The translations under genes and the position numbers were made by a program. This document shows positions 1 through 64,000 of a stretch of DNA of 64,000 nt, piece after piece. The stretch is from an uncultured Candidatus Saccharibacteria bacterium. Lineage in GTDB: Bacteria > Patescibacteriota > Minisyncoccia > Phycocordibacterales > UBA1006. The stretch covers positions 5,012 through 69,011 of the forward strand of contig CAZDPR010000001.1 of NCBI GenBank assembly GCA_964507625.1, written 5' to 3'. The first letter of the stretch is position 1. Every line of letters starts with the position of its first letter. The notes under the pieces are model-generated. The model had not been told where the DNA came from, searched no databases, and was given only the letters and a program-made list of their open reading frames with translations.

Positions 1-2
1 TA

Positions 3-170
3 TTTACTAAATTTAAACGAGGTGCGGCTGGAAAATCATCAGCAAGTGGTTCTGGTTTAGGACTTTATTTAAGTAAAAAAATTATTGAACTTCATAAAGG
101 TAATATTATAGTTTCTTCGGATGGAGAAAATAAAGGAAGCACCTTTACAGTAATTATTCCCAAAGAATAG
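3..170 (+). CDS. C-terminal fragment of a sensor histidine kinase (HATPase_c region), 5'-truncated by the window edge
   Basis: Frame-3 translation ...FKRGAAGKSSASGSGLGLYLSKKIIELHKGNIIVSSDGENKGSTFTVIIPKE* shows the G-box GSGLGL typical of HATPase_c. Confidence 0.6.
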   Translation, partial: FTKFKRGAAGKSSASGSGLGLYLSKKIIELHKGNIIVSSDGENKGSTFTVIIPKE

Positions 171-209
171 TTCCTTGTAATATTATAGAAAAAAATTATA
201 CTGTATTAT

Positions 210-686
210 ATGTTTCCTCCTGAACTTATTGAATTTTCTTGGACCGCACAAGAATATGAACATCGCAAAAAAAGCACCGATTGGTATTGGGCATTAGGTA
301 TTATTATTATTGCAGGATCAGTAATTGCTTTTATAAAAGGAAACTTCCTTTTTGGTTTTTTTATTCTGTTAGGGGGATTTCTCATTGGAATCCTTGCAAC
401 AAAAAAACCCGATGCTATTGCTGTAGAAATTACTGATGAAGCATTTTCAATAAATAAACTACTGGTAAAATTTACTGATGTTGAAGCATTTTGGATGTAT
501 CGCAACCCTTTTGGTACAAGGAAATTAATATTAAAAACCAAAAAAAACTTTAATACTATTATTTCAATACCTATTAATGAAGACATTGCGACCGCTGAAC
601 TCCGTTCATTTTTGTCAGAAAAAATTCCTGAAAAAGAACTCCAGGAAACTTTTACGGATATTCTCCTTGAAAGAATTGGATTTTAA
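210..686 (+). CDS. hypothetical small membrane protein
   Basis: 158-aa ORF with two hydrophobic segments; no recognisable motif. Confidence 0.4.
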   Translation: MFPPELIEFSWTAQEYEHRKKSTDWYWALGIIIIAGSVIAFIKGNFLFGFFILLGGFLIGILATKKPDAIAVEITDEAFSINKLLVKFTDVEAFWMYRNPFGTRKLILKTKKNFNTIISIPINEDIATAELRSFLSEKIPEKELQETFTDILLERIGF

Positions 687-755
687 AAACACCATAGTTA
701 TGGTGTTTTTAAATTATCTTGAATATTCTCAATATTGTGGTAGTATGACTGCATT

Positions 756-827
756 GCTTTCGTAGTTCAATGGATAGAACATCAGTTTGCGGTACTGACG
801 ATCCAGGTTCGATTCCTGGCGAGAGCA
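756..827 (+). tRNA. tRNA-Arg, anticodon read as GCG
   Basis: Hand-folded cloverleaf: acceptor GCTTTCG/CGAGAGC (one G-U), D-arm GTTC-AATGGATA-GAAC, anticodon stem TCAGT/ACTGA with loop TTGCGGT, T-arm CCAGG-TTCGATT-CCTGG; the D-loop resembles bacterial tRNA-Arg. Confidence 0.6.
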
Positions 828-1060
828 CACTGAACGAACTAAACGGCTTTTTCAAAGCCAAATGGTGGGCGCGCCGAAGGCACGCCCACTGGTTTTCCCC
901 CGCAGAATTCGCATTTTGGAGCGCGCAAGCGCGCACTGATTTTTCGCCAAGGAGGAGGTTCGAACCAAAAATTTCTTTTGCTACGACCTTTTTCGCAAAA
1001 AGGTCGGCATCAAAGAGGAATCCGCGCGGGCGAGACCGCATTTCAGAAAAACATTAGCCG
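828..1060 (+). other. GC-rich structured island 3' of tRNA-Arg (possible small ncRNA or terminator cluster)
   Basis: Local GC far above the flanks; perfect hairpins GCGCGCAAGCGCGC (+T-run), GACCTTTTTCGCAAAAAGGTC and GTGGGCG...CGCCCAC; the overlapping six-frame ORFs here look spurious. Confidence 0.35.
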
Positions 1061-1181
1061 AATTTTTGTGAATCCTTTTCCCCAGAAAAATTGTTTCGCA
1101 AAAATTCGTCCGCTTTATTTATTTTGGAAATAGGTTCTGATTTGGTAGAATAAACCCACAAAAAAACACCAAAAGATGGTT

Positions 1182-1793
1182 TTATTTGTTTAAAAATTCT
1201 AAATTAATATATTTCATAAAATATTTTTTTAACACTTTAAAAAACATAATACCGAGAACGATAATAACAATTCCAATCGTAATGTTTTGAAAAATTCCAA
1301 TCCCTGCAACAATGCGTTCTATTCTATTTCTCAAGAAAAAACCAAGAAAAATAAAAAAAGTAACATATACTGATAACGAAACGGTTTCATGACGAGCAAA
1401 CGTTTTAAAAGGAAGTTTATAATGTCCTGATAAAAACGGTGCAAGAAATCGAAAGTAAGGCAAAAACCGTGCAACGACAATAACCCGTTCAAGTTTTTCT
1501 GGGTCAGAAAGTCCTTGTAAAAAATCAAAACGTTTTGCAAATAATCGATTATAAAAATGTTGGGTAATACGAGATCCGTGATATGCCAACAAATAAAGTA
1601 CCGTATCACTCAAAAATAACCCAGCCATGGCAATCGGGGTAATAAGAACCCAGTGAAAAACACCTATCCCTGCAAGATAACCTAATACTAATAAAGTAAT
1701 TTCTTCAGGAAATGGAAGTACAATATTTGCAAGCAACGAAACCCCAAAAACTCCCAAATATGAAAGACCTCCTAGTTGATTAACAAATTCCAT
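1182..1793 (-). CDS. DedA/SNARE-associated (TVP38) family membrane protein
   Basis: 203 aa, polytopic; LPFPEE...G-rich DedA signature and overall hydrophobic pattern. Confidence 0.65.
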   Translation of the reverse strand: MEFVNQLGGLSYLGVFGVSLLANIVLPFPEEITLLVLGYLAGIGVFHWVLITPIAMAGLFLSDTVLYLLAYHGSRITQHFYNRLFAKRFDFLQGLSDPEKLERVIVVARFLPYFRFLAPFLSGHYKLPFKTFARHETVSLSVYVTFFIFLGFFLRNRIERIVAGIGIFQNITIGIVIIVLGIMFFKVLKKYFMKYINLEFLNK

Positions 1794-1800
1794 AGCACTC

Positions 1801-2088
1801 TTATTGTACTACATTTCCACCCATTGCCCAAGATTGTAACTGTTTGTAAGAAACTTCACCACATAACACGACCCCTGTCTGAGTATTTACCAACACCGGA
1901 ATTCCAGGACAATCAGTGTGCTCCAGATAATTTTCTAATAATCGATAATTTGATTCATTCCCCCATACTTCTTTTTCTTGTACTACAATACCTAATTCTT
2001 GTTCAAGTCGATCGAGTAATTTTTTCATAAGAGCGCAGTGCGGACAATCAGATCCAAAAAAAAATATTAAATGAGATAATTTTTGCAT
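1801..2088 (-). CDS. thioredoxin-fold protein (CPHC active site)
   Basis: FFFGSDCPHCALMKKLL... CxxC motif; start moved to internal Met (cat at 2086-2088) to avoid overlap with rpsT. Confidence 0.55.
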   Translation of the reverse strand: MQKLSHLIFFFGSDCPHCALMKKLLDRLEQELGIVVQEKEVWGNESNYRLLENYLEHTDCPGIPVLVNTQTGVVLCGEVSYKQLQSWAMGGNVVQ

Positions 2089-2131
2089 AGATAGTCCAGT
2101 ATACCACAAAATAAAAAGCCTTTTCGGCTTA

Positions 2132-2368
2132 TTATTTTGCCATTGCTTTTGCAAGGCGAGATTTTTTTCGAGAAGCGGTATTTTTTTTAATAACCCCTCG
2201 TTTTGCAGCTTTATCAATTGCTTGAAATGCTTTTGATAAATCTTCTGCTGTTTTAGTTGATTTTACTGATTTTACAGCTACTTTCATTGCACGACGACGT
2301 CGGTCATTAATAACTCGTTTACGAGCAGCAACACGAAGTGCTTTTTTTGCATTTTGTAGATTAGGCAT
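2132..2368 (-). CDS. rpsT: 30S ribosomal protein S20
   Basis: 78 aa, basic; MPNLQNAKKALRVAARKRVINDRRRRAMK... matches the S20 pattern. Confidence 0.85.
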   Translation of the reverse strand: MPNLQNAKKALRVAARKRVINDRRRRAMKVAVKSVKSTKTAEDLSKAFQAIDKAAKRGVIKKNTASRKKSRLAKAMAK

Positions 2369-2501
2369 AGAATTATAAGTAAATTTGAGAGCGTTTTTTT
2401 AATAACCATTTGATATGGTAGACACACCAAATGTTGAAAGGAGCAGGATTTCCTTTCTGAACTGCTTTTACACTATAGCACAAATCAATAGTTTTGCAAA
2501 T

Positions 2502-3077
2502 CTACTTTGCTAGGAATTTAAGTGATTCACGAATAATTTCACTCGTATTAGTAAGTGTGGAAACTTCTGGAACCCGTAAAGCTTCCCTGATCACTTTTTC
2601 GTTATACCCCATTGCAAGGAGCGCGTCGATAACGTCTCGCATATGATCAGATTCTTGAGTATCAGTAGTGATGGCAATTTTTTCTACTTTATCTTTTAAT
2701 TCAATAACAATTCGTTCTGCTGTTTTTTTACCGATACCTGAAACTTGTGTTAAATACCCAAGATTTTCTGTTTTAATTGCATGAATCAATGATCCCATAT
2801 CAGCAACCGATAAAATACCGAGTGCTGACTTTGGACCAATACCCGAAACATTTAATAAGAGCTCAAACACTTCTTGTTCAAGAGACGAATGAAAACCAAA
2901 TAAATCAAGTGTGTCTTCTCGAACTGCAGTAAAAATCCACAGACTCAATACGTCACCGTAATTACTGTTTTGTATAACAGTTGGGCCTACAAAAATCTTA
3001 TATCCTACCCCAGAAACATCGAGAATAATACTTTTTTCCTGTACAGAAATAATCTTTCCTGATAAATAACCAATCAT
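2502..3077 (-). CDS. ruvA: Holliday junction DNA helicase RuvA
   Basis: MIGYLSGKIISVQEKSIILDVSGVGYKIFV... N-terminal OB fold plus HhH domain; start trimmed to MIGYL. Confidence 0.85.
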   Translation of the reverse strand: MIGYLSGKIISVQEKSIILDVSGVGYKIFVGPTVIQNSNYGDVLSLWIFTAVREDTLDLFGFHSSLEQEVFELLLNVSGIGPKSALGILSVADMGSLIHAIKTENLGYLTQVSGIGKKTAERIVIELKDKVEKIAITTDTQESDHMRDVIDALLAMGYNEKVIREALRVPEVSTLTNTSEIIRESLKFLAK

Positions 3078-3127
3078 ATATATAAAGTATACCATAGTTC
3101 ATAATATGGTGTTATACTGAAAGCATT

Positions 3128-3304
3128 ATGGCAGATGATAAAAAACCAAAAGAAAAAAATGAAAAGAAAGATGAAAAAACTCCAAGTTTTGTATCACTTT
3201 TTATTGCAGGATTTATTATTGTTTTTGTGTTATGGATTATTTTAGGTGGACCGAATCGTAACCCAGAAGCTCGCAATGAACCTTTTATTTATTTTAGTTT
3301 GTAA
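3128..3304 (+). CDS. hypothetical 58-aa lysine-rich small membrane protein
   Basis: ATG at 3128; MADDKKPKEKNEKKDEKTPSFVSLFIAGFIIVFVLWIILGG...; below the length cutoff of the ORF track; followed by a terminator. Confidence 0.3.
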   Translation: MADDKKPKEKNEKKDEKTPSFVSLFIAGFIIVFVLWIILGGPNRNPEARNEPFIYFSL

Positions 3305-3310
3305 TAATAG

Positions 3311-3345
3311 CAAAAAACCAAACATATAACATGTTTGGTTTTTTG
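3311..3345. terminator. bidirectional Rho-independent terminator
   Basis: AAAAAACCAAACAT-ataac-ATGTTTGGTTTTTT. Confidence 0.6.
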
Positions 3346-3354
3346 CTATGTATG

Positions 3355-3427
3355 TGCGTCCGGTAGGAATCGAACCTACGACCCTCTGCTTAAAAGGCAG
3401 GTGCTCTACCGACTGAGCTACGAACGC
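3355..3427 (-). tRNA. tRNA-Lys (anticodon UUU)
   Basis: Reverse complement folds as GCGTTCG-TA-GCTC-AGTCGGTA-GAGC...anticodon loop CTTTTAA...GTAGG-TTCGATT-CCTAC-CGGACGC-A. Confidence 0.85.
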
Positions 3428-3468
3428 GAATAATGCAATTATACATAAAATAAGTATAATGACAAGAT

Positions 3469-3978
3469 ATGTCAGTAAAAAAACCACAACCTATCCGCGC
3501 TATTCCTGAATGTATATTATTATTACACGATATCCGCAGTATTACTAATGTTGGAGCATTATTCCGCACAGCAGACGCTGTAGGTGTTAATCAAATTATC
3601 CTTTCTGGGATTACCCCTGCACCAATTGATCGATTTGGACGTAAGCGATCTGATTTTACTAAATCATCCCTCGGAGCAGAAGAATCAGTACCTTGGAAAC
3701 AGGTGTCTAATATTATCACAACAATCACAAACCTTAAAAAACAAGGATACACAGTGTACGCACTCGAACAAAATCTACGATCGGTTGATTATAAATCAAT
3801 AAAAATTAACAAAAATGATAAAATAGTGCTCATTCCAGGGAATGAAATCGACGGTGTACCAAAAAATATTCTTAAAAAAATGGATGCTATTATTGAAATT
3901 CCTATGCGTGGAATAAAAGAATCGTTGAATGTATCAGTTGCAACAGGAATTGTTCTCTATCAATTATTAGATCAGTAG
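3469..3978 (+). CDS. SpoU/TrmH-family (SPOUT) RNA 2'-O-methyltransferase
   Basis: 169 aa; LLLHDIRSITNVGALFRTADAVGV... and C-terminal IPMRGIKESLNVSVATGIVLYQL SPOUT motifs. Confidence 0.75.
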   Translation: MSVKKPQPIRAIPECILLLHDIRSITNVGALFRTADAVGVNQIILSGITPAPIDRFGRKRSDFTKSSLGAEESVPWKQVSNIITTITNLKKQGYTVYALEQNLRSVDYKSIKINKNDKIVLIPGNEIDGVPKNILKKMDAIIEIPMRGIKESLNVSVATGIVLYQLLDQ

Positions 3979-3980
3979 AG

Positions 3981-3989
3981 TTATCCACA
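3981..3989. promoter_or_regulatory. perfect DnaA box TTATCCACA
   Basis: exact 9-mer consensus directly after the trmH-like stop. Confidence 0.4.
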
Positions 3990-3999
3990 GTTTTATTTT

Positions 4000-4027
4000 T
4001 TATAACGCTTGCGCGTTATTTTTTGTT
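4000..4027 (+). terminator. Rho-independent terminator
   Basis: ATAACGC-ttgc-GCGTTAT followed by TTTTTTG. Confidence 0.6.
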
Positions 4028-4317
4028 TACATATACTATAAGTGAGGATTTGAAAATTGAAGTAGAGCTTACACCACGGTTTGTGGAATTTTATAAAGCT
4101 ACTTCTTTCAAATGTTCTTTATATTGTTCCTTATAAACCTGTTCTCTATTTTTCTTTTTTATAGTTAATTCTATAAAACAAAACTCCTCACAATTTAATA
4201 TTTTTAATTTTTCTTTCCATTATCACATAGTTTATGTAGTAATAGAAAGTTAAAATATATCGTGTCCATTCTTTCCAAGATTGGGCACTTTTTTTATCAT
4301 CTTTTTTATGGTATTGT

Positions 4318-4794
4318 ATGTTTATGAATTATGAAATTGAACGAAAATTTTTAGTAACAAATAGTGACTGGCGAACTAATGTTACCGGAACTAATTATTA
4401 TCAAGGATATATTATATCTGACGAACTAAAATCAGTTCGTATTAGAATTGCAGGAGAAAAAGGATTTATTACTATTAAAGGAAAATCTGACAAAGACAGT
4501 ATTAGTCGTCCAGAATTTGAATATGAAATCCCTAAAAAAGAAGCAGAGTTTTTACTAGAAAATTTCTGTCTTCCTGGAAAAATACGTAAAATTCGCTATG
4601 AGAAAAAAATTGGTGATCATATTTGGGAAATTGATGAATTTTTAGAAGAAAACGAAGGATTGATTGTTGCAGAAATAGAACTTTCTTCTGAAAATGAACA
4701 TTTTGAAAAACCTGAATGGATAGGTGAGGAAGTTTCCTATGATAAAAAATATACCAATGGAGCACTGTCTCGAAATCCCTATAAAAACTGGTAA
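4318..4794 (+). CDS. CYTH-domain protein (triphosphate tunnel metalloenzyme)
   Basis: N-terminal EIERKFLV (ExExK signature) and 158-aa size. Confidence 0.7.
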   Translation: MFMNYEIERKFLVTNSDWRTNVTGTNYYQGYIISDELKSVRIRIAGEKGFITIKGKSDKDSISRPEFEYEIPKKEAEFLLENFCLPGKIRKIRYEKKIGDHIWEIDEFLEENEGLIVAEIELSSENEHFEKPEWIGEEVSYDKKYTNGALSRNPYKNW

Positions 4795-4823
4795 TAAAAA
4801 AGACCTACGCGAGGTCTTTTTTA
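4795..4823. terminator. bidirectional terminator
   Basis: AAAGACCT-acgc-GAGGTCTTTTTT. Confidence 0.65.
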
Positions 4824-5422
4824 TTAATTGATAGTAATAATTGTTCTAACTGCATTTCAAGGTTTCCATACTTACGGGCATTTGTATATGTTTCTAAAAA
4901 GCGATGTGTTGTTTGTTTTAATTCGTGTGATACTGTTTTCTTTTTTTTAATAATATCTTTTAATTTCCACCACAATATTCCAAAAATTACTTCAGGATCA
5001 TTCCCTTCAGTAAGTAACTGATGATATGTCACCCATAAAACCTTTGTATCACCTGACAGTAGTGTATTCGCAATACTAAAAGGATTTTGTTTAATTTCTT
5101 TTACTGTTTTTTCTTCCCACAAAACATGATTTGGTATTTTTTTAATTATTGCTGCGGGAAAATTTTCTTCTACCCAAAACACTTGCGTGGTTTTTGGTAG
5201 ATGCTCTAATGAATCAATAATAGTATTCCAGAAATCAGCATCAATTCTTGCAAGAATAATAACCCGAGGAATTTGAAATATATTTTCCGAAAGTAATTCT
5301 TGCTGTACGCGATCAATAGTGCTTACAATATCATACAATCGAGTAATATCATGGTGAGGAAAATTTTTTTTAATTTTTTCGTTTATTAATTCATGGGAAA
5401 TGTTTTTACAAAGCGTAATCAT
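4805..5422 (-). CDS. hypothetical protein, possibly DNA polymerase III delta subunit-like (HolA C-terminal pattern)
   Basis: ...IANTLLSGDTKVLWVTYHQLLTEGNDPEVIFGILWWKLKDI... resembles the delta-subunit domain III pattern; directly downstream of polA; start set to MITLCKN. Confidence 0.4.
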   Translation of the reverse strand: MITLCKNISHELINEKIKKNFPHHDITRLYDIVSTIDRVQQELLSENIFQIPRVIILARIDADFWNTIIDSLEHLPKTTQVFWVEENFPAAIIKKIPNHVLWEEKTVKEIKQNPFSIANTLLSGDTKVLWVTYHQLLTEGNDPEVIFGILWWKLKDIIKKKKTVSHELKQTTHRFLETYTNARKYGNLEMQLEQLLLSINKKDLA

Positions 5423-5438
5423 AATAGTATTAATATAA

Positions 5439-7823
5439 TTATATTTTATCAAAATTATCCCCAACCGCCAAAGAAACTTTTAGTGGTATGTCTGAACGTA
5501 GTAATTCTTTTACAACAATGTCTTTATGTCGAACTATTACTTGTTCCATAGTTTCTATGAGTTTTTGAGAAAAGTTATCTACTAATTCATTTGGAACTTC
5601 ATACACCAATTCATCATGAATTTGAAGTACGGGAAAAATTTTTGTATTCCAGTGTTCATTATGGATTACTTGATCAATATCAATCATTGCAAGTTTTATG
5701 ATATCAGCAGCGGTTCCCTGAATCGGAGCATTAATCGCAGTTCGTTCAGCAAGCGCAATCATGAATGGTAGTTTTGAACGAAACATTGGAAAATTTCGAA
5801 TTCTTCCAAAGAGTGTTTTTGTTTGCAATGTTTCTTTTGCAGATTTTTTAATACTATCCAGATAATCTTTAATCGAAGGAAACTCTCGAAAATATGCTTC
5901 ATAAAAAACTTCAGCTTCTTTACGAGAAGTATTCAAGTTTTTTTGGAGTGCAGTAATTCCCATTCCATAAATAATTCCAAAATTAATCACCTTTGCATTT
6001 CTCCGATGATTACTGGTTACTTGTGATTCGTCAATATGAAAAACGCGGGATGCAACAGTTGTATGAATATCTTTATTTTCTCTAAAAACTTGTTCTAAGA
6101 TCGGGTCTCCAGAAAGCATTGCTAGTACACGTAGCTCTATTTGAGAATAATCAGCAGAGACAAGTTTTGTTTTTGGTGAAGCGATAAATGCTTTTCTAAT
6201 TTCTCTTCCTAAATCACTGCGAATAGGGATATTTTGCAAGTTTGGATTTTGCGAAGAAAACCTTCCTGTGGTTGTTCCATGTTGTAAAAATTGTGCATGT
6301 AGTCGATTGTGACTATCAACTAGTGTAGGGAGTACATCAATATAGGTAGAAAGTAATTTTTGTAATTCTCGATAATCAACTATTTTTTGTACAACTTCAT
6401 GTTTATCAACGAGTTCCTCAAGAACTTCCGATCTGGTTGAATAACTACCCGTTTTGTTTTTTTTACCTTTTGGTGGTAGTTGTAAATCGCCGAAAAGAAT
6501 TTCTGATAATTGTTTTGGTGAATTAATATTAAATTCTTTTTGGGTGTATGTAAAAATTTCTTTTTCTTTTTTTTGTAACTGCTGATGATAATCTTTTGAA
6601 AGGTTTTCTAAAAACTTAACATCCAGTAAGATTCCGTGGTCAGACATTTTTTGTACAATAGCCACTAAAGGTTCTTCGATTGTTTGAAATACCTGGAGTA
6701 AATTTTGTTGCTGTAATTTTTGAATAATCACCTGATAGGCACTTTCTAGATTATTGGTTTCTGTTTCTTGAAAAATTTCTTCTTGTGTTGGTTTTACCAT
6801 GTCAGAATTAATCATCCATAAACCAATAGATGTTTTTAGAGGAAGGAGTGGATCACTATTTTTATGATGTGTATCAAATTCTTCTGTTGGTTCAAGGCTA
6901 TTTTTTTTGTTAAACAATTGTTCAAATTTTGGAGTAAGTGTTCTGAATTCGTATTCCCGAGTTAATCGAACAATTTTTTCTGGAGTATATATTTCTGAAA
7001 AAATTTTTTCCGGAAGGACAAAATCAATAGGTGCATCATTTCGAATTGTTGCTAATGTTTTTGAAAATAACGCATCAGCTTCGTGCTGAATAAGTAAATC
7101 AATAATTCTTGGTTTTATTTTTTTATCAACAAGTTTTTGCTTGTTCGTATGTATTGTTTCATATAATTGTTCAATAGTACCAAATTGAGTAATAAGTTCT
7201 GTTGCTGTTTTTTCTCCAATACCCGGAACTCCGACAATATTATCAGATGGATCGCCTCGTAGGCCCTTATAATCAGGAATATATTCTGGACCAAAACCAA
7301 AACGGTCAATAACTGCTTGTTCGTTATATACAACAGTTTCATGTACTCCTTTTTTCATAGTATAAACAACCACTTCTTCAGATCGAACTAATTGAAGTGT
7401 ATCCATATCACCCGAAACAATAACAATAGAAATTTCCTTTTCTGTTTTTAATTGTTCTACAATCGTTCCAAGCATATCATCTGCTTCAAATCCTGCTATT
7501 TGATACATAGGAATTTGGAGTGCTTCAAAAATGTTTCGAGATTCTTCAATTTGAACCTTTAACGTATCTTCTGTTTGTTTTCTCCCCTTTTTGTATCCAT
7601 CATATGATTCGTGACGAAAAGTTGGTTGAGGGAGATCGTAACATGCAATAATATAGTCAGGTTGAATATCTTGTACCATTTTTAAAAACATATTTAATAA
7701 TCCATATAACGCCCCGGTAGGAATTCCGGTAGATGAAGTGAGTGGTGGAACTGCGTGGAATGCACGATGAATAATCGCATGCACATCCAAAAGAACCAAT
7801 CGTTTTGTTCCATGTTTTGTCAT
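5439..7823 (-). CDS. polA: DNA polymerase I (5'-3' exonuclease plus polymerase domains)
   Basis: 794 aa; N-terminal LVLLDVHAIIHRAFHA (5' nuclease), C-terminal QIHDELVYEVP (Pol A motif C), KVINFGIIYG, RRNAK. Confidence 0.9.
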   Translation of the reverse strand: MTKHGTKRLVLLDVHAIIHRAFHAVPPLTSSTGIPTGALYGLLNMFLKMVQDIQPDYIIACYDLPQPTFRHESYDGYKKGRKQTEDTLKVQIEESRNIFEALQIPMYQIAGFEADDMLGTIVEQLKTEKEISIVIVSGDMDTLQLVRSEEVVVYTMKKGVHETVVYNEQAVIDRFGFGPEYIPDYKGLRGDPSDNIVGVPGIGEKTATELITQFGTIEQLYETIHTNKQKLVDKKIKPRIIDLLIQHEADALFSKTLATIRNDAPIDFVLPEKIFSEIYTPEKIVRLTREYEFRTLTPKFEQLFNKKNSLEPTEEFDTHHKNSDPLLPLKTSIGLWMINSDMVKPTQEEIFQETETNNLESAYQVIIQKLQQQNLLQVFQTIEEPLVAIVQKMSDHGILLDVKFLENLSKDYHQQLQKKEKEIFTYTQKEFNINSPKQLSEILFGDLQLPPKGKKNKTGSYSTRSEVLEELVDKHEVVQKIVDYRELQKLLSTYIDVLPTLVDSHNRLHAQFLQHGTTTGRFSSQNPNLQNIPIRSDLGREIRKAFIASPKTKLVSADYSQIELRVLAMLSGDPILEQVFRENKDIHTTVASRVFHIDESQVTSNHRRNAKVINFGIIYGMGITALQKNLNTSRKEAEVFYEAYFREFPSIKDYLDSIKKSAKETLQTKTLFGRIRNFPMFRSKLPFMIALAERTAINAPIQGTAADIIKLAMIDIDQVIHNEHWNTKIFPVLQIHDELVYEVPNELVDNFSQKLIETMEQVIVRHKDIVVKELLRSDIPLKVSLAVGDNFDKI

Positions 7824-7884
7824 AATTGTATTATATCACAAGGGTTTTATTTTTTCTCCCTAAATATGTGGTATAGTGCATGAT

Positions 7885-8376
7885 ATGAAAATTATCGCTA
7901 TTGACCCTGGTTATGATCGTGTAGGGGTTGCAATTCTTGAAAAAAAACCTAATAAAAGTAAGGAAGTTATTCTTTTTTCAACCTGTATCACCACTGATAA
8001 AAAGAAAGATTTTTATACCCGATTAACAGAAATTCAAGAAAAATTAACTGAATATATTACGGTATATAATCCAGAATTTTTTGTATTTGAAGAGCTTTAT
8101 TTTTCAAATAACACAAAAACAGCTCTCAAAGTAGCAGAGGCACGGGGTGTAATTAGTAGTTGTGCGCTTGCTAAAAAAATACCTATTCATGAAATACATC
8201 CTAATCATGTAAAAATTGCGATTACTGGGCATGGTGGTGCAAAAAAGGAAGATATTTTATGGATGTTACCAAAACTTATCACTTTAGAAACAGAGAACAA
8301 ACTTGATGATGAATTAGACGCAATTGCAATTGGACTTGCTTTTTTTGCGCAATATCGTATTTCACAGATTTCTTAA
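7885..8376 (+). CDS. ruvC: crossover junction endodeoxyribonuclease RuvC
   Basis: MKIIAIDPGYDRVGVAIL... and C-terminal DELDAIAIGLAF; the ORF-track start at 7876 is GTG, ATG at 7885 preferred. Confidence 0.85.
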   Translation: MKIIAIDPGYDRVGVAILEKKPNKSKEVILFSTCITTDKKKDFYTRLTEIQEKLTEYITVYNPEFFVFEELYFSNNTKTALKVAEARGVISSCALAKKIPIHEIHPNHVKIAITGHGGAKKEDILWMLPKLITLETENKLDDELDAIAIGLAFFAQYRISQIS

Positions 8377-8465
8377 AAAAGGTATTGCAAAAAACACAAA
8401 AGATTGTTACAACTACTGATAACCCTTCGCGTTGGTCATTGCGATTGGGTGTATTAGTAACCTAA

Positions 8466-8699
8466 TTGTTCATATGCTTATTGATCATTATGAGTAATGA
8501 TGCATATTACGATGACTCTATCGATCCTGAACTCGCTGATGGATTTCACCCAGTCGATGAAGATGATGAAATTTTCGATGAGGAAGATGAGATTATCCCA
8601 AAGAAAAAAATTGAACTTGATGATCTGGAAGAAGATATTGATACAGATCTCATAGACGAGGAAGAACTTGAAGAATTTCTTCACGATGAAGACTACTAA
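8466..8699 (+). CDS. highly acidic small protein (D/E-rich)
   Basis: ...DDSIDPELADGFHPVDEDDEIFDEEDEIIPKKKIELDDLEEDIDTDLIDEEELEEFLHDEDY; true start may be Met at 8490. Confidence 0.35.
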   Translation: MFICLLIIMSNDAYYDDSIDPELADGFHPVDEDDEIFDEEDEIIPKKKIELDDLEEDIDTDLIDEEELEEFLHDEDY

Positions 8700-8727
8700 A
8701 AAAGAACCCTTACGGGTTCTTTTTAGT
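8697..8727. terminator. bidirectional terminator
   Basis: AAAGAACCC-ttac-GGGTTCTTTTT. Confidence 0.65.
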
Positions 8728-8734
8728 AGTCTTA

Positions 8735-11377
8735 TTATTGAATAATATTAAGAGGAATGATTTGAGATGTTCGACTAAACACGGAATCTATTACTGTTAT
8801 CTCCAGATCGACCGTGCCTGGAATACTCACATAATCAGCAGGAATAAATTGATAATCTCCTGATTCTGATTCTTTACTACCAATAATTTGTCCATTTAAA
8901 CGAAACTCATATTTACGAATAGTTCTTCCTGGGAATGGTTGCGCAGTGGCAGTAATAATTATTGGTTGTTCTAGTTCGATTGTCTGATTTTCTGTTGGAG
9001 TAGCTATGGTTAATAATGGTTGTGTTTGTGCTGTGTGTACATCATCAAAACTAGAAGGTTTTTGTGGGGTTGTAGGAATGTTTCCTAAACCATTATTTCT
9101 AATCCACTCTTGAAAAGCAGCTTCCCAATTTTTATATTGACTGTCTGAAATTCCGATACCTGGGCGCGATTGTGTAAGATCGTTTTTATTAACCCAATAT
9201 AAAATTGATCGTGGTTCTTTAATAACATATTCTTGTCGAGTTTCTTTTGGAGTAAATTCTGTTGCTAATTTTCCTGAAATTTTATCAATAATAAATGATT
9301 CACCTCCCCACCATAATCCTCGAATTACTGGAGGTACATTATCAGGTGCGTCGCTATACATTCCAAATGATTGAACTGGCTTATCCACGAGCGCAGTGTT
9401 CATTACCGATCTCCATGTTGGTACTGAAATTGTTGAACCTCGCTTCATAGAAGTATTATTGTTGTTTCCAGACCATACCCCAACTACTATTTGTGGAGTA
9501 TATCCAACAATCCATGCGTCTTTATTATCATTTGTTGTTCCTGTTTTTGCGGCAACTGGTCGATCTCCAAAATTTAATTGGGAATTCGCCCCAAATAATG
9601 GTGTTCGTGCAACATTATCAGCCATTACCGATGAAATCATTCTCGCCGCATCACTAGAAATTACTTGTTCTCCTGGAATTTGTTTATATTCTTCTAAAAC
9701 TTTTCCTTGTAAATCTTCTATTTTTAATATTCCTGTTGGTGGTAATCGGACTCCATCATTTGCAAAAACACCGTACACTGAAGTTAGTTCGAGAAGAGAT
9801 ACTTCTCCACCTCCTAATACTAATGTTAATCCATAACGGTCAAAATTTCTATCAAGAGTTGTAATTCCTAATTTTTTTGCAGTTTGGAGTGCATCACCAA
9901 TACCCACTAAATAAAGCAATTTTACTGCTGGAACGTTTCGTGACTGACCTAATGCGTTTCGTAAACTAATTGGTCCTACAAATTTTCCATCATAATTATC
10001 TGGAGCATAACAATTTCCAGTACTTTCCCGAGAAAAAGCTCCACAAGAAGCACTAAACTGGGTTGGAACATCAAAAAGTACTGTTTCTGGCCGATATCCT
10101 TTTTCAAACGCTCGTGCATATACAATAGGTTTAAATGATGATCCTGGTTGTCTTCGTGCAGTAGTTACATTAAACTGACCATCAATATCTGGATCTAAAT
10201 ATCCTCGAGAACCTACCATAGCGAGAATCTGACCTGTTTTTGGATCAAGCGCTACTAATGCTTGGTTAGATGCATTCCATTCAGATTCATTTTTTAATGC
10301 ATTTTCTCGAACCTGTTTTTCTGCTTGTTCTTGAATTTTCCAATCAAGTGTTGTGGTTACTTTTAACCCATCAACTAACAGCGCATCTTTTCCATATTTT
10401 TCTTCTAAATACGCACGAATATAATCAACAAAATGAAGTGCTTTACCGCTACTTTCAGATAATGGCCTAAATTCTACTTCTTGCTCTCGTGCATCTTGGT
10501 ATTCTGATTCTGAAATATATCCCTGGTTAAACATTCTTTGTAATACTAAGTTTTTACGATTTTCTAATCGTTCTTTGTTTCTCCCGTAAGGTGAATAGAA
10601 TGTTGGCGCATTTGGAATTGAAGCAAGATATGCAGCTTCTGCAATAGTTATATCGTTACTTGATTTTCCAAAAAAGGTTTTAGCTGCTTGTTCAACCCCA
10701 TAAATTGCACCTCCGTAAGGAGCTTCGTTTAAATAAAGTGTAAGAATTTCATCTTTTGACATTGTTTGTTCTAATTTTAATGCTAAAATCCATTCTTTTA
10801 CTTTGCGAGAAATTCTTTTTTCAGAAGTTAGTAGTGTGTTTTTAATTACTTGTTGAGTAATGGTAGATCCACCACTTTCAGTAATAATATTCCCTGGAAT
10901 AATTTGAGATAATGCACCACGAACCATGGATGAAATTTTAATTCCATTGTGATTATAAAAATCCTTATCTTCAATAGCAATTACTGCATCTTTTATATCC
11001 TGATCAATAAAATCTCCCCCAACGACAGTTCTTTTAATGTTTTCATGAACATCATATAAAATTACTTCACCTGTTCGATCATAAATTTTTGTTGAACTTG
11101 CAACTTTTCGTTCAGAAAAATTATCAAGAGTTGGTAGTTGTAATGTCGCAACCCAAATAAAAAATCCTCCAACAGCTAACATTCCTAAAACTAAACAACT
11201 CCAAAATACTAATTGTGTATGATGACTAATCCAGTCAAACATTTTTTGAAACAATGAGTGTGATTTTTTTGCAACCTTTCGCACATGAGGCTCTGCATGT
11301 TTTTGATATGTTTTTTGTGTCTGTGTTTTTACTGAACGTACTGTATCAAAAAACTTTTTTGATTTATTTTGATTCAT
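8735..11377 (-). CDS. class A penicillin-binding protein (transglycosylase plus transpeptidase), PBP1A-like
   Basis: 880 aa; N-terminal TM; GT51 motifs (EDKDFYNHNGI), transpeptidase SxxK (GSSFKP), SxN (SRN), KTG (KTGTT). Confidence 0.85.
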   Translation of the reverse strand: MNQNKSKKFFDTVRSVKTQTQKTYQKHAEPHVRKVAKKSHSLFQKMFDWISHHTQLVFWSCLVLGMLAVGGFFIWVATLQLPTLDNFSERKVASSTKIYDRTGEVILYDVHENIKRTVVGGDFIDQDIKDAVIAIEDKDFYNHNGIKISSMVRGALSQIIPGNIITESGGSTITQQVIKNTLLTSEKRISRKVKEWILALKLEQTMSKDEILTLYLNEAPYGGAIYGVEQAAKTFFGKSSNDITIAEAAYLASIPNAPTFYSPYGRNKERLENRKNLVLQRMFNQGYISESEYQDAREQEVEFRPLSESSGKALHFVDYIRAYLEEKYGKDALLVDGLKVTTTLDWKIQEQAEKQVRENALKNESEWNASNQALVALDPKTGQILAMVGSRGYLDPDIDGQFNVTTARRQPGSSFKPIVYARAFEKGYRPETVLFDVPTQFSASCGAFSRESTGNCYAPDNYDGKFVGPISLRNALGQSRNVPAVKLLYLVGIGDALQTAKKLGITTLDRNFDRYGLTLVLGGGEVSLLELTSVYGVFANDGVRLPPTGILKIEDLQGKVLEEYKQIPGEQVISSDAARMISSVMADNVARTPLFGANSQLNFGDRPVAAKTGTTNDNKDAWIVGYTPQIVVGVWSGNNNNTSMKRGSTISVPTWRSVMNTALVDKPVQSFGMYSDAPDNVPPVIRGLWWGGESFIIDKISGKLATEFTPKETRQEYVIKEPRSILYWVNKNDLTQSRPGIGISDSQYKNWEAAFQEWIRNNGLGNIPTTPQKPSSFDDVHTAQTQPLLTIATPTENQTIELEQPIIITATAQPFPGRTIRKYEFRLNGQIIGSKESESGDYQFIPADYVSIPGTVDLEITVIDSVFSRTSQIIPLNIIQ

Positions 11378-11444
11378 ATATGCGCACTATACAACATTTT
11401 TTGATTTTTTACAAAAAATCGTTTTTCTGGTACTGTGTCGGTAT

Positions 11445-12656
11445 ATGACCGATACAAATCCAGAAAAAATACAAGAATTTCTTTATCGTGGAGTAGAAAA
11501 AATTCTTCCTTCTCGAGACTTTGTGCAACAACAACTCGAATCTGGAAAACGATTAAAAATCTATTATGGAATTGACCCAACAGGCCCTAATCTCCATATT
11601 GGACACGCTATTGCAATTAAAAAATTAGCTCAACTACAACGTATGGGTCATGAGATTATATTCTTGATTGGAGACTTTACCGCAATGATTGGTGATCCGA
11701 CAGATAAACTCGCTGCCCGGGTAACTCTTACTCCAGAACAAATTGTAGAAAACTTGAAAAATTACAAAGAACAAGCTTCAAAACTGGTTCGATTTGACGG
11801 AGAAAATCCTGCAGAATTACGATTTAATAATGACTGGTTGGGAAAAATGGATTTTCCTGAAGTTATTAATCTTTGTTCAAAAGTAACCGTTCAACAACTT
11901 CTCGAACGTGATATGTTCCAGGTTCGTATAAAAGAAGAAAAACCAATCTACGCCCATGAAATCCTTTACCCATTAATGCAAGGGTATGACAGTGTCGCAC
12001 TGATGGTAGATGGTGAAATCGGAGGAAATGATCAATTATTTAATATGATGATGGGTCGTGAACTTTTAAAAGAACATGGGAAAGAAAAATTTGTCATGAC
12101 TGTAAAACTCCTGGCTGATGCAAACGGTAAAAAAATGGGGAAATCAGAAGGAAATATGATTACACTTGAAGACTCACCTGATGACATGTTTGGAAAAATT
12201 ATGTCATGGACTGATGGAATGATTATTGCAGGATTTGAATTATGTACCGATATTCCTGACCAAGAAATCACCACTATCGCAATCTCTATTCAAAATGGTG
12301 ATAATCCAATGCAGTACAAAAAACAACTCGCACGAGAAATTATTACTCTCTACCATAGCGCAGATCAAGCTATTAATGCACAAAATAATTGGGAACAAAC
12401 GTTTTCTGAAGGTGGAATTCCAGAAAATATTCCAGAAATCAACGGAGAATCTGAAAAATTGTTATCAGAAGTATTAGTAGAACATGATTTTATTGGATCA
12501 AAAGCAGAATTTAGACGATTAACTGATGAAGGTGGTGTAAAAATTATTACCAAGGATCTATCTGAAGAAAAAATTACGGATTTCCAATATAAACTTTCTG
12601 AAACGATTATTGTAAAGGTTGGGAAAAAGAAGTTTGTGAAAATAATTATAAACTAA
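11445..12656 (+). CDS. tyrS: tyrosyl-tRNA synthetase (class I, HIGH/KMSKS)
   Basis: YYGIDPTGPNLHIGHA...LIGDFTAMIGDPTDK...KMGKS; C-terminal S4-like RNA-binding tail. Confidence 0.7.
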   Translation: MTDTNPEKIQEFLYRGVEKILPSRDFVQQQLESGKRLKIYYGIDPTGPNLHIGHAIAIKKLAQLQRMGHEIIFLIGDFTAMIGDPTDKLAARVTLTPEQIVENLKNYKEQASKLVRFDGENPAELRFNNDWLGKMDFPEVINLCSKVTVQQLLERDMFQVRIKEEKPIYAHEILYPLMQGYDSVALMVDGEIGGNDQLFNMMMGRELLKEHGKEKFVMTVKLLADANGKKMGKSEGNMITLEDSPDDMFGKIMSWTDGMIIAGFELCTDIPDQEITTIAISIQNGDNPMQYKKQLAREIITLYHSADQAINAQNNWEQTFSEGGIPENIPEINGESEKLLSEVLVEHDFIGSKAEFRRLTDEGGVKIITKDLSEEKITDFQYKLSETIIVKVGKKKFVKIIIN

Positions 12657-12686
12657 AAAACCGCATATGCGGTTTTTTAGTTTTTT
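12651..12686. terminator. terminator (copy 1 of an identical 36-nt repeat)
   Basis: AACTAAAAAACCGCATATGCGGTTTTTTAGTTTTTTA; hairpin CCGCATATGCGG flanked by A- and T-runs; identical copy at 14824-14859. Confidence 0.7.
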
Positions 12687-13222
12687 AATTGATAATTTTT
12701 AATTAAAAAATCAATTAGTTTTTTATAGTCTGTTCCAAAAATTACTTCATTATTTGAAAATTCTTTTTTTGCAGCATAGGTGATATTTTTTAATTCATCA
12801 GATACGCCACCAGTTCCTTCAATTACCGCTACTGGTAATCCTTCCTCGATCGCGATTCCGAATTCTGATAATGTTCCAATACGACCATTTAATACAATAG
12901 CTGCATCAACATTTTTAATCATTTCAAGTGATCGAGCCGTAAAACCAGAAATAAAATGTGCTGTTGAATAAAATTTTATATCATGAGTATTTTCTTCGTG
13001 TTGTCGGTCATAATATTCATTATGATCACTATGAGGAAAATATCCAATTGTTTTTCCTGATGATGAATAAGCAGATTCAATACATACTGCAGGAATTCCA
13101 TTACATCCACCAGTCACCGTCGTAATATCTTTTTCTGCAAGATATTTCCCTATTTGCTCTGCAAGTTTTCTATTCTCTGCAGTAATTTCAGGAAGCCAAG
13201 AACTAAATATTGCTATTTTCAT
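12677..13222 (-). CDS. LOG/SLOG-family (TIGR00725-like) Rossmann-fold nucleotide-binding protein, copy A
   Basis: 181 aa; TGGCNGIP...NGRIGTLSEF motifs of the Lonely-Guy family. Confidence 0.6.
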   Translation of the reverse strand: MKIAIFSSWLPEITAENRKLAEQIGKYLAEKDITTVTGGCNGIPAVCIESAYSSSGKTIGYFPHSDHNEYYDRQHEENTHDIKFYSTAHFISGFTARSLEMIKNVDAAIVLNGRIGTLSEFGIAIEEGLPVAVIEGTGGVSDELKNITYAAKKEFSNNEVIFGTDYKKLIDFLIKNYQLKN

Positions 13223-13225
13223 AAA

Positions 13226-13933
13226 TTATTTTTTACGAGCTTTAATAATAAAATAAGTCGGGTAGTTTCCATTATGGAATTGTTCTGATGCAGGGAAATC
13301 TTTTTCCTCAAGAAATGAAAGTATTTCAAAATTATTCAAAAAATCTCGATTGAAATATTCGTTAAGTGTATGTGTTGGTTCTTTTAAAGTAATTTTTCCA
13401 TTAAAAATATGAAGTGTGCTTACTTTTGATTCAAAATAATCAACACTCTCTCCGTATTCTCGAATTTTTCCAAAATATTGTTGCATTGGATGTTTTGTAA
13501 GTAATACAAATACTCCATCTTTTTTCAATACACGTGCACACTCTGATAATGCTTTAGGAATATTAAAACATGTTTGAAGTGCCCATGTTGAAATTACAAT
13601 ATCAAACATATCATCAGAAAACGGTATGTTTTCTGCAACCCCTTCTTTGATAATTCCTGTTGGATTTAATTCTTTTGCTTTATTAATAAATTCTTCACTT
13701 GGCTCTACTCCATAAATAATTGCACCTTTTTTATTTATTTCCCTTAAAACAGTTCCATCTCCACAACCAATATCGAGTACTTTTTTGTTCATTAATTCTG
13801 GTAATTCTTTAAAGAAGTTGTGTTTACTAATATCATCATAATTAATATTATCTGAATAAATACTTGAAAAGTTATTATATTGTTTTTTTATTTTATTATT
13901 CATACCTAAATTATATCTAAAAATACTTGACAT
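13226..13933 (-). CDS. class I SAM-dependent methyltransferase, copy A
   Basis: VLDIGCGDGT (motif I)...FDIVIS...LKKDGVFVL; shares LKEPTHTLNEYFNRDFL with the paralog at 15380-16066. Confidence 0.7.
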   Translation of the reverse strand: MSSIFRYNLGMNNKIKKQYNNFSSIYSDNINYDDISKHNFFKELPELMNKKVLDIGCGDGTVLREINKKGAIIYGVEPSEEFINKAKELNPTGIIKEGVAENIPFSDDMFDIVISTWALQTCFNIPKALSECARVLKKDGVFVLLTKHPMQQYFGKIREYGESVDYFESKVSTLHIFNGKITLKEPTHTLNEYFNRDFLNNFEILSFLEEKDFPASEQFHNGNYPTYFIIKARKK

Positions 13934-14000
13934 TTCAAAATTATATTGTTTTTATGTATATTTTTAAAAAAATATTTTAAAAATTGATATACTTAATAAT

Positions 14001-14825
14001 ATGTTGTTTTCAAACCATGAAAAATTAGAAGATACTCTTGTTCGAATGCTTTTTCCTGAACGAAAAACCGCAAAAGTACTGTTACGAGAATTATTAAAGG
14101 AAAATCAAGATTATACAATCCAGTCTGTTTATAACTCGTTACGGGAACTTATTCGTTTAGAAATTGTAATAAAAACAGGGTTTTATTACCAAATTAACGA
14201 GGAATGGAAGAATAAAATTATAGAAACCGTATCTGACAGTTCTGATGATATTTTTGATGGAGAAAAGACAATATTTCTCCTTAATTCACTTACTCATTAT
14301 GATCTTCAATGGAAAAACACTATTTTACCACTCCATAATAAATATCCTAAAGATCCTATATTTTTCTATAACTACCATTATATTTGGATTCATTTAGGAG
14401 AAACTCGTGAGAAATCAGAAATTGATTATTATGAGTCATTTTTAAAACAAAAAAGATATGCTTTTTCATTAATTGGATCACATCACCCTTTAGAAGTAGA
14501 GACAAAAAAGATGGTTGAGAATGAATTTGTACGTATTTTTATTGATGATAAACCCATCCAATCATCAGGATATATTACTATTATTAATGATTATATTATT
14601 ACTTCATATTTAACTAAAAAAACACTTTCAGAAATTGATAGTTGTTATAAAAAATCAAAAACTATTCCTGAATTACGCAGGAATATTCAAAAAATTGATT
14701 TTAAATCTAATAAAGTAAAGATTATTATCGAACGCAACCGAGAAAAGGCTAAGAAGTTGCGTAAAAAAATATCAAAAGATTTTTATATTCCACGAGAATT
14801 ACGTGAAAAGTTTGATTTATTTTAA
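14001..14825 (+). CDS. winged-helix (TrmB/MarR-like) putative transcriptional regulator, paralog 1
   Basis: N-terminal IQSVYNSLRELIRLEIVIK wHTH-like segment; divergent from the MTase/LOG pair; C-terminal KVKIIIERNREKAKKLRKKI shared with paralogs. Confidence 0.45.
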   Translation: MLFSNHEKLEDTLVRMLFPERKTAKVLLRELLKENQDYTIQSVYNSLRELIRLEIVIKTGFYYQINEEWKNKIIETVSDSSDDIFDGEKTIFLLNSLTHYDLQWKNTILPLHNKYPKDPIFFYNYHYIWIHLGETREKSEIDYYESFLKQKRYAFSLIGSHHPLEVETKKMVENEFVRIFIDDKPIQSSGYITIINDYIITSYLTKKTLSEIDSCYKKSKTIPELRRNIQKIDFKSNKVKIIIERNREKAKKLRKKISKDFYIPRELREKFDLF

Positions 14826-14859
14826 CTAAAAAACCGCATATGCGGTTTTTTAGTTTTTT
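14824..14859. terminator. terminator (copy 2 of the identical 36-nt repeat)
   Basis: same sequence as 12651-12686. Confidence 0.7.
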
Positions 14860-15371
14860 ATTATCCAATTAATTACCTCTTCGTAATCGTCAGAGAAAAA
14901 TACTTGTCCAGGAAACTCTTTTTCGGCTACAGAGAGGATATATTCTAAATGATCAGCAATACCTCCTGTATTTGTAATTACACCAACCTTTTTCCCTTCT
15001 TCAAGCGCTATTGTAAATTCTGACAGCGTTCCAATACGACCATTTAATAAAAGGATTTTATCAGCATCGTGAATCATTTGTAAACTTCTTGCTGTAAATC
15101 CGGGTATAAACTTAATTTCATTAAAATATTCTGTATGAAGATTATCAAAACGATTATTATGATCTTTTGTGTGTTTATCAGGAGAATATGCGATTGTTTT
15201 TATTCCAAATTCTTTTGCTTTTTGTACTATTAATCCAGGAACTCCTAATGATCCACCTGTCATTATTTCAATATTTTTAATTTCTGAAATTTTTTTAACA
15301 ATTTGATAAATTAAATTTTCTGATTCTTCTGAAATCTTTTCTAATGCAGAAGAAATAATTACTATTTTCAT
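14850..15371 (-). CDS. LOG/SLOG-family protein, copy B
   Basis: 173 aa; MTGGSLGVPG...NGRIGTLSEF; about 40% identical by eye to copy A. Confidence 0.6.
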   Translation of the reverse strand: MKIVIISSALEKISEESENLIYQIVKKISEIKNIEIMTGGSLGVPGLIVQKAKEFGIKTIAYSPDKHTKDHNNRFDNLHTEYFNEIKFIPGFTARSLQMIHDADKILLLNGRIGTLSEFTIALEEGKKVGVITNTGGIADHLEYILSVAEKEFPGQVFFSDDYEEVINWIIKN

Positions 15372-15379
15372 TATAATTA

Positions 15380-16066
15380 TTATCTTTTTTTATAAACTCC
15401 AATAAAATATCCGGGATAAATTCGACCATCAACCTGTTCTGCTGCTGGGTCAAAAACTTCTTTAAAATCAACAAGGTCAAATTTTAAAAGAAAATCTTTA
15501 TTAAAATATTCATTAAAGGTGTGTGTTGGTTCATGAAGTGTAACCGAGTTGTTTAAAATATTACAGGTAACTATTTCTTTTTTAAAATAATCGGCTTTAT
15601 TATTTCTTTTTTCAAAATATTGACGAAACGGGTGGGTCATTAAATAAATAAAATATCCACCTGGTTTTAAAACACGATCAACTTCATTAAAAATTGGATT
15701 CATATCTGAAGATGTCATGATTGCATATTTTGAAACTACAATATCAAATGAATTATTTTTATAGGGAAGATTTTCTGCAAGTCCTACTTTAAAATTAATT
15801 CCTTTATATTTTTCTTTTGCAATTTTAATTAATTCTTCTGATGCATCAACAGCAGACACAGAGAAACCTTTTTGTTTATAATTACTTGCATCATATCCAT
15901 CACCACAAGCAAGGTCTAATAAATTATTATATTTAACCACATCAACTTCATTAATATATTTATAAAATTCACTACGATTTTGATTATTTGAATTATCACC
16001 TAAATTATGATTATTCGAGAAATCTATTGCAAAATTATTGTATTGTTTTCTTATATCAGTATTCAT
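15380..16066 (-). CDS. class I SAM-dependent methyltransferase, copy B
   Basis: LLDLACGDGYD...FDIVVS...LKPGGYFIYL...LHEPTHTFNEYFNKDFL. Confidence 0.7.
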   Translation of the reverse strand: MNTDIRKQYNNFAIDFSNNHNLGDNSNNQNRSEFYKYINEVDVVKYNNLLDLACGDGYDASNYKQKGFSVSAVDASEELIKIAKEKYKGINFKVGLAENLPYKNNSFDIVVSKYAIMTSSDMNPIFNEVDRVLKPGGYFIYLMTHPFRQYFEKRNNKADYFKKEIVTCNILNNSVTLHEPTHTFNEYFNKDFLLKFDLVDFKEVFDPAAEQVDGRIYPGYFIGVYKKR

Positions 16067-16162
16067 GCCCTAATTATATCTTTTTTATATTGACATTTCA
16101 AAATTATATTGTTTTTTGGTATTTTTTTAAACACTTTGTTTAAAAATTGATATACTCTAATT

Positions 16163-16993
16163 ATGATATATTCTAAAAATGAACATTTAGAGGATTTGGT
16201 TATTAAAATATTACTCATTAAAGAGCAGAGTGTGAAAAGTATTCATAAAACATTATCTAGTCAACAAGAAAATTTTACCCTTCAAGGTATTTATCGCGTA
16301 CTTCGAGATCTTATAAAAGATGAAATAGTTATAAAAAGAAAGAATATTTATTTAATTTCTGAGGAGTGGCGTGATCGTGTTATTAATAGTTTTAGAAGAA
16401 AACAAAACAGTATTACCCTTTCGGAACACGAAAGTATTCAATTTAACTTAGATTCTCTTGTCCATCTTGATCAACAATGGAAAAATATAATTATTCCCTT
16501 ACAAGAATCTTTTTCTGATTTTCCTGTTTTTTTATATAATACCCATGAAATTTGGATACATTTAAGTGTTAGTAGAAAAGAAAGTGAATATAACTATTAT
16601 GAATCTTTTAAAGAAAATTCTTATTCTTCGTATTGTCTTTTTGGTGGAAATACAAAGTTTGATAAACAAATAGCTATGGAATTAAAACACGAGAAATTAA
16701 ATATTAATTATGGCTATAAACCTTTTCCAGAAACAGATTATATAATAATAATTGATGATTATATAATTACAACAAGAATTTCTCGGAAAATTGCAAATAA
16801 AATAAAAGATGTTTATTTAAAAAGTAAAAATTTTGATGAACTTGAATATAATTTACAAGAACTTGGTATTGAAAAGAAAAAAGTGAAATTAATCATCGAA
16901 CGTAATCGAGAAAAGGCTAAAATTTTTAGAAAAAGAATTTCTCGTAATTTTTATATCCCAATGCAATTACGAAAACAATTTGATTTGTTTTAA
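16163..16993 (+). CDS. wHTH putative regulator, paralog 2
   Basis: LQGIYRVLRDLIKDEIVIK...ISEEWRDR...KVKLIIERNREKAKIFRKRI; collinear with 14001-14825. Confidence 0.45.
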   Translation: MIYSKNEHLEDLVIKILLIKEQSVKSIHKTLSSQQENFTLQGIYRVLRDLIKDEIVIKRKNIYLISEEWRDRVINSFRRKQNSITLSEHESIQFNLDSLVHLDQQWKNIIIPLQESFSDFPVFLYNTHEIWIHLSVSRKESEYNYYESFKENSYSSYCLFGGNTKFDKQIAMELKHEKLNINYGYKPFPETDYIIIIDDYIITTRISRKIANKIKDVYLKSKNFDELEYNLQELGIEKKKVKLIIERNREKAKIFRKRISRNFYIPMQLRKQFDLF

Positions 16994-16995
16994 TT

Positions 16996-17026
16996 AAAAA
17001 AAACCTTATAAAATAAGGTTTTTTTA
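16996..17026. terminator. terminator of the CCTTATAAAATAAGG family
   Basis: AAAAAAACCTTATAAAATAAGGTTTTTTT. Confidence 0.6.
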
Positions 17027-17290
17027 GAATATTCGCTCTATTCGCTCTAAATATCCTTTTTCTTGTAATTCATTATTAATTTCATTTAATAATTCTGGAA
17101 ACCAAGTAATAATTCTAGATTTAATAATAGGGGAAATATCAAGAAATATATGGTTTTTTTTCTGTATTTGAATACTGGATCGTGGAATAGTAATGGACTG
17201 TTTTTCTAAAAAAGAAAGCGTGGTATTACGAATTACTGTTTCCGCAGGTGGTTTTCCTAAAAAACCCTGTAATCGTTCTGAAATATCCAT
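17024..17290 (-). CDS. hypothetical 88-aa protein downstream of dnaN, possibly DUF721/DciA-like
   Basis: position after dnaN and a ...FLDISPIIKSRIITWFPELLNEINNEL... pattern reminiscent of DUF721; weak. Confidence 0.35.
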   Translation of the reverse strand: MDISERLQGFLGKPPAETVIRNTTLSFLEKQSITIPRSSIQIQKKNHIFLDISPIIKSRIITWFPELLNEINNELQEKGYLERIERIF

Positions 17291-17293
17291 ATT

Positions 17294-18400
17294 TTACCGA
17301 TTCATCGGCATTACGAGGTAGAGAAATGAAGTATCTCCTTGCCCTTTAATAACTAATGGTTTTTTAATATCTAACCATTCAAAATATAATGAATCACTAG
17401 AAATACTCGCAATTCCTTCTTGGATATATCGTGCATTTAACCCAACTTCAATAGTATTCCCTTGAACTACCGCATCAACAGAAGTGTGGATTTCACCTAC
17501 AGTAGTGTTTTCAGCTTGAAAAATAAGGTTTTTTTGATCTGGTTGTACAGAAACATGAATATGATGGTAATGATTTGAAAAAAGAGGAAGTGTTCGTAAC
17601 ACTTGAATTATATCACTTTTTAAAATAATCGCCTGAGTTGTATGCTCTGTAGGAATAATTTTTGTGTAATCAGGGAAATTTCCATGGGTTAATTGAGCAG
17701 TAATGAATATATTTTTTGTTTCAATATGCACCTGATGTTCACTGATAGTAATTATAATATCTTCTTCGGTATCAGAAAGTACTTTCAGAATATCTTGAGC
17801 ATTTTTAATAGGGAGAAGAAATGAGTTTATTAAATCAGCATTTTTAAAGGAAATTTTCTTTTCTGCAAGACGGAACGCGTCTGTTGCTACGAAATAAAGG
17901 TTTTTTTCTTTTCCATGAATATAAATACTGGAAAGTTCTGGTTTTATATCACTTTGTGATCCTGCAAACATTACTGAACGAATACCGGTAATAAAATCTG
18001 TCACAGGAAGCGAAATTTCAGCCTCCTCACCACTTTTCTTTGGTAGTTCAGGGAAATCATCAAAAGGTACTGTTTTAAGTTTTGTACGGCTTTTTTTTGA
18101 CTGCATATGGAGTACATCACCTTCTAATTCACAAAGAATTGTATCTTGATTTGAAAAACCGTTAAGTACCTGAGCAAAAGTGTTTCCAGGAATAGCACAA
18201 ATACCTGATTGTTCTACTTTTGCTGGAATAATAATTTCTGTACCTGTATGGAGATTAGTTGCACGAAAGGTAACTCTTCCATCAGAACTTGCAATACATA
18301 AAATACAGGATAATACCGGTAGGGTAGGGTGTTTACCTGTTACTTTCTCTGCCTTACTCACTGCTGATATTATTTTTTCATGAGAGCATTCAAATTTCAT
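17294..18400 (-). CDS. dnaN: DNA polymerase III beta subunit (sliding clamp)
   Basis: 368 aa; MKFECSHEKIISAVSKAEKVTGKHPTLPVLSCI... three-domain clamp; follows dnaA. Confidence 0.9.
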   Translation of the reverse strand: MKFECSHEKIISAVSKAEKVTGKHPTLPVLSCILCIASSDGRVTFRATNLHTGTEIIIPAKVEQSGICAIPGNTFAQVLNGFSNQDTILCELEGDVLHMQSKKSRTKLKTVPFDDFPELPKKSGEEAEISLPVTDFITGIRSVMFAGSQSDIKPELSSIYIHGKEKNLYFVATDAFRLAEKKISFKNADLINSFLLPIKNAQDILKVLSDTEEDIIITISEHQVHIETKNIFITAQLTHGNFPDYTKIIPTEHTTQAIILKSDIIQVLRTLPLFSNHYHHIHVSVQPDQKNLIFQAENTTVGEIHTSVDAVVQGNTIEVGLNARYIQEGIASISSDSLYFEWLDIKKPLVIKGQGDTSFLYLVMPMNR

Positions 18401-18652
18401 AATATAGTATTTTTTTAAATTTATAAATTTTTCAAATAATATTATTAGTATAGTATGTGGATACTGTGGATAAATCCAGAAACCTTTTTAAATAAAACTA
18501 TTTTAATAATTCGACCTGTGTATAATAATTATTATTATACACATATGAAATGTAGATAAATTGAAGGGAATGTAAAAAGAAATTGTATCCAAAATGTTTT
18601 CAGAAATTATCCCTCTCTATTTTCCCTGATTATAAACAAGTTTTTCCACAGA
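18401..18652. promoter_or_regulatory. oriC segment between dnaA and dnaN (DnaA boxes plus AT-rich unwinding element)
   Basis: TGTGGATAC at 18457 and perfect TGTGGATAA at 18466; flanking AT-rich run AAATTTATAAATTTTTCAAATAATATTATTAG. Confidence 0.6.
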
Positions 18653-20005
18653 TTAAGTTTGTAACATTGCACGAATTTGTTCTATATCATGAATGAGTGA
18701 AGAGTTTTCTTGAAGTTCTTTTGTAATTTTCTCATAAGAGTGCATTACTGTTGTATGATCTCGTCCACCCATTTTCTTTCCAATATGAGGAAAAGATATA
18801 TTAAAATCTTCTCGTAAAATATACATTGCTATTTGACGAGCTTCTACCACCTCTTTTCTTCTATTTTTTTCATACATTGCAGATTCTTCAATGTTATAAA
18901 AATGAGCAACAACTTTAATAATATCCTCAATAGAAATATTTTTCTTCGGTTTTATATTGTTTTTTATTAATAACTTAATTTCCTGAAGGTTTAATTCCCT
19001 TTTTCTGAGCTCCATTTGCATTATTAATGTATTAATAATCCCCTCTAATTCACGAATATTACCTTCTACATGAGAAGCAATATAATCAACTGTTTCTTCA
19101 GAAAGAGCTATTTTATATTGATTTATTTTAGATCGTAATATAGCTATACGAGATTCATATTCAGGGCGAGCTACATCAACAATCATACCTGCGGAAAACC
19201 TTGATTTTAAACGATCTTCGAGTCCTGCAATATAGTTTGGGTGTTTATCTGATGAAAAGATTAATTGTCGGTTTCTGTCATGTAAGGTGTTAAAAAGGTG
19301 GAATAATTCTTCCTGCACCCGTTCTTTTCCGCTTGAAAAGAACTGAATATCATCCATAATAATCACATCATAACTACGATATCGGTTTCTAAACTGATCA
19401 ATACGCTTATTTTGTAACGATTGAATATAATCATTTAAAAAGGTTTCAGAACTGACATAGAAAATATTTAATCCAGGGTATTTTTCTACCAAAGCATTTC
19501 CAAGAGCTTGAATAAGGTGAGTTTTTCCAATCCCCGTTGATCCGTAAATAAAAAATGGATTAAAAGTACCAAGACTTTTTAATACTGTCTGAGATGCTGA
19601 ATAAGCAACTTCATTAAATGGTCCAATAATAAATGTTTCAAATGTGTATTTTGGGTTTAAATTACTACTTTTTGGTAAAGAATGATCCAAAGGTAGTTGA
19701 GGAGCTTCTGGAGGCACAGGAGCCGTTTTTTGAGGCACAGGAGCCGTTTTTTGAGGCTTTTTAGCAATAATAAACTCAATAGATCGAATAGTATCTTTAT
19801 GGTTACGGATTGCTTTTAAAACATCTTTATAAAATTTAGTAGTAAGCCAATCCTTAACAAATTCATTAGGAACACCTACAAAGAAAACCCCCTCCTCTTC
19901 TTTTACTGCATGAGTATTTTTAAACCATGTGGTAAAATTTGCTTTTGAGACGTTCATTTCGATTTCCGCAAGAATCGTTTCCCAGAGTGTGTGTATATCG
20001 TACAT
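18653..20005 (-). CDS. dnaA: chromosomal replication initiator DnaA
   Basis: 450 aa; Walker A GSTGIGKTHL, IDDIQF, C-terminal HTTVMHSYEKI DNA-binding domain; internal PQKTAPVPQKTAPVP duplication in the linker. Confidence 0.9.
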   Translation of the reverse strand: MYDIHTLWETILAEIEMNVSKANFTTWFKNTHAVKEEEGVFFVGVPNEFVKDWLTTKFYKDVLKAIRNHKDTIRSIEFIIAKKPQKTAPVPQKTAPVPPEAPQLPLDHSLPKSSNLNPKYTFETFIIGPFNEVAYSASQTVLKSLGTFNPFFIYGSTGIGKTHLIQALGNALVEKYPGLNIFYVSSETFLNDYIQSLQNKRIDQFRNRYRSYDVIIMDDIQFFSSGKERVQEELFHLFNTLHDRNRQLIFSSDKHPNYIAGLEDRLKSRFSAGMIVDVARPEYESRIAILRSKINQYKIALSEETVDYIASHVEGNIRELEGIINTLIMQMELRKRELNLQEIKLLIKNNIKPKKNISIEDIIKVVAHFYNIEESAMYEKNRRKEVVEARQIAMYILREDFNISFPHIGKKMGGRDHTTVMHSYEKITKELQENSSLIHDIEQIRAMLQT

Positions 20006-20182
20006 AGGCTTTAAAATAAATAACGAAACGAGCTAATAAAAAGATATCCACAGTATACACTGTTTTTATATTTTATTAAAATGTCCTTAAAAGAGGAAAA
20101 AACTGTGGAAAACTTGTTGAAACAGTGGATAACTAAACAAGGACTTGTCTTTTTTGTTTTTTTGTGTAATATAAGAAATATT
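20006..20182. promoter_or_regulatory. oriC segment upstream of dnaA, plus dnaA and rpmH promoters
   Basis: DnaA-box-like ATATCCACA at 20044, TGTGGAAAA at 20104, AGTGGATAA at 20123. Confidence 0.5.
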
Positions 20183-20317
20183 ATGTCAGTGACCTATCAA
20201 CCAAAAGTCGGAAAAAGAAAGCGAAAGCATGGTTTTTTAGTACGACAAGCAACTACTGCTGGACGAAATGTTATTCGTAACCGTCGCCGTAAAGGACGAG
20301 CTAAACTAAGTGTTTAA
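20183..20317 (+). CDS. rpmH: 50S ribosomal protein L34
   Basis: [44 protein letters not shown]; classic L34. Confidence 0.85.
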
Positions 20318-20318
20318 A

Positions 20319-20351
20319 TAAAAAATCCTTATAAAATAAGGATTTTTTATT
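20319..20351 (+). terminator. terminator of the CCTTATAAAATAAGG family
   Basis: AAAAAATCCTTATAAAATAAGGATTTTTTATT. Confidence 0.6.
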
Positions 20352-20385
20352 TTAATTTTTATTATAATCATGATATACTTATTAT

Positions 20386-20709
20386 ATGATCAGTAAAAAA
20401 AACAAGATTTCTAAAGACTTTTTTCCTCAAGTAATGAAAGGAAAAAGAAAGTTAGGTAAATTTGCTGATATTATTATATCCCCTTCCCTTTCTCATAAAG
20501 TCCATGCAGGGGTAGTAATAAGTAAAAAAAATGTAAAAACGGCAGTATTAAGAAATACTTTAAAAAGAATGTTTTATAATAAAATATCTGTACAAAAAGA
20601 TAGAATTCCTCAAAAAACATATGTGTTATATGTTAAAAAACTAATAACTAAAGATATGTTAGAAGAATTTAAAAAAGATCTCTATGAATTATGTATATTT
20701 TCTTCTTAA
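20386..20709 (+). CDS. rnpA: ribonuclease P protein component
   Basis: 107 aa, basic; conserved rpmH-rnpA-yidD-yidC synteny. Confidence 0.6.
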
Positions 20710-20914
20710 AAAAATAATATTATTGAGTATTTCTTTATATCAACGTATTATTCGTCCAATATTACCTCATTCATGTCGGTTTCACCCTTCGTGTTCAGAA
20801 TATACTCGTCAGAGTATTGAAAAATATGGACCTATTAAAGGATCTTTACAAGGGGTAAAAAGAATTTTTCAATGTCATCCATGGAATCCCGGCGGATATG
20901 ATCCAGTAGAGTAA
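20684..20914 (+). CDS. yidD: membrane protein insertion efficiency factor YidD
   Basis: [19 protein letters not shown]...[16 protein letters not shown] signature. Confidence 0.8.
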
Positions 20915-20942
20915 TTATTTTATTAGTATTTATTAAATTTAT

Positions 20943-21644
20943 ATGTTTCAAACATTTATTATTATCCCTTTAAGTAATGCTTTAGTGTTTCTCACAAGTT
21001 TATTTTTTAATAATTTAGGTATTGCAGTGATAGTACTAACACTTCTTGTTAAAATAATACTTTTTCCATTATCACTGTCGACCTTAAAAAGTCAGGCAGC
21101 CCTTAAAAAAATTCAACCACTTATTGATGATATTAAGAAAAAATATACTGATAAAAATGAACAAGCTATTAAAATAATGGAACTTTATAAGGAACACAAA
21201 GCAAATCCTCTTACTGGATGTTTACCACTATTAATCCAATTACCAATTATTATTGGGCTATATCAAGTATTTTTACGAGGAGATACCTCATTAAATCCTG
21301 ATATTATTTATTCTTTTATACAAGTCCCAGAATCAATATCGCATATGTTTTTAGGATTTGATTTACGAGAAAAAAGTGCATTACTAGCACTATTTGCTGG
21401 TGTTGCTCAATATTTTCAACTATATTATTCACCAATGCATGCTCAAAAAAATGAACAAAAAGAAAAAAGTACTGATCCACAAATGGTTATGATGGAAAAT
21501 ATGCAAAAGAATTTACGTTATATACTTCCTATTATGATTGTTATTTTTACTTTCTTTACCCCGTCGGCCATAGCATTATATTTAATTGTTTCAAGTATTT
21601 TCACATTAGTACAAGAAATTATTATTACTAAAAAAATATCATAA
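20943..21644 (+). CDS. yidC: YidC/Oxa1-family membrane insertase (short form)
   Basis: 233 aa; ...KIMELYKEHKANPLTGCLPLLIQLPIIIGLYQVF... and synteny. Confidence 0.75.
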   Translation: MFQTFIIIPLSNALVFLTSLFFNNLGIAVIVLTLLVKIILFPLSLSTLKSQAALKKIQPLIDDIKKKYTDKNEQAIKIMELYKEHKANPLTGCLPLLIQLPIIIGLYQVFLRGDTSLNPDIIYSFIQVPESISHMFLGFDLREKSALLALFAGVAQYFQLYYSPMHAQKNEQKEKSTDPQMVMMENMQKNLRYILPIMIVIFTFFTPSAIALYLIVSSIFTLVQEIIITKKIS

Positions 21645-21645
21645 T

Positions 21646-21671
21646 AAAAACACTCGTACGAGTGTTTTTAT
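21646..21671. terminator. bidirectional terminator
   Basis: AAACACTCG-tac-GAGTGTTTTTATT. Confidence 0.65.
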
Positions 21672-21676
21672 TATGA

Positions 21677-23197
21677 TTAATCATTACCTCCCATACGATA
21701 TGACCAAAGTTCATATGTATTTTTATTCATAAAAAATAGGTATTCTGCAGTTTTATCAGATTCAATACGAATCACATCAACTGATTCAGGAAATACAGCT
21801 AAATTTTCTAATTCTCCAGTAGATAAGGTATATTTTTGCAAAGTATCTGAAAAACGACTAATTCCTTTATACCAAACATCAGGATACACACCCTGAGGTA
21901 TAGTATTAGGAACACCACAAATAAGTATATCATCGTTATACCAAGTACACTTTTCAGGGAGGGTTATAAATGGAACAAGAGTACTCTGAAGATTGTTTAG
22001 TGTAATAATTTTAGTTACTAATTGATTGTTTTCCCAAGCACTAATTAATGTTTTTGTTCCACTCGGGTTTGTATTGGTAGTAAGCCCATTTATAGGACCT
22101 AGTTTTTTCTGAAAACTATTTGTTTGTGGATTTAATTGATACATATACCCCTCTACAGTACCAGCTGCGTAGGTAGTAAGAGTAATAATTGAATCAGAAA
22201 CAAATTGTGGTAACCATTCAGAAAATGGTGAATTGAAAATAATTTCTCTTTTTTTGTTAGTAAAATCTTCTAAAATTCCTTGTATTTCTCCAGTTTCCTT
22301 ATTTTGAATAATTGAGAAGAAAATATTACTCGTAGGATTTTTTACTAACTGTTTATAATAACCAGAAAGAGGTAATCCAGTAATATTTTGTGAAGTATTT
22401 TTAATTTCATTATAATAATTTCTTAAATCTTCACATGTTTTATTAATAAATAAAAGAGTTTCATTATTAACAATACCATCAACAGGAAGATTATTATTTT
22501 TTTGATATATTTTTATATATTCACTTGTTTTATTACCAAAGGATCCATCGCTAATTATTGGTATAGTAATTCTATCATTTAAAAATTTTTGTATATTAGA
22601 AACATTATTATTTTTGTCACCAATTTTTGCTGGTGAAAAATCTTGTAAACAATAATCAGGAGTTGTTTCAGTTTTAGGGAAATTAATAATAAAACTTTCT
22701 ATAGAATTATTTTGTTCATACCGAAGAATACTAGTATTTGCATTATTATTAAAAATAAGCTCTTCCCCAGAAGGAAGGTCTGTATTTGTTATTTTTCTAT
22801 TTATTATATTATTAATATTAATAATACCTTCAAAAAAATGTCCATTTCTTTGGTCATTATAACGAATAAAGTGTTCACTATTTTTAATAAATGATTTATA
22901 ACCAGAAACTGGGAAATTGGTAATTTTTCTCAAACGATTTGTAGTATTATTATAATTAGGATCTCCAAGAAAAATAATATCAGAACTATCAAAAGGATTA
23001 TTATTTAACTCAGCAGGAATTATATCTTCAACTAACATTTCTCGATCACTAAAAGGAAATAAATTTGAATTAGTAATTGGATTTATTAAGGTTTCTTTAT
23101 TCCTATTAAAAATAATATACCCTACAATACCTAAAAAAATAATCAGAAAAATAAATGCAATAATAAAAAGTCGTTTACCTTTTTGGTCCATATGCAA
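21677..23197 (-). CDS. N-terminally anchored, N-rich hypothetical protein with a peptidoglycan-binding (PG_binding_1-like) segment
   Basis: 506 aa; TM near the N-terminus; ...GNKTSEYIKIYQKNNNLPVDGIVNNETL... resembles the PG_binding_1 repeat; last gene of the T4SS-like operon. Confidence 0.45.
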   Translation of the reverse strand: MHMDQKGKRLFIIAFIFLIIFLGIVGYIIFNRNKETLINPITNSNLFPFSDREMLVEDIIPAELNNNPFDSSDIIFLGDPNYNNTTNRLRKITNFPVSGYKSFIKNSEHFIRYNDQRNGHFFEGIININNIINRKITNTDLPSGEELIFNNNANTSILRYEQNNSIESFIINFPKTETTPDYCLQDFSPAKIGDKNNNVSNIQKFLNDRITIPIISDGSFGNKTSEYIKIYQKNNNLPVDGIVNNETLLFINKTCEDLRNYYNEIKNTSQNITGLPLSGYYKQLVKNPTSNIFFSIIQNKETGEIQGILEDFTNKKREIIFNSPFSEWLPQFVSDSIITLTTYAAGTVEGYMYQLNPQTNSFQKKLGPINGLTTNTNPSGTKTLISAWENNQLVTKIITLNNLQSTLVPFITLPEKCTWYNDDILICGVPNTIPQGVYPDVWYKGISRFSDTLQKYTLSTGELENLAVFPESVDVIRIESDKTAEYLFFMNKNTYELWSYRMGGND

Positions 23198-23225
23198 AAG
23201 TATACCATAAATATTAAAAATTAAA

Positions 23226-23252
23226 TAAAAATACCTTATAAGGTATTTTTAT
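23226..23252 (-). terminator. terminator of the CCTTATAAGG family
   Basis: AAAATACCTTATAAGGTATTTTTATT. Confidence 0.6.
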
Positions 23253-24409
23253 TCTATATCTAATTGAGTAAAACCTTTATTTGTTGAATTTATATCACAT
23301 GACCATTGATTATTAATTATTTTTTTATAAGCAGCAACGACTTTTGGTCCATACGTTCTATTTTCAGGATTACTTGTATTTGAACATAACCACTTTACTC
23401 TATTATTACATTGAGAAGATTTTTCATTAGCACCCCTTCCTCCATTATATGCATGAGCTGCGTATCTAACAATACCCTTTCCTTGAGTGTTTCCTGGGTT
23501 ATTTAAAAAACCTTTTATTAAATTTGCTCCAATATTTGCATTAATTTGAGGGTCATCGAGATTAATTCCTTGTTTTTTTAAAGCAATATGAAGTTGATTT
23601 TGTTTATCTGCAGGCCATTTATAATTAATAGTTTCATTAAATTCTGACTGAATTTTCCTTCGCGTAGCATCAGGAAGTGTATCATAAGCAGTAGTTGGCA
23701 TAATCTGTATAATACCTCGAGCACCAACAGGACTTAAAATTAAACCCTGGTTATTTTTTGCTGTTCCCGCTGAAGACTCTACATACATAAAAGCCTTTAA
23801 AACTGAACAATCTAAACCTACATTATTTGATGCTGATTTTAACACTGAATCATATTCAGTGTTATTTTTGTTATATATGTTTGAAATATCAAGAGGTGTA
23901 GTACTTTGTCCACCACCAGAAACACTTTGATCAAGAGAGAGTTTTCCTACATCCAACTCAAACCCCACCCCACTAATTCTTGGATCCACTAACAATAAAT
24001 CAGGATTAATAGTACGTAAAAGAACAAAAGTACCTAAAAGTAGTAGTAAACCAAGCATAACACTGGTAACTCGTTTCTGTATTTCAGTAAACTTACCAAC
24101 ACTCTGTTCATTGGTTGCATATTGAAATCCATAGATAACTAACATAACCACTCCTAATACTCCTCCAATACCAATACCAATTTCAAATACAAAATTAATA
24201 AATCCTCCAATTCCTTGATATTGTTCTTCATTACCCCCTACTTGTATTCCTTCCACATCACCTAACGGTTCTAAAAGTGTATAGCAACCTTCAGAAAGTT
24301 CTGAGTTACAAGAGGTGAAGTTGGTGGTATTTTGTGCAAAAACTGAAAAAGAAAAAGACATGCCCAATAGAATAAAAAATATAAAAATTTTTCTTTTTTC
24401 TCGTTTCAT
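23249..24409 (-). CDS. membrane-associated lytic transglycosylase (SLT domain), VirB1-like
   Basis: 386 aa; signal/TM; hydrophobic G-rich segment; C-terminal ...MYVESSAGTAKNNQGLILSPVGARGIIQIMPTTAYD... fits the SLT family-1 ES...S.AGA.GLMQ.MP.TA motif. Confidence 0.6.
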   Translation of the reverse strand: MKREKRKIFIFFILLGMSFSFSVFAQNTTNFTSCNSELSEGCYTLLEPLGDVEGIQVGGNEEQYQGIGGFINFVFEIGIGIGGVLGVVMLVIYGFQYATNEQSVGKFTEIQKRVTSVMLGLLLLLGTFVLLRTINPDLLLVDPRISGVGFELDVGKLSLDQSVSGGGQSTTPLDISNIYNKNNTEYDSVLKSASNNVGLDCSVLKAFMYVESSAGTAKNNQGLILSPVGARGIIQIMPTTAYDTLPDATRRKIQSEFNETINYKWPADKQNQLHIALKKQGINLDDPQINANIGANLIKGFLNNPGNTQGKGIVRYAAHAYNGGRGANEKSSQCNNRVKWLCSNTSNPENRTYGPKVVAAYKKIINNQWSCDINSTNKGFTQLDIE

Positions 24410-24413
24410 ATAA

Positions 24414-25412
24414 TTATTCGTTTATTTTTTTAAAATAAGCAGTAAGAACACTAGATGTATTCTGAAGAAAAGTAATAGGATTTTCTATTGTTACAGAGAA
24501 ATTTGTTCTCCCTGTTTGGTTTGGGTGAGAAATAAGAATCTCATTTTTAGGAGCGTTTGAATCTAAGTAAAATATTTGACCACCAATTTTCCAATTAAAA
24601 ATTAAATCATTAAGAGTATTTAATGAAAAAAAGTAAGGTTCAGCAGTAATAATTGATGATTGTTGTGCAATATTTATACCGTTATTTACAGCAGTTAACC
24701 TTCTATATCCTCTATCATTTTTTACATACCAATTAACTTCTGGATTAACAGTAGGTATGTTAATACTTTTTTCTGAAACAATGCGATTATTTTGAGATGA
24801 AATTATTGCTTTTATAAACTCATTATTTCTTAGTTTGTTTTGTTCAATAATAATTGAACTCTTTTTATACCCACCTACATTAAGTATTCTATTTCCATTT
24901 CTTTCCCATAAATAAACTGCATTTTGATGAGATAAACCAGTAGTTTGTTGAAAATCAGGAATACCAGTTATGCGAATATATGACTCTCTTCCAGGCATTT
25001 TTTTACCTTTATAAAAAACTGGAACATAGGAATCTATAGCCTCCCAGAGAAGTGTACTATCTTGAGGACTGATAGTTAATTGTTTTTGAACTGAATTTAA
25101 CCCTAAATTAATAGTTACTAAAATATTAACAACAGAATTATATCCGCCAATAGTAACCTGTTGATCTCGTGCTCCAATTCCTGAATTTTTTGTTTCATTA
25201 TTAATAGTCCAATTGATTTGGTAACGATTTAAATCAACAGTATTACTTAAAAGACGGAGAGAAACAGTGGAAAAAGGTTCAGGAAATTTAGGGTTCATAA
25301 TAATTTCAATATCACTTGCATCAATATTCCCACCAAAAGACCCTATTTGAGCATACACAGGAAGTGAAATAAATATTCCTAAAAACAGTAAAAAATAACT
25401 AATTATTTTCAT
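24414..25412 (-). CDS. secreted hypothetical protein (signal peptide)
   Basis: 332 aa; MKIISYFLLFLGIFISLPVYAQ signal; 4-nt gap to the next gene. Confidence 0.45.
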   Translation of the reverse strand: MKIISYFLLFLGIFISLPVYAQIGSFGGNIDASDIEIIMNPKFPEPFSTVSLRLLSNTVDLNRYQINWTINNETKNSGIGARDQQVTIGGYNSVVNILVTINLGLNSVQKQLTISPQDSTLLWEAIDSYVPVFYKGKKMPGRESYIRITGIPDFQQTTGLSHQNAVYLWERNGNRILNVGGYKKSSIIIEQNKLRNNEFIKAIISSQNNRIVSEKSINIPTVNPEVNWYVKNDRGYRRLTAVNNGINIAQQSSIITAEPYFFSLNTLNDLIFNWKIGGQIFYLDSNAPKNEILISHPNQTGRTNFSVTIENPITFLQNTSSVLTAYFKKINE

Positions 25413-25446
25413 ACGGTAAGTATATCATTATTTATAGTAAAATTAA

Positions 25447-25478
25447 ACTAAAAACAGTGAGGATACTCACTGTTTTTA
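25447..25478 (-). terminator. terminator overlapping the virB4-like stop
   Basis: AAAAACAGTGAG-gata-CTCACTGTTTTTAG. Confidence 0.6.
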
Positions 25479-27287
25479 GTTTAATTCATTTTTTACTTTT
25501 TTCATTTTTAAAATCTGATTAGGATCAGATGTTACAATTTGATCTTCGGTATAACTAGAAATAATTTTAATTGCAACATGTTTTAATCCTGCAAAAAATA
25601 TTCCTTCCCCTACCCCAGATTCTAACAAGGTGTATTTTTCTTCGTTAGTTAAATGGAAAACCTCCTGAAGTGTATCAATTGCAGTTGGAGATTGTTTTAA
25701 AAGTAACTGAATAGAAGAATTGGTAATAATAGGTATTCCGTATCGCGATCGCACAAAATCTCCTACATCCTGAGTAATAGTGGTAATACCCAAAAAATAT
25801 TTTCTTCCTCGTTTTGCAAGCATAAAAAGAAATGCTGCTGCTTCTTCATTTTGCATCATTACCCATGCTTCATCAACAACTAATAATCGTTTTTTAATAT
25901 TTTTTCGAACTGCATTCCAGATAAAATGAGTAATAATATACATTGCTGCAGTTTTAAGCTCATCTTCCATGTCTCGAATAGAGAAAACAATCATTTTCTT
26001 ATTAATATCAACATTAGTCGGACTATTAATAAATCCTGCCCAAGTTCCTCGGGTATATTTTCGGAGTCGTTCAATGAGTGATCCAGCCCCTTCCATTGAG
26101 GCAAGTACCATTTCAAAATCAGACATAAGCGGTGCTTCTGCTTTAGTAAAATCTGAATTAGCCGTAATATCTTTTAATGCATAGGTTTCAGTAATAGCGC
26201 GATCAATTATAGAATCTTCTTCTGGAGTAAGTCCTCCTAGTAAAATTCTAAATAATCCTACTAAATGAATAATGTTCGAGCGAAGAACATCGGAAGGTGC
26301 TTCATCTGGTCCAGGAACAGGTACATCAAATGGATTAATATGGTGCTCAGAAGAAAGAGAAATATTAAAATATCTTCCCCCTACTGACTCTGCAAGGTAT
26401 TCATACTCACTTTCTGGGTCGATAACAATAACTTCTGTTTCAAACATTAATGTTCGTAGTATTTCTAGTTTTGTTGCATATGATTTTCCTGCACCAGAAG
26501 TTGCGAAAATTACCGAATTATAGTTTGGCATCGAATATCGATCAAACAAAACAAGACCAGCATTTTGTCGATTTACTCCATATAAAATACCTTTATTATC
26601 AGTTAATTCAGAAGAGATAAAAGGAAAAAATGATGATAGTGGCCCAGTATTTAATTTTGTAGGAATATGAAGATTATCAATTCCTAATGGAATACCTGTA
26701 ATAAAACCTTGTTCTTGTTGAAAAAGTGCAGGTTTTAAATAAATCATTTGAGATTCTAACTGTGAACGAATTTCATTTTCTACCTTAAAAAGCTCTTTAT
26801 CACTATTTGCGTATATTGTAATATAAAGCCCTACCTCAAACATTTTTTCTTGTGCTTGCTGGAGACTATCCCTCAAGTTTTCAAGGTTTTGATAGGCAAT
26901 ATCAAGTTCGGGATCACGTACCATTCCTTGTTTTTCTCGTACATAAATTTGACTCTGTACTTCCGCAACTTTTTTCTGAAAATCTTTCATGATTTGTGCT
27001 GTATTAATCGGTGAAACATGCACAGAAACATCAAAAATTTTATCCATATTAACAATCGGAGCCAACCATCCTTCTGTTAAAAACTTTGGGTATGACATAG
27101 TAAAATAGGTTTTACAAATTTTGTCTCCAATTCTAATAAATCCAGAATTAATTTCTACCGCAGAAGGAGCAAGGATATCACGAAGCTCGAGTGCTGCGTT
27201 AGTATAAATATCAGTCGGAAGAACTGGGATAGCTTCGGGTTGATTATTCTGTTTTGTTTTGCTGAATAGGCTATCAAAAATTCCCAT
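25476..27287 (-). CDS. virB4: VirB4/TraE/CagE-family type IV secretion ATPase
   Basis: 603 aa; Walker A FATSGAGKSYATK, Walker B LLVVDEAWVMM; overall VirB4 architecture. Confidence 0.8.
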   Translation of the reverse strand: MGIFDSLFSKTKQNNQPEAIPVLPTDIYTNAALELRDILAPSAVEINSGFIRIGDKICKTYFTMSYPKFLTEGWLAPIVNMDKIFDVSVHVSPINTAQIMKDFQKKVAEVQSQIYVREKQGMVRDPELDIAYQNLENLRDSLQQAQEKMFEVGLYITIYANSDKELFKVENEIRSQLESQMIYLKPALFQQEQGFITGIPLGIDNLHIPTKLNTGPLSSFFPFISSELTDNKGILYGVNRQNAGLVLFDRYSMPNYNSVIFATSGAGKSYATKLEILRTLMFETEVIVIDPESEYEYLAESVGGRYFNISLSSEHHINPFDVPVPGPDEAPSDVLRSNIIHLVGLFRILLGGLTPEEDSIIDRAITETYALKDITANSDFTKAEAPLMSDFEMVLASMEGAGSLIERLRKYTRGTWAGFINSPTNVDINKKMIVFSIRDMEDELKTAAMYIITHFIWNAVRKNIKKRLLVVDEAWVMMQNEEAAAFLFMLAKRGRKYFLGITTITQDVGDFVRSRYGIPIITNSSIQLLLKQSPTAIDTLQEVFHLTNEEKYTLLESGVGEGIFFAGLKHVAIKIISSYTEDQIVTSDPNQILKMKKVKNELN

Positions 27288-27289
27288 AA

Positions 27290-27952
27290 TTAATTATTTT
27301 CCAATGCTCCTACAGAACTGTGGAGCTCTCCTGGGTTAAAGTTAGATTGATAAAGTTCAATAAGCTCTGCGGTTTCGAGTTGCTTTGATTGAATTCCCAT
27401 ACTAGTAAGACCGCTTGTAACAACTGCAATACGTTGCTCAATTTGTGATCGAGATTCTTCAAACCGACGAACATCAATAGATTGTTCATAAAGTGTTTTT
27501 TTCTTTGATGCCCCAAACAAGTCTCCAATACCACCAAGTAATGATGTTTGTCTTGCATTATTGAGCGGTCCACCAGCAAAGGTGACTACAACATAAAAAT
27601 ACTTTGTCATTATGTTGTAAGATTCATTAAACCAACGAATAAATTCGATATATTCCCGGGTTTGAATACGGAGAAGTTCTTCAGGAATCTCTTCAAGCCG
27701 TTTCTCAAGCGATAAAATGTAAGGACGAATATCGAGTCTTCGAGAAGATGCTTGTATTTGAATTGGAAATTCAAGTGAATTAAGAAAATTTTGAAAACTC
27801 ATAATGGTTGCCTGTTGTTCATCCACTGATTTTAAACCAAGATTTACTGGGGTTGCCATAACCACAGCCCGCATTTCTCCGTTTTGGAGAACTACAATCC
27901 CATCTCGAATTTCTTTGATAGGGACAAATTTTTGTGAAGGAGTTTGTGCCAT
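27290..27952 (-). CDS. hypothetical protein translationally coupled upstream of virB4-like
   Basis: 220 aa; 2-nt gap to virB4; could be a split N-terminal VirB4 domain or an accessory factor. Confidence 0.4.
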   Translation of the reverse strand: MAQTPSQKFVPIKEIRDGIVVLQNGEMRAVVMATPVNLGLKSVDEQQATIMSFQNFLNSLEFPIQIQASSRRLDIRPYILSLEKRLEEIPEELLRIQTREYIEFIRWFNESYNIMTKYFYVVVTFAGGPLNNARQTSLLGGIGDLFGASKKKTLYEQSIDVRRFEESRSQIEQRIAVVTSGLTSMGIQSKQLETAELIELYQSNFNPGELHSSVGALENN

Positions 27953-27956
27953 ACAG

Positions 27957-28370
27957 TTAATTATATCTTGTTTTATCTAAAATATCCAAATTACGCGCAA
28001 TAGATTCAATTTTTCTATGATCAACAACATTTGGTTGTGGTTCTGGTGATGAAATAATAGCAGGTTTTTGATTAACAGGTTTTTGTTTTGATGTAACCTT
28101 CTCCCACACATAGAGTTTATCTTTAGATAAATATTGAATAAATGATTGAACAATACTTAAAAAAGGTTGATTATTAAACTTATAAAAAGAAAGCGCTAAT
28201 GAAATTGATGCAATAATAACCATTAAAGGAATTGCAAAAATGATAGGAAGAATTTTATAAAGAACAAAAACAATTCCTCCGCCACCTGCAAGATAAATAA
28301 ACTGTTTAAAAGTAAGTGGTCCAAAAAGTTTATCTTCGATGTCAATAAATTGTGGTACTTCAAATCTCAT
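27957..28370 (-). CDS. small 2-TM membrane protein, VirB3/PrgI-like by position
   Basis: 137 aa; two hydrophobic helices; sits just upstream of the ATPase, as VirB3 homologs do. Confidence 0.4.
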   Translation of the reverse strand: MRFEVPQFIDIEDKLFGPLTFKQFIYLAGGGGIVFVLYKILPIIFAIPLMVIIASISLALSFYKFNNQPFLSIVQSFIQYLSKDKLYVWEKVTSKQKPVNQKPAIISSPEPQPNVVDHRKIESIARNLDILDKTRYN

Positions 28371-28426
28371 ATAGTTTTAGTATACCAGATAAAAAGAAAA
28401 GACAGTATGGAATACATACTGTCAGT

Positions 28427-29086
28427 CTATAAATTTTCGATCGTGGTGTCGACGATCTGTTTTTTTTTGATTAACATATCGCGTAATTTTTCAGTACTGA
28501 GAAGTGGTGTGGTTTCTGGGATTGGAGAAGTTGTTTTTTGTGGATTAAAAATAATAGGATTCCCAACAGGTTTTGTTTCCGGTATTATTGGCGAACTTCC
28601 AACGGTTCGAACCAACTTTGCTTCAGGTGTAATAATAGGTGTTTCTTCTGTAGTTAATTCAATACCATTTGATAATAACGAGTCTTTCGTATTTATTTCT
28701 GATACAGGATTAAAATTAATATTTGGTTCTGATTTTTTTTCACCACCATGTACAATATAATCATGAATAGGGGTAAACACTTTCTTGACTACTTCTCCTA
28801 AAAGAGATTCCACTTGAGCTGGAGAAAGTGCAAGTCGAACTGCAAGTTCGTTTGGATAATCATTAGGTGAAACCATGCCTACAAGTACTAAAATAGTTTC
28901 AATTTGAAAATCTTCAATTTCACTATCAATAATTCCATTACTTTTCCCAATTTCAGTTATTTGTTTAAGCCAATCAAAAGAAAGGAGTGCCCTTCGGTTA
29001 ATTTCAGGAAGTTTCTGCAATTCTTCCTCAAATACTTGTTTCATTTTTTCATTTTTAAATGTGAGCATAGATGCTATAAGTATCAC
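28427..29086 (-). CDS. hypothetical protein with a P/T-rich C-terminal tail
   Basis: 219 aa; C-terminal TTEETPIITPEAK...PIPETTPLLS low-complexity linker. Confidence 0.4.
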   Translation of the reverse strand: MILIASMLTFKNEKMKQVFEEELQKLPEINRRALLSFDWLKQITEIGKSNGIIDSEIEDFQIETILVLVGMVSPNDYPNELAVRLALSPAQVESLLGEVVKKVFTPIHDYIVHGGEKKSEPNINFNPVSEINTKDSLLSNGIELTTEETPIITPEAKLVRTVGSSPIIPETKPVGNPIIFNPQKTTSPIPETTPLLSTEKLRDMLIKKKQIVDTTIENL

Positions 29087-29123
29087 ATGTATAAAATAAA
29101 AATCAAGGATTTCTCCTTGATTT

Positions 29124-31856
29124 TTATTTTTTCATACGACCTCGAGCATCATTAGCGGCTCTATTTGCTGCTTGATTGTTCTTAATATTAGACCCACCAA
29201 TATTTCCGTTAGTAATAACTCCTAAAAGCCCAGAAAGACCTTGAGTATACATACCGCGATCTTTTTTTAACTCATACGAACCGGCAATATTTTCAAGAGT
29301 GGTATTTAAAACTTGTTGCCCCCGAAACTGAGTATCAAGTAATTGTGTTTGTAAACCTGTTCCAATATCGATAAATGTTTGAAGTCTCCCCATTTCTTGT
29401 TCTTGATATTTTTTAGTTGTATCTTTAATCGAGTCTTCGTAAATTTTAATTCTATTATCAAAATTCTCTTTAAGTTTTGAATCAGCTTTTTTAAGAATTG
29501 CAGCAGTTTCATTTATCTTAATATTTCTTTTTGTAATTAGATCTTTAATTCTATTCATTTCTTCTTGATTATTAAGTGTTTCCGCATCTTTAAATTCTTT
29601 CGCTAATTTTTCTCCTTCTGTTTTTTCTTTTAAATAATCTTCACGAGCTTTATCGTAATCTTTCTGTTCTTGACTATTTGTTTTTTGAATTTTTAGTTTT
29701 TCAATTTCATTTTTTAACCCGTTAATTGATTGGTTTTCCATTTCGTTAACATATTCTCCTAATTTATTATTTTCGTTCAAGTATGTTCCTTTTTCTTTTT
29801 CCAATATTAATTTTTCATTTTCCAATTGTTTTTTATAGTTTTTAGTTTCAATAATTTTTTTCTGTAATTCAATGCCTTTGTTTAATAATTTATCCCCTTC
29901 TCCTTCCGTATAATTACCTGCAGTTAGTTGTTTATCTATTGCATCATACTCTGCTTCCAATTTACTCAAATCTTCAAGACCATCAATTTTTGTGTTAACA
30001 TCATCAATTTTTGTGTTAACATCATCAATTTTTTTATTGTTTTCATTAATTTTACTATTTACTTTATCACTTTGAACTGTTTGATTTCCTGTTTCGATTT
30101 CAATTTTTTGTTTCTCTGCTTCTAATTTTTCTTGGTTTTCAGCTAATTCTTTTCTAATAATATCTTCTCGTTCTTTGTTTTTAGCTTCTCGTTTACCTGC
30201 AACATAATCAGTATTTTCTTTCGATCGTTTTTCTGCATTTTTTGAAACATCGCCTAAATAATTATCAATACTTTTCTTACCATACTTACCTTCTGTTAAA
30301 TAGTTACTTTTACTACCAGTTCCAATATTAATATCACCAGCACCAATTTTATTGGTTGCTTGACCAAATCTTTTCATAAATTGGGCATTATTACGAACAT
30401 CAAATGTTAGCGCGCTTGTTTTATCTCCTGCCTGCATAAAGTTTCGTGCAGCCCAACCAGAAATACCGCCTTTTTCTGCTGTTTTTAATAATCCCTCACT
30501 ATTCCCAATAGCAGCACCTGCGCGTCCAAGTGTTTGTCTCCCTAAAAAGGCTGCTCCCCCCAATGTTGCACCTGCGGCAACACCTGTCGCCATTGTTCCA
30601 ATAGTACCACTCACCTTTGCGGCCATTTCACCGATCACTCCAGCCATTTGTGTTGCAAATTTTTTCCCTTGCATGAGAATAAAAAGAGAAATAAGTAATG
30701 GGATTAATGTTTTTAAAACAATTCCTACAACATTAATAAGCCAAAACCCATCTCCTTCTAGTTGACTCGCAACACTATTCCCAATATCAAGTTTTAAAAG
30801 AGTAGCCGCCAGATAAACAAAAAATAAATATAATGGAGTTAAAAAAGCAAGATTAGTAAAATTTTTCATCCAATTTTCAAAACCAATATAGGGATTTTTT
30901 TCTAAAAAAGGAATTGCAAATGAAACAAAAGCAATTGGAGATAAAATAATTCCAAGCCACAAACCAATAATTCGTCCAAGAAAAATTAATCCCATTTGTA
31001 CAAACATGGCAATTAATATAAGGAGTATAAAAAATATCATAAACCCAACAATAAGATATGAAGTATAAGAACCTTCTTGGTCAGTTTTTATGTTGGCCTG
31101 CTTAAAAAGTGTTTGAGGTTGAACATTTTTTATTAACTGCATGGATATTGGTTTTACTTGATTATCTCGCATTACTCTTTCAATGGTTCCAACCTTATCA
31201 ATATTAGCTTGACCGACTACAATCTGGTTTGCGATTACATGAGAAAAAACATCTGCAGTTTGAATAATTATTCTACAAAAAAACATACTGAAATTAACAA
31301 GGAGTGCCATAATAACAACGCGCACAACTGTTTTTTTTGGACTAAACCCATTCAAAACTCCATCACCTCCTTCTTTTCCTGCGATAAGCATAAAGGCAGA
31401 AGTAAAGAGGGCAAAAATAAATCCAATATTTGCCAAGTCACGAGTAATTTTCCATGCAGATTGAATACCGCTCTCAATAGAGCTCCCAGGAACACCATAC
31501 ACTATTGGGTTGATTGACATTGTTAAAAAAACATCAGCTAAAATACCGGTAAGCATTGCAATAGCATTAGGAACAAAGGTTACCAGGTCTATAATCACAA
31601 GCACTAATGAACACCCAAAATCTTTCCAGCCACAGTCGACAAAATCGTTTGCCTGAGACTCTGTTCCAGAAGTTTGAGCCAAAACAAAACTTTTTTCGAC
31701 AGACACGTTAAATAAGTTTCCACCCACATTATCAAAATCTATAGATTGACCAATGGGATTTTTAACACCCTTCTGGGTAACAGAAAAAGTCATAGGAGTA
31801 AAAATTCCCATGAAACTAAAAAAAAGTATTAACGATGCAATAAATGAACGCATCAT
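29124..31856 (-). CDS. VirB6/TrbL-like polytopic membrane protein with a long C-terminal coiled-coil extension
   Basis: 910 aa; at least 6 hydrophobic helices in the first 450 aa, G/A-rich segment, then a K/E/N-rich coiled coil containing a KIDDVNT tandem repeat. Confidence 0.5.
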   Translation of the reverse strand: MMRSFIASLILFFSFMGIFTPMTFSVTQKGVKNPIGQSIDFDNVGGNLFNVSVEKSFVLAQTSGTESQANDFVDCGWKDFGCSLVLVIIDLVTFVPNAIAMLTGILADVFLTMSINPIVYGVPGSSIESGIQSAWKITRDLANIGFIFALFTSAFMLIAGKEGGDGVLNGFSPKKTVVRVVIMALLVNFSMFFCRIIIQTADVFSHVIANQIVVGQANIDKVGTIERVMRDNQVKPISMQLIKNVQPQTLFKQANIKTDQEGSYTSYLIVGFMIFFILLILIAMFVQMGLIFLGRIIGLWLGIILSPIAFVSFAIPFLEKNPYIGFENWMKNFTNLAFLTPLYLFFVYLAATLLKLDIGNSVASQLEGDGFWLINVVGIVLKTLIPLLISLFILMQGKKFATQMAGVIGEMAAKVSGTIGTMATGVAAGATLGGAAFLGRQTLGRAGAAIGNSEGLLKTAEKGGISGWAARNFMQAGDKTSALTFDVRNNAQFMKRFGQATNKIGAGDINIGTGSKSNYLTEGKYGKKSIDNYLGDVSKNAEKRSKENTDYVAGKREAKNKEREDIIRKELAENQEKLEAEKQKIEIETGNQTVQSDKVNSKINENNKKIDDVNTKIDDVNTKIDGLEDLSKLEAEYDAIDKQLTAGNYTEGEGDKLLNKGIELQKKIIETKNYKKQLENEKLILEKEKGTYLNENNKLGEYVNEMENQSINGLKNEIEKLKIQKTNSQEQKDYDKAREDYLKEKTEGEKLAKEFKDAETLNNQEEMNRIKDLITKRNIKINETAAILKKADSKLKENFDNRIKIYEDSIKDTTKKYQEQEMGRLQTFIDIGTGLQTQLLDTQFRGQQVLNTTLENIAGSYELKKDRGMYTQGLSGLLGVITNGNIGGSNIKNNQAANRAANDARGRMKK

Positions 31857-31903
31857 AACTGTTGTTAGTATAACATAGGTAGTTATTTAATTACAATAAA
31901 AAT

Positions 31904-31930
31904 AAAAAGCCATAACGGCTTTTTATTGTG
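31904..31930 (-). terminator. internal terminator/attenuator within the T4SS-like operon
   Basis: AAAAAGCC-ataa-CGGCTTTTTATT. Confidence 0.55.
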
Positions 31931-34793
31931 AAAATGAATCTTTAAAAATATAACTCACAATTTCACTTTCTTTTGTGGTATACCACTGAGATCCATTAAT
32001 AAGTTTACATCGTAATTCTCCATTTTTCTTTGTACCCCTATCATCATTAACTTCTAATAACCATACAGAAAATGGACAAAGATAATGACGATTTAAACTT
32101 CTTTCTCCTGGGTCTTGATTAAAAATTTCCCAAATATTTCGCGCAGGTTGTACCTGGTATTTATCGCTCGAATCACGACTTTCCCGAATACCTGTATCCT
32201 GATAACAAGGTCCAGTGGTTGGGTTTGCGCATTGACCACCCTCTATCATATCTTCTGGAAAACGGGTTGGGTCAGTAGTAAGAATCGATGAACTACCATC
32301 CTGAATACCCAAACGAACTACATCAGTTCTAAACTCATTTTGTCGTCGTATTAGTATTTGTCGTAATTGTTCATGAGCATTTTTATTTGTTGGAGCACTT
32401 GGGTTTCCAATAAGCCCAACATTTTGTTCAGTAATAGTTCTAAGTAATCTACAATCATGGAGATTGTCTTGAATGTCTAAGGTTATGGATCGTAATTCAT
32501 TAATATCTAATTCTGACTGGTCAACATCTCTTTTTATTGAAACTCTTTCAGCAACTGCATTATATTCTGTTCTGATTTGATTTTTTTTCTCTAAAAATAA
32601 TTCAGATCGGGATATTGGTGCGGTTCCCAATATCTGCTCTCGTCGTTGTTGCAACTCTACAACAGAAGGTTGTCCAAAATTCCAATAATCAGATGCAGTA
32701 ATACTGGTCCCTTGAATAGTATCTATTTGAACTAATTTAAAATATGCTTCTGGTTTTTCCCAAATATTCCAAAAATGATTCATTACATAGTCAAACTCAC
32801 CTTGTTCACTAGTTGGAACATCTGTAGCAGTTGAATTTTTTACCCAATTCAGCATTTCTGTTTTATCCGCCCTTGAAAGCGCTTTCCATTCCGAAGGGGA
32901 AAAAACAATTTTTGTTCGTATTGATTCAGGAATAATTCCACTAGGAATCAATGCAAAGCTTTGACGAATATCATTTTTAAGCTTTCTTAAAACATTTAAT
33001 GCAGTTTGTTTTTTAATTAGATCGGATCGTTTTTTTCCGTATACTTTTTGCACATCAATTAATTTATTGGTTTGAGATTGAAAAGTAAATGCTCCTGGAA
33101 TATTTCGCTCTGGGTCTGACATCCATACTTCTACTTCTGCCTTAGCGAGAGGTACTGCGGTTTCAATAATATCTTTTGCTTGCTCTCTATTTTCTTGTTT
33201 ATTATCAGTTCCTCCCCCTGATGCAAGTTTTGCTTCTAAATTTCTTGTTTGTACTTGAACATATTTATCAATTTTATCTACAAAATCAAAGTCAGGACCA
33301 GGAACACATGCGCTGAGTTGCGAAACGAGCTTTGGAAATGATTTGTTTTCATTTACTCCATTTTCTTCTACAGACACCAGTGGTTTACCTCCGATAATAG
33401 ATATGTATTCTTGAATTAGTCGTAATTCTTGCTCTGTATATTCAAGCGCAAGACTAAAATCAGATCGTAAATCCACAACGTTTATAGGGGCTTGTGTCCA
33501 ATTTATAATTCCACCTGAAACTGATTGGAGTTGTTCTGGTCCTCCAATGGCGGGGGGTGATTGTCGATAATCAGCACGAAGTGATGCAAGTCCCGACTGA
33601 AGAAAGCTGTTTGCCATACTTACAAAAATACCCGCAACCACCTCTCCAATTTCATCAACGTTTTTAATTTTATCCATCGCGAGATCAGTAGCTCCTTGCA
33701 GACCACTCGATACTAACCCTAAAGGATTTTGGATTGTTTCTACTAAACATCGTCCAAAATCTTCAACTAAAACTTGTGTATTTGTTGCGAGCGTGTTTCT
33801 TAATCCCTGTACCTGACCCTGAATTTCTTTTATTTCCTCTAGTTCTTTATTATACCGGGCAATATCATTTCCCCAGTTTTTATATTCATCTTGTAACATT
33901 GACATTTCTATTTGTAGTTGTTGTGCTCTCGTTTCATTTCCCGCATTTTTTGCTTCTTGTATTTTAGGTGGAAATGCAGTAATTTTGGGAGATAAAAGCA
34001 TTTGTTCCTGTATTGCTTCTTGTATAAGTGTATTTAATCGATTGATTTCTTGTTGCGCCATTTTTAATGCGGTAGTATCTTCACCTGTTTCAATCTGTTG
34101 TTGATTTACACCCTGAAACTCATCTCTATTTTTCTTTATTGTTTTAATTTGTTGTGCATAGTCAGAAAAATTAAGTGAACACGCCTGTTGCTGAGGGAGT
34201 ATTCCTGGGCTCGTTAATTTAATCATTTCGTTTTCCCGAGCACGCTCAATAGTTACCCCTAATTGTCGTTGTGCGATCAAGCTTGAACCAATTCCAGTAT
34301 TTCCAGGAATAGACATGGCGAGCAATCCATCGTAACCACCAACACTTGCGTCTTCGTAAAATTCCTGCCAGCGACTACCAACAACTCTATCAAGATTAAA
34401 ACCACCAATAGTGTCAGGTATACCAGGTCCTCCAGCTGTTGAATAAGCAAAAATCATACTACGTGCAATATTTTGAGCGAAAGGGTTTTGTGAAACCTCT
34501 AAGTCAGTAACAAATTTTTGAATTTTTGTTCGTTCGAGATCTGCAAAATAACTATTAAAATCATTTACAAAACTTGGCTGACTATCGTCACCACTGGCCC
34601 CACCATTTGCCTTATTAAAAATTTTATTAGCAAGTTTCGTTCCCGCAGTAGACGCAAGTACATATGCAAGCGTGTCGAGTCCATATTCTTTTATTTGGTT
34701 TGCAACATCAACAAATTGAGCTTGGGATATTTGAGGAACCATGATTACAAAAAGTAATAAAAGGGTAATATTTTTTTTTGTTTTCTTAAACAT
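31923..34793 (-). CDS. large secreted hypothetical protein (956 aa, signal peptide)
   Basis: MFKKTKKNITLLLLFVIMVPQISQAQ signal; no recognisable catalytic motif; candidate surface, pilus or adhesin component. Confidence 0.5.
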   Translation of the reverse strand: MFKKTKKNITLLLLFVIMVPQISQAQFVDVANQIKEYGLDTLAYVLASTAGTKLANKIFNKANGGASGDDSQPSFVNDFNSYFADLERTKIQKFVTDLEVSQNPFAQNIARSMIFAYSTAGGPGIPDTIGGFNLDRVVGSRWQEFYEDASVGGYDGLLAMSIPGNTGIGSSLIAQRQLGVTIERARENEMIKLTSPGILPQQQACSLNFSDYAQQIKTIKKNRDEFQGVNQQQIETGEDTTALKMAQQEINRLNTLIQEAIQEQMLLSPKITAFPPKIQEAKNAGNETRAQQLQIEMSMLQDEYKNWGNDIARYNKELEEIKEIQGQVQGLRNTLATNTQVLVEDFGRCLVETIQNPLGLVSSGLQGATDLAMDKIKNVDEIGEVVAGIFVSMANSFLQSGLASLRADYRQSPPAIGGPEQLQSVSGGIINWTQAPINVVDLRSDFSLALEYTEQELRLIQEYISIIGGKPLVSVEENGVNENKSFPKLVSQLSACVPGPDFDFVDKIDKYVQVQTRNLEAKLASGGGTDNKQENREQAKDIIETAVPLAKAEVEVWMSDPERNIPGAFTFQSQTNKLIDVQKVYGKKRSDLIKKQTALNVLRKLKNDIRQSFALIPSGIIPESIRTKIVFSPSEWKALSRADKTEMLNWVKNSTATDVPTSEQGEFDYVMNHFWNIWEKPEAYFKLVQIDTIQGTSITASDYWNFGQPSVVELQQRREQILGTAPISRSELFLEKKNQIRTEYNAVAERVSIKRDVDQSELDINELRSITLDIQDNLHDCRLLRTITEQNVGLIGNPSAPTNKNAHEQLRQILIRRQNEFRTDVVRLGIQDGSSSILTTDPTRFPEDMIEGGQCANPTTGPCYQDTGIRESRDSSDKYQVQPARNIWEIFNQDPGERSLNRHYLCPFSVWLLEVNDDRGTKKNGELRCKLINGSQWYTTKESEIVSYIFKDSFSQ

Positions 34794-34798
34794 ATTGT

Positions 34799-35752
34799 TT
34801 ATAAGTTAAATAAAATAGTAAATTCAGAAATTTTTTTTTCAACAACATTTATATTTTTTTGAAGCACTAGAAATAAAATCATATTCATCATATCTTGGTC
34901 TTCTGCCGGAAGGTTATTTTTTTGTAAAAAAGTGTCATGAATTTTTGCTAGCGCATTCATAAGTGCTAAGTGTTGATCGATATAATCAAAAGGTACCGGG
35001 ATAGTATATATTTCTCGAGTAAGATTTTGGAATAATATTCTATCTGCTGAAGTGTCAGTATTATTGAAAAAGTTTGGATACCGATTATAAATATCTTGAA
35101 TATTTATTCTTTCGATTATTTTTTTTATTTTTTCCTCATAATCAGATAGTTCTTTGTTTATATTTACCCCTTCTTCATCAAAAATAACTACAACATCTTG
35201 TTCTGCATAAGTTGTCATTTGTCTATCAATAGTGTCTGCAAGATCGAGAATTTCTTTTGCAGTTGCTGCTTGAAGATTTTCTTGGTAATTCCTTCCTATA
35301 GGATTTGTTCGTGCTCTCTCATAAATTGCAAGCGCTAATTGATCACTCGTAGTTAAAATACCTATAGTGTCATTAATAATTGACCGCATTTCAATAGGAA
35401 CTTCTTCGATTGTGGTAAATACCTCAGAATCAGTTCCAATTAATGCTTCTTGCCAATCAGGAATTCCATCCCCATCTGTATCTTTATTAATAACAAAGGA
35501 AACATTTCTCTTGTTGGTATCTATAACTGGTGCAGGAATATCATTCGGTGGAAAAACCTTGGTTTCTATTTTTTTAAATAGTCCAATGATTTGAGACCGC
35601 AACATAATAATGATTACTACGACGAGTATTCCAAATACAGTGAATACTAATTTTTTACTCGGTAAATAACTACTCAATGATCCTGAATATTGTTTTGGTG
35701 GTTCCATGTAATTCTGATCATTTTTTTGTTCATAAAAAAATTTATTTCGCAT
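34799..35752 (-). CDS. membrane-anchored hypothetical protein with a DxDxDG calcium-binding-like motif
   Basis: TM LVFTVFGILVVVIIIML; DTDGDGIPDWQEA (thrombospondin-type-3-like); start set to MRNKFF. Confidence 0.4.
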   Translation of the reverse strand: MRNKFFYEQKNDQNYMEPPKQYSGSLSSYLPSKKLVFTVFGILVVVIIIMLRSQIIGLFKKIETKVFPPNDIPAPVIDTNKRNVSFVINKDTDGDGIPDWQEALIGTDSEVFTTIEEVPIEMRSIINDTIGILTTSDQLALAIYERARTNPIGRNYQENLQAATAKEILDLADTIDRQMTTYAEQDVVVIFDEEGVNINKELSDYEEKIKKIIERINIQDIYNRYPNFFNNTDTSADRILFQNLTREIYTIPVPFDYIDQHLALMNALAKIHDTFLQKNNLPAEDQDMMNMILFLVLQKNINVVEKKISEFTILFNL

Positions 35753-35818
35753 ATCATATAATAGTGTACCAAAAAAGAAAAAAAATAGATATAAAAAACA
35801 CACCACACGGTATGTTTT

Positions 35819-36622
35819 TTATATTAATTGTTCTGCAATAAAAAGCCATGTATCGAGACATATGTCTTCTGCACGAACCGTAGGAGAAAGTTTTGCTTCC
35901 TGGAATAATTTTTCTAATATTTCTTGTGGAATAGAGAGTTCTTGATGTATGTTTTTTAATGCAAGTTTTCTTTTATGTGCAAATCCAGCATGGATTAGTT
36001 GAAAGAACATGTTTTCGTGTTTATGAGAAGTGAAATTTTTTCGAGAAATATCATAAACCGCAATAACACTGGAATCAACTTTTGGGGGAGGGTTAAAGTT
36101 TCCTTTTCCAACATGGGTAATTAATTTTGGTGTTCCATAAGCCTGAACACTCAATGATAATAATGAGTGTTTTTGATCACGAGCTAGAATTCGGGTTGCA
36201 ACTTCTTTCTGAATTAATATAACCATCTGTTTTGGTTGATTATTAAGTGTTAAAAAGTGCCGTAAAATGAGACCGGTAATATTATAAGGAATATTGGCAG
36301 CAATTTGATACTCTTCTCTACCAATAACGGTCTCCAAAGGAAATTGAATAACGTCATCATGAACAAGTTGTAAGTTTCCCTGCTGAATGTCGATAATAAA
36401 TTTTTCTCCAAGAATGGTGAAAAGTTCTCTGTCTTTTTCAATAGCTAATACTCTTTTTCCTGTTCGGATCAGTTTTTCCGTAATTGCCCCCAATCCAGGA
36501 CCAATTTCAACAATCCAGGGAGCAGGACACGATCGGGTCTGCTCTACAATAGTTTTAATAACTCTTTGGGAGTTGAGAAAGTTTTGACCAAGAGATTTTT
36601 TTGGGATTACCGGAAGTGGCAT
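35819..36622 (-). CDS. ksgA: 16S rRNA (adenine1518/1519-N6)-dimethyltransferase RsmA/KsgA
   Basis: SLGQNFL motif, EIGPGLGAIT SAM site; start at MPLPVIP. Confidence 0.8.
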   Translation of the reverse strand: MPLPVIPKKSLGQNFLNSQRVIKTIVEQTRSCPAPWIVEIGPGLGAITEKLIRTGKRVLAIEKDRELFTILGEKFIIDIQQGNLQLVHDDVIQFPLETVIGREEYQIAANIPYNITGLILRHFLTLNNQPKQMVILIQKEVATRILARDQKHSLLSLSVQAYGTPKLITHVGKGNFNPPPKVDSSVIAVYDISRKNFTSHKHENMFFQLIHAGFAHKRKLALKNIHQELSIPQEILEKLFQEAKLSPTVRAEDICLDTWLFIAEQLI

Positions 36623-36640
36623 ATGTTCGCACAGTACCAC

Positions 36641-36938
36641 AAAAAAGACATCTTGTCCTTATTTTGACAATTTTTGTATAATGTTTCTTAACTATGAATG
36701 TTCCTTGTCAGAGGGTGATACTATGCTACCCTAGTAAGGTACATAAAAGTTTACCTTTTATATTCTGTTACTGAAGTATGATAGACATGGATGCACGAAT
36801 GGATACCTGTAAAAAGGGGTAAAAACTCATTCTTTTTCGAAATAATGGTCTTGTTTTTATCTCTAAAGCTTTTGGCTTATAAATAATCATTTTTTTGGGA
36901 AAAAAACCCTAAATATAATAACATACATCACATTAACA
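36641..36938 (+). promoter_or_regulatory. long 5' leader/intergenic region upstream of the LysM-M23 peptidase gene, with hairpins
   Basis: TTGACA at 36664 and TGTATAAT at 36675; hairpins AGGGT...ACCCT and GGTA...TACC; about 250 nt untranslated. Confidence 0.3.
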
Positions 36939-38006
36939 TTGGTTGCTGTATGGCTTACTAGCCCTACAGTTGTTTTTGCAACTCTCTTTAAATCATTTGC
37001 CTCAGCAAGTGCTACAAAATCAGAAAGTTTACAAACACTTCCAATTTTACAAGCAAAATTATCACCTATGGTACTCACTTCCGTTGGGGGTCCATCAGCA
37101 GACATTACGAGTGATGCACTTTCAGGAAATTTTTCATTGTATACTCTGGATAATGTATTTGTTCCTGAAAAAGAAACAATTACTACCTATGTGGTACAGC
37201 CTGGTGATACCATTTCTCAAATTGCAGAAAAATTTGGAGTAAGCACTAATACGATTCGTTGGGCAAATGATATTCCAGCAAAAGGAACTATTCGTGTCGG
37301 ACAAAATTTAGTAATTTTACCAATTACCGGAGTAAAACACGCAGTTGTAAAGGGGGATACATTGGCAAGTATTGCTAAAAAATATAAAGCTGATATTAAT
37401 GAAATTTCTTCGTACAATGATATACCACTAAACGAACCACTGGTTACAGGGTCAGAACTTTTAATTCCTGATGGAGAAATTGTATATTCACAAACACAAA
37501 TTGCTCAAAATACACAAAAAACTAAACCAGTAACAAGTACAGGTAGTCAATCTGTTGTAGTGAGTAGTAATGCTGGAAAAAGTAGTGATGCGCAATATAC
37601 CTCAGCAATGCTCCAGGCTCAACAAGTTGGAAGAAATAATACAAAATCAGCTCCTGCAGGATACTTTATTAAACCAGTAAAAGGAATTAAAACACAAGGA
37701 TTCCATGGCCCATATAATGCAGTTGATATCGGGGCGCCAGTAGGAACACCAATTGTGGCAGCTGCTGCTGGAACAGTGATTCTCGCAAAAGCATCTGGAT
37801 GGAACGGTGGGTATGGAGGTCTTACTATCATCCAACATGACAACGGTTCTCAGAGTTTGTATTCTCATCAAAGCAAAGTAATTGTTTCGGTAGGTCAAAA
37901 AGTTTCCCAAGGACAAAAAATTGGAGAAGTTGGAAATACTGGACGATCTTCAGGTCCTCATCTCCACTTAGAGTTCCGCGGAGTGAAAACGCCAATATTA
38001 TATTAA
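36939..38006 (+). CDS. LysM-domain M23 family metallopeptidase
   Basis: two LysM repeats (YVVQPGDTISQIAEKFGVS..., AVVKGDTLASIAKKYKADI...) and a C-terminal M23 core (HxxxD...GNTGRSSGPHLHLE). Confidence 0.8.
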   Translation: MVAVWLTSPTVVFATLFKSFASASATKSESLQTLPILQAKLSPMVLTSVGGPSADITSDALSGNFSLYTLDNVFVPEKETITTYVVQPGDTISQIAEKFGVSTNTIRWANDIPAKGTIRVGQNLVILPITGVKHAVVKGDTLASIAKKYKADINEISSYNDIPLNEPLVTGSELLIPDGEIVYSQTQIAQNTQKTKPVTSTGSQSVVVSSNAGKSSDAQYTSAMLQAQQVGRNNTKSAPAGYFIKPVKGIKTQGFHGPYNAVDIGAPVGTPIVAAAAGTVILAKASGWNGGYGGLTIIQHDNGSQSLYSHQSKVIVSVGQKVSQGQKIGEVGNTGRSSGPHLHLEFRGVKTPILY

Positions 38007-38009
38007 TTA

Positions 38010-38037
38010 TAAAAACAGTCTTTTCAGACTGTTTTTA
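38010..38037. terminator. bidirectional terminator
   Basis: AAAAACAGTCT-tttc-AGACTGTTTTTAT. Confidence 0.65.
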
Positions 38038-38043
38038 TAATTA

Positions 38044-39558
38044 TCATTGTTTTGGTCGGTATTGTAACGCTTCTAATATATGATCAGGCATAATCACTGG
38101 ACAATGTTCCAAATCTGCAATTGTTTGAGCAAGTTTAATGACTCGATGATATGCACGAGGAGATAATTTTAACTTTTCAGCGCTCGTATTGAGTATATTT
38201 TTTACTTCAGGAGAAAGTGATATTTTTTCAATATCACGTGCAGACATGTGTGCATTACATTTTGATTTTGAATTAAATCGCTTTTCTTGAATAGCTCTTG
38301 TTTTTATAACTCGATTACGAACATTATTACTGGATTCGCTATTTTGGGAAGTACTGAGTTTTTCATAATCAATATGTTCTACCGGAATCCAAATATCAAT
38401 ACGGTCAATAATTGGTCCAGAAATTTTTCTAGCATAACGTGCAATATCAGATTGTGTGCATATACATTTTTTATGGAGCGACCCTTTATTTCCGCATGGG
38501 CAAGGATTCATTGCTGCAATTAAAATAAATTGCGACGGAAACGAAATAGTTCCTTTTGCACGGGAAATGGTTACAATCCTGTCTTCTAAAGGCTGTCGTA
38601 ATGATTCTAGTACTCTATTTTCAAACTCAGGAAATTCATCAAGAAACAAAACCCCGTGATGTGCTAATGTTACCTCACCGGGTTTTGGAATAGCGCCTCC
38701 TCCAATTAATGAAACATAACTGGCAGTGTGGTGTGGTGAACGAAACGGAGGATGGGTAATGAGTGGTTCTTGTAATATTCCTGAAATACTATGAATACCA
38801 GTAATAACAAGTGCTTCATCTGTTGATAGTTGAGGAAGTATTCCTGAAAAAGCTCGTGCAAGCATTGTTTTTCCAGTTCCTGGTGGGCCGTACATAACAA
38901 TATTATGACACCCTGCTGCAGCTATTTCGAGTCCTCGTTTTGCAATTTCTTGACCTTTGATGTCGTTAAAATCAGTCGCTACCTGGGATTCTTTTTTAAT
39001 AATTATTGTTTTTTCTTGGGGTTGTATTTTCTGTTTATCAGTGAGATGGTTAATAATTTCAATGAGGGTTTTTGTAGGATAAATAGTAATTCCGTCGATG
39101 AGTGCAGCTTCTTCTCGATTATCGTAGGGTACAAAAATTTCTAAAAAACCTTTTGCTTTAGCGTGTTGTACCAAAGGAAGTATTCCATTCACTTTTCCAA
39201 CATCACCATTCAATGATAATTCTCCTAAAAATATTTTTGATTCAGGATCAAATACGATAGAGTGTGATGATAACAAGTATCCAAGCGCAATTGCAACATC
39301 AAAATAGGAACCTTCCTTTTTTATTTCTGCTGGAGCCAACGATACCACGGTTTTAAAATTTTCTTGTTTCGGAGAAATGAATCCAGAATTTTTAAGTGCA
39401 CTTGATACGCGATCACGAGATTCTTCCACCGCTTTATCAGGTAGGCCGATAATCGTAAAACTGTGCATACCGTTCGTAATATCTACTTCAACCGTAATGA
39501 TGTGTCCCTGTAAATGAAATGGCTGTGCACTATATACACGTGAAAATGTGGAGAGCAT
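38044..39558 (-). CDS. comM: YifB/ComM-family Mg-chelatase-like AAA+ ATPase
   Basis: 504 aa; Walker A MYGPPGTGKTMLA; N-terminal Lon-like domain; C-terminal Mg-chelatase domain. Confidence 0.8.
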   Translation of the reverse strand: MLSTFSRVYSAQPFHLQGHIITVEVDITNGMHSFTIIGLPDKAVEESRDRVSSALKNSGFISPKQENFKTVVSLAPAEIKKEGSYFDVAIALGYLLSSHSIVFDPESKIFLGELSLNGDVGKVNGILPLVQHAKAKGFLEIFVPYDNREEAALIDGITIYPTKTLIEIINHLTDKQKIQPQEKTIIIKKESQVATDFNDIKGQEIAKRGLEIAAAGCHNIVMYGPPGTGKTMLARAFSGILPQLSTDEALVITGIHSISGILQEPLITHPPFRSPHHTASYVSLIGGGAIPKPGEVTLAHHGVLFLDEFPEFENRVLESLRQPLEDRIVTISRAKGTISFPSQFILIAAMNPCPCGNKGSLHKKCICTQSDIARYARKISGPIIDRIDIWIPVEHIDYEKLSTSQNSESSNNVRNRVIKTRAIQEKRFNSKSKCNAHMSARDIEKISLSPEVKNILNTSAEKLKLSPRAYHRVIKLAQTIADLEHCPVIMPDHILEALQYRPKQ

Positions 39559-39592
39559 ATGAATAAATTATAATACAAAATGTGTAATTAAA

Positions 39593-39622
39593 AAATAAAA
39601 CACCGTACGGTGTTTTATTTTT
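39593..39622 (-). terminator. terminator
   Basis: AAAACACCG-tac-GGTGTTTTATTTTTT. Confidence 0.65.
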
Positions 39623-39993
39623 TAATTCATGTGTGCCTTACAGGTTCGAGCTGATGGATTAGCCTGGAGTCGATCGATTTCAATCGGTTGTCCAGATTTT
39701 TCACAAACCCCATAATTACCACCCTCTATTTTTTTGAGTGCATCACGAACATCATGTAACTTTTTTTCCAATTCACCTAACCGTGCTGATCGTGATTCAA
39801 ATTCTTCAACATAATCAGCTTGATCTGAATAATCTGCATCAGCTTCACCGTCGTTTTCCATAGGAACGGCATACCAATCCCCCGTTTGGGGATTTTCTCT
39901 CCCAATATCAGTTAATTCTTCGATCAAGTTTTTTTGCTCACCAAGAAGTTGTTCTTTAAGTGATGCGAGCAATGTTTTTTCTATGTGTTTCAT
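39622..39993 (-). CDS. DksA/TraR-family C4-type zinc-finger protein (degenerate Cys set)
   Basis: 123 aa; coiled-coil N-terminus, acidic stretch, C-terminal ...GNYGVCEKSGQPIEIDRLQANPSARTCKAH. Confidence 0.55.
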   Translation of the reverse strand: MKHIEKTLLASLKEQLLGEQKNLIEELTDIGRENPQTGDWYAVPMENDGEADADYSDQADYVEEFESRSARLGELEKKLHDVRDALKKIEGGNYGVCEKSGQPIEIDRLQANPSARTCKAHMN

Positions 39994-40010
39994 AAAATTT
40001 TACAGTATTA

Positions 40011-41636
40011 TTACCGTTCAATAATCCTTCTAATAAGTGGTTGTAGTATATCAGGTTCAGGGGTAATGACAAGGATATTTCTGGTTATAAAACCATAATA
40101 GAGTTCTTGTCCATCTTTGGTTCCAAATCGAACAGGGACATTATTACGAACTATTTGAGTAAATACTGTTTCTTCAGGAATATTTGAAACAATATTGGAT
40201 TCTAATACGGGCTCCTCTATTGTCACCACCTGTTCATTATCCTCTACAATTTCTATTGGTATATTTTCAATAATTTCAACTGGATTCAAAACGATAACAT
40301 CTTCTTCTCTAGGAATATTTTCAGTTGATTCTGATAGTAATTGCTCTGGAGTAGTTTCAGTAATATTTTCCATTGATTCGTAATAGAAGCTAAATAGGTC
40401 TTTTGTATCAGGTAAAATTGTTTTCTCCCAGTTTTTCATAAAGAGAGTTACTGTTTCAGGATCGTTTATTATGAGTGCAAGAAACGGAGCAGGTGTCGTA
40501 TTTTCAGATAGTGTAAAAGTTCCATATATCCAATTATCAGTTTTTCCAGAAAGTCCAGAAGGAATGGTAACTGAAAATAATTTCATAGCATCATTTAAAA
40601 GTAAAAACTCGTTATTGCGAACAGGTAAAATCGCATGAAATACTTTTTGTTCAAAAAACTTCTGTTGCAATTCTTTTAACTCTGTAACAATGTCACTATT
40701 TTCACGAACACGAATAATTGATTCATGTTCGACTTTCATAAACGTATTATAGATTGGTCGATTAATAAAATTAGGGGCAACTCGATCAATCATTGGGCGA
40801 AGTCCATACACCAATAATCCTAGGCCAAAAATTATAAATAAAATAGTTCCGATGATAAATCCAATATTTTTTGGATTTTTTATGCTTGCTTGTTTTTTCA
40901 AATCTTCGTTTACCTTTGCTTCTGCGAGGAGTTCCGAAATTACCCTTCCTTGGTATCCTGCAATACTTTTCGCAAGCGCAGTGTCATAGGTAGTTGTTGC
41001 GGAAAGTGATGTTGCAACAATATGTTCTCGATCTACTTGTTTTTGTTGTTCTATTTGAATTTTTTCTTGTTCTATAATTTCTTGAGTAATTTGATTAAAT
41101 TCTTTTTGTAGGATTTGAAATAATGCTGGTTCAGATTCATTTACAAAATGGTCGGTACCGTTTAGTGGAAAATTGAGTCCTGGAATTTTTTCTGCAAAGA
41201 AAATTGAAAATGATGGATCTATAAAAGGGTCGGCAGTATTCCAGATATGAATAACTTTTTTTGTATGTGCAATGACTTGTTCTGTTAACACTGGGGTTTC
41301 CAAAAAAGTTTTTGCAATAGGTACATATCCCTTATGGTCAGGTGTTTGTGCGGTACCTGCAACACTCACATAAAGTTTAATTGAAACTGAAAGTGTTTCT
41401 AAAAATTTTAATAGAAGGAGTGAGCTGATACCATGGGTGATAACGATAGTTTCTGGAGTGAATTGTTCTCGATATTTTTCAAGTGCAGGAATCCAAAATT
41501 CTGCACCTTGTAAATTACCTTCTGGAAGTTCGGGGGTAATGAGTGTATATCCTTTTGGAAGAATTGTTTCCACTGATTGATACCAGATATCTGTTGGTTT
41601 TAAAAACGCATCATGCAATACAATAACCTGTTTCAT
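40011..41636 (-). CDS. hypothetical membrane protein with an N-terminal alpha/beta-hydrolase-like segment
   Basis: VIVLHDAF...ITHGISS (GxSxG-like); mid-protein TM IGFIIGTILFIIFGLGLLVYGL; start set to MKQVIV. Confidence 0.4.
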   Translation of the reverse strand: MKQVIVLHDAFLKPTDIWYQSVETILPKGYTLITPELPEGNLQGAEFWIPALEKYREQFTPETIVITHGISSLLLLKFLETLSVSIKLYVSVAGTAQTPDHKGYVPIAKTFLETPVLTEQVIAHTKKVIHIWNTADPFIDPSFSIFFAEKIPGLNFPLNGTDHFVNESEPALFQILQKEFNQITQEIIEQEKIQIEQQKQVDREHIVATSLSATTTYDTALAKSIAGYQGRVISELLAEAKVNEDLKKQASIKNPKNIGFIIGTILFIIFGLGLLVYGLRPMIDRVAPNFINRPIYNTFMKVEHESIIRVRENSDIVTELKELQQKFFEQKVFHAILPVRNNEFLLLNDAMKLFSVTIPSGLSGKTDNWIYGTFTLSENTTPAPFLALIINDPETVTLFMKNWEKTILPDTKDLFSFYYESMENITETTPEQLLSESTENIPREEDVIVLNPVEIIENIPIEIVEDNEQVVTIEEPVLESNIVSNIPEETVFTQIVRNNVPVRFGTKDGQELYYGFITRNILVITPEPDILQPLIRRIIER

Positions 41637-41676
41637 AGTGATAGTATACCAGACAAAAAAATTTTTGTATTCAAAA

Positions 41677-41708
41677 AACAACACCATGATCATGGTGTTG
41701 TTTTTTGA
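41677..41708 (-). terminator. terminator
   Basis: CAACACCATGATCATGGTGTTGTTTTTTG. Confidence 0.65.
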
Positions 41709-41709
41709 A

Positions 41710-41973
41710 TTATTTTAATCCAACTTTTTTCAAGATTGACTCATATGCTTCAGGATTTTTTTTCTTGAGATAAGTAAGAAGTTTTCTTCGTTCAGAAACC
41801 ATCATTACTAACCCTCGGCGTGAATGAACATCTTTTTTGTGCAGCTGCAAATGAGCGGTCAAGTGATTAATTTGCTCACTGAGTAACGCAACTTGTACTT
41901 CAGGTGATCCAGTATTTTTATCAGAACCTCCAAAGTTTTTCACAATTTTTGCTTTTGATTCTTTCGTTAGCAT
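41710..41973 (-). CDS. rpsO: 30S ribosomal protein S15
   Basis: MLTKESKAKIVKNFGGSDKNTGSPEVQVALLSEQINHLTAHLQLHKKDVHSRRGL...; ORF trimmed to the internal Met. Confidence 0.85.
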   Translation of the reverse strand: MLTKESKAKIVKNFGGSDKNTGSPEVQVALLSEQINHLTAHLQLHKKDVHSRRGLVMMVSERRKLLTYLKKKNPEAYESILKKVGLK

Positions 41974-42126
41974 AACTACAGTATAGCATATATTATATTT
42001 TTTTGCAAGTATCCCAAGTTGCAAATATGATTCTCTTGTTTTATATAAATTTGAATATGAAGAGTCTGATTTTTGGTAATTGCGTAACCAGAAAATGTCG
42101 TAAAATATGCTATACTCATTCATAGT

Positions 42127-43083
42127 ATGAACGTAATAGAAGCGCTCCAACAATTTTTAGAATATGTAGAAATTGAACGAGGTCGGTCACTCAATACCGT
42201 CCGTAATTATGATCACTATCTGCACACCTTTTTTAATCACGGAAAAATTGTGAAACTGTCTGATATTACCGAATCAAAAATTCGTGAGTTTCGACTCCAC
42301 TTGAATCGGAGTCAGGGAATAAAAATAAAAGGTCAGTCACAAGGAACTATGAAAAAAGTTACTCAGAATTATTACATGATTGCGATTCGTTCCTTTCTCA
42401 AGTTTCTCAAGAAACGAAACCTTAACTCCCTTTCTCCTGATGCTATTGAACTTGCAAAAGTTGGAGCTCGCGACATTGATCATTTATCAAGTGATGAACT
42501 CAAACGATTGTTACACGCGCCAAAAATTGCATACGAACAACTGATTAACGGAAAAAAAGAAAGCGATAAACAAGGGTATGAAAGAGAACGATTACTACGA
42601 GACGCTGCAATTTTGGAATTGTTTTTTTCTACTGGATTGCGTTTATCAGAACTGTGCTCACTCAATCGTGATTTAGATTTACAAAAAGATGAATTCAGTA
42701 TCAGAGGTAAGGGCGATAAAGTTCGTGTGGTATTTTTATCAGATACTGCAAAACAATCAATTCGTGAATATTTAAAAATACGTAAAGATTTTGCAGAACC
42801 TTTGTTTACTAATATGTCGTTTCATAAGACTAATGATGCACGACTAACCCCACGATCAATTCAGCGTATTGTGAAACAGTATGCAACGATTGCAGGTATT
42901 TCAAAAAAAGTTACCCCACACATGTTGCGACACAGTTTTGCAACTGATCTACTATCTAATGGTGCTGATATTCGATCGGTACAAATGATGTTAGGTCATG
43001 CAAATATTGCAACGACACAAGTCTATACGCATGTGACGGATAAACAATTACGAGACATTCATAAAAAGTTTCATGGGAAATAA
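42127..43083 (+). CDS. tyrosine site-specific recombinase, XerC/XerD family
   Basis: 318 aa; N-terminal SAM-like domain, catalytic R...HxxR...Y: LRHSFATDLLSNGADIRSVQMMLGHANIATTQVYTHV. Confidence 0.8.
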   Translation: MNVIEALQQFLEYVEIERGRSLNTVRNYDHYLHTFFNHGKIVKLSDITESKIREFRLHLNRSQGIKIKGQSQGTMKKVTQNYYMIAIRSFLKFLKKRNLNSLSPDAIELAKVGARDIDHLSSDELKRLLHAPKIAYEQLINGKKESDKQGYERERLLRDAAILELFFSTGLRLSELCSLNRDLDLQKDEFSIRGKGDKVRVVFLSDTAKQSIREYLKIRKDFAEPLFTNMSFHKTNDARLTPRSIQRIVKQYATIAGISKKVTPHMLRHSFATDLLSNGADIRSVQMMLGHANIATTQVYTHVTDKQLRDIHKKFHGK

Positions 43084-43813
43084 AAAGTTTCATAATTATG
43101 AAACTTTTTTTCGTGACAAAAAATTTTACCAACGTATAATAGAAATAATTATGGACACACAAAAGCAATACAACTATTTTGATCTTTCCTATCGCACCGG
43201 ATCTGATGTATGGACGCATACACCATATCATAAAACTGCATTGCGCATACTTCCCCCGCTCCCTGCAGGAACCATTGTGCTCGACATTGGATCAGGTCGT
43301 GGTATATGGGCTGTGAAACTCATCGAACAAGGATACCGTGTAATCGGCGTTGATTATGTAAAATCAATCGTAGAAAAATTAAATCAAGACATCAAAGAAT
43401 ATGCGAACGCAGAAAAAATTCGTTTCATTCAGGCTGAAGCAACCGATCTCCCTTTTACAGACAATAGTATTGAGCTTGCAACCGAAATTGGTCTTATGCA
43501 ACATTTTGATCACGACCATCAATTAAAGTATGTAACAGAATTACAGAGAATTATAAAATCAGGTGGATATGTATTATCGGTTAATCTTTCAGATCAAACA
43601 CCGCGATATTTAGATTTCACTCCAAAAACAAAAAATAATTCCCCATATGAAAAATTTGGGGTGAGTTATACCTTTTTTTCAAAAGAAGAAGTTGCAGAAA
43701 TGTTTGGCCAATACGGCTTTACAACAATACATCAAGAAATTGAATTTTTTGATTCTCGTACTGATCCAGGTGAATCGCTCGGGTTACTGTTTACGCTCGC
43801 ACAAAAAAAATAG
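43073..43813 (+). CDS. class I SAM-dependent methyltransferase
   Basis: VLDIGSGRGIWA (motif I), VIGVD, ...IKSGGYVL; true start possibly Met at about 43151. Confidence 0.6.
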   Translation: MGNKKFHNYETFFRDKKFYQRIIEIIMDTQKQYNYFDLSYRTGSDVWTHTPYHKTALRILPPLPAGTIVLDIGSGRGIWAVKLIEQGYRVIGVDYVKSIVEKLNQDIKEYANAEKIRFIQAEATDLPFTDNSIELATEIGLMQHFDHDHQLKYVTELQRIIKSGGYVLSVNLSDQTPRYLDFTPKTKNNSPYEKFGVSYTFFSKEEVAEMFGQYGFTTIHQEIEFFDSRTDPGESLGLLFTLAQKK

Positions 43814-43833
43814 CACCCGAAGGTGCTTTTTTG
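43806..43833. terminator. bidirectional terminator
   Basis: AAAAAAATAGCACC-cgaa-GGTGCTTTTTTG. Confidence 0.65.
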
Positions 43834-44094
43834 TTATAACAATTTTTCAGCTATAAGGAATAATCCAATATAGCCGACTAGTTGCATAAAACGAATCTTT
43901 TCATGTTGTTCGTATGTTTCAGATAATGAGTTACGAACAGTGTAGAAAAAATCGTCAGCGTAATTTTGGACAGTTCTCGAATGTTTTGGTTGCACTTCTT
44001 CACCGTCCTTGAGTTCGTAGATGAATTCTCTTTTTTCTTGAATTGCTACACGTACACACTCTAACTCTGATAAGAGATTGCTCAAAGACCGCAT
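43834..44094 (-). CDS. hypothetical 86-aa protein
   Basis: ORF only; a G9 homopolymer lies 46 nt upstream of its start. Confidence 0.3.
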   Translation of the reverse strand: MRSLSNLLSELECVRVAIQEKREFIYELKDGEEVQPKHSRTVQNYADDFFYTVRNSLSETYEQHEKIRFMQLVGYIGLFLIAEKLL

Positions 44095-44139
44095 TGCATC
44101 TTTTTTAATTGATTTTATTTCTCCTACAGAAAGTTTTCT

Positions 44140-44148
44140 GGGGGGGGG
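44140..44148. repeat. G9 homopolymeric tract in an intergenic/promoter region
   Basis: ctgGGGGGGGGGtt in a roughly 30% GC background. Confidence 0.7.
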
Positions 44149-44296
44149 TTAATTTTTCAGAGTTGTATGTTTCAATGGTTGTTTCAATTTTAGTCATCAC
44201 AACACTATCAGGGAGACACATATTTTTTTATTTGGTTCAAATATACTATACCATATATACAAAAATAATCAAACTCAACAATGTTGTGCTATACTC

Positions 44297-45100
44297 ATGT
44301 ATATGAAACTCGTCACATGGAATGTAAATGGAATTCGGTCGGTGCATAAAAAAGGAGTATTCGAACCGATGATTGCAATGCTTGAACCTGATGTTATCTG
44401 TCTCCAAGAAACCAAGGCACACCAACATCAGTCCCCGCTTGATCTGGCTGATTATCACGAATATTGGAATTCAGCAGAAAAAAAGGGTTACAGTGGTACG
44501 GCGATTTTTACCAAAGAAAAACCAATTACGGTGATTAATAATTTCCCAGAACATATTGTTAAAAAATATAAATTGGAAAATGACGGGTATGGGGATCCAA
44601 ATAACGAAGGTCGTGTGATTGCAGTAGAGCTTAAAAAAGTTTTTGTCGTGTGTGTGTACACGCCGAATGCAAAACCGGATTTATCACGATTGGCACTCCG
44701 TGCAAAACAATGGGATCCAGCGTTTTTGGAATTTTGTAAAGAATTAGAAACTAAAAAACCGGTATTATTTTGTGGAGATTTAAATGTTGCACATACTTTT
44801 GATGATCTCGCAAACCCCAAAGCCAACATCGGTGAACATGGATTTACTAATGAGGAACGATCAGGAATCGATAACATTATTCAATCAGGATTTATTGATA
44901 CATTCAGAATGTTTTATACGGGGAATGGTCACTACACCTGGTGGAGTAATTTTGGAAATGCACGAACAAGGAATGTTGGCTGGAGAATTGACTATTGGTT
45001 TGTTTCAAAAAAACTACAATCAAAAGTCATTGATACAAAAATATATCCCGAAATCACCGGGTCTGACCACTGCCCTGTCTTGCTTGAAATTAATATATAA
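44297..45100 (+). CDS. xth: exodeoxyribonuclease III / AP endonuclease
   Basis: WNVNGIRS...ICLQETK...SDHCPV signature motifs. Confidence 0.85.
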   Translation: MYMKLVTWNVNGIRSVHKKGVFEPMIAMLEPDVICLQETKAHQHQSPLDLADYHEYWNSAEKKGYSGTAIFTKEKPITVINNFPEHIVKKYKLENDGYGDPNNEGRVIAVELKKVFVVCVYTPNAKPDLSRLALRAKQWDPAFLEFCKELETKKPVLFCGDLNVAHTFDDLANPKANIGEHGFTNEERSGIDNIIQSGFIDTFRMFYTGNGHYTWWSNFGNARTRNVGWRIDYWFVSKKLQSKVIDTKIYPEITGSDHCPVLLEINI

Positions 45101-45128
45101 GTATACTGTTTTTTGAAAAGCAGAAAAT

Positions 45129-45335
45129 ATGAATATAACACAAGAAGGTGTACAGCTCGAATTGTTTGAACGTACCCCAAAAGAGCAAGCAGAGATAATT
45201 TTCCATAACTGTGGAACTGTTATCGAATTGCAAAATGCAACATCAGATAGAAAATACTCAAAAGAAGTTCAAGCTGAACTTCTCAGGTTACTACAAACTG
45301 ATCCTCGGGTGAAAAATCTACCAGAGGGCTTGTAA
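45129..45335 (+). CDS. hypothetical 68-aa protein
   Basis: ORF only. Confidence 0.25.
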   Translation: MNITQEGVQLELFERTPKEQAEIIFHNCGTVIELQNATSDRKYSKEVQAELLRLLQTDPRVKNLPEGL

Positions 45336-45424
45336 AGAACACCGGGTCACCTGACTCGGTTTTTTGTAATATATTTTTTCTTTGTAAAGATTATGTCTTT
45401 TATGGTTTGTGTATATAATTAATT

Positions 45425-47038
45425 ATGCACACTCAAAACAATACTCAAAAATATATTTTTATTACTGGCGGGGTCGTATCAGGATTGGGAAAAGGAATTA
45501 TGGGGGCCAGTATTGGACTCATTTTAAAATCCAGCGGGATAACAGTGGAAGCATTAAAAATGGATCCTTATTTAAATGTTGATCCAGGAACGATGTCACC
45601 CTACGAACATGGCGAGGTATATGTACTGGCCGATGGTGCGGAAACCGACCTTGATCTTGGGCACTATGAACGATTCCTGAACACGAACCTCACCGGACGG
45701 AGCTCTGTTTCTGCAGGTAAAATTTACCAATCAGTACTCGATAAAGAACGTAAGGGTGAATATCTAGGTCATACCGTACAACTCATTCCCCATATTACTG
45801 ATAAAATCAAACAAATTTATACAACTTCAGACAGCGAAATAAAGATTATTGAAATTGGTGGTTCGACTGGTGATATGGAAGCAGAAGTTTTTCTGGAAGG
45901 TATCCGACAGTTTAAACGAGATCGTCCTGACCAGGTGCTCCATGTTCATCTGGGTTATATTCCCTATCTGGCGGTTTCTGGAGAATATAAAACAAAACCA
46001 ATTCAAAATTCTATCAAAGAGTTGCTTCGCATCGGATTACAACCAGATATTATTGCTGCACGATTTGAACCAAAAGACGATGAAACACTTGCTGATGGAA
46101 TTCTGGAAAAAATTGCTCTGTTTTGTAACTTGTCCAAAGATCGTGTTATTCCCTGCCCTGACCTGAACAATATTTATCAAGTCCCACTCCACCTGCTCCA
46201 GAATACAGCAATTACCAATATTTTAGGAGAATTCTACGAACAATCAATTAATCCGAAACTCCCTCAGTTTTTTACCGACTATCAATCAGAAAAAACAAAA
46301 AAAGTTTCTATTGCGCTCGTTGCAAAATATACCAAACTTTCTGATTCATATCTCAGCGTTATTGAATCAATTAAAATTGCTGCTACTGCACAAGGGGTCA
46401 TGGCACACATTGATATACTTGATGCTGATGATCCACAATTACTTGATACGCTTGCTACCTATGACGGGATTATTGTACCCGGTGGATTCGGTTCGCGTGG
46501 AATGGAAGGGAAAATAAAAGCAATTCAATATGCTCGAGAAAACAAAAAACCATTCCTTGGGATTTGTTTAGGGTTACAATTAGCAACAATTGAATTTGCA
46601 CGACACGTTGCAGGAATCACTAACGCTGTGAGTCGTGAAATGGACCACACTAATGACACCGATGCGTTTATTATTGATTACATTCCAGAACAATTAAAAA
46701 TAGAACATAAAGGCGGTACGATGCGGTTAGGTAATTATGTATGCACGCTCGAACCAAACACCAAAATTGGATCGTTGTTCGGATCATTTGAAACTATCGA
46801 ACGACATCGTCACCGACTAGAGGTGCAAAACCAATATGTTCCAGATTTAGAAAAACATGGATTCAAAGTTTCTGGAAAGTTCAAAAAATCTGGTTCCGAT
46901 GATTATTTGGTAGAAATGATTGAGTTATCAGAAAACCTTCATCCATATTTTGTAGCTACGCAATCACACCCCGAATTTCTATCACGCCCCGACCTCCCTC
47001 ATCCGTTGTTTGCAGGACTCGTTAAAGCATGTTTGTAA
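45425..47038 (+). CDS. pyrG: CTP synthase
   Basis: FITGGVVSGLGKGI N-terminus; GATase domain GICLGLQ; 537 aa. Confidence 0.9.
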   Translation: MHTQNNTQKYIFITGGVVSGLGKGIMGASIGLILKSSGITVEALKMDPYLNVDPGTMSPYEHGEVYVLADGAETDLDLGHYERFLNTNLTGRSSVSAGKIYQSVLDKERKGEYLGHTVQLIPHITDKIKQIYTTSDSEIKIIEIGGSTGDMEAEVFLEGIRQFKRDRPDQVLHVHLGYIPYLAVSGEYKTKPIQNSIKELLRIGLQPDIIAARFEPKDDETLADGILEKIALFCNLSKDRVIPCPDLNNIYQVPLHLLQNTAITNILGEFYEQSINPKLPQFFTDYQSEKTKKVSIALVAKYTKLSDSYLSVIESIKIAATAQGVMAHIDILDADDPQLLDTLATYDGIIVPGGFGSRGMEGKIKAIQYARENKKPFLGICLGLQLATIEFARHVAGITNAVSREMDHTNDTDAFIIDYIPEQLKIEHKGGTMRLGNYVCTLEPNTKIGSLFGSFETIERHRHRLEVQNQYVPDLEKHGFKVSGKFKKSGSDDYLVEMIELSENLHPYFVATQSHPEFLSRPDLPHPLFAGLVKACL

Positions 47039-47067
47039 CAAAAAACTACCTAACAGGTAGTTTTTTG
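47039..47067. terminator. bidirectional terminator
   Basis: AAAAAACTACC-taaca-GGTAGTTTTTTG. Confidence 0.65.
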
Positions 47068-47069
47068 TT

Positions 47070-47876
47070 TTATATATTTTTATTAAAAAGTTCCTGAACA
47101 CGTCTTTTATATGTTATATCTGCATTAAAATAATCATCTGAAAAGTTGGGATTTGTAATATAAATATCTGTTTCAAATACTCCTTTTTCAAATTCCATAA
47201 AAGTAAACATTTTATCAGCAAGTTCTTTAGGTGTAATCCAAAATTCAGGATTTACTTTTGTTGAAAAAATAAAGGGTCGTTCGATCATTTCATCAACCGT
47301 AAAGATTGTGCTTGTGTTAAATAGATATATACTAACATTTTGAAAAGTTCCCTGGATTTTCTTTGAAAAGTTTTTTACCACATCTCGTGATTTTTTAAAT
47401 GATTGAAAAACTGGAATATTGTGCATATCAGCAAGTGAACCAAAAGAGACAACTCTTAGTTCTTTGTTTAAACTATTTGTTTTTTCAGCTAGAATCTCAA
47501 CCATTTCTATATAAGATTTTGCAACAAGATTATAAACCTCGTCATCAATTCCGTCATTGTCAAAATCATTTGCAACATTAATTTCTAGATTACTATTAAT
47601 TTCAGTTTTAAATTCACCAACAAGATGAAAATACTCAACAGAATTTACATTCGTAAAAGATATTTTTTTTAGAAAGTCTTTAATGCTATTTGAGTCAGCA
47701 AGGTCAACTTTAACAATTAAGTGGTGCTCAGGCAGTTTTTCAATACTTGAAATATCTACTCCTCTACGAGAAATACCATAAACTATAGTATTTTTTTGAC
47801 TAATATATTTTCGAGCAACTTCTTGCCCAATTGATCCGGTAATTCCAGACACGATAATAATTTTTTTATTTTCCAT
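47070..47876 (-). CDS. NAD(P)-binding Rossmann-fold protein (SDR/epimerase-like)
   Basis: N-terminal IIIVSGITGSIGQEVARK glycine-rich dinucleotide-binding motif. Confidence 0.5.
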   Translation of the reverse strand: MENKKIIIVSGITGSIGQEVARKYISQKNTIVYGISRRGVDISSIEKLPEHHLIVKVDLADSNSIKDFLKKISFTNVNSVEYFHLVGEFKTEINSNLEINVANDFDNDGIDDEVYNLVAKSYIEMVEILAEKTNSLNKELRVVSFGSLADMHNIPVFQSFKKSRDVVKNFSKKIQGTFQNVSIYLFNTSTIFTVDEMIERPFIFSTKVNPEFWITPKELADKMFTFMEFEKGVFETDIYITNPNFSDDYFNADITYKRRVQELFNKNI

Positions 47877-47986
47877 ATTGAAATAATAGCATTTATTTAA
47901 TAAAAAGTCAATTTATAATAATAAAATATGTATTTAGTAAAAAAATACTTTACTTTTTATTAAAAAACAGATATGATACAAGGTAT

Positions 47987-48802
47987 ATGAACCTCACAAA
48001 ACCAGAAACTACCGAGGAACGAATCATTTCCCTCCTCCTTAAAAATTCGCTTTCTGGGGTTGAGTTATTAGAAATACTTGATGTTTCTGGTAAAAAAATT
48101 ACAAAACAAGCGTTATATAGTGTTTTAAGAAAATTAATCCAAGATGAAATAGTCGTAAAACATGCAAAAATGTTTTCAATTTCTCGATTATGGCTCAAAA
48201 ATATGGCGAATATGTTTACCTCGGCTCAGGATCGTTACGGGATTGAACTTGAAAAAAACGACTTTCTTTCATTGCATGAAGGTGACAAGATTTCATATAC
48301 CTTTAAAAATCCATACGAAGCAGACCAGTTTTGGGGTCATGCATTTGATATTCTAATTGATAAAACACCATTAGAAATTCCTATTGTATTATACAATCCC
48401 CATCAGTGGTTTTTACTAGTTCGTAAGGACAGTGAATATCAGTTATTAGAACGAATTAGTAAAGAGGGAAAAAAGTTACATAACCATGTTGGGAGTTCGA
48501 ATGCGTTAGATAGATATGTAGAAAAGTATTTTAATTTACCGGGATTGCAATATGTAATGAATGAACAAGGGTATTTTGAAGCAAGGAATTATTATATCAA
48601 TATATTTAATAACTATATTATTGAAGTATATATTGATGAAAAAGTTGCCGAAGAAATTGATCGTTTTTATGAGCAATATACAGATTTTGATAAAATCGCT
48701 GAAAAGAAATTACAATCTATTGTATCCCAGGGTAAAACAAAACTTATTATTTCTCTGAATACCAAAAAAGCAGATAGATTAAGAGGGTTGATTGAAGCTT
48801 AA
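47987..48802 (+). CDS. wHTH putative regulator, paralog 3 (same family as 14001 and 16163)
   Basis: KQALYSVLRKLIQDEIVVK...ISRLW...NPHQWFLL...KTKLIISLNTKKADRLRGL; collinear motifs with paralogs 1 and 2; divergent from the SDR-like gene. Confidence 0.45.
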   Translation: MNLTKPETTEERIISLLLKNSLSGVELLEILDVSGKKITKQALYSVLRKLIQDEIVVKHAKMFSISRLWLKNMANMFTSAQDRYGIELEKNDFLSLHEGDKISYTFKNPYEADQFWGHAFDILIDKTPLEIPIVLYNPHQWFLLVRKDSEYQLLERISKEGKKLHNHVGSSNALDRYVEKYFNLPGLQYVMNEQGYFEARNYYINIFNNYIIEVYIDEKVAEEIDRFYEQYTDFDKIAEKKLQSIVSQGKTKLIISLNTKKADRLRGLIEA

Positions 48803-48836
48803 AAAACACCTGTTTCATATGAAACAGGTGTTTTTG
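48801..48836. terminator. terminator whose stem is a parS-like palindrome
   Basis: AAAAAACACCTGTTTCATATGAAACAGGTGTTTTTG. Confidence 0.65.
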
Positions 48837-48873
48837 TTATGGATTAGATAAAAAATGGTTACATGTGAAACGT

Positions 48874-50364
48874 TTATTTATTAGCTTTCTTGGCAACATT
48901 ATGTTTCATGTGTAACTTGGTAATTTCTTGATTATCAATTTGTTCTTTGGTTTCCTTCCCTTTTTCTCCTAATGTACGAAGAATTGTATCATCTAGCTCA
49001 TTAAGATCTTTTACTCGTTCTGTTAATGTTTCCAGGGTGTTTTTTGTGGGGTCTTCCAAAACCTCTTCGAGTAATGCATGTAATATCCACCCCATGCGTG
49101 GCCCTGGTTTCATGTGTAACGTATGGAGTAAATAGTTCCCATCAATAGCGAGCTGTTTTACACTGATCGGATCACGCAAACATTCCTCAATCATGGCAAA
49201 ATATTTACGCAGACGATAGGGTGCCTCTGTTTTAGACATTCCAACACGGTCACATTCACGGACTTTCATGAGATCCCAAATATATTCCTTACCGACATTT
49301 TGAATCATTCTCCGCACAGCAGACAATGTGATTTGTTCTGTGTCGCTAAAAAACATATGCCAACGGACAAACATAACAACGATTTCAATGTCCTTTTTAG
49401 GAAATTTTAATCTTTCAAGGACTTTCTGGGTTATTCGTGCACCAACTACCTCATGTCCGTAAAAAGTATATGCTTTTTTATTTCCAGGCCTACGTGTTTT
49501 TGGTTTTCCGATATCGTGGAACAACGCTGCCAGTTTCACATGAAACGGATAGTCTTTATCTGCAGCATGCTGTAATGCATATACCAAATGGTCAAAAACA
49601 TCGTATTTATGGACTCCTCCTTGTTCACAATTAATTCCAGGAACGAATTCAGGGAGAATTATCTCCAGTACCCCTAATTGTTTCATGAGAAACATTCCAA
49701 TACCAGGATTTTTAGAATCTATTATTTTAATAAACTCATCCCTAATCCGCTCTATTGATATATTTTTCAATAAATCTTTGGTTTCTGATATTGCGGATAG
49801 GGTTTCATATGAAACAGGTAGGTTTAACTGAGCTGAAAAGCGGATAGCACGCATAATACGGAGTGCATCCTCTGAAAAACGTTCCACAGGATTACCAACC
49901 GATTCAATAATTCCCTTTTCTAATGATTGTTTCCCATGAAACGGATCAATAAACTCATATGTTTCAGGATTTAACGCAATTGCATTCATGGTGAAATCTC
50001 GACGAGAAAGGTCATCAATGATGTTTTTACTAAAAGACACAGAATCAGGATGTCTGTTATCAGAGTAATTACCTTCTGTCCGATATGGGGTCACCTGGAT
50101 TTCTCGCACAGTACTGGTGAGATCTTCATCTTCAAAAACAACAGAAACTGTTCCAAATTGGTTTTCGTACACCACCTTGAGATCGTCTAATTCAAATATG
50201 GGGATCATTTCCTCTGGGATTGCATTTGTTGTAATATCCCAATCTTTGGGTTCACGTGAAACGATAATGTCGCGTACACAACCTCCTACTAGGTACGCCT
50301 CAAAACCCGCTTTGGCAAGCAAGTTCGTTACACGGGAAACATTGTGAGGAATACGCGCATTCAT
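48874..50364 (-). CDS. cca: CCA-adding enzyme / tRNA nucleotidyltransferase with an HD domain
   Basis: LVGGCVRDIIVSREPKDWDITT (PolB-type NTase), HD motif LAALFHDIGKP; 496 aa. Confidence 0.8.
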   Translation of the reverse strand: MNARIPHNVSRVTNLLAKAGFEAYLVGGCVRDIIVSREPKDWDITTNAIPEEMIPIFELDDLKVVYENQFGTVSVVFEDEDLTSTVREIQVTPYRTEGNYSDNRHPDSVSFSKNIIDDLSRRDFTMNAIALNPETYEFIDPFHGKQSLEKGIIESVGNPVERFSEDALRIMRAIRFSAQLNLPVSYETLSAISETKDLLKNISIERIRDEFIKIIDSKNPGIGMFLMKQLGVLEIILPEFVPGINCEQGGVHKYDVFDHLVYALQHAADKDYPFHVKLAALFHDIGKPKTRRPGNKKAYTFYGHEVVGARITQKVLERLKFPKKDIEIVVMFVRWHMFFSDTEQITLSAVRRMIQNVGKEYIWDLMKVRECDRVGMSKTEAPYRLRKYFAMIEECLRDPISVKQLAIDGNYLLHTLHMKPGPRMGWILHALLEEVLEDPTKNTLETLTERVKDLNELDDTILRTLGEKGKETKEQIDNQEITKLHMKHNVAKKANK

Positions 50365-50372
50365 ATAGTTTA

Positions 50373-50660
50373 TTATTGATCACTTGATACATCTTTTGCA
50401 TCAGATTTTATATCACTTGTTTCATGTGGAACATTAAAATCTTCATGATGATTATTTGTTTCACGTGAAACTTGCTCTTGTTTTTTTGGAATAATAGCCC
50501 AACAAATAATATAGAACAGTATTCCAGGTAGATTAAAGATTAATGTAATTAATACATAAGCCAGTCGTACCAATGTCGGATCTTTTTCAATATGTTCAGC
50601 AAAACCACCTAAAACACCACCAAGTATTTTTTCTTGATTTGATCGATATAGTTTTTTCAT
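50373..50660 (-). CDS. PspC-domain membrane protein
   Basis: LYRSNQEKILGGVLGGFAEHIEKDPTLVRLAYVLITLIF...YIICWAIIP fits the PspC-domain consensus; start moved to the internal Met to clear tRNA-Arg. Confidence 0.55.
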   Translation of the reverse strand: MKKLYRSNQEKILGGVLGGFAEHIEKDPTLVRLAYVLITLIFNLPGILFYIICWAIIPKKQEQVSRETNNHHEDFNVPHETSDIKSDAKDVSSDQ

Positions 50661-50727
50661 AAGTATTATGGCAAGTTCTTTAGTTTCTTGCTCATTATTA
50701 GTATACAACATTCTTAAAGAATTTATG

Positions 50728-50799
50728 TGCACCTACCAGGACTCGAACCTAGAATAACAGTTCCGAAGACTGCTGTGATATCCATTTCACCATAGGTGC
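50728..50799 (-). tRNA. tRNA-Arg (anticodon UCG)
   Basis: reverse complement folds as GCACCTA-TG-GTGA-AATGGATA-TCAC-A-GCAGT-CTTCGGA-ACTGT-TATT-CTAGG-TTCGAGT-CCTGG-TAGGTGC-A. Confidence 0.75.
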
Positions 50800-50872
50800 T
50801 TTTTAATTATTCGAACTTAGTAAAAATAGCATATATTTTACATTAAATCAAGTTATATTCATTATTAGCTAG

Positions 50873-50943
50873 TGCAAGCAGAGGGAATCGAACCCTCGAC
50901 TTCTCCTTGGCAAGGAGATATTTTACCACTAAACCATGCCTGC
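50873..50943 (-). tRNA. tRNA-Gly (anticodon GCC)
   Basis: reverse complement has anticodon arm TCTCC-TTGCCAA-GGAGA, T-arm GAGGG-TTCGATT-CCCTC, acceptor GCAGGCA/TGCTTGC. Confidence 0.8.
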
Positions 50944-51393
50944 GATAAATCGAGTATATCATAAGGACTTTATTTTTGAACAGATAAGTTAATAAAGGAC
51001 TTATACACAAATTCCCCAAGTTATCCACATATTGTGTAAGACAAGAATAAAAAAATCAGGAACAATTTTGTCAAAAAATTATTGACATATAATAATTTTA
51101 TTATTTTTAAATCAAAAATAGCCTTTATTTTTATTAAAAATGTGGATAAACCTGTGGTATATGTTTATAACCGACAAGTCAATATTGTCTATTGTTAAAA
51201 AAATTGTGTCTCACAATAGTCTTATATAAAATTTTTTTATCAAAATATTCATATAAAATAAGCTTATTTTGAATAAAAACTTTTTATCAGACAAAAAAAT
51301 AATATTGTGGATATTAATATGTTTCACGTGAAACATATTAATTTTATTAAACTAATAAAAATTTGAACTAAAATATATTATAATAAACCTGCT
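50944..51393. promoter_or_regulatory. AT-rich intergenic region with a DnaA-box cluster (second origin-like element)
   Basis: perfect TTATCCACA at 51021, perfect TGTGGATAA at 51140, TGTGGTATA at 51152, TGTGGATAT at 51306, perfect parS at 51319; about 20% GC. Confidence 0.5.
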
Positions 51394-51843
51394 ATGAAAC
51401 GCTTTACTACAGGAAAACAAAAAATTGGTGAATTAGGTGAAACGTTTGCGCAGAATTTTTTAGTTGAACAAGGGTATGTAACTATTCAGAGAAACTTTAA
51501 TTGTCGTTTTGGTGAAATTGACTTGATTATGAAAAAGGGAAGTCGGTTACATTTTATTGAAGTAAAGACAGTAGTACAAAAAAGTGCTACTGACCTGGTA
51601 GTAAACTCGCAAATGTCTTTGAGTAACCGAGAGTTATTTATTAAAGAATATCGATCACTTACTAATCCTTTTGAAAATATTTCGTTTCGCAAGAAAAAGA
51701 AGCTCATAAAAACAGTAAGGTATTATTATTTAGTGAATAAAAAAATACCAGAAAATTTTTCCATTGATGGCATTGGAATTATTTTAAATAAAAATAATGA
51801 AGTCACTGATTGTAAAGTTATCCACAATATCATTATTCAATAG
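51394..51843 (+). CDS. YraN-family (UPF0102) endonuclease-like protein
   Basis: ...FGEIDLIMKKGSRLHFIEVKTV... PD-(D/E)xK-type signature of the YraN family. Confidence 0.65.
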   Translation: MKRFTTGKQKIGELGETFAQNFLVEQGYVTIQRNFNCRFGEIDLIMKKGSRLHFIEVKTVVQKSATDLVVNSQMSLSNRELFIKEYRSLTNPFENISFRKKKKLIKTVRYYYLVNKKIPENFSIDGIGIILNKNNEVTDCKVIHNIIIQ

Positions 51844-51884
51844 TATAGGGAATATGAATATTTACTTTATAATAGTAAGTATCT

Positions 51885-54800
51885 ATGTCTAACGCTAATA
51901 CATTTGGAACAATTGGAAGTAAAAAAGTAAACACTGTTTCGATAGAAAAAGTTGTACCTCAATCAAATTCAAAAAATCCCAACCTTGATTTTATTAAAGG
52001 TCGCCCACCAGTGGATTCGCTCGCAGCAAAAATGAAAATTATTCCTGAGGGACAGACGGAGGCTGATCATGTTTCAAAAGATATAGAATCAAAAAATACA
52101 GTTGACCTTACTTTTGGGTCCACAAAAATTGGTCAAGAGCCTCCACAGCATATTTTAATGTTGTTAAAAAAATTAAATATACCATTTTCTATTGATAAAA
52201 ATTATATTCAACATACTCCAAACGAAACATTTTTTACAGTCTTTGAACCTGGTTCTAATAGAAAAATAATGATTGATTTAAAAAATCAAGATATAGTAAC
52301 CTCTTTTGATAGTTCTCAATTTACGAAATTTTTTGAAAATAAATCTATTTCTAATTCTGAGCTTAAGGATGATGAGGAAATAAAAAATCCTTTTGCTAAT
52401 ATAGTCGAAGGTTTTTCACCTGATAATTTAAAAAAAATATACGGAGAACAAGAAGGAGTTTCTAATGGGGAAGAAAAAACAGTAAAAACTATTGAAGATC
52501 GAATTAAAGAAATTGATGCAGAGTTCCGTTCGATTATGACAAAGTCAGATGATGCTTCAAAATTACGAAGACTTGAATTAACACGAGAAAAAACAAAATT
52601 AACACGGGAAAAAAATAAAATTAAGGAAATAGATACTGAAGATCAGAAGATTGAAAAAGATTGGTCGTTCGGTAAAAAGTTTATTGAAGGCAAAAAAGAA
52701 CCCGTTTCTTCTGATGATGCAATTCGTCAAGAATATCAAGAGTTAAGTAATAAGGTGAGCGCAGAAGGGTATACAGAACAAGAACGTGAAGCATTCCTTG
52801 AAAAAGGAATTGCAATTGAAAAAGTTTTAACTAATTTAAAACAAGAAAAAATAGCAAGTCCTGTAGTGACATTAGAAAATAAAATTGGGAATACTACTGG
52901 TCTCATAGACCTTTTCAAAGTAATTGAGCAGTCAAATGGCATTCGTCGTGGAGAAGATTTCTTTACTCCAGGAGAAATAAGGGAACGCATTGTTAAATTC
53001 TTACAGAGTAATGGTGATATTCGAGATATACCAGAAACTGATGGTTTGAGGAAAAAAGTTCTTGAAATTAAAAAAAATCGCGAACAAGAAAATATGTTAC
53101 TTGAAATGGATGGTGCTTCAGAATTAAAATCAGACAATGTCATACCCGTAGCCCTTGAACAAGGGTTAGAAAGTGTTACTGTTAAAAATGTCTTACCAGA
53201 TGATGTTTTTTTGGATGAGCCTGTACTCATCGCACAAGAACAAAACAAAAAAAGGCTTGAGCAAGAAGCGTTAGAACTACAAAAACAAGATCAGCAAAGA
53301 ATAAAAATGGAAATGCTGAAAAATAATCTTAATGCAGCACGTGCTGAATACGCAAAACAACAAGGTGAATACAATAAACGTTCTTACATCGATCGGTTTA
53401 GTGCAAAAGTTGCTAATATTTTTGGAAACAATTCAGAAGTAACCCGAGAAAAATTCAACGCACAAAACGCTTATGAATCTGCAAAACAGGCATATCTCCA
53501 GGAAATGGCGCAACAGAAAAAACCAGTAACTGAAATTATTGGTTTCATACAACAAGAGCAGGTGACTTTTGCAGAATCAATGCCGCTCAAGCGTCGACAA
53601 CAATTGGCAAGGTTTGCTGGTAAATTAGGGATGGGGGCGCTATCAACAGTTGCAACCACTGTCGGTACTGTTGCAAATTCTTATACTCAAGCTACTGAAT
53701 CAGCATTGAAAACAATTGGTTTGAGTGAAGCATCTGCAAAAACTGCTTCAAAATGGATTGGTCGTGGACTCCTTGCTACTACGTTTGGATTAGTGTCAGG
53801 AGGGGGAGGTATTGTCGCAACAGCTGGAAATGTTGCGGTTCGCATGGCTGGCGCAGAACTCGCTGATTGGGCAGTACTCAAAAGAGTATTTGGGAATGAT
53901 ACGGAAGCAAAAGTTTTGGAAAAAACGGTAGAAAAATTTGCAGAAACCGATCTTACCAATGCAAAAAACTTGGCAACGCTTGAACGTAAAGTGAAAAATG
54001 CTAAAAAAACGAGCACATTAAACAGGTTTATGCGTGGTGCGTTAAAAATTGGCGCAGGAATGGGAACCGGGGCTGCAGTAAATGCAATTGATGCAGCGTA
54101 CTTTACACCACAGGTGGAAGTCCCTCAAACACCCAATGATATGCAAATTGGAAAAATAGAAGAAGATATTGGTATCCGGCCAGAGGCTACTCCAGGGACA
54201 GGAGTTGAAAATCTTTCATCTGATGCACTGGTAAGAACTGGGGAAGGGGTTACTCATCCAATTTTACGACAACTCCAAGCTGACCCCGAGCTTGCAAAAG
54301 CGTTCGGTGTTGAAGGTACTCCTACCGGAGCTGATGCTGCGCGTGTAGCAAAAGAATTTGGATATATTGACACAAATGGTACAGAAATCCGAGTATTTGA
54401 TGGTAATAATGCTGCATATGAGTTGAAAATTGATAGTAATGGAAACCCTGTAATAAATGAATACAAAAATGGGATTTTTATGGAGTCAAAATCAATTGGG
54501 TCAGCATTTGAAGGTTCTGGTGCTGAGCCTTATGAATACATAGAAAATAAAACTCCTATAACATCATTTAATGCAGGTTCTGCAAATAATTTCCCAGAAC
54601 AGTTTGATCAACCCGCTCCTGGTTATCAACCAGAAGCTACGACAACGCTTGAAAAAATCCAATCTAATATTGTTGGCGGTGGAATAAGTATTCCACAATC
54701 ATTAAATCCATTTATTGATGGCAGTGCTCCGTTTGATCCAAGTAATATAGCTCTTAATAAAATTTTGTTAACAGAAGCTTATCCAAATGCAACTAGTGAT

Positions 54801-54923
54801 CAGTTAATAAAAATGGCAGAGGGTGTAAAAAATCTTTATGCGCAAGGGGTTACGACTCCGCCGGATCAATTATTTAACCAGGCTCAGTCAGTAAAAGTTA
54901 CTCCTGATACACTCTTCAACTAA
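51885..54923 (+). CDS. large hypothetical protein (1012 aa) with coiled-coil N-half and glycine-zipper hydrophobic segments
   Basis: locally elevated GC (spurious antisense ORFs appear); segments GALSTVATTVGTVANSY, GLLATTFGLVSGGGGIVATAGNVAVRMAG, ALKIGAGMGTGAAVNAIDAAY; no N-terminal signal peptide. Confidence 0.5.
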   Translation: MSNANTFGTIGSKKVNTVSIEKVVPQSNSKNPNLDFIKGRPPVDSLAAKMKIIPEGQTEADHVSKDIESKNTVDLTFGSTKIGQEPPQHILMLLKKLNIPFSIDKNYIQHTPNETFFTVFEPGSNRKIMIDLKNQDIVTSFDSSQFTKFFENKSISNSELKDDEEIKNPFANIVEGFSPDNLKKIYGEQEGVSNGEEKTVKTIEDRIKEIDAEFRSIMTKSDDASKLRRLELTREKTKLTREKNKIKEIDTEDQKIEKDWSFGKKFIEGKKEPVSSDDAIRQEYQELSNKVSAEGYTEQEREAFLEKGIAIEKVLTNLKQEKIASPVVTLENKIGNTTGLIDLFKVIEQSNGIRRGEDFFTPGEIRERIVKFLQSNGDIRDIPETDGLRKKVLEIKKNREQENMLLEMDGASELKSDNVIPVALEQGLESVTVKNVLPDDVFLDEPVLIAQEQNKKRLEQEALELQKQDQQRIKMEMLKNNLNAARAEYAKQQGEYNKRSYIDRFSAKVANIFGNNSEVTREKFNAQNAYESAKQAYLQEMAQQKKPVTEIIGFIQQEQVTFAESMPLKRRQQLARFAGKLGMGALSTVATTVGTVANSYTQATESALKTIGLSEASAKTASKWIGRGLLATTFGLVSGGGGIVATAGNVAVRMAGAELADWAVLKRVFGNDTEAKVLEKTVEKFAETDLTNAKNLATLERKVKNAKKTSTLNRFMRGALKIGAGMGTGAAVNAIDAAYFTPQVEVPQTPNDMQIGKIEEDIGIRPEATPGTGVENLSSDALVRTGEGVTHPILRQLQADPELAKAFGVEGTPTGADAARVAKEFGYIDTNGTEIRVFDGNNAAYELKIDSNGNPVINEYKNGIFMESKSIGSAFEGSGAEPYEYIENKTPITSFNAGSANNFPEQFDQPAPGYQPEATTTLEKIQSNIVGGGISIPQSLNPFIDGSAPFDPSNIALNKILLTEAYPNATSDQLIKMAEGVKNLYAQGVTTPPDQLFNQAQSVKVTPDTLFN

Positions 54924-54958
54924 TAGGTCGAAGTTATATTTTTAATTATATATATTTT

Positions 54959-55303
54959 ATGGATGCACAAAAATTTCATGAGACGCTTGTTCAAGAATTT
55001 AATCTCCAAGCGTACTCACCACAAGAGCAAGCACAATATATCGATCAGTTGGGCGAATTAGTACTCCAAGGGGTATTACTCAAAGCGTTTTCTGCTATTT
55101 CAGATGAACAAGCTGATCAAATGGAAAAATCTATGGAACAGGGAATGGAGCCTGAACAGATGATGAGCATGCTCCAATCAATGATCCCAGGGTTTGCAGA
55201 ATTGGTTCGAGACGAGGTGATGCAAGTAAAACAAGATCTTGCCACCGGGACCAATTCATCAGACGTTACACCTTCAACAAATTCTGATTCTATTTTTGGA
55301 TAA
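54959..55303 (+). CDS. acidic, Q/M-rich hypothetical 114-aa protein
   Basis: ORF only; follows the 1012-aa gene; terminator after it. Confidence 0.35.
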   Translation: MDAQKFHETLVQEFNLQAYSPQEQAQYIDQLGELVLQGVLLKAFSAISDEQADQMEKSMEQGMEPEQMMSMLQSMIPGFAELVRDEVMQVKQDLATGTNSSDVTPSTNSDSIFG

Positions 55304-55337
55304 TAAAAAAGAGCATTCGAGACATGCTCTTTTTTGT
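55304..55337 (+). terminator. terminator
   Basis: AAAAAAGAGCAT-tcgagac-ATGCTCTTTTTTG. Confidence 0.65.
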
Positions 55338-55374
55338 ATAAAAAACATAATGTTCCTGTGATATACTTTATTAT

Positions 55375-57297
55375 ATGAATTTTGATTATTTAAATGATTT
55401 AAACAATGAACAGCGAAAAGCGGTAATGCATACAGCAGGACCGCTTTTAATTGTTGCTGGTGCAGGAACTGGAAAAACAAAAACATTAACCTATCGAATT
55501 ATGCATTTAATAGAACAAGGGGTAGATGCGCATGCAATTTTAGCAATTACTTTTACCAATAAAGCAGCTAATGAAATGAGGGAACGATTACGTCATATGC
55601 TCGGCGAACACAGAACTATGCCAATGATGAAAACTTTTCACGGACTCGGAGTGTATATACTGCGTAGGTTTTATCAAGAAGTGGGAATTCGCAAAGAGTT
55701 TGCTATTCTTGATACTCAGGACACAATGAAATTAATTAAAGAATGCATGGAAGAATTATCGATTGACCCCAAAAAATATGACCCACGAACCATCCGTACT
55801 ATTATTAGTAATGCAAAAAATGCAGGAAAATCAGTTTTTGATTTTGAATCAGAAATACACAACGAAACATCGAATTTTGCTTTACAAATTTGGAAACTTT
55901 TTGAAACCAAGAAAAAAGCAGAACACGCACTTGATTTTGATGATTTATTAATAAAAACACGCGATGTTTTAAAAAATAATGCATTGGTACGCGAAACATT
56001 GCAAAAACAATTCCAGTATATTCATATTGATGAGTATCAGGACACCAATCAGGTACAATATGAAATTGCAAAAATTTTGGCGGCAGATGATCACAATATT
56101 TGCGCAGTGGGCGATACTGATCAAAATATCTACAGTTGGCGTGGAGCAAATATTAAAAATATGCTCAATTTTGAAAAAGATTTTCCTGGAACCATTACTA
56201 TTATGCTCGAACAAAACTATCGTTCGTCAGGAAATATTTTATCTGTAGCTGATGCGATTATTACCAAAAACACTGCTCGTATTGAAAAAACATTGCGCAC
56301 AGAAAAATCAGCAGGTGAAAAAATTGCAGTATATATAGGACTGAACGAGTCCCATGAAGGAAACTTGATTGCAGGTGAAATCAAGCAAATCTTATCCCAT
56401 GGAGTTCCAGCAAACGAAATTGCAATATTATTCCGAACACATTTTCAATCACGAGTATTAGAAGAATCGTGTTTGAAAAATGATATTCCGTACCACGTAT
56501 TGGGGGTAAAATTCTTTGATCGTAAAGAAATCAAGGATCTTGTCTCGTATATTCGTGCAAGCGTTAATCCAGACAGTTTAACTGACGTAAAGCGAGTTAT
56601 TAATGAACCTAAAAGAGGTATTGGAAAGGTAGCTTTAGCAAAAATTTTTGCAAACCAGGCGAATGATCTTTCGGGGGCCGCAGCACAAGGGTATCGAGAC
56701 TTTCAAATGATATTGCACGATATTCGTACCAGTGCTTCAGAAAAAATACCATCAGAGGTAGTGCGATTTGCAATAGACCGATCTGGAATGAAATATGCTT
56801 ATATGAATGGTCCAGCAGATGAACAGGAGCGGTTAGAAACGATGGAGGAATTGGTAACCTATGCGCTTCGTTATGATGAATTACCAATTGGAGATGGAAT
56901 ATTGCAAATGCTTGAAGATATTGCATTATTATCAGAACAGGACAATATCAGAGATGATCGACCTGCGGTAAAGTTAATGACCGTGCATGCTGCAAAAGGG
57001 CTCGAGTTTAATTATGTATTTGTATCAGGAATGGAGCAGGGATTATTCCCTCATGCAGGATATGACCAGAAAAAAGGTAAGGAAGAGCAAGAAGAAGAGC
57101 GTCGTCTGTTTTATGTAGCAGTAACCCGAGCCCGGGAACAGCTGTATCTGTCCTATGCATATTCTCGAACCGTATACGGACAACAGAATTTTAATGCTCC
57201 GAGTGAATTTTTAGCCGATATTCCGGATACTTTGTTGGAATATCAAGAAACGGATGCACCAGAAGAACCCTTAAAAACCGTGTATTTGGAGTGGTAA
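55375..57297 (+). CDS. pcrA: UvrD/PcrA/Rep-family superfamily 1 DNA helicase
   Basis: motif I AGAGTGKTKTLT, II DEYQDTN, III, V, VI VAVTRAREQL; 640 aa, lacking the usual C-terminal tail. Confidence 0.8.
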   Translation: MNFDYLNDLNNEQRKAVMHTAGPLLIVAGAGTGKTKTLTYRIMHLIEQGVDAHAILAITFTNKAANEMRERLRHMLGEHRTMPMMKTFHGLGVYILRRFYQEVGIRKEFAILDTQDTMKLIKECMEELSIDPKKYDPRTIRTIISNAKNAGKSVFDFESEIHNETSNFALQIWKLFETKKKAEHALDFDDLLIKTRDVLKNNALVRETLQKQFQYIHIDEYQDTNQVQYEIAKILAADDHNICAVGDTDQNIYSWRGANIKNMLNFEKDFPGTITIMLEQNYRSSGNILSVADAIITKNTARIEKTLRTEKSAGEKIAVYIGLNESHEGNLIAGEIKQILSHGVPANEIAILFRTHFQSRVLEESCLKNDIPYHVLGVKFFDRKEIKDLVSYIRASVNPDSLTDVKRVINEPKRGIGKVALAKIFANQANDLSGAAAQGYRDFQMILHDIRTSASEKIPSEVVRFAIDRSGMKYAYMNGPADEQERLETMEELVTYALRYDELPIGDGILQMLEDIALLSEQDNIRDDRPAVKLMTVHAAKGLEFNYVFVSGMEQGLFPHAGYDQKKGKEEQEEERRLFYVAVTRAREQLYLSYAYSRTVYGQQNFNAPSEFLADIPDTLLEYQETDAPEEPLKTVYLEW

Positions 57298-57320
57298 ATT
57301 TTTTATAGTATACTAGATTT

Positions 57321-59525
57321 ATGAATCAAATTTTTTTTAGAAACCAGCAAAGTATTTTAAAAGAAAAACCAGGTGATAAAAAAATTGAAAGTTTTGAAGA
57401 CCTTTCAAAGAATTTTGATTTCTATAACCTAGATCAAAAGGGATATAGTAATTTTGTAAAAGATTTCTCAAATGAATTTCTTGAAAGAGAATTTAAATTG
57501 GGGAGAATAATAAAAGACCCTACAGGAAGGCTTGTTGTAAATACTCAGACAGAGGATTTTATTAAAAGTGCTATTGATAGAATTAGTAAATTTAAAACAA
57601 GAAGGCCTGACGATGTTTCATTTTTACTTCTTTTATATAGTGATATTTTTATAAAAACTGAAAATGGACTAGAAAAATTCCTAGATATTCCAAAAACCAA
57701 AGATCATTTATTGACTGGATCAGAAGGTTTTCATGATTTTCTCTCCTTAAAAGGTGTTTCTCCAAAAGTGGAAATAGTTTTACCAGATGGAACAAAAACA
57801 AATCCTTTAGAAATCTCTTTTTTGAGAGCATGTAGGAAATATAACATTTCTAGACAAAAGGGTGATAAGCTTTTTTATACTAATCCAGAAACAGGAAAAA
57901 GAGAAAGATTTTTCATAAAAAGAATTGAAGATGGTTCTATAAAAATGAAATATTTTAAAGAAATGTTTAATATAGAAAAAATAAAAGAAATCCTACATAA
58001 TTGCTTCGAGGAAGAGATAATTAAAACTACAGATTTTCGACTAGACAATAGAGATAATTTTGGCTTAGATGAAAAAAGTTTTGAAAATAAAAAAGTTTTT
58101 TTTGGTCCCAAGTATGCAAGTTTTACCACTATTCCTGGCTATTCAATACGTTATTATTTAGGTAGAAATAAAATACCAGGTATTAATATTGACTGGAAGC
58201 CAACAATAAAATTATCTAGACTAGACAAAAACACCGCTGCGTTTATAGACTCAAGTTATGGTGTTAATAAAATTATTGCAACACTTGACTTATTCCAAGA
58301 TAAATATGCTATAGAGAAAATGTTTCTGACCGCAAAAGAGTTAGGAGTTAAAGATCCTGATGCAAATTTAGTACTCAATAATGATTATACAGAAAAGAAC
58401 ATACAATCTTTTGATATTAAAAATATTTTACCTCAATTTGTAAAGGAAAACCCACTAGATCACCTAGATTTCTTAAGTCAGGTTACTGATGTAAAAAATG
58501 TTATAAATATGACTAGAAGTGTATTAGAAAAATTAAACATTTCTGTTCTTGAAATACCATTCAAACAACAGGTATTACTGTTCGGCTCTCTTAGTCAAAT
58601 AGGAAAGGAGGATGAGGTTATAAATTTAGTTAAAAAATTTAAAATTAATGGATTAAAAACTTTCCTTTCTCTTGAACATGGTGGACAAGAAATGGGTGAT
58701 AAAATTCTTGAGCTAGGTAAGATACTCGAACAACACGATGCAGAGCGTGTATTTACTGGATACGCACAAATTATTGATCAAGCAGATTCGTTAAAAAATC
58801 GTCTAGAAAATTCATTACAAGATCGGGATATAGTCTCACTTGAACTAAAGAAGAAAATCCCCCACCAGATATATGATGCGTTGTTACTTCGTGCAAAAGA
58901 TATTTTAATAGGCGCTCATATGGTTGCAACAGGAACGATTGAAGGAAAACTCGATATTGATGAAGTGTGTAATGCACTTGCAGGTATTACTAAAATGCTT
59001 CATATTATTAATCATTTACATACCCAGGATTACTATCAGTTTACTAAAACACTTGAGACACCCCAAAATCATAAATATCATATTATTGATTCTGTAACAC
59101 AACATGAATACATCTTAAAAATTTTCTTGCGACCATATGCAGAAAAAAACGCTCAAGCCCGTGCCAATTTTGAATTATCTTTTGACACAAAAAATCCAGA
59201 TCCAATATTACAAAAAACATTTTATAATGAAATTATTTCACATACCCAGAATAAAAAGATATCAGGTTCAGTATTACGTATTGGTATTGATCGAGAGGAT
59301 TATGATGGAGTTGGTCGTGTATCACTCGATATAGGAAGGTCAGAACGCAGTGATACAGAACTTACTCGTACTGGAGATATACTTGGAAACTTACTTTCAT
59401 ATGCATCTATCGATGGCCACCATACCACAGAACCATTCAGTTCAGAATTTGGTGATCCAGAAACATTCGCACAACTTGTAAACCTACTAGGAACGTCATT
59501 AATAAAACAAAAACAGCCTAATTAG
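57321..59525 (+). CDS. hypothetical 734-aa protein
   Basis: long ORF with native codon usage; no recognisable motif. Confidence 0.45.
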   Translation: MNQIFFRNQQSILKEKPGDKKIESFEDLSKNFDFYNLDQKGYSNFVKDFSNEFLEREFKLGRIIKDPTGRLVVNTQTEDFIKSAIDRISKFKTRRPDDVSFLLLLYSDIFIKTENGLEKFLDIPKTKDHLLTGSEGFHDFLSLKGVSPKVEIVLPDGTKTNPLEISFLRACRKYNISRQKGDKLFYTNPETGKRERFFIKRIEDGSIKMKYFKEMFNIEKIKEILHNCFEEEIIKTTDFRLDNRDNFGLDEKSFENKKVFFGPKYASFTTIPGYSIRYYLGRNKIPGINIDWKPTIKLSRLDKNTAAFIDSSYGVNKIIATLDLFQDKYAIEKMFLTAKELGVKDPDANLVLNNDYTEKNIQSFDIKNILPQFVKENPLDHLDFLSQVTDVKNVINMTRSVLEKLNISVLEIPFKQQVLLFGSLSQIGKEDEVINLVKKFKINGLKTFLSLEHGGQEMGDKILELGKILEQHDAERVFTGYAQIIDQADSLKNRLENSLQDRDIVSLELKKKIPHQIYDALLLRAKDILIGAHMVATGTIEGKLDIDEVCNALAGITKMLHIINHLHTQDYYQFTKTLETPQNHKYHIIDSVTQHEYILKIFLRPYAEKNAQARANFELSFDTKNPDPILQKTFYNEIISHTQNKKISGSVLRIGIDREDYDGVGRVSLDIGRSERSDTELTRTGDILGNLLSYASIDGHHTTEPFSSEFGDPETFAQLVNLLGTSLIKQKQPN

Positions 59526-59537
59526 GCTGTTTTTGTT
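59506..59537. terminator. bidirectional terminator between convergent genes
   Basis: AAAACAAAAACAGCCTAATTAGGCTGTTTTTGTT. Confidence 0.65.
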
Positions 59538-60366
59538 CGTGGAGTGGATGTTTTTCTTTTGCAGTATTCCAAATAAAATTGAATATAATGAGGAATGTTG
59601 TATACGTAGCATAATCGTCAATAATAGTAGTAATCATTGTTTCTCCAAAAGAAGTAATACCAACTTTTTGTTTACCATAGAGAATAATTTGGGCTGGAAT
59701 ATTAAAAACCTCAATAGGAACAACTTGACGTTCTACAAAGTGTTTTTCATCAAATTCTTTTACCCAATGAAAAGTATCTTCTACTATTGGAGTGATTGCT
59801 TTAGTATGGATATTGTTTGTCACCTGTTTTTGAATTTGTTTTAATATTTTATCATCTACTTCGGGGTGGTTTCGATCAGCTGGTGATTGAATAAGAAAAA
59901 TATCTTTTTTTTCACTGATAATATCAGACCATAATCGTTCAAGCCCCTTGATACCTTCAAAAAATTGAACCCCTGGTTTTTCTTGAAATAAATTAAACTG
60001 AGATAAAAACGTGCCAAGATTCGCAGAAACAGTTTCTTTTGCAAGTTGGATATTTTTTTCTTGACTTTCCAACATGTCGATCAGGCGATCGGGATGAGAA
60101 GGGGAATAGGTGGTTACTGTCCCAGTACCACCTTTTTTCTGTACAAGTCCTAAATGCTCCAATTGTTCAAGTGTTTTATAAACTAACCCCCTTTTAACAC
60201 CTGTCCATTTTGAAAGTTCTCCAGCTTTTTGAGCACCTTTTTCTAATAATGACTGATAAATAAGCGCTTGATCTGCTGAGAGGCCTGATTGAATAAGAAT
60301 GTTTTCTTCTGTCATACCTCGATAGTATATACTATTTTGTTTTGTCATGCAAATATGACAAAACAT
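59518..60366 (-). CDS. wHTH (TrmB-like) putative regulator, divergent paralog 4
   Basis: N-terminal ...ALIYQSLLEKGAQKAGELSKWTGVKRGLVYKTLEQLEHLGLVQKK wHTH; divergently transcribed from the ncRNA-candidate promoter. Confidence 0.45.
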   Translation of the reverse strand: MFCHICMTKQNSIYYRGMTEENILIQSGLSADQALIYQSLLEKGAQKAGELSKWTGVKRGLVYKTLEQLEHLGLVQKKGGTGTVTTYSPSHPDRLIDMLESQEKNIQLAKETVSANLGTFLSQFNLFQEKPGVQFFEGIKGLERLWSDIISEKKDIFLIQSPADRNHPEVDDKILKQIQKQVTNNIHTKAITPIVEDTFHWVKEFDEKHFVERQVVPIEVFNIPAQIILYGKQKVGITSFGETMITTIIDDYATYTTFLIIFNFIWNTAKEKHPLHEQKQPN

Positions 60367-60430
60367 TTAATTAAAAAAGCTATATTTTATAATGTTTATT
60401 TTAAAAAATATAATTTTTATTCACAAGTCA

Positions 60431-60459
60431 TTGACAAAACAATATGATTATGCTATACT
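60431..60459 (+). promoter_or_regulatory. consensus sigma70-type promoter (TTGACA-17 nt-TATACT) firing rightward
   Basis: TTGACA at 60431-60436, 17-nt spacer, TATACT at 60454-60459; predicted TSS about 60466. Confidence 0.6.
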
Positions 60460-60465
60460 GTGGGT

Positions 60466-61264
60466 AAGAAAATGAGATATGAAATTAATCACATCTCAGA
60501 TTCAGTTCTTTCCATACAGATTATCTATTCAATTAAGAACGTACTACCGAATGGTCAGGGGAGCCAAAAATCGCCATAACGAAGAAGTAGAGACGAGGAG
60601 AGCTTAACCGAGTAGATAATGGTTCATAGAATGATCGGAGTAGGAAAACAATGACTTGAACCTCATCTGTTCCCTATATTCCACTAAGTGCTTAGCGGCC
60701 GACGGATTGCATCATTCACACAGTCTTATAACGAGATCTGCTGGGATAATACGACTAACCCCCGTATTACCTAGAAATCTCTTTAGAAGAAAATTATTTA
60801 AGAGGAGAGATCTTACATAATTCTAAAGAGGAGAGAAATCTTCTTTGTAAATTGAATAGACACTGACCACAAAACCTGATGAGGTGTGTAACGCACGGTA
60901 GGGGGTTGTGGGTGCAGATAACATATAAGTTTTAAAGACAATCTACTCACAAAGTAATAAACAGTGGAGGATGATTGTCTACCTTATTGAGCCGGCAGGG
61001 TTACCCGCGCCAGATCCGCGTCTCCATTGGAGACCTGGGATCATTTCCGGGTAGTCGGCTCATTGGGTTTGCACCCTCCTGAACTAGGGACCACCAGTTT
61101 AAGGATGGGGAGGGGCAGTGGCTGAGTTCACTATAACCCGTCCCGCTCCAAAGATGACTCAGTCACGACTCTGTTAGATCGGAGAACTGAGTTGAGATGT
61201 TAGTGAGGGTGCAAAAAAAATATAAGGGGAGAAAAACCGAGCAATCGGCCTCCCCTCTTTTATC
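60466..61264 (+). ncRNA. candidate large (about 800-nt) structured non-coding RNA of unknown family
   Basis: bounded by a consensus promoter and a GGGGAG...CTCCCC+TCTTTTAT terminator; no ORF of 60 aa or more in any frame across about 900 nt; GC well above the genome background; numerous local hairpins and a duplicated AAGAGGAGAGA element. Confidence 0.35.
61226..61264 (+). terminator. Rho-independent terminator ending the ncRNA candidate
   Basis: GGGGAG-aaaaaCCGAgcaaTCGGc-CTCCCC then TCTTTTAT. Confidence 0.55.
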
Positions 61265-61730
61265 CAGCAGAGGAGAGAATCGTCTGTTGGTAGAAGTTGT
61301 GAAATTGTTTCCAGAACTTTCTGTTCAATAGTATTGAATGGTTGGTTATGGAAATAATGTCAAATATGGTCAGCCTTCCGGGGCTGACCGTCGTGGGTAA
61401 GATAGATTTGCCCACGAAAACTGCGGGCAAAAAAGCCCGCAAAAAATATTTCAAACCTTTCACCGGTGGGTCGACCATCGGGGAAAGGTTGAAAGCCGCA
61501 GGTGTTACTTTAAAGTAACACCTGCGGTGGTCACCGAATGACCTCAAAAATGTCGGCGTGATAGAGTGATCCTTACGAGAAATGGATTGCAGGTTCATTA
61601 GACCAAAGCGTGTTTGCAAAGTAATGCCTTGGCATGAAATGCAGAGATCTTTGGCAAGCAAACAGAGCCTGTAAGCTCTGGCGGTACCTAAAATAAAACC
61701 GCGCTTTTCTTTTTTTAAATCATATAATAT

Positions 61731-62165
61731 ATGATTATAAAAAAAGAAGTCAATTCCCTTCAAATCCTCGAAATTTTCGACGGATTTGGAGGGGTGTTCC
61801 TTGGAGCACTGAGTCTGTTCTTGAAACAGCAGTGGGATATCTCCCTCTGCATTGAAAGAGCAGATTCACTTGCCGAAGGGCTCCACGAGGAGATTGATGG
61901 TTTTGAAACAGTAAACCTAAATTATTCCTGGGAGTCACAAGGTGACGATGAACTTGTAATCCACTACTTTTCACGTAGTGGAAATGAATACAAGTTCATC
62001 CTAAACAAGGGATTTGCTTTGTGGGATCGTAAAAAATCCCACAGAGTAGAATTTTTCAATGGAACCTCGTTAGAGAGTTTCATTGAAAAGGTGTGTGCCT
62101 CAGAAGGTACACACCCGAATCCTTTGTTTAGAAGGAACACGACCACCACAGACACCGAAATATAG
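61731..62165 (+). CDS. doubtful 144-aa ORF in the GC-elevated, hairpin-rich region
   Basis: starts right after the AT-rich palindrome ATCATATAaTATATGAT; region contains strong hairpins (for example GTGTGTGCC...GGTACACAC) and overlapping antisense ORFs, so coding status is uncertain. Confidence 0.2.
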   Translation: MIIKKEVNSLQILEIFDGFGGVFLGALSLFLKQQWDISLCIERADSLAEGLHEEIDGFETVNLNYSWESQGDDELVIHYFSRSGNEYKFILNKGFALWDRKKSHRVEFFNGTSLESFIEKVCASEGTHPNPLFRRNTTTTDTEI

Positions 62166-62759
62166 TAGGTGTCAGTGGTCCTCGGAGTTAGGAAGTTTTT
62201 TCCTTCGAGGTAAAACCGGACAATGTGTCTGGCGTAGTGAACCAATAAGCTACGAACAGGTGAATGATTGTGAAAGGTTTCCAAGGGAATCAATCAAAAC
62301 TTAGCCACCAAAAAGAACGGCGTTTGATAGTGAGTACGCTTCGTGCCAGCAATGGAATAACACGAGAAAACTGTCTGATAGTGTCACCTACTACGTGGTG
62401 AGCCTAGCGGAAGCAGATCCGACATGACGAGAAGTCACAGTTATCCCAAGCAGGCGTGGTTGCCTGCTTGGGCAAGAGGGTTATGGCAAAGTAATTTGCC
62501 ACTCTTATTCCATTATCAAGTTTGTAATTTGATAGTGGATTAGAGGTAAATTGGTAAGAGTATCAAGAATGCATGGTTCACCATGTTTTTTTATTACTCT
62601 TACCAAGGAACGCACGTTGTGCAAGTACCTTCCGAAAAACTGATTCTCGTGAAAGCCATGCCAGGCAGGAAGACGAGTGAGGTAAACAGTTCACGCCGAG
62701 TATGTTCTCGGAAAAATTCTGGATGAAATGAAATCCCTGGCCAGACAGGGTAAGAAAAT

Positions 62760-63314
62760 ATGGCTAAAACTTTGAGTTTGGCAGAATTTTCTCAAATCGC
62801 AAAAGCAGCGCAAGCGCGCGTTGCTGAGCGTGGTCCAGCCTACTATGGCTGGGTGAATGCGCCTGAAAGAACAGGTCGCATTTTCACCCAAACCCAAGGC
62901 TGGGGTCAATCAGCCAAAAAAGTAAAAGCCTCCCCAGTGGAGGCTTTAGAAATTTATAAGAAAAAATTGGATGGAGCGTACGGCGAACGGTTTGTAATGA
63001 GCCTGGGACTTATCGCCTCACTCATTGCGAACGGATATTCTGTTCGTTTTGTGCAATTCCAAAAGGAGGCAGGCGTGCCGTTTAACGCCTCCGGCTGGAC
63101 AGTCATCGTCGTGGAGACGATGCCAATTTTTCACATCGCTCCGGAGGATCTCCGGTTGAGCGATGTTCAGGATCTCGTAGAGATTCTGACTGATAACCAA
63201 GCTCCAGATGTGGCTTGGAAAAAAACCAATAAAGTCGGCGAATTCGCCGCCTTACTGGCTGGCTCAATCGAGCCCGGGCTGGACTTGGTAAAAATTGCTC
63301 AGGAGAATTCTTAA
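62760..63314 (+). CDS. hypothetical 184-aa protein with foreign (about 50% GC) composition
   Basis: clean ORF with protein-like composition; no recognised motif; lies in the GC-elevated island. Confidence 0.4.
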   Translation: MAKTLSLAEFSQIAKAAQARVAERGPAYYGWVNAPERTGRIFTQTQGWGQSAKKVKASPVEALEIYKKKLDGAYGERFVMSLGLIASLIANGYSVRFVQFQKEAGVPFNASGWTVIVVETMPIFHIAPEDLRLSDVQDLVEILTDNQAPDVAWKKTNKVGEFAALLAGSIEPGLDLVKIAQENS

Positions 63315-63533
63315 TCTCTTGAGCTATGTCCTACGCGAGACCGTAGGAAGAGCACATGCCTGACGTGCGAATTCTGGTTAATCAGGTAATGAGAGTTTGG
63401 TTGTAACTCTTGAAAAAACAATCGACAGGGTTAAAGGGTTAACATGGAGAGCAATCTCCAACTGTCTCCGTCTCATAGGCGGACTGATGAGTCTTGTTCT
63501 GAATAATACTGAAGAACGAAAGACGAAACAGGA

Positions 63534-63797
63534 ATGGTTCCAAACATGTTTGAGTGGGTATTTTTTATCTATTCAAATATGTTTGGAACCTGTAAGGTTC
63601 CCGGTTGCTGTAAACCAGCAATCGGGAGCTACTGGGGTGGTTCTCCTGGCGTATGTCAGGAGCACTTTGATGCCCCAAAAAAGGCCGAACGTGAAAAAAA
63701 AGAAAGAGTCTATAACGAGGCTCTTTCTGCAATCATGCGTAAGTATGATTGCTCACGTGAGGCTGCTGAAATAATACTTCGTAAAGGGGTATTATAA
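63534..63797 (+). CDS. small Cys-rich (putative zinc-binding) protein
   Basis: ...GTCKVPGCCKPAIGSYWGGSPGVCQEHF... C-x4-CC...C-x2-H cluster; GC-rich island. Confidence 0.3.
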   Translation: MVPNMFEWVFFIYSNMFGTCKVPGCCKPAIGSYWGGSPGVCQEHFDAPKKAEREKKERVYNEALSAIMRKYDCSREAAEIILRKGVL

Positions 63798-64000
63798 TTT
63801 CAGCTCCCCCTGTCTCGATGGCACAACAGGGGATTCCAAGAAGGCAAAGCCTTCATCGAGAATAAACTTCTTGGACATAGAAACTGATTCAACTATGTAA
63901 AAAAGATCAGAAAGCAGATTCGTGAACACTGCTTGGAATAAAGTTCACCCCAACGACTGCGGGTAAAAGTCACAAAGGTTCCACCCATCACGCGTGGTTG

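Follow-up and report, generated by a model that had tools for sequence, protein, structure and literature searches.

Nucleotide-derived small molecules are made in several described systems by N-glycosidic cleavage, in some of them together with SAM-dependent methylation. The fas/mtr locus of Rhodococcus fascians combines a LOG gene with two SAM methyltransferase genes and makes methylated cytokinins. PtnC, a LOG-like enzyme with conserved Arg95 and Glu118, frees the antimetabolite base 8-azaguanine as the last step of its biosynthesis (PMC7109123), and the bacimethrin route leads from CMP via hydroxymethyl-CMP and the free base to an O-methylated base (PMC12345177). ThyA enzymes with an Asp at the position of Asn177 are cytosine-specific (PMC5175136). 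Herein, we describe a locus from an ultra-small CPR/Patescibacteria bacterium and compare it with these systems.

The window, by which we mean the whole analysed stretch of 64,000 nt, holds at 12651–16993 two tandem copies, with a period of about 2170 nt, of a module in which a SLOG protein and a class I SAM methyltransferase (MTase) are encoded on the minus strand, divergently from a protein of about 275 aa on the plus strand. This architecture is well supported, and the ORF analysis agrees with the two three-gene copies that an earlier note on this DNA had described. Cassette A consists of SLOG-A (12677–13222, minus strand, 181 aa), MTase-A (13226–13903, minus strand, 225 aa) and regulator-A (14001–14825, plus strand, 274 aa), cassette B of SLOG-B (14850–15371, minus strand, 173 aa), MTase-B (15380–16066, minus strand, 228 aa) and regulator-B (16163–16993, plus strand, 276 aa). 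The MTase gene precedes the SLOG gene in both enzyme operons, with a gap of 3–8 nt. While the ORF of MTase-A extends to 13933, its true start is probably M11 at 13903, since its paralogue and homologues begin at MNxxIKKQYNNF and a TATAAT box lies 6 nt 5' of this ATG. Paralogue identities, judged by eye at about 40% in the earlier note, amount by BLASTP to 47% for SLOG (E 3e-48), 41% for MTase (E 3e-53) and 41% for the regulator (E 9e-63), and the peptides quoted there, LKEPTHTLNEYFNRDFL and LHEPTHTFNEYFNKDFL, are both found in the proteins. The module lies near the replication origin among housekeeping genes, with tyrS on one side and an 88-aa ORF and dnaN on the other, and its GC content of 27–29% is slightly below that of the flanks.

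Both SLOG genes end in the same predicted bidirectional intrinsic terminator hairpin, a 37-nt repeat with only two copies in the window (0.00 expected). The first copy (about 12650–12687) is located between the convergent tyrS and SLOG-A genes and overlaps both stop codons, and the second (14824–14860) serves the convergent regulator-A and SLOG-B genes; the hairpins are thus shared between the SLOG genes and tyrS or regulator-A. The two copies had been reported as identical over 36 nt, and the identity is indeed 100% (12651–12687 versus 14824–14860), though over 37 nt. That each cassette ends with this repeat holds 3' of both SLOG genes but not at the regulator end of cassette B, where a different, A/T-rich hairpin, AAAAAACCTTAT-AAA-ATAAGGTTTTTT, is found at about 16997–17026, 3' of regulator-B, which is convergent with the 88-aa ORF and dnaN.

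The divergent control regions A (13904–14000) and B (16067–16162) share their layout and a conserved block of 67 nt with 88% identity (13927–13993 versus 16090–16156), marked by TTGACATTTCAAAA..TATATTGT, which contains both strings previously cited for a conserved divergent promoter. From promoter scans, a putative minus-strand promoter could be assigned in region A (TTGAAA at 13938–13933, a 17-nt spacer and TATAAT at 13915–13910) and in region B (TTGAAA at 16101–16096 and TATAAT at 16078–16073, 6 nt from the MTase-B ATG), together with a plus-strand extended −10 element, TGATATACT, at 13985–13993 and 16148–16156, respectively. Transcripts from region A are probably leaderless, since both −10 boxes lie 6–7 nt from the ATG.

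A palindrome of the form TAAAN-N5-N'TTTA is located about 29 nt 5' of 34 of the 45 regulator-family genes, with centres mostly at −28 to −30 or −38 to −40, and the exact form TAAAC-N5-GTTTA occurs 19 times in 465 kb of loci, each time just 5' of a regulator-family gene. The putative operator of cassette A (13963–13981, TTTAAAA-AAATA-TTTTAAA; 1 match against 0.05 expected) is centred 29 nt 5' of the regulator-A ATG, over its −35 region, and that of cassette B (16128–16142, TAAAC-ACTTT-GTTTA) 28 nt 5' of the regulator-B ATG. The regulator most likely binds this palindrome, which in the promoter of its own gene, probably a leaderless one, overlaps the −35 element and the spacer, and since the palindrome also lies about 70 nt 5' of the start of the enzyme operon, the regulator would both autoregulate and control the enzymes. 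The central base pair differs between the cassettes, being A/T in A and C/G in B, which may let each paralogous regulator address its own cassette. The family-wide conservation of this putative operator strengthens the notion, already put forward in the earlier note, that each regulator is dedicated to its cassette.

The regulator itself finds no sequence match in Pfam, NCBIfam or the PDB, including a PDB profile search, and thereby shows no sequence-detectable kinship to any characterised DNA-binding protein. Its model (pLDDT 86), by contrast, displays a winged helix (about residues 9–65 in regulator-A), a linker helix and an alpha/beta domain that is PLD-like but lacks the HKD motif, so that the earlier winged-HTH call is borne out by structure prediction but not by sequence profiles. 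The HKD-less domain would serve as ligand sensor. In this predicted architecture, a winged helix followed by a non-catalytic PLD-like domain, the protein resembles TrmB and TrmBL2. TrmB-family membership by sequence is ruled out: neither the window proteins nor 41 members of the regulator family match PF01978 or PF11495, the profiles of the TrmB-type HTH and of the C-terminal Regulator_TrmB domain, and hhalign against a PF01978-positive protein returned a probability of 0.5%. Unlike TrmB, the regulator family is confined to CPR-like genomes, its C-terminal tail is basic and conserved (ERNKEKAKKLRKK..FYIPKELREKFDLF), and a sugar is an unlikely ligand. Elsewhere, members of the family also lie divergent from enzyme and transporter genes of other kinds: an SDR-like gene in 7 of 8 loci, an ABC transporter, and PurA and RdgB genes.

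The LOG-like assignment of the first enzyme was upheld by profile searches, which place it in the SLOG superfamily as a SLOG cluster 4 protein (PF18306, LDcluster4, cutoff 26.3 bits; SLOG-A 79.5 bits, E 2.7e-22; SLOG-B 58.2 bits, E 9.8e-16), while the LOG-type profiles stay below their cutoffs: PF03641 with 18.1 and 17.4 bits (27), TIGR00730 with 34.4 and 19.3 bits (96.35) and TIGR00725 with 57.1 and 53.9 bits (106.9) for SLOG-A and SLOG-B, respectively. Homologues carry precomputed PF18306 annotations, and many of them are labelled TIGR00725 by JGI despite the sub-cutoff scores of the window proteins. Within the motifs GGxxG and GxGTxxE, residues G38, G39, G42, G113, G116, T117 and E120 are invariant across 23 sequences. 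The catalytic Arg and Glu of LOG are kept as R97 (TARS) and E120 (GRIGTLSE) in SLOG-A and as R95 and E118 in SLOG-B; in alignments, which also included 1rcu, the LOG structure 5zbj displays ARK in place of ARS and GTLEE in place of GTLSE. In cassette types A and B, NGR stands where the LOG motif has PGG; type C shows PLGGDGTELEE.

The second enzyme matches Methyltransf_11 with 81 and 79.6 bits (cutoff 21.2; E 1e-22 for MTase-A and 2.8e-22 for MTase-B), which confirms the proposed class I SAM methyltransferase, and its SAM-binding motif LDxGCGDG is invariant in the family alignment. The MTase-A model (pLDDT 94) has a Rossmann methyltransferase fold and matches 3g5l in Foldseek with an E value of 3e-18, and its nearest folds include natural-product and small-molecule methyltransferases such as the heterocycle N-methyltransferase ToxA, although most are uncharacterised structural-genomics proteins and the tRNA methyltransferase Trm9 is also found. 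The full-length family is limited to about 61 clusters.

Neighbourhoods approached from the regulator and from the SLOG side showed that the pairing of the two enzymes, which the earlier note had put up for a census, holds for each related locus whose flanks were long enough; these loci all come from Patescibacteria MAGs and vary in their surroundings. Starting from SLOG, the MTase gene was directly upstream in 4 of 4 further loci. The A and B tandem occurs in three genomes (the window, L002 and L011), and variants with two MTase genes are found in seven loci (L011b, L014, L015, L016, L030, L038 and L042). Across loci, SLOG-A is the most conserved member with 66–82% identity, where MTase shows 47–62% and the regulator 46–61%. 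Sister cassettes of type C (L003, L017, L018, L021 and L036) additionally encode a ThyA-like protein, a presumed C5 one-carbon transferase. In 4 of 4 sequences it keeps Cys161 and has Asp192 in place of Asn177, an invariant exchange; the L036 cassette also encodes SHMT (459 bits, cutoff 335). With a retained Ser182 and a C-terminus like that of TS, this ThyA-like protein might be a dCMP methylase serving DNA metabolism. Neither window cassette has a ThyA-like gene, nor does any other part of the window, and an exporter, kinase or immunity gene was not found linked to the cassette.

We tentatively propose, with a confidence just short of even, that the cassettes are regulated operons making methylated nucleobases from nucleotides, each with a private regulator. 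In this model, each MTase–SLOG operon would run divergent to the gene of a transcription factor of its own; SLOG, which retains both catalytic residues of LOG-type nucleoside-5'-monophosphate phosphoribohydrolases, would split a nucleotide at its N-glycosidic bond, and the small-molecule-type MTase would methylate the base before or after this cleavage. The output would be a methylated free nucleobase, acting as antimetabolite or signal, and (deoxy)ribose-5-phosphate. The nucleotide-derived pathway suggested in the earlier note gains support from the sister cassettes, whose ThyA-like enzyme is predicted to be specific for cytosine and one of which also encodes SHMT.

CPR bacteria scavenge nucleic acids, and the module might instead serve nucleotide-pool sanitation or salvage: like DNPH1, SLOG would break down modified or methylated (d)NMPs by hydrolysis and block their re-incorporation, with the MTase tagging or processing the substrate and the regulator as nucleotide sensor. 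Retention of the LOG-type catalytic residues, the high conservation of SLOG-A as expected of a housekeeping-type enzyme, the PurA and RdgB neighbours of the regulator family and the housekeeping surroundings of the module are all compatible with this function. We nevertheless consider it unlikely, since sanitation has no need for a SAM methyltransferase, even less for two, and since the ThyA-like enzyme of the sister cassettes would create a C5-modified cytosine nucleotide, with SHMT feeding it in one of them, which indicates synthesis and not removal.

Less probable still is a role in RNA or DNA modification, with the MTase acting on tRNA, rRNA or DNA and SLOG as a non-hydrolytic, DprA-like nucleic-acid-binding partner. 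In its favour, residues 13–83 of SLOG-A barely reach the DprA Pfam threshold (29.7 versus 29.6 bits), and Trm9 and RlmA-type models are among the weak matches of the MTase. Against it, the PF18306 score is far above that for DprA, the conserved catalytic Arg and Glu would be needless in a pure binder, and the MTase, in alignment and model, carries no RNA- or DNA-binding domain. A locally regulated, duplicated cassette that diversifies, with differing numbers of MTase genes and ThyA or SHMT additions, is also atypical of RNA-modification genes.

A nucleotide-signal conflict or defence system, at which the earlier note had hinted and in which SLOG, like ThsA of Thoeris, would sense or process a signalling nucleotide, is very improbable: SLOG domains do recur in nucleotide-signalling systems, the relative L030 adjoins a serine recombinase, the cassette GC is slightly low and PADLOC returned weak matches to PsyrA, ShosA and ThsA in their SLOG portions (E 6e-5 to 9e-4), but these are domain-level only, with no specific system match, the generic MTase part of mad2 alone for MTase and no match for the regulator, while an effector domain (SIR2, TIR, nuclease or transmembrane), a defence-island context amid the housekeeping flanks and viral contigs with the module were not found, and many CPR species keep the module as a core-like unit.

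Returning to the proposed synthesis of methylated nucleobases, the locus shares with R. fascians fas/mtr the co-location of a LOG-type enzyme with SAM methyltransferases in a presumed small-molecule pathway. A cytokinin product was rejected, since isopentenyltransferase, P450 and cytokinin oxidase are absent from every cassette. With the LOG family (plant and bacterial LOG, PpnN and PtnC), the window SLOG shares the Rossmannoid fold of SLOG proteins and both catalytic residues, the Arg and the Glu within GxGTxxE, while its best match is PF18306 and its closest solved structure, 1rcu, is a protein of uncharacterised function. The analogy to bacimethrin rests on the sister cassettes, since the window cassettes have no ThyA-like gene; they also lack ThiD2, transporter and thiaminase genes and reside in a CPR host, while their MTase shares the general class I fold with BcmC. 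The type C cassettes match the logic of bacimethrin (BcmA/B/C) and mildiomycin (MilA/B), with a ThyA-like enzyme carrying Asp, predicted N-glycosidic cleavage and predicted SAM methylation. However, while a BcmB/MilB-type N-glycosidase, a domain that profile searches did not find in the cassettes, performs the cleavage in those pathways, a SLOG cluster 4 protein would take this role here.

The locus comprises six intact ORFs, arranged in two tandem units, with tyrS (11445-12656, plus strand) on one side and, on the other, an 88-aa ORF and then dnaN and dnaA (17024-20005, minus strand). In cassette A, SLOG-A (12677-13222) and the MTase-A ORF (13226-13933, with a probable true start at 13903) lie on the minus strand, divergent from the 274-aa regulator-A (14001-14825, plus strand); cassette B repeats this layout with SLOG-B (14850-15371) and MTase-B (15380-16066) on the minus strand and the 276-aa regulator-B (16163-16993) on the plus strand. 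A repeat finder returned a series of co-linear direct repeats in the window, spaced 2146-2173 nt and including a 67-nt intergenic block with 88% identity between the units; the paralogous proteins are 47% (SLOG), 41% (MTase) and 41% (regulator) identical, with E-values from 3e-48 to 9e-63. ORFs, repeats and paralog identities thus bear out the tandem cassette duplication described in the earlier note, and all strings quoted there were found in the sequence. In a tblastn census, the A+B tandem was recovered in the same gene order in the homologous loci L002 and L011. Since this tandem is orthologously conserved, the duplication must be old and both copies have been maintained, which rules out a recent duplication of the cassette.

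Cassette A is exactly bracketed by a 37-nt hairpin, identical at 37/37 positions (100%) between 12651-12687 and 14824-14860, with two copies in the window against 0.00 expected. The terminator repeat reported previously is therefore confirmed as identical and present in two copies, but it spans 37 and not 36 nt. In L011, from a related genome, a similar hairpin is present only after SLOG-A. Full identity of the hairpins, although the duplication predates speciation and the genes are only 41-47% identical, requires gene conversion or re-insertion and suggests that either process acted locally in this genome. The neighbourhood at 18653-20940 is origin-type, containing dnaN, dnaA, a divergent rpmH (~20184-20318), an rnpA-like ORF and a yidD-like ORF. 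Together with the DnaA-box-like sequences ATATCCACA, TGTGGAAAA and AGTGGATAA at ~20044-20135, this places the cassettes ~3-7 kb from the likely oriC.

Both SLOG proteins match Pfam PF18306 (SLOG cluster 4) well over the cutoff, and fall short of, or just reach, the thresholds of the TIGR00725, TIGR00730/LOG and DprA models. The nearest solved structure is 1rcu from T. maritima, a protein of unknown function, followed by bacterial LOG enzymes. In the LOG alignment, ARK pairs with ARS and GTLEE with GTLSE, so that both the catalytic Arg and the PGGxGTxxE Glu are kept, and G38, G39, G42, G113, G116, T117 and E120 are invariant in 23 family members. Across the same loci, SLOG-A is 66-82% identical, compared to 47-62% for the MTase and 46-61% for the regulator, a gradient that fits a putative nucleotide cleavage that stays constant while tailoring and control diversify. 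The literature searched assigns no function to SLOG cluster 4 or TIGR00725 proteins, the search for TIGR00725 being empty.

MTase-A and MTase-B are class I SAM methyltransferases (Methyltransf_11), whose C-terminal substrate region is common to only ~61 homolog clusters, while other homologs match the generic Rossmann core alone. The MTase-A ORF as listed begins 10 codons early (13904-13933 in excess); a start at the 13903 ATG (M11) is indicated by the paralog and all homologs, as well as by a TATAAT box 6 nt ahead of it. Numbered from M11, the family invariants are Y9, H138-P139, Q142, Y156, E175-P-[TS]-H178-T and Y183. The structural model (pLDDT 94) resembles small-molecule and natural-product methyltransferases, namely 3g5l, 3l8d, YcgJ, AtmM/RebM, TleD, ToxA, MitM and MccD.

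An initial search with the regulator yielded 54 homolog clusters, and genome and metagenome scans together with contig look-ups gathered 58 loci, all CPR/Patescibacteria in character. In every locus of the tblastn census with an A- or B-clade regulator and enough upstream sequence, a divergent MTase gene is followed by SLOG; conversely, starting from SLOG homologs (47-67% identity), the MTase was found 2-5 nt upstream in 4/4 loci. Two MTases per cassette are present in L011b, L014, L015, L016, L030, L038 and L042. The flanking genes are different in every genome, GC content is 27-29% in the cassette region (observed over 12001-18000) compared to ~33-35% in the housekeeping flanks, and one relative (L030) abuts a serine recombinase. 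Taken together, these three observations hint at mobility of the cassette within CPR lineages.

Sister cassettes, termed type C, contain a ThyA homologue along with a divergent SLOG whose PLGGDGTELEE motif is nearly canonical; the gene order is shuffled (MT-ThyA-SLOG in L003 and L017, MT-SLOG-ThyA in L018 and L021). In L036 (882-4180), the order is MT, ThyA-like, SHMT and SLOG, the SHMT being bona fide (459 bits vs a cutoff of 335). DHFR is not present in this cassette, which would fit a hydroxymethylase cycle. The ThyA-like enzyme of type C, which may be a methylase or a hydroxymethylase, keeps the catalytic Cys and Glu and a TS-like C-terminus. Relative to the E. coli residues, Asn177 is replaced by an invariant Asp and Arg126 by Lys, and Ser167 is still Ser. 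Asp at position 177 is the signature of the cytosine-nucleotide enzymes T4 dCMP hydroxymethylase, MilA and BcmA, while Asn marks uracil enzymes (PMC5175136). The Ser belongs to the deoxy type and the Lys to the MilA type. A deaminase adjoining the cassette in L031 was considered as a link to cytosine and rejected, as it is TadA-like.

The regulator, predicted to combine a winged helix with a PLD-like domain, belongs to a large family of 1775 clusters (50% identity) at E<=1e-3 and 1036 at 1e-10, all of ~265-285 aa. It has no match in Pfam, NCBIfam or PADLOC; when its alignment was run as a profile against the PDB, nothing but spurious eL30 matches (E 0.2) came up, hhalign detected no relation to a PF01978-positive CPR protein, and Pfam searches on 41 diverse members returned just 4 weak FUR or PadR matches. 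A role of the C-terminal domain as an active PLD nuclease was rejected, because the HxK lysine is missing after the invariant His126. A third paralog in the window (271 aa, 47987-48802, plus strand) shares 25-29% identity with A and B and is divergent from an SDR-like gene of 268 aa (47070-47876, minus strand), a pairing that recurs in 7/8 related loci (L002, L023, L025-L028, L032). This third paralog is preceded by a palindrome of another sequence, AGTAAA-N7-TTTACT. Other family members in the loci L045 (2109-5275) and L044 (52-3243) share the TAAAC-N5-GTTTA site of the cassettes; one adjoins a short-type PurA (370 bits; 265 bits and under the cutoff with the PurZ model) and an RdgB/HAM1 ITPase, the other is paired divergently with ABC-transporter substrate-binding and permease genes. 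Such pairing with varied genes is typical of local transcription factors.

When the regions between the divergent genes were aligned for 22 cassettes, three conserved features emerged: the block TTGACATTTCAAAA..TATATTGT, -10 boxes at a distance of just 6-7 nt from either start codon, and a palindrome. With the -10 boxes so near the ATGs, both divergent transcripts are probably leaderless, which again places the start of MTase-A at M11. In 465 kb of loci there are 19 exact TAAAC-N5-GTTTA sites, each of them just upstream of a regulator-family gene, and the generalised form TAAAN-N5-N'TTTA precedes 34/45 such genes, its centre usually lying 28-30 or 38-40 nt ahead of the ATG, a position covering the -35 element and spacer of the regulator's own promoter. 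The putative operators are TTTAAAA-N5-TTTTAAA at 13963-13981 for A and TAAAC-N5-GTTTA at 16128-16142 for B; their central base pairs differ, which could insulate the two circuits. An additional exact copy in the window (TAAACATATTGTTTA, 34787-34801), where the minus-strand genes 31923-34793 and 34799-35806 meet, could be another site or have arisen by chance. The copy at 20302-20316 was rejected as an operator, since it sits in the last codons of rpmH and is probably due to chance.

We propose that the MTase-SLOG operon most likely turns a nucleoside monophosphate into a methylated free base and (deoxy)ribose-5-phosphate, under control of the divergent regulator. This model builds on the kept LOG catalytic dyad, the match of type C cassettes to the steps of bacimethrin formation, and the precedent of PtnC, a LOG-like enzyme that frees 8-azaguanine from the corresponding nucleotide (PMC7109123). 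Alternatively, the SLOG enzyme could plausibly sanitise or salvage modified nucleotides, but this leaves one or two MTases, the ThyA-like gene and SHMT unexplained. An RNA/DNA-modification module is a weak candidate. The hint at conflict systems in the earlier note found no support, and a defence system is an unlikely alternative: there is no effector, PADLOC was negative, and screening viral contigs with the alignment of the regulator yielded no carrier of the module. Cytokinin production was rejected, since an isopentenyltransferase is absent from every cassette.

All parts can be assigned to known superfamilies. The literature searched contained nothing on the conserved three-gene module, which is apparently undescribed. 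The same apparently applies to the inferred glycosidase role of SLOG cluster 4, the CPR-restricted MTase subfamily, and the wHTH-PLD regulator family, which lacks a Pfam or NCBIfam model, together with its putative operator. The conserved MTase partner and the ThyA-like and SHMT variants provide a concrete, testable biochemical hypothesis for SLOG cluster 4/TIGR00725. The locus as a whole thus offers candidate functions to test in two uncharacterised families, and a putative regulatory code for CPR genomes. The operator of the regulator family is now predictable, giving a first handle on CPR transcription regulation.

CPR bacteria are thought to be minimal in metabolism, with few specialised metabolites. 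If true, a regulated and duplicated nucleobase-tailoring module would be a rare CPR example and could bear on host interaction. The cassettes would represent a kind of regulated nucleotide-derived small-molecule operon, the product of which is hypothetical; no exporter or immunity gene is linked to them. A broader and rather doubtful extension is that the ultra-small CPR/Patescibacteria carry a diversifying family of small biosynthetic cassettes of types A, B and C, which vary in MTase number (one or two) and in the presence of ThyA-like and SHMT genes. In these, a SLOG cluster 4 N-glycosidase would free methylated purine or pyrimidine bases as bacimethrin-like antimetabolites or signals directed at hosts or competitors, each cassette being wired to its own member of the large wHTH-PLD family (>1000 clusters, 50% identity), with operator specificity set by the central base pair of the palindrome. 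Three enzymes account for the bacimethrin steps (PMC12345177): a hydroxymethylase resembling TS, an N-glycosidase and an MTase. The cassettes of the window differ in being without a ThyA-like gene, whereas type C cassettes correspond to all three steps by gene content.

Follow-up and report, generated by a model that had tools for sequence, protein, structure and literature searches.

Putative TrmB-like one-component switches with clade-specific palindromic operators in an uncultured Candidatus Saccharibacteria bacterium

TrmBL2 (Pyrococcus furiosus PF0496 / Thermococcus kodakarensis TK0471; PDB 5bpd, 5bqt) is described in PMC4877046 and PMC3031468 as an abundant chromatin protein of Archaea that is largely non-specific and acts as a global repressor. 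The recognition site of TrmBL1/Tgr, the Thermococcales glycolytic motif, is the inverted repeat TATCAC-N5-GTGATA; sites over or downstream of the promoter lead to repression, upstream sites to activation, and a table of the same paper reports auto-regulation of TrmBL1 (PMC4158304). TrmBL1/Tgr is archaeal (TBP/TFB/BRE-TATA promoters), sugar-responsive and ~340 aa long, with a C-terminal sugar-binding subdomain. TrmB, the mal operon regulator, combines the domains PF01978 and PF11495, and its sites are likewise palindromic (TACT-N3-AGTA and TACT-N7-8-GAGTA; PMC4158304). Outside this group, MarR, IclR, PadR and TetR-type pairs display the same divergent layout of regulator and enzyme operon as the loci described below.

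The window analysed here is the whole stretch of 64,000 nt from contig CAZDPR010000001.1 (GCA_964507625.1) of an uncultured Candidatus Saccharibacteria bacterium. The explanation that we favour, and hold to be rather probable, is that its regulators P1, P2 and P3 are sequence-specific, probably dimeric, TrmB-like autoregulating one-component switches, each with its own palindromic operator and likely ligand-sensing. It builds on homology, predicted fold, motif conservation, protein-DNA covariation and promoter geometry, from which we infer DNA binding, dimerisation, autorepression, ligand sensing and any effect on the cargo genes. The genes concerned are:

12677-13222, minus strand: SLOG/LOG-like gene 1, second in cargo operon 1 (PF18306 LDcluster4, E=2.7e-22)
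13226-13903, minus strand: SAM-dependent methyltransferase 1, MTase-1 (Methyltransf_11, E=1e-22; the ORF runs to 13933)
14001-14825, plus strand: P1, winged helix and HKD-less PLD-like domain, predicted TrmBL2-like fold
14824-14855, no strand: terminator-like hairpin (14-bp stem, then a T-run) where P1 and SLOG-2 converge
14850-15371, minus strand: SLOG/LOG-like gene 2 (PF18306, E=9.8e-16)
15380-16066, minus strand: SAM-dependent methyltransferase 2, MTase-2 (Methyltransf_11, E=2.8e-22)
16163-16993, plus strand: P2, paralog of P1 with Arg at recognition-helix position 45
47070-47876, minus strand: atypical SDR-like (Rossmann) gene, cargo of P3 (weak N-terminal matches to adh_short and Epimerase)
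47987-48802, plus strand: P3, paralog of P1 and P2
59518-60315, minus strand: P4 (PF01978, E=2.6e-11), predicted TrmBL2-like fold with a long coiled-coil helix; the ORF runs to 60366

The original prediction combined all four regulators into one winged-helix family. P1, P2 and P3 are full-length paralogs: P1 shares 41% identity with P2 and 25% with P3 over full length (BLASTP, E=8e-17), and the collinear motif blocks listed in that prediction are seen across their alignments. None of the three matches a Pfam or NCBIfam model, PF01978 (TrmB) included. Their profile retrieves 1,838 cluster representatives at E<=1e-3, all ~265-285 aa long, and the organism-named loci among the family matches are Patescibacteria/CPR; by sequence similarity, P1-P3 belong to a large family without database model, the named-organism members of which are Patescibacteria. 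The AF2 model of the P1 type (pLDDT 86.5, pTM 0.72) shows an H-H-H-wing motif and, C-terminal to it, an alpha/beta domain. Its top full-length Foldseek match is TrmBL2 (E=2.7e-6), with low TM-scores (~0.36) because the domain orientation differs. The combination of winged helix and PLD-like domain predicted for P1-P4 resembles TrmBL2 (~260-265 aa); differences of P1-P3 from the latter are the undetectable sequence match to PF01978, the missing long coiled-coil helix (only H67-78, versus H76-110 in P4) and their apparently locus-specific character with defined palindromes. PF11495, the TrmB effector domain, is matched by none of the four proteins, P1-P3 thereby matching neither domain of TrmB; TrmBL2 itself presumably lacks the extra C-terminal sugar-binding subdomain, too. 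His126 is nearly invariant in the P1-P3 family; reading the sequence shows it followed by Y-I-W in P1, and the PLD-like domain has no HxK(x)4D (HKD) motif. As modelled, this C-terminal domain without catalytic HKD most likely binds a small molecule.

P4 is not placed in this family by its sequence, though it has the predicted fold in common with it. It scores 43.7 bits against PF01978 (gathering score 25.6), matches the NCBIfam TrmB and TrmBL1 models weakly, and its AF2 model (pLDDT 89.5) finds TrmBL2 as best Foldseek match (E=3.7e-14). BLASTP detects no similarity between P4 and P1-P3, and neither profile recovers the other group; profile-profile comparison yields E=0.048, and a broader alignment E=1.4e-4 at 53% probability. 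The link of P1-P3 to P4 and TrmB is suggested by predicted structures together with this weak profile-profile score. P4 is a separate TrmB-family lineage, with a common fold but no demonstrable membership, and the grouping by sequence is "3 + 1" instead of four. Its true start is probably M18 (60315) rather than 60366, because homologues align to ~91% of the long ORF and the extra codons contain a conserved palindrome.

Every regulator is divergently paired with a distinct partner as originally claimed, i.e. twice with a LOG plus MTase pair, once with the SDR-like gene and, for P4, with a strong promoter facing away from it. The pairing is kept in many other genomes and across different genomic neighbourhoods; the combination of SDR-like and P3-type genes recurs in L002/L009, L032, L033, L034 and L036. 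SLOG/LOG-like gene 1 additionally matches NCBIfam TIGR00725 (E=1.4e-15), PDB 1rcu and the LOG structure 5zbj, and the best PDB and NCBIfam matches of MTase-1 are of the UbiE/BioC/YcgJ type (small-molecule class). MTase-1 probably starts at 13903 instead of 13933, because in the translations residue 11 onward of the ORF (MNNKIKKQYNNF) aligns with the start of MTase-2 (MNTDIRKQYNNF). The hairpin between P1 and SLOG-2 probably works in both directions, judging from its stem and T-run.

Predicted promoters and putative operators in the window are as follows:

13910-13938, minus strand: cargo-1 promoter, -35 TTGAAA (13938-13933), 17 nt, -10 TATAAT (13915-13910)
13963-13981, no strand: palindrome O1, TTTAAAA-aaata-TTTTAAA, centre 13972, overlapping the -35 of the P1 promoter
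13985-13993, plus strand: P1 promoter, extended -10 TGaTATACT, 7 nt before the ATG, leaderless
16073-16101, minus strand: cargo-2 promoter TTGAAA-17-TATAAT, an 11/12 match whose end is 7 nt from the ATG at 16066
16126-16144, no strand: palindrome O2, TTTAAAC-acttt-GTTTAAA, centre 16135 (P2-clade consensus TTAAAC-N5-GTTTAA)
16148-16156, plus strand: P2 promoter, extended -10 TGaTATACT, 6 nt before the ATG
47883-47911, minus strand: SDR promoter TTGACT-17-(TG)TATTAT, stopping 7 nt short of the ATG at 47876 and holding the "GTCAA" variant
47936-47954, no strand: palindrome O3, AGTAAAA-aaata-CTTTACT, centre 47945 (P3-clade consensus AGTAAAA-N5-TTTTACT)
60343-60360, no strand: P4-type palindrome TGTCAT-GCAAAT-ATGACA, conserved in 6/6 P4-type loci
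60431-60459, plus strand: promoter TTGACA-17-(TGc)TATACT, pointing away from P4, kept in 6/6 loci

This genome generally uses leaderless starts, with a -10 box 5-9 nt before the ATG in 22/36 long ORFs and an SD in none of the 36. The cargo-1 promoter (11/12 match, joint best in a 2.4-kb scan) has its -10 ending 7 nt before the MTase ATG, and the predicted start coincides with that ATG at 13903. Relative to the centres of the 19-bp palindromes, regulator -35 boxes lie at -8..-3 or +4..+9, and in ~25/30 loci the minus-strand cargo promoter shows a -35 at -34..-39 and a -10 that ends at -62 (+/-1). This count takes in 5/7 scanned P3-clade regions, which have no visible sequence alignment to the P1/P2 regions yet possess the same geometry.

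The operators are likely the unique 19-bp palindromes that overlap each regulator's own -35. A cognate palindromic site for each regulator had been predicted and is indeed found, but the sites differ from the motif then proposed, being clade-specific and located ~30 bp beyond TTGACATTTCAA. O1 and O2 are each the sole perfect match to their clade consensus in the 64-kb window and O3 is the best match, with one mismatch, to its own; the right arm of O3 is the -35 (TTTACT) of the P3 promoter. The O1 palindrome occurs in 10/13 P1-clade upstream regions (L018, a near-duplicate of L006, included), and the palindromes altogether recur in ~35 loci of several CPR lineages, 27-42 nt upstream of the ATG, with degenerate or shifted copies in L002a, L007b and L002c. 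Across loci both arms change symmetrically (TAAAC/GTTTA, TCAAC/GTTGA, TGAAC/GTTCA, TAAAG/CTTTA). Identity between the intergenic regions of M1 and M2 is 84%, versus 60-71% in flanking coding DNA, and their differences concentrate in the inner operator bases and the spacer. Shuffled 100-nt regions yield any one A/T-rich 7-5-7 palindrome with a probability of 1-10%; the case rests on recurrence and covariation.

Lys/Arg45 of the recognition helix is associated with C:G at the innermost half-site position (P2), other residues with A:T (P1, P3), and the P3 operator differs at the outer two bases. K or R at position 45 coincides with the inner C in 15/15 loci, compared to 0/18 for other residues (Fisher p ~1e-9, phylogeny uncorrected, and loci inside one clade are not independent of each other). 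An extra K45 locus, L043, fits the rule and raises the count to 16/16 Lys/Arg loci, and the extra non-K/R loci L044 and L045 are without symmetric C. A neighbour-joining tree places the K/C state in the P2 clade, L027, L002a (nested in P1), L029 (nested in P3) and L043, a distribution that implies at least 3-4 independent co-changes of residue 45 and the inner base in these sequences. Q and Y (positions 41 and 44) are constant or nearly so, positions 40 and 45 variable. A tentative rule connecting K40 to an outer G is broken by L029 and L043.

According to the original prediction, the imperfect palindrome TTGAcATtTCAA, with a GTCAATTTATAAT variant, is the operator shared by all members. Both motifs are present: the 12-mer TTGACATTTCAA is exact in both MTase modules (13927-13938 and 16090-16101), and GTCAATTTATAAT lies at ~47908-47920, upstream of P3. 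TTGAC is retained at a fixed place in ~22/26 P1/P2-clade regions, which exceeds the usual conservation of a promoter spacer, and the motif may have a secondary regulatory role. As the operator, however, we consider it unlikely. TTGACATTTCAA is most plausibly a pair of adjoining -35 hexamers on opposite strands: TTGAAA on the minus strand is the -35 of the best-scoring promoter of the region, i.e. the 11/12 MTase promoter, and TTGACA on the plus strand has its own -10, 16-18 nt downstream, in several loci. The 3' half is degenerate in many loci (TTGACTGTACAA, TTGACTAGTAAA, TTGACAAGCTCA), and the P1 and P2 clades have an identical motif despite their different recognition helices, without covariation with the protein. 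Upstream of P3 it stands on the opposite strand, where the "GTCAA" variant belongs to the minus-strand -35 (TTGACT-17-TATTAT) of the SDR gene. With one mismatch allowed, the 12-mer has 4 occurrences versus 2.0 expected by chance.

The palindromes could instead function at the RNA level, as attenuator, terminator or processing-site hairpins of a leader whose transcription begins at the upstream TTGACA promoter, since symmetric compensatory changes would suit a stem in RNA and a binding site for a dimer equally well and several loci have a plus-strand promoter match with a predicted start at the palindrome's left edge. This is very improbable: the predicted hairpins are weak (-2.8, -5.4 and -1.9 kcal/mol), no T-run terminator follows the palindrome, and an RNA stem does not predict that the innermost pair tracks a recognition-helix residue of the adjacent protein. 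The regulator -10 moreover lies downstream of the palindrome in most loci, which would leave the palindrome outside the main leaderless mRNA. Equally hard to credit is a reading of P1-P3 as enzymes instead of regulators, namely winged helix-PLD nucleases, e.g. endonucleases that form a restriction-modification-like or defence module together with the neighbouring methyltransferase, although two modules have a methyltransferase neighbour, SLOG domains are known in defence systems, the MTase core matches PADLOC mad2 and His126 is near-invariant. That histidine is followed by Y-I-W in P1 and not embedded in an HKD motif, the MTases are of the small-molecule type, sequence reading finds no (D/N)PPY-type DNA-MTase motif in MT1, P3-type genes partner an SDR-like gene instead, PADLOC has no match for P1-P3, and the TrmB family possesses the same inactive PLD-like domain (TrmBL2 matches). 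According to PMC4877046 and PMC3031468 the best structural match, TrmBL2, shows little sequence specificity in coating DNA, and P1-P3 might by analogy be non-specific chromatin or architectural proteins, the palindromes belonging to another factor. Three paralogs with one enzyme cassette each, clade-specific palindromes that co-vary with the regulators' own recognition helices, and the single occurrence of each palindrome in 64 kb make this a far-fetched reading.

Under the preferred explanation, TrmB-like switches with individual operators, each of P1-P3 would recognise its own 19-bp palindrome (7-N5-7, core T-A-A-A ... T-T-T-A). As the palindrome overlaps the -35 region of the leaderless promoter from which the regulator itself would be transcribed, the bound protein should repress its own gene, and the fixed distance between operator and cargo promoter suggests that the same dimer would also control the divergent leaderless enzyme operon. 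The operator centre lies at ~-69 from the predicted cargo start and 31.5 bp from the cargo -35 centre. A simple cargo repressor would not sit at this position, and the cargo promoters are near-consensus; if the cargo is affected at all, we lean tentatively, by analogy to TrmBL1/Tgr, towards activation or relief of promoter competition. The N5 spacer geometry is common to these palindromes and the TrmBL1/Tgr site, but P1-P3 loci possess bacterial sigma-70-type leaderless promoters and A/T-rich 7-bp arms. With MarR, IclR, PadR and TetR-type pairs they share one palindromic operator in a ~100-bp control region and the autoregulation proposed here. P1-P4 have no significant Pfam match to those families and differ in the predicted PLD-like effector fold, and unlike in the classical pairs the operator covers the -35 of the regulator, whereas from the cargo -35 it is ~30 bp away on the upstream side.

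P4 would follow the same plan: its palindrome TGTCAT-N6-ATGACA covers the P4 -35 and keeps a constant 70 nt to the strong divergent promoter. The centre of the palindrome precedes the P4 ATG by 36.5 nt, and the site overlaps the -35 region of the promoter of P4 itself, whose -10 is TATACT (60324-60329, minus strand); the distance from the palindrome to the divergent promoter is 70-71 nt in 6/6 P4-type loci. The stretch downstream of that promoter is GC-richer, with few long ORFs and no Rfam match.

The original prediction regarded the regulators as expanded within 50 kb. P1-, P2- and P3-type orthologues keep the same partner type in other CPR genomes, one of which contains all three types within 6 kb; judged from these orthologues the paralogy is old, and not a local expansion. 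We propose that small operator changes, read by the variable positions of the recognition helix, keep the paralogs apart.

The following regulators, divergent partners and one neighbouring ORF are present in the window:

14001-14825, + strand: P1, winged-helix regulator of 274 aa
16163-16993, + strand: P2, winged-helix regulator of 276 aa
47987-48802, + strand: P3, winged-helix regulator of 271 aa
59518-60366, - strand: P4, long ORF of a TrmB-type regulator
12677-13903: cargo operon 1, divergent from P1, a Methyltransf_11 SAM-methyltransferase (MTase-1) followed by a SLOG/LOG-like gene (PF18306, TIGR00725-like)
14850-16066: cargo operon 2, divergent from P2, a Methyltransf_11 SAM-methyltransferase (MTase-2) followed by a SLOG/LOG-like gene (PF18306, TIGR00725-like)
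47070-47876: atypical SDR-like gene, divergent partner of P3
57321-59525, + strand: convergent ORF of 734 aa without a significant Pfam domain, overlapping the 3' end of P4 by 8 nt

The four regulator ORFs of the original prediction are thus all found in place, as are the two methyltransferase and LOG operons and the SDR-like gene it had named as divergent partners. Its collinear blocks across P1, P2 and P3 are borne out by 41% identity between P1 and P2, and by 25% full-length identity between P1 and P3 (BLASTP, E=8e-17). Translations suggest that MTase-1 probably starts at 13903, because residue 11 onward of its ORF (MNNKIKKQYNNF) aligns with the N-terminus of MTase-2 (MNTDIRKQYNNF). The start of P4 is probably M18 (60315), since the long ORF is covered to about 91% by homologues of 251-276 aa and its extra N-terminal codons contain a conserved palindrome. 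The P2 module is followed directly downstream by dnaN and dnaA (17294-20005, - strand), and the tandem P1 and P2 modules therefore border the probable replication origin region of this genome; the linkage was not seen in other loci. Both methyltransferases (13226-13903 and 15380-16066, - strand) match PADLOC mad2 (E=2e-20 and 7e-15), with matches confined to the generic SAM-binding core of this 492-aa protein, which we take as a fold-level likeness and no evidence of a defence system.

P1, P2 and P3 are true paralogs and P4 belongs to a separate, probably related lineage, an arrangement of "3 + 1". The four-member family originally proposed does not hold in this respect, as BLASTP detects no similarity of P4 to P1-P3, and HMMs of the two families, run on all ORFs of the window, recover their own members alone (three and one, respectively) with no cross-match. 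An hhalign comparison of the P1-P3 family with the P4/TrmB family is weak (E=0.048, probability 1%), and with a broader alignment it reaches E=1.4e-4 and a probability of 53% over 109 collinear columns. P4 matches PF01978 (E=2.6e-11, 43.7 bits vs a gathering cutoff of 25.6), whereas P1, P2 and P3 do not match this model in the Pfam search even at E<=1. Neither P1-P3 nor their profiles find anything significant in Pfam, NCBIfam, PADLOC or PDB sequences; significant matches to the MarR, PadR, ArsR and IclR models of Pfam are likewise absent from P1-P3, and P4 shows sub-threshold MarR and HTH_5 matches only.

The P1-P3 family is large. A word-indexed search returned 54 relatives of P1, all about 275 aa long and without Pfam domains, and a profile search returned 1,838 representatives (clustered at 50% identity) at E<=1e-3, of which 275 reach E<=1e-30; their length is 265-285 aa throughout. 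Ten sampled distant members gave no Pfam match except for a single sub-threshold one to the TrmB N-terminal model (E=0.0036). The carrier genomes are mostly Patescibacteria/CPR (Saccharibacteria, Minisyncoccia, Nomurabacteria, Falkowbacteria, Paceibacterota); the remaining labels are one "uncultured bacterium" and one Flavobacteriaceae, the latter of which we suspect to be a mis-binned MAG.

The AlphaFold model of P1 (pLDDT 86.5, pTM 0.72) contains a canonical winged helix, made up of helices 9-17, 24-33 and 40-52 and the wing 56-65, then a short helix (67-78) and finally an alpha/beta domain. Its only full-length Foldseek matches are TrmBL2 chains (E=2.7e-6). With regard to the MarR, PadR, ArsR and IclR families, structural matches span the generic winged helix only. 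The P4 model (pLDDT 89.5) also has TrmBL2 as its best match (E=3.7e-14), followed by Zucchini, F13 and PLD4. The architecture of the TrmB family, a winged helix joined to a PLD-like domain without HKD, is thus seen in predicted rather than solved structures, and the models indicate that P1-P4 all share its TrmBL2 type; with about 265-280 aa, all four also resemble TrmBL2 in length. Sugar-sensing TrmB, TrmBL1 and Tgr, in contrast, carry a C-terminal PF11495 effector-binding domain, to which none of P1-P4 shows a match. PLD enzymes carry a catalytic HxK(x)4D motif, which is missing here: after the near-invariant His126, P1 continues with Y-I-W-I-H-L-G and P3 with Q-W-F-L-L, both Lys at +2 and Asp at +7 are lacking, and the HTK of P4 is not conserved within the P4 family. 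In TrmB and TrmBL2 a long amphipathic coiled-coil helix serves dimerisation. This helix is present in P4 and absent from P1-P3, the interdomain helix measuring 35 residues (76-110) in the P4 model and only 12 (67-78) in that of P1.

The 12-mer TTGACATTTCAA (13927-13938 and 16090-16101) had been put forward as the operator, which all family members would bind. It is best read as two abutting -35 hexamers, TTGACA of the + strand and TTGAAA of the - strand, the latter being the predicted -35 of the methyltransferase promoter. The best two promoter matches of the region (TTGAAA-17-TATAAT, 11/12, at 13938>13910 and 16101>16073) stop 7 nt short of the respective methyltransferase ATG. Upstream of P3, the "GTCAA" variant is likewise a - strand -35, belonging to the promoter match TTGACT-17-TATTAT that ends 7 nt before the SDR ATG. 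A different palindromic element lies some 30 bp beyond TTGACATTTCAA. The alignment of the upstream regions of all loci yields a 19-bp palindrome of 7-N5-7 geometry, much more informative than the 12-mer, with one predicted form per clade:

13963-13981: O1, predicted operator upstream of P1 (P1 clade), TTTAAAA-N5-TTTTAAA
16126-16144: O2, predicted operator upstream of P2 (P2 clade), TTTAAAC-N5-GTTTAAA
47936-47954: O3, predicted operator upstream of P3 (P3 clade), AGTAAAA-N5-TTTTACT, one mismatch

O1 and O2 are the sole perfect matches to their consensus in 64 kb, and O3 is the best match to its own. Variants in other loci are symmetric on both arms, namely TTTAAAG/CTTTAAA (L001), TGTAAAG/CTTTACA (L044), TCAAC/GTTGA (L010, L029, L043) and TGAAC/GTTCA (L027). 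A single A/T-rich palindrome arises in 1-10% of shuffled 100-nt regions, and the operator case draws its weight from recurrence in a fixed position and from covariation with the protein, not from any single palindrome.

This covariation involves the recognition helix (residues 40-52), in which Y44 is invariant, Q41 nearly so and R48 common, while positions 40 and 45 vary. All 15 loci whose regulator has Lys or Arg at residue 45 carry C as the innermost base of the half-site; the 18 loci with another residue there (V, N, I, A, S, C) all carry A or, in two cases, G, counting L032, which has C on one arm only (Fisher p ~1e-9, a statistic that ignores phylogeny). Three distant members fetched later as a test all fit the rule: L043 (K45) has ATTCAAC...GTTGAAT, L044 (D45) has ...AAAG/CTTT... 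and L045 (Q45) lacks C. A neighbour-joining tree places the K/C state in the P2 clade, in L027, in L002a (inside P1), in L029 (inside P3) and in L043, a scatter that implies at least three or four independent co-changes. It is mainly because of this covariation that the palindromes are assigned to the adjacent proteins, and it also accounts for how cross-talk between the neighbouring P1 and P2 modules can be prevented. A second candidate rule, K40 with an outer G, is true for most of the P3 clade but was dropped because L029 and L043 break it. The control regions of the two methyltransferase modules (13904-14000 vs 16067-16162) are 84% identical and contain a 27-nt identical block, against 60-71% identity in the flanking coding DNA and about 41% in the proteins; their differences cluster in the inner operator bases and the spacer. 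Either an unusually strong constraint on the entire promoter scaffold or a local gene conversion sparing the operator core would produce this likeness.

Two points speak against reading the palindromes as RNA hairpins: the predicted stems, at -1.9 to -5.4 kcal/mol, are weak, and covariation with an amino acid is not expected of an RNA stem. A reading of P1-P3 as non-specific chromatin proteins is contradicted by predicted sites that are clade-specific and present once each in the window. The methyltransferases next to P1 and P2 might further suggest a nuclease, restriction-modification or other defence module; however, P1-P3 lack the HKD motif, the methyltransferases are of small-molecule type (Methyltransf_11/UbiE-like) with DNA-methyltransferase motifs absent, and the partner of P3 is an SDR-like gene and not a methyltransferase. 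PADLOC gives no match for P1-P3, and for the SLOG protein of operon 1 weak SLOG cross-matches only.

Shine-Dalgarno sequences are absent from all 36 long ORFs of the whole window (at least 200 aa), and 22 of these possess a TAnnnT -10 box 5-9 nt before the ATG, often as TGnTATACT; these sequence features suggest that the genome by default uses extended -10 promoters and leaderless mRNAs. In the regulator genes the -10 ends 6-9 nt before the ATG and the -35 is located inside the palindrome, at -8..-3 or +4..+9 from its centre, two classes about one helical turn apart. Binding should therefore occlude the regulator's own promoter. In about 25 of 30 loci the cargo promoter on the - strand keeps a fixed position with respect to the palindrome centre: the -35 occupies -34..-39 and the -10 ends at -62 (+/-1). 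The operator centre thus lies near -69 from the predicted cargo start, and 31.5 bp (three helical turns) separate it from the middle of the cargo -35. This spacing covers five of the seven scanned P3-clade regions, which show no visible sequence alignment to the P1 and P2 regions. A constant distance from the operator to the cargo ATG was considered and discarded, as the ATG varies (about 69-75 nt by coordinate subtraction) and the -10 is fixed at -62. The + strand TTGACA was likewise dismissed as the -35 of the regulator's main promoter, given that no consistent -10 follows 16-18 nt downstream in the P1 and P2 modules; in some loci it is possibly a secondary distal promoter.

The fixed spacing between the predicted operator and the cargo promoter argues for functional coupling of either sign. 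TrmBL1 and Tgr repress from sites over or downstream of a promoter and activate from upstream sites (PMC4158304), which by analogy suggests autorepression together with activation of the cargo. On this model the regulator would sit over its own -35 and repress itself, and would activate the cargo from an upstream site. Promoter competition is also allowed, as the cargo promoters are near consensus and abut the + strand TTGACA. Autorepression by P1-P3 we regard as likely, and we lean towards control of the cargo, whether positive or negative, by the predicted operator.

The pairing of regulator and cargo follows the regulator clade in the 45 fetched loci. P1-type genes are always divergent from an operon of MT1-type methyltransferase and SLOG1-type genes. 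P2-type genes are divergent from MT2-type operons, often with two methyltransferases and SLOG2, and some of their partners (L011-L013, L016) consist of a single, more divergent methyltransferase without a SLOG gene; with one or two methyltransferases and SLOG present or not, the cargo composition of the P2 clade is thus variable. Tandem methyltransferase paralogs before SLOG are usual in P2-type modules of other genomes:

L007, 5377-6719: P2-type module with two methyltransferases
L010, 2526-3868: P2-type module with two methyltransferases
L021, 656-2000: P2-type module with two methyltransferases
L024, 2046-3382: P2-type module with two methyltransferases
L026, 2029-3385: P2-type module with two methyltransferases

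P3-type genes are divergent from an SDR-like gene in L002/L009, L032, L033, L034 and L036. The modules occupy unrelated genomic neighbourhoods. The tandem of a P1 and a P2 module recurs in L002/L009 and L007, and in L002 the P1, P2 and P3 types all lie within 6 kb. Clade-matched pairing and recurrent tandems therefore place the duplication before the divergence of these lineages, and not in a recent local expansion within 50 kb, as had been supposed. P3 and P4 lineages are sometimes neighbours elsewhere too, a P4-like TrmB gene adjoining a P3-type gene in two metagenomic loci (L031, 4425-5162; L032, 1767-2273).

The surroundings of P4 were compared over six P4-type loci, all of which share the palindrome TGTCAT-GCAAAT-ATGACA (60343-60360 in the window). 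This palindrome covers the -35 region of a leaderless promoter, with its centre 34.5-36.5 nt upstream of the ATG. A strong divergent promoter, TTGACA-17-TGCTATACT (60431-60459), lies at a fixed 70-71 nt from the palindrome and faces 750-1,080 nt without called genes, and a convergent ORF of 564-759 aa without a Pfam domain overlaps the 3' end in all six. This layout, with the operator over its own -35 and a fixed spacing to the divergent promoter, matches the design of P1-P3. The stretch 60431-64000 (+ strand), which may be a large CPR non-coding RNA locus, has a GC content of 40-55%, especially in 60466-61717, compared to about 30% elsewhere, and few long ORFs. Rfam searches at the gathering threshold and at E<=1 found nothing convincing in it, universal 16S and 23S motifs are absent, and Pfam finds nothing in the ORFs neighbouring P4. 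Its first ~457 nt are 76% identical to L040, and beyond them there are short blocks recurring twice within a locus; past about 450 nt, BLAST among the six loci detects no more than patchy or repeated conservation. By eye the stretch contains many local hairpins and a terminator-like element near 61680-61717. The type III hammerhead ribozyme model (RF00008) matches it over the full model length at 63459-63534 (+ strand), but below threshold (30 vs a gathering cutoff of 48.5 bits, E=0.0013).

As a kind of system, a divergently transcribed one-component regulator with a palindromic operator is ordinary, and the fold is known from the TrmB superfamily. New are a large CPR family without a Pfam or NCBIfam model, outside PF01978 and without the coiled-coil helix; explicit predicted operators with a simple putative specificity rule, Lys/Arg45 with C:G; and a fixed-geometry, apparently leaderless, bidirectional control region. 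The account as a whole is drawn from comparative genomics. To our knowledge, almost nothing is known of gene regulation in CPR bacteria, and none of the top-ranked papers of a literature search links TrmB-type regulators with Patescibacteria. As a speculation that we ourselves hold to be rather improbable, this Patescibacteria family of TrmBL2 fold and position-45 code, and the P4 lineage likewise, would constitute insulated, ligand-gated bidirectional switches. From one fixed site the regulator would shut its own leaderless promoter and turn on a small cassette, a LOG-like hydrolase with a methyltransferase or an SDR-like enzyme, for the modification of nucleotides or other metabolites. Sensing of the cassette's substrate or product would fall to the inactive PLD-like domain. 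In the P4 lineage, a switch of this kind would act on a conserved locus of at least 1 kb that is GC-rich and largely non-coding.

The predicted operators, the residue-45 rule and the compact architecture of fixed spacing are directly testable. A sizeable regulator family without a model (>1,800 representatives) is assigned by its predicted fold to the largely archaeal TrmB superfamily, and, on the predicted code, the change of a single base pair per half-site can prevent cross-talk between duplicated modules that lie side by side.

Follow-up and report, generated by a model that had tools for sequence, protein, structure and literature searches.

A ten-gene type IV secretion cluster beside the replication origin of a Paceibacteria/Parcubacteria-type Patescibacteria genome

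The window analysed here, a stretch of 64 kb, carries beside its origin genes a run of genes which the first-pass annotation had read as a Gram-positive-style type IV secretion system (T4SS)-like apparatus devoted to something other than conjugation. What kind of system is this, and does it belong to the chromosome or to a mobile element? Our results confirm a real ten-gene T4SS set beside the replication origin of a Paceibacteria/Parcubacteria-type Patescibacteria genome from an ultra-small bacterium, and we consider it highly probable that this is a vertically inherited chromosomal Patescibacteria (CPR) T4SS, derived from the monoderm MPF-FATA type, with DNA-processing genes not nearby. The set comprises VirB4, a TrsD-like protein, PrgI/VirB3, a VirB6-like protein, a VirB2-like pilin-SLT fusion and five lineage-specific proteins: a calcium-binding membrane protein (335 aa), a helical secreted protein (956 aa), a soluble protein (219 aa), an Ig-like protein (332 aa) and a propeller/peptidoglycan-binding protein (506 aa). 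The system, its lack of a relaxase and its origin-proximal place have already been published (McLean 2020; Wang 2023; Quinonero-Coronel 2025), and the earlier interpretation, though supported, is not novel. The small additions are the enzyme domains on the pilin module, which vary by species, and the 332-aa Ig-like family, which has many members but is not covered by Pfam.

Position, gene order and transcription units

As had been described, ten tightly packed, co-oriented ORFs, all on the minus strand, fill positions 21677-35806, with intergenic gaps of 5, 66, 37, 56, 4, 2, 63, 4 and 51 nt. On one side lies the conserved upstream neighbour ksgA (rRNA adenine dimethylase; 35819..36640, minus strand; PF00398, 1.4e-46), and on the other lie dnaN and dnaA (minus strand) and rpmH, rnpA and yidC (plus strand), which together occupy 17294..21644 and whose Pfam matches bear out the origin-proximal position. 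The G+C content of the cluster resembles that of its flanks.

Conservation was examined in 83 loci, from about 80 species-level Paceibacteria/Parcubacteria genomes, picked by VirB4 similarity. The order ksgA-335-956-VirB6-(219)-PrgI-TrsD-VirB4-332-pilin-506-yidC-L34-dnaA-dnaN recurs in most of these genomes, and yidC, dnaA and dnaN are kept in the same order in 61, 53 and 50 loci, respectively, while adjacency to ksgA is preserved in 36. VirB4 is the best conserved protein of the region, with a median identity of 68%, while DnaA reaches 53% and KsgA 44%; choosing the loci on VirB4 itself biases this comparison upward. The loci are mostly labelled Patescibacteria, Paceibacteria or Parcubacteria (one is labelled Crocinitomicaceae), and the same three names account for the minority of the 120 VirB4 homologues listed (73-100% identity) that bear a name. 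These labels are compatible with, but do not prove, a place of this VirB4 in the monophyletic Patescibacteria clade. Recurrence of the gene order across most of about 80 genomes points to a vertically inherited chromosomal system rather than a mobile element, and the proposal of housekeeping-level integration, for which synteny beside ksgA and the origin genes had been the suggested check, is borne out.

The claim that the operon runs straight on from ksgA fared less well. The two are adjacent (12 nt to the first cluster ORF as called, or about 66 nt if, as is probable, that ORF truly starts at the ATG at 35752), but direct continuation is weakened by a terminator-like hairpin with a T-run (35789..35824, minus strand) that follows the ksgA stop codon and precedes the cluster. 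This hairpin is not conserved among related loci. A perfect palindromic hairpin of 20 bp (25442..25485, no strand assigned) separates virB4 from the 332-aa gene, and further similar hairpins lie in cluster gaps or after the last gene (31901-31927, 28401-28423 and 21638-21677). Terminator-like sites numbered 19, compared with 7.5 +/- 3.1 in shuffled sequences; four of them fall within the wider gaps between cluster genes, and a fifth follows the last gene. The gap hairpins suggest that the ten genes form several transcription units and not one operon.

Core components of the apparatus

The motor of the system is a 603-aa VirB4-family ATPase of the MPF-FATA/CD1110 type (25476..27287, minus strand). 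It matches NF045971 (conju_CD1110) at 1.1e-112, with 377.7 bits against a curated cut-off of 325, P-loop_TraG at 2e-25 and the Thermoanaerobacter VirB4 (PDB 4AG5) at 3.7e-41. Both the P-loop ATSGAGKS (residues 262-269) and the Walker B motif LLVVDE (468-473) are invariant across 15 homologues, which upholds the original call of a VirB4-family ATPase with Walker A and B motifs.

Two nucleotides upstream of virB4 lies the gene for a TrsD-like protein of 220 aa (27290..27952, minus strand), present in 78 of the 83 loci. Its matches are to the N-terminal region in VirB4 models, each time below the curated cut-off (NF045975, 7.8e-10, model positions 104-233 of 894; NF041427 TrsD, 1.2e-4; NF045971, 1.4e-4, model positions 2-130 of 752), and positions 182-733 of NF045971 are covered by the 603-aa VirB4. 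Its orthologue in locus L002 carries PF26593 (TraC-like). By these alignments, the TrsD-like protein corresponds to the N-terminal domain of a full-length VirB4 and has a gene of its own. Next comes a small membrane protein of 137 aa (27957..28370, minus strand), a PrgI family protein equivalent to VirB3 (PF12666, 4.2e-10, 40.5 bits against a cut-off of 27), found upstream of the TrsD-like gene in 76 of the 83 loci. The VirB3-like identity, one of the profile checks that had been proposed, is thereby established, but the placement directly upstream of VirB4 is not, since the TrsD-like gene intervenes.

The 910-aa protein (29124..31856, minus strand) is a polytopic membrane protein, probably a divergent VirB6-like one, with about 6-7 transmembrane segments within residues 1-470, followed by a K/E-rich coiled-coil tail some 400 aa long. 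While its topology and tail agree with the earlier VirB6/TrbL-like description, the protein itself gave no direct VirB6/TrbL profile match, and its tie to VirB6 is indirect, through transitive Pfam TrbL matches and fold matches to TrwI and DotA. Between this gene and PrgI lies a variable accessory gene (28427..29086, minus strand) for a soluble protein of 219 aa, with no predicted transmembrane segment and no family match in Pfam, NCBIfam or profile searches. A positional ORF of 177-383 aa occupies this place in 41 loci, and in L002 the position has no called gene. We considered whether the 219-aa protein might be a C-terminal piece split off from the VirB6-like protein, which is longer in L002, and this was rejected on comparison.

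A membrane-anchored, VirB1-like SLT lytic transglycosylase had also been called, and this proved correct but incomplete. The 386-aa protein in question (23249..24409, minus strand) has a signal peptide, a VirB2-like pilin module with two transmembrane helices (approximately residues 38-142) and a C-terminal SLT domain (PF01464, 1.6e-8, 34.5 bits against 21.3), the motifs ES, GIIQIM and AYNGG of which are visible in the translation. The pilin matches of the window's own copy are sub-threshold (PF18895, 0.026; NF045849, 2.6e-5), and among 39 orthologues PF18895 is matched in 32 (best 3.3e-8) and TrbC/VirB2 in seven. The pilin module is kept in 64 loci, joined to enzyme domains that differ between species, and no second one was found in the window.

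Secreted and lineage-specific proteins

The first cluster gene after ksgA encodes a membrane-anchored protein of 335 aa (34799..35806, minus strand; transmembrane segment 53-71) with a DxDxDG calcium-binding, TSP3-like motif, which scores just under the Pfam cut-off (TSP3_bac, 5e-5, 23.5 bits against 25). Both M19 and the DxDxDG motif are kept in an alignment of 22 positional orthologues, the family profile matches calcium-binding loops in the PDB, and most loci have a gene for about 300 aa at this position. It is followed by the gene for a secreted, all-helical, fast-evolving protein of 956 aa with conserved cysteines (31923..34793, minus strand), which matched nothing in Pfam or NCBIfam. Only 19 homologues of this family were found, the 18 others ranging from 84% down to 25% identity; in 37 loci, the VirB6-like gene is preceded, within 300 nt, by the end of an ORF of 400 aa or more (428-1051 aa). 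The structure prediction and fold search that had been proposed for this protein yielded a helical AF2 model (pLDDT 67) with no significant Foldseek match in the PDB.

The second protein described as secreted is a conserved, lineage-specific partner of 332 aa (24414..25412, minus strand), encoded immediately downstream of virB4. The secreted character of both is supported by a hydrophobic, signal-like N-terminal segment. The 332-aa protein probably consists of Ig-like beta-sandwich domains, judging from orthologue matches to BiPBP_C (6), Ig_3 (3) and PKD_6 (1). Its family, detected in 74 of the 83 loci, counts 2,498 cluster representatives at E<=1e-3, of which the best 150 listed are nearly all 290-415 aa long. 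A WD40 reading of this protein from PDB matches was discarded as an artefact of a repeated short match.

The last cluster gene, converging on yidC, encodes a membrane-anchored protein of 506 aa (21677..23197, minus strand; transmembrane segment 11-29). The peptidoglycan-binding domain previously assigned to it is present in the window's copy (PG_binding_1, 8.2e-11, 42.4 bits against 23), set within a weakly TolB/PD40-like beta-propeller core, but occurs in only nine of 40 orthologues of what is otherwise a TolB-like propeller family (PD40 match in two; family profile against TolB 7mx5 at 7.8e-4). The gene was found in 64 of the 83 loci. None of the five unassigned families matched VirB8, PrgL or TcpC by Pfam, NCBIfam or PDB profiles; structures were predicted for the VirB6-like and 956-aa proteins, and the VirB8 search was otherwise profile-based.

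Function and relation to known systems

Most Patescibacteria genomes do have VirD4-like genes, but at a distance from virB4 (PMC12102498). In the present window, no VirD4/T4CP or relaxase family match was obtained among the ten cluster proteins (Pfam, NCBIfam) or in the 30 non-nested ORFs that reach 200 aa elsewhere in the window, in keeping with the first-pass statement that both are missing. Neither flanking direct repeats nor an adjacent integrase nor a tRNA at the cluster borders was found, the sole recombinase in the tested ORFs being of Xer type and about 5.5 kb from ksgA. Together with the family matches of the core components, these absences from the window support a non-conjugative, monoderm-type T4SS, a conclusion that earlier work on Patescibacteria had reached (PMC12102498; PMC10633639; PMC12857230).

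The Bordetella Ptl (toxin export) and Helicobacter ComB (DNA uptake) systems work without a coupling protein or relaxase, and T4SSs of this kind can therefore export Sec-delivered proteins or import DNA. Both are diderm MPF-T systems with outer-membrane cores of VirB7, VirB9 and VirB10, none of which is present in this cluster. In the mechanism we propose, VirB4/TrsD would dock on PrgI and the VirB6-like channel at the cytoplasmic membrane, the SLT domain would open the cell wall, and the pilin module and the secreted proteins would form a wall-spanning, host-facing part. The machine could then serve not for conjugation but as a conduit at the episymbiont-host interface, for protein export and/or uptake of host macromolecules, an idea put forward for Patescibacteria T4SSs in PMC12857230. 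A cultivated Patescibacteria strain takes up host RNA, and tubular structures, maybe T4SS pili, reach its host (bioRxiv 10.64898/2026.06.21.733656). Southlakia epibionticum cannot grow as an epibiont without its T4SS genes, among which no coupling protein or relaxase is recognisable (PMC10633639). These essentiality data come from Saccharimonadia, a different class from Paceibacteria.

Alternatively, the cluster could be a competence-type T4SS like Helicobacter ComB or archaeal Ced, importing host or environmental DNA for nucleotides or genes. As in ComB, VirB4, VirB3 and VirB6-type parts occur here, in this window unaccompanied by a T4CP or relaxase; three genes away lies the gene for a YifB family (ComM-like) ATPase (TIGR00368, 9e-166), in a neighbourhood kept in L002 and L028; the window holds two SLOG/DprA-like genes; and ABY1-class loci co-localise with comF, recG and radA (PMC12102498). 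We nevertheless regard this as unlikely. Competence in Southlakia relies on type IV pili and comEC, and cells that have lost comEC are no longer competent yet stay viable, in contrast to the essential role of the T4SS (PMC12857230). Moreover, VirB4 matches the Ced importer CedB model weakly (35.5 bits against a cut-off of 700), and no family match to ComB- or Ced-specific partners (ComB2-10; CedA/A1/A2) was found in the ten cluster proteins by Pfam or NCBIfam. Least probable by far, and already largely refuted, is that the cluster belongs to an integrative conjugative element, intact or decaying, with its relaxase, T4CP and integrase beyond a 64-kb view that leaves the rest of the genome unseen: conjugative transposons do typify the family of its VirB4 (CD1110) and a tyrosine recombinase gene lies near ksgA, but that recombinase is Xer-type, the borders are free of tRNA, direct repeats and G+C shift, VirB4 is highly conserved with intact motifs, the gene order between housekeeping flanks is shared by most of the roughly 80 genomes, and only 109 relaxase homologues were found, in 103 of 3,035 Patescibacteria genomes, with only 15 near virB4 (PMC12102498).

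With Gram-positive MPF-FATA systems (pCF10 Prg, pGO1 Trs and, from the CD1110 family, C. difficile CTn2) the cluster shares the VirB4 family, PrgI/VirB3 and TrsD, as well as a peptidoglycan hydrolase anchored in the membrane, as PrgK or TraG is; a VirB6-type channel is a putative further common part. It differs from them in that relaxase, T4CP and oriT are not in the window, a PrgB-type adhesin and a VirB8-like PrgL were not detected, and the cluster is chromosomally fixed and inherited vertically; conversely, Gram-positive systems are without its VirB2-like pilin module. The T4SSs of Southlakia epibionticum ML1 (PMC10633639) and Nanosynbacter lyticus TM7x (McLean et al. 2020, PMC7427843) are likewise of monoderm type with pilin-like subunits and no recognisable coupling protein or relaxase. 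In Saccharimonadia, however, the VirB2-like pilins are small, free-standing and arrayed in groups of 4-6, where the present locus has just one pilin module, joined to a cell-wall enzyme. The low locus-tag numbers SEML1_0006-0019 suggest that the Southlakia T4SS, too, is origin-proximal.

Nothing essential sets the cluster apart from the Patescibacteria-clade T4SS, including its Paceibacteria synteny type (Quinonero-Coronel 2025, PMC12102498): an MPF-FATA-type VirB4 with an adjoining TrsD-like gene and PrgI/VirB3, a VirB1-like part and VirB2-like pilins near virB4 together with a VirB6-like part (putative in the present locus), few relaxases overall and no relaxase or T4CP nearby, and a location by dnaA, dnaN, rnpA, ksgA and rpmH. 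To this type the present locus adds detail: a pilin module embedded in larger proteins with species-dependent enzyme domains, the 332-aa Ig-like and 506-aa propeller families as fixed downstream partners, and the fast-evolving 335-aa/956-aa gene pair after ksgA.

Cluster layout and transcription signals

The region at 21677-35806 is filled by ten ORFs called on the minus strand of the window, which encode, in the order of transcription, proteins of 335, 956, 910, 219, 137, 220, 603, 332, 386 and 506 aa. Only 5, 4, 2 and 4 nt separate the genes at the four tightest junctions, and the remaining gaps within the cluster measure 37-66 nt. Upstream lies ksgA on the same strand (PF00398 at 1e-46). 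Downstream, yidC converges on the last cluster gene and is followed by rnpA, rpmH, dnaA and dnaN; the cluster therefore adjoins the usual origin-side gene set. Its G+C content (27-36%) is similar to that of the flanks.

The first-pass annotation had the operon running on directly from ksgA. Relatives keep ksgA next to the cluster, but direct continuation is called into question by the stretch between the two genes: orthologue alignment indicates ATG 35752 as the start of the 335-aa gene, which leaves ~66 nt after ksgA, and a hairpin with a T-run lies inside them. When checked in relatives, this hairpin was not conserved. As a whole, the region has more terminator-like hairpins than its shuffled versions (19 vs. 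7.5 +/- 3.1). Among the larger gaps, four contain such hairpins on the coding strand (between ksgA and the 335-aa gene, the 956- and 910-aa genes, the 219-aa gene and prgI, and virB4 and the 332-aa gene), with one more past the last gene; the strong ones lie at 25442-25485, 31901-31927, 28401-28423, 21638-21677 and 35789-35824, and one is a 20-bp perfect palindrome. These hairpins suggest either several transcription units or elements of RNA processing or stability.

Core machinery and envelope partners

Sequence comparison identifies the 603-aa protein as a monoderm-type VirB4 ATPase. It scores 377.7 bits against the NCBIfam model conju_CD1110 (cut-off 325) and matches P-loop_TraG at 2e-25, its best solved relative is the C-domain of Thermoanaerobacter VirB4 (PDB 4AG5, 3.7e-41), and the P-loop ATSGAGKS and Walker B motif LLVVDE are invariant in 15 homologues. 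Just 2 nt ahead of virB4, the 220-aa gene matches models of full-length VirB4 in their N-terminal parts and also matches TrsD, in both cases below the curated cut-offs. Within the 752 positions of the CD1110 model, the 220-aa protein covers 2-130 and the 603-aa protein 182-733; thus, VirB4 appears to be split between two genes. Of 83 related loci, 78 gave a match to the TrsD-like gene, and among Patescibacteria TrsD is reported to be the commonest component of the T4SS (PMC12102498). The 137-aa protein is PrgI, the equivalent of VirB3 (40.5 bits vs. a Pfam cut-off of 27). No VirB8-like protein was detected in the cluster, and the 335-, 219-, 332- and 506-aa families gained no support as candidates for this role.

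Profile searches of PDB with the VirB6-like family (910 aa in the window) returned only coiled-coil noise from the tail. The length of this tail differs widely among species, with whole proteins of 575-1257 aa, and in the window it contains a 21-nt tandem repeat in three copies (29976-30059) that encodes heptads of the KIDDVNT type.

The 386-aa protein (23249-24409) carries an SLT domain above the Pfam threshold, with ES, GIIQIM and AYNGG motifs visible in the sequence, preceded by a signal peptide and a two-helix module. Although this module matches T4SS_pilin and the Mbov_0395 pilin-like family below threshold, the corresponding module in orthologues matches T4SS_pilin in 32 of 39 (up to 3e-8) and TrbC/VirB2 in 7. 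Across the orthologues in the related loci, this VirB2-like module is the sole conserved part of its gene family. It is never a free small pilin in this lineage: the carrier proteins span 168-801 aa, the module sits at the N-terminus, in the center or at the C-terminus, and the domains attached to it are NlpC/P60 (6 orthologues), VanY (4), SLT (3), YkuD (3), Amidase_5 (2) and 3D (1). We did not find this embedding, or the varying attached domains, stated in PMC12102498; what the present analysis adds is a VirB2-like module always housed in larger proteins, with changing position and changing partners.

Among the other envelope proteins, the 332-aa protein (24414-25412) is secreted, and its gene is always directly downstream of virB4 in the loci examined. 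Its family is very large (2,498 representatives at 50% identity, the best 150 listed being nearly all 290-415 aa) and is without a Pfam family of its own; some orthologues match Ig-like families. Matches to WD40 proved to be an artefact: a single short motif scored again and again on repetitive targets, and no individual stretch passed by itself. The 506-aa protein is anchored through its N-terminus and carries a PG_binding_1 domain, which is present in only 9 of 40 orthologues, and the conserved core of the family weakly resembles TolB/PD40 propellers. The 956-aa protein is secreted and helical and keeps its conserved cysteines; a sequence search of PDB found no detectable relative of known fold, and Foldseek with the model returned only non-significant helical matches. 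The 335-aa protein is membrane-anchored with a DxDxDG calcium-binding motif. The 219-aa protein is soluble and matches no family in Pfam or NCBIfam; it showed no similarity to the C-terminus of the longer VirB6-like protein of a close relative (L002), from which it might have been detached.

Conservation among relatives and published systems

A scan of the genome collection with a VirB4 alignment yielded 80 loci, most of them labeled Paceibacteria, Parcubacteria, Nomurabacteria or, generically, "uncultured Candidatus Saccharibacteria". By tblastn and the positions of ORFs, one gene order is kept in most loci whose flanks are long enough: ksgA, a gene of ~300 aa, one of ~430-1050 aa, the VirB6-like gene, a variable gene of ~180-380 aa, prgI, the TrsD-like gene, virB4, the 332-aa family, the pilin-module protein, the 506-aa family, yidC, L34, dnaA and dnaN. 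Median identity is 68% for VirB4, 49% for TrsD, 42% for PrgI and ~25-33% for the envelope and secreted proteins. A kept order with such uneven conservation points to an old, vertically inherited system under selection, whose outer part diverges rapidly, and by this sequence comparison indicates that the cluster is not an integrated mobile element. Among the unannotated genes, three stay with the core as fixed partners (332-aa, pilin-enzyme and 506-aa) and three evolve fast (335-, 956- and 219-aa), a division that can guide the selection of targets in the handful of relatives amenable to cultivation.

Homologues of VirB4, VirB6 and VirB2 with an array of secreted proteins have been described across Saccharibacteria and other CPR (McLean et al., 2020, PMC7427843). 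In Southlakia epibionticum, Tn-seq showed that epibiotic growth requires the T4SS genes SEML1_0006-0019, a set with unusual pilins and no recognizable coupling protein or relaxase (Wang et al., 2023, PMC10633639). A survey of 3,035 genomes found VirB4 in 2,417, forming a Patescibacteria clade nested in MPF-FATA, and catalogued TrsD, PrgI, VirB6, VirB1 and VirB2-like genes near virB4, with only 109 relaxase homologues in 103 genomes; T4SS loci lay close to dnaA, dnaN, rnpA, ksgA and rpmH, above all in Paceibacteria and Microgenomatia (Quinonero-Coronel et al., 2025, PMC12102498). A 2025 review regards these systems as unique among monoderms and as the only T4SS reported essential for the growth of its carrier, and speculates that they are conduits through which material is taken up from the host (PMC12857230). 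Finally, for a cultivated strain that acquires RNA from its host, tubular structures that may be T4SS pili are seen where the cells make contact (2026 preprint, bioRxiv 10.64898/2026.06.21.733656). Every element of the initial interpretation is therefore already in print, and family matches, conserved synteny and these papers together bear out a real, non-conjugative T4SS-like feature. The cluster represents a known type of system and shows the Paceibacteria layout cleanly and in full. Patescibacteria, which live attached to other microbial cells, make up a large share of bacterial diversity.

Function and neighborhood of the machine

The absence of VirD4 and relaxase from the window, asserted at the outset, was upheld. 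Pfam was run on the ten cluster proteins and on the 30 non-nested ORFs beyond the cluster that encode 200 aa or more, and NCBIfam on those of the latter without a Pfam match; within the 64-kb window, no VirD4/TcpA coupling protein and no relaxase was found among the scanned ORFs. The cluster very probably encodes a non-conjugative, envelope-spanning machine of the Patescibacteria T4SS type, and we lean toward a function at the parasite-host interface.

Other readings are conceivable. First, the host-facing half could be a distinct, lineage-specific organelle and no reduced conjugation channel, its enzyme domains swapped to fit the host wall and breaching it for uptake of host macromolecules such as RNA. 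Here, one VirB2-like membrane module would bear interchangeable peptidoglycan-active domains (SLT, NlpC/P60, VanY, YkuD, Amidase_5, 3D) and act with the widespread 332-aa Ig-like protein, the propeller anchor and the fast-evolving 956-aa helical protein. The varying domains may reflect adaptation to host cell walls or a simple VirB1-type function in assembly, and we regard the organelle as unlikely; were it real, the locus would be a determinant of host range. Second, DNA uptake as in ComB or Ced is a minority alternative that we judge improbable: a YifB family (ComM-like) gene lies nearby, but in Southlakia competence needs type IV pili and comEC, and the T4SS is essential independently of both. 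Finally, an integrative conjugative element is essentially excluded, the sole recombinase among the scanned ORFs of the 64-kb window being Xer-type, with no tRNA at the cluster borders and, apart from chance matches in low-complexity sequence, no direct repeats on its flanks.

Several further features of the window were recorded. At 60000-64000, G+C rises to 0.41-0.45 (vs. ~0.27-0.37 in the rest of the window); Pfam gives no match for the ORFs of this stretch, and a search of Rfam detected neither rRNA nor any other RNA family. Three large ORFs at 40011-41693 (-), 51885-54923 (+) and 57321-59525 (+), of 560, 1012 and 734 aa, match neither Pfam nor NCBIfam. A wall hydrolase with LysM and Peptidase_M23 domains (36939-38006, +) is divergent from ksgA, with the YifB family ATPase just past it (38044-39558, -); M23 and LysM domains are known among T4SS-associated hydrolases (PMC12102498). 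M23 and YifB occupy equivalent positions in L002, the closest relative with enough upstream flank. In another related locus, L028, dksA and YifB adjoin virB4 on its other flank, immediately after the gene, and M23 gives no match. Two paralogous SLOG/LDcluster4 genes with a DprA-like fold (12677-13222 and 14850-15371, -) each adjoin a gene for a SAM-dependent methyltransferase (13226-13933 and 15380-16066, respectively).
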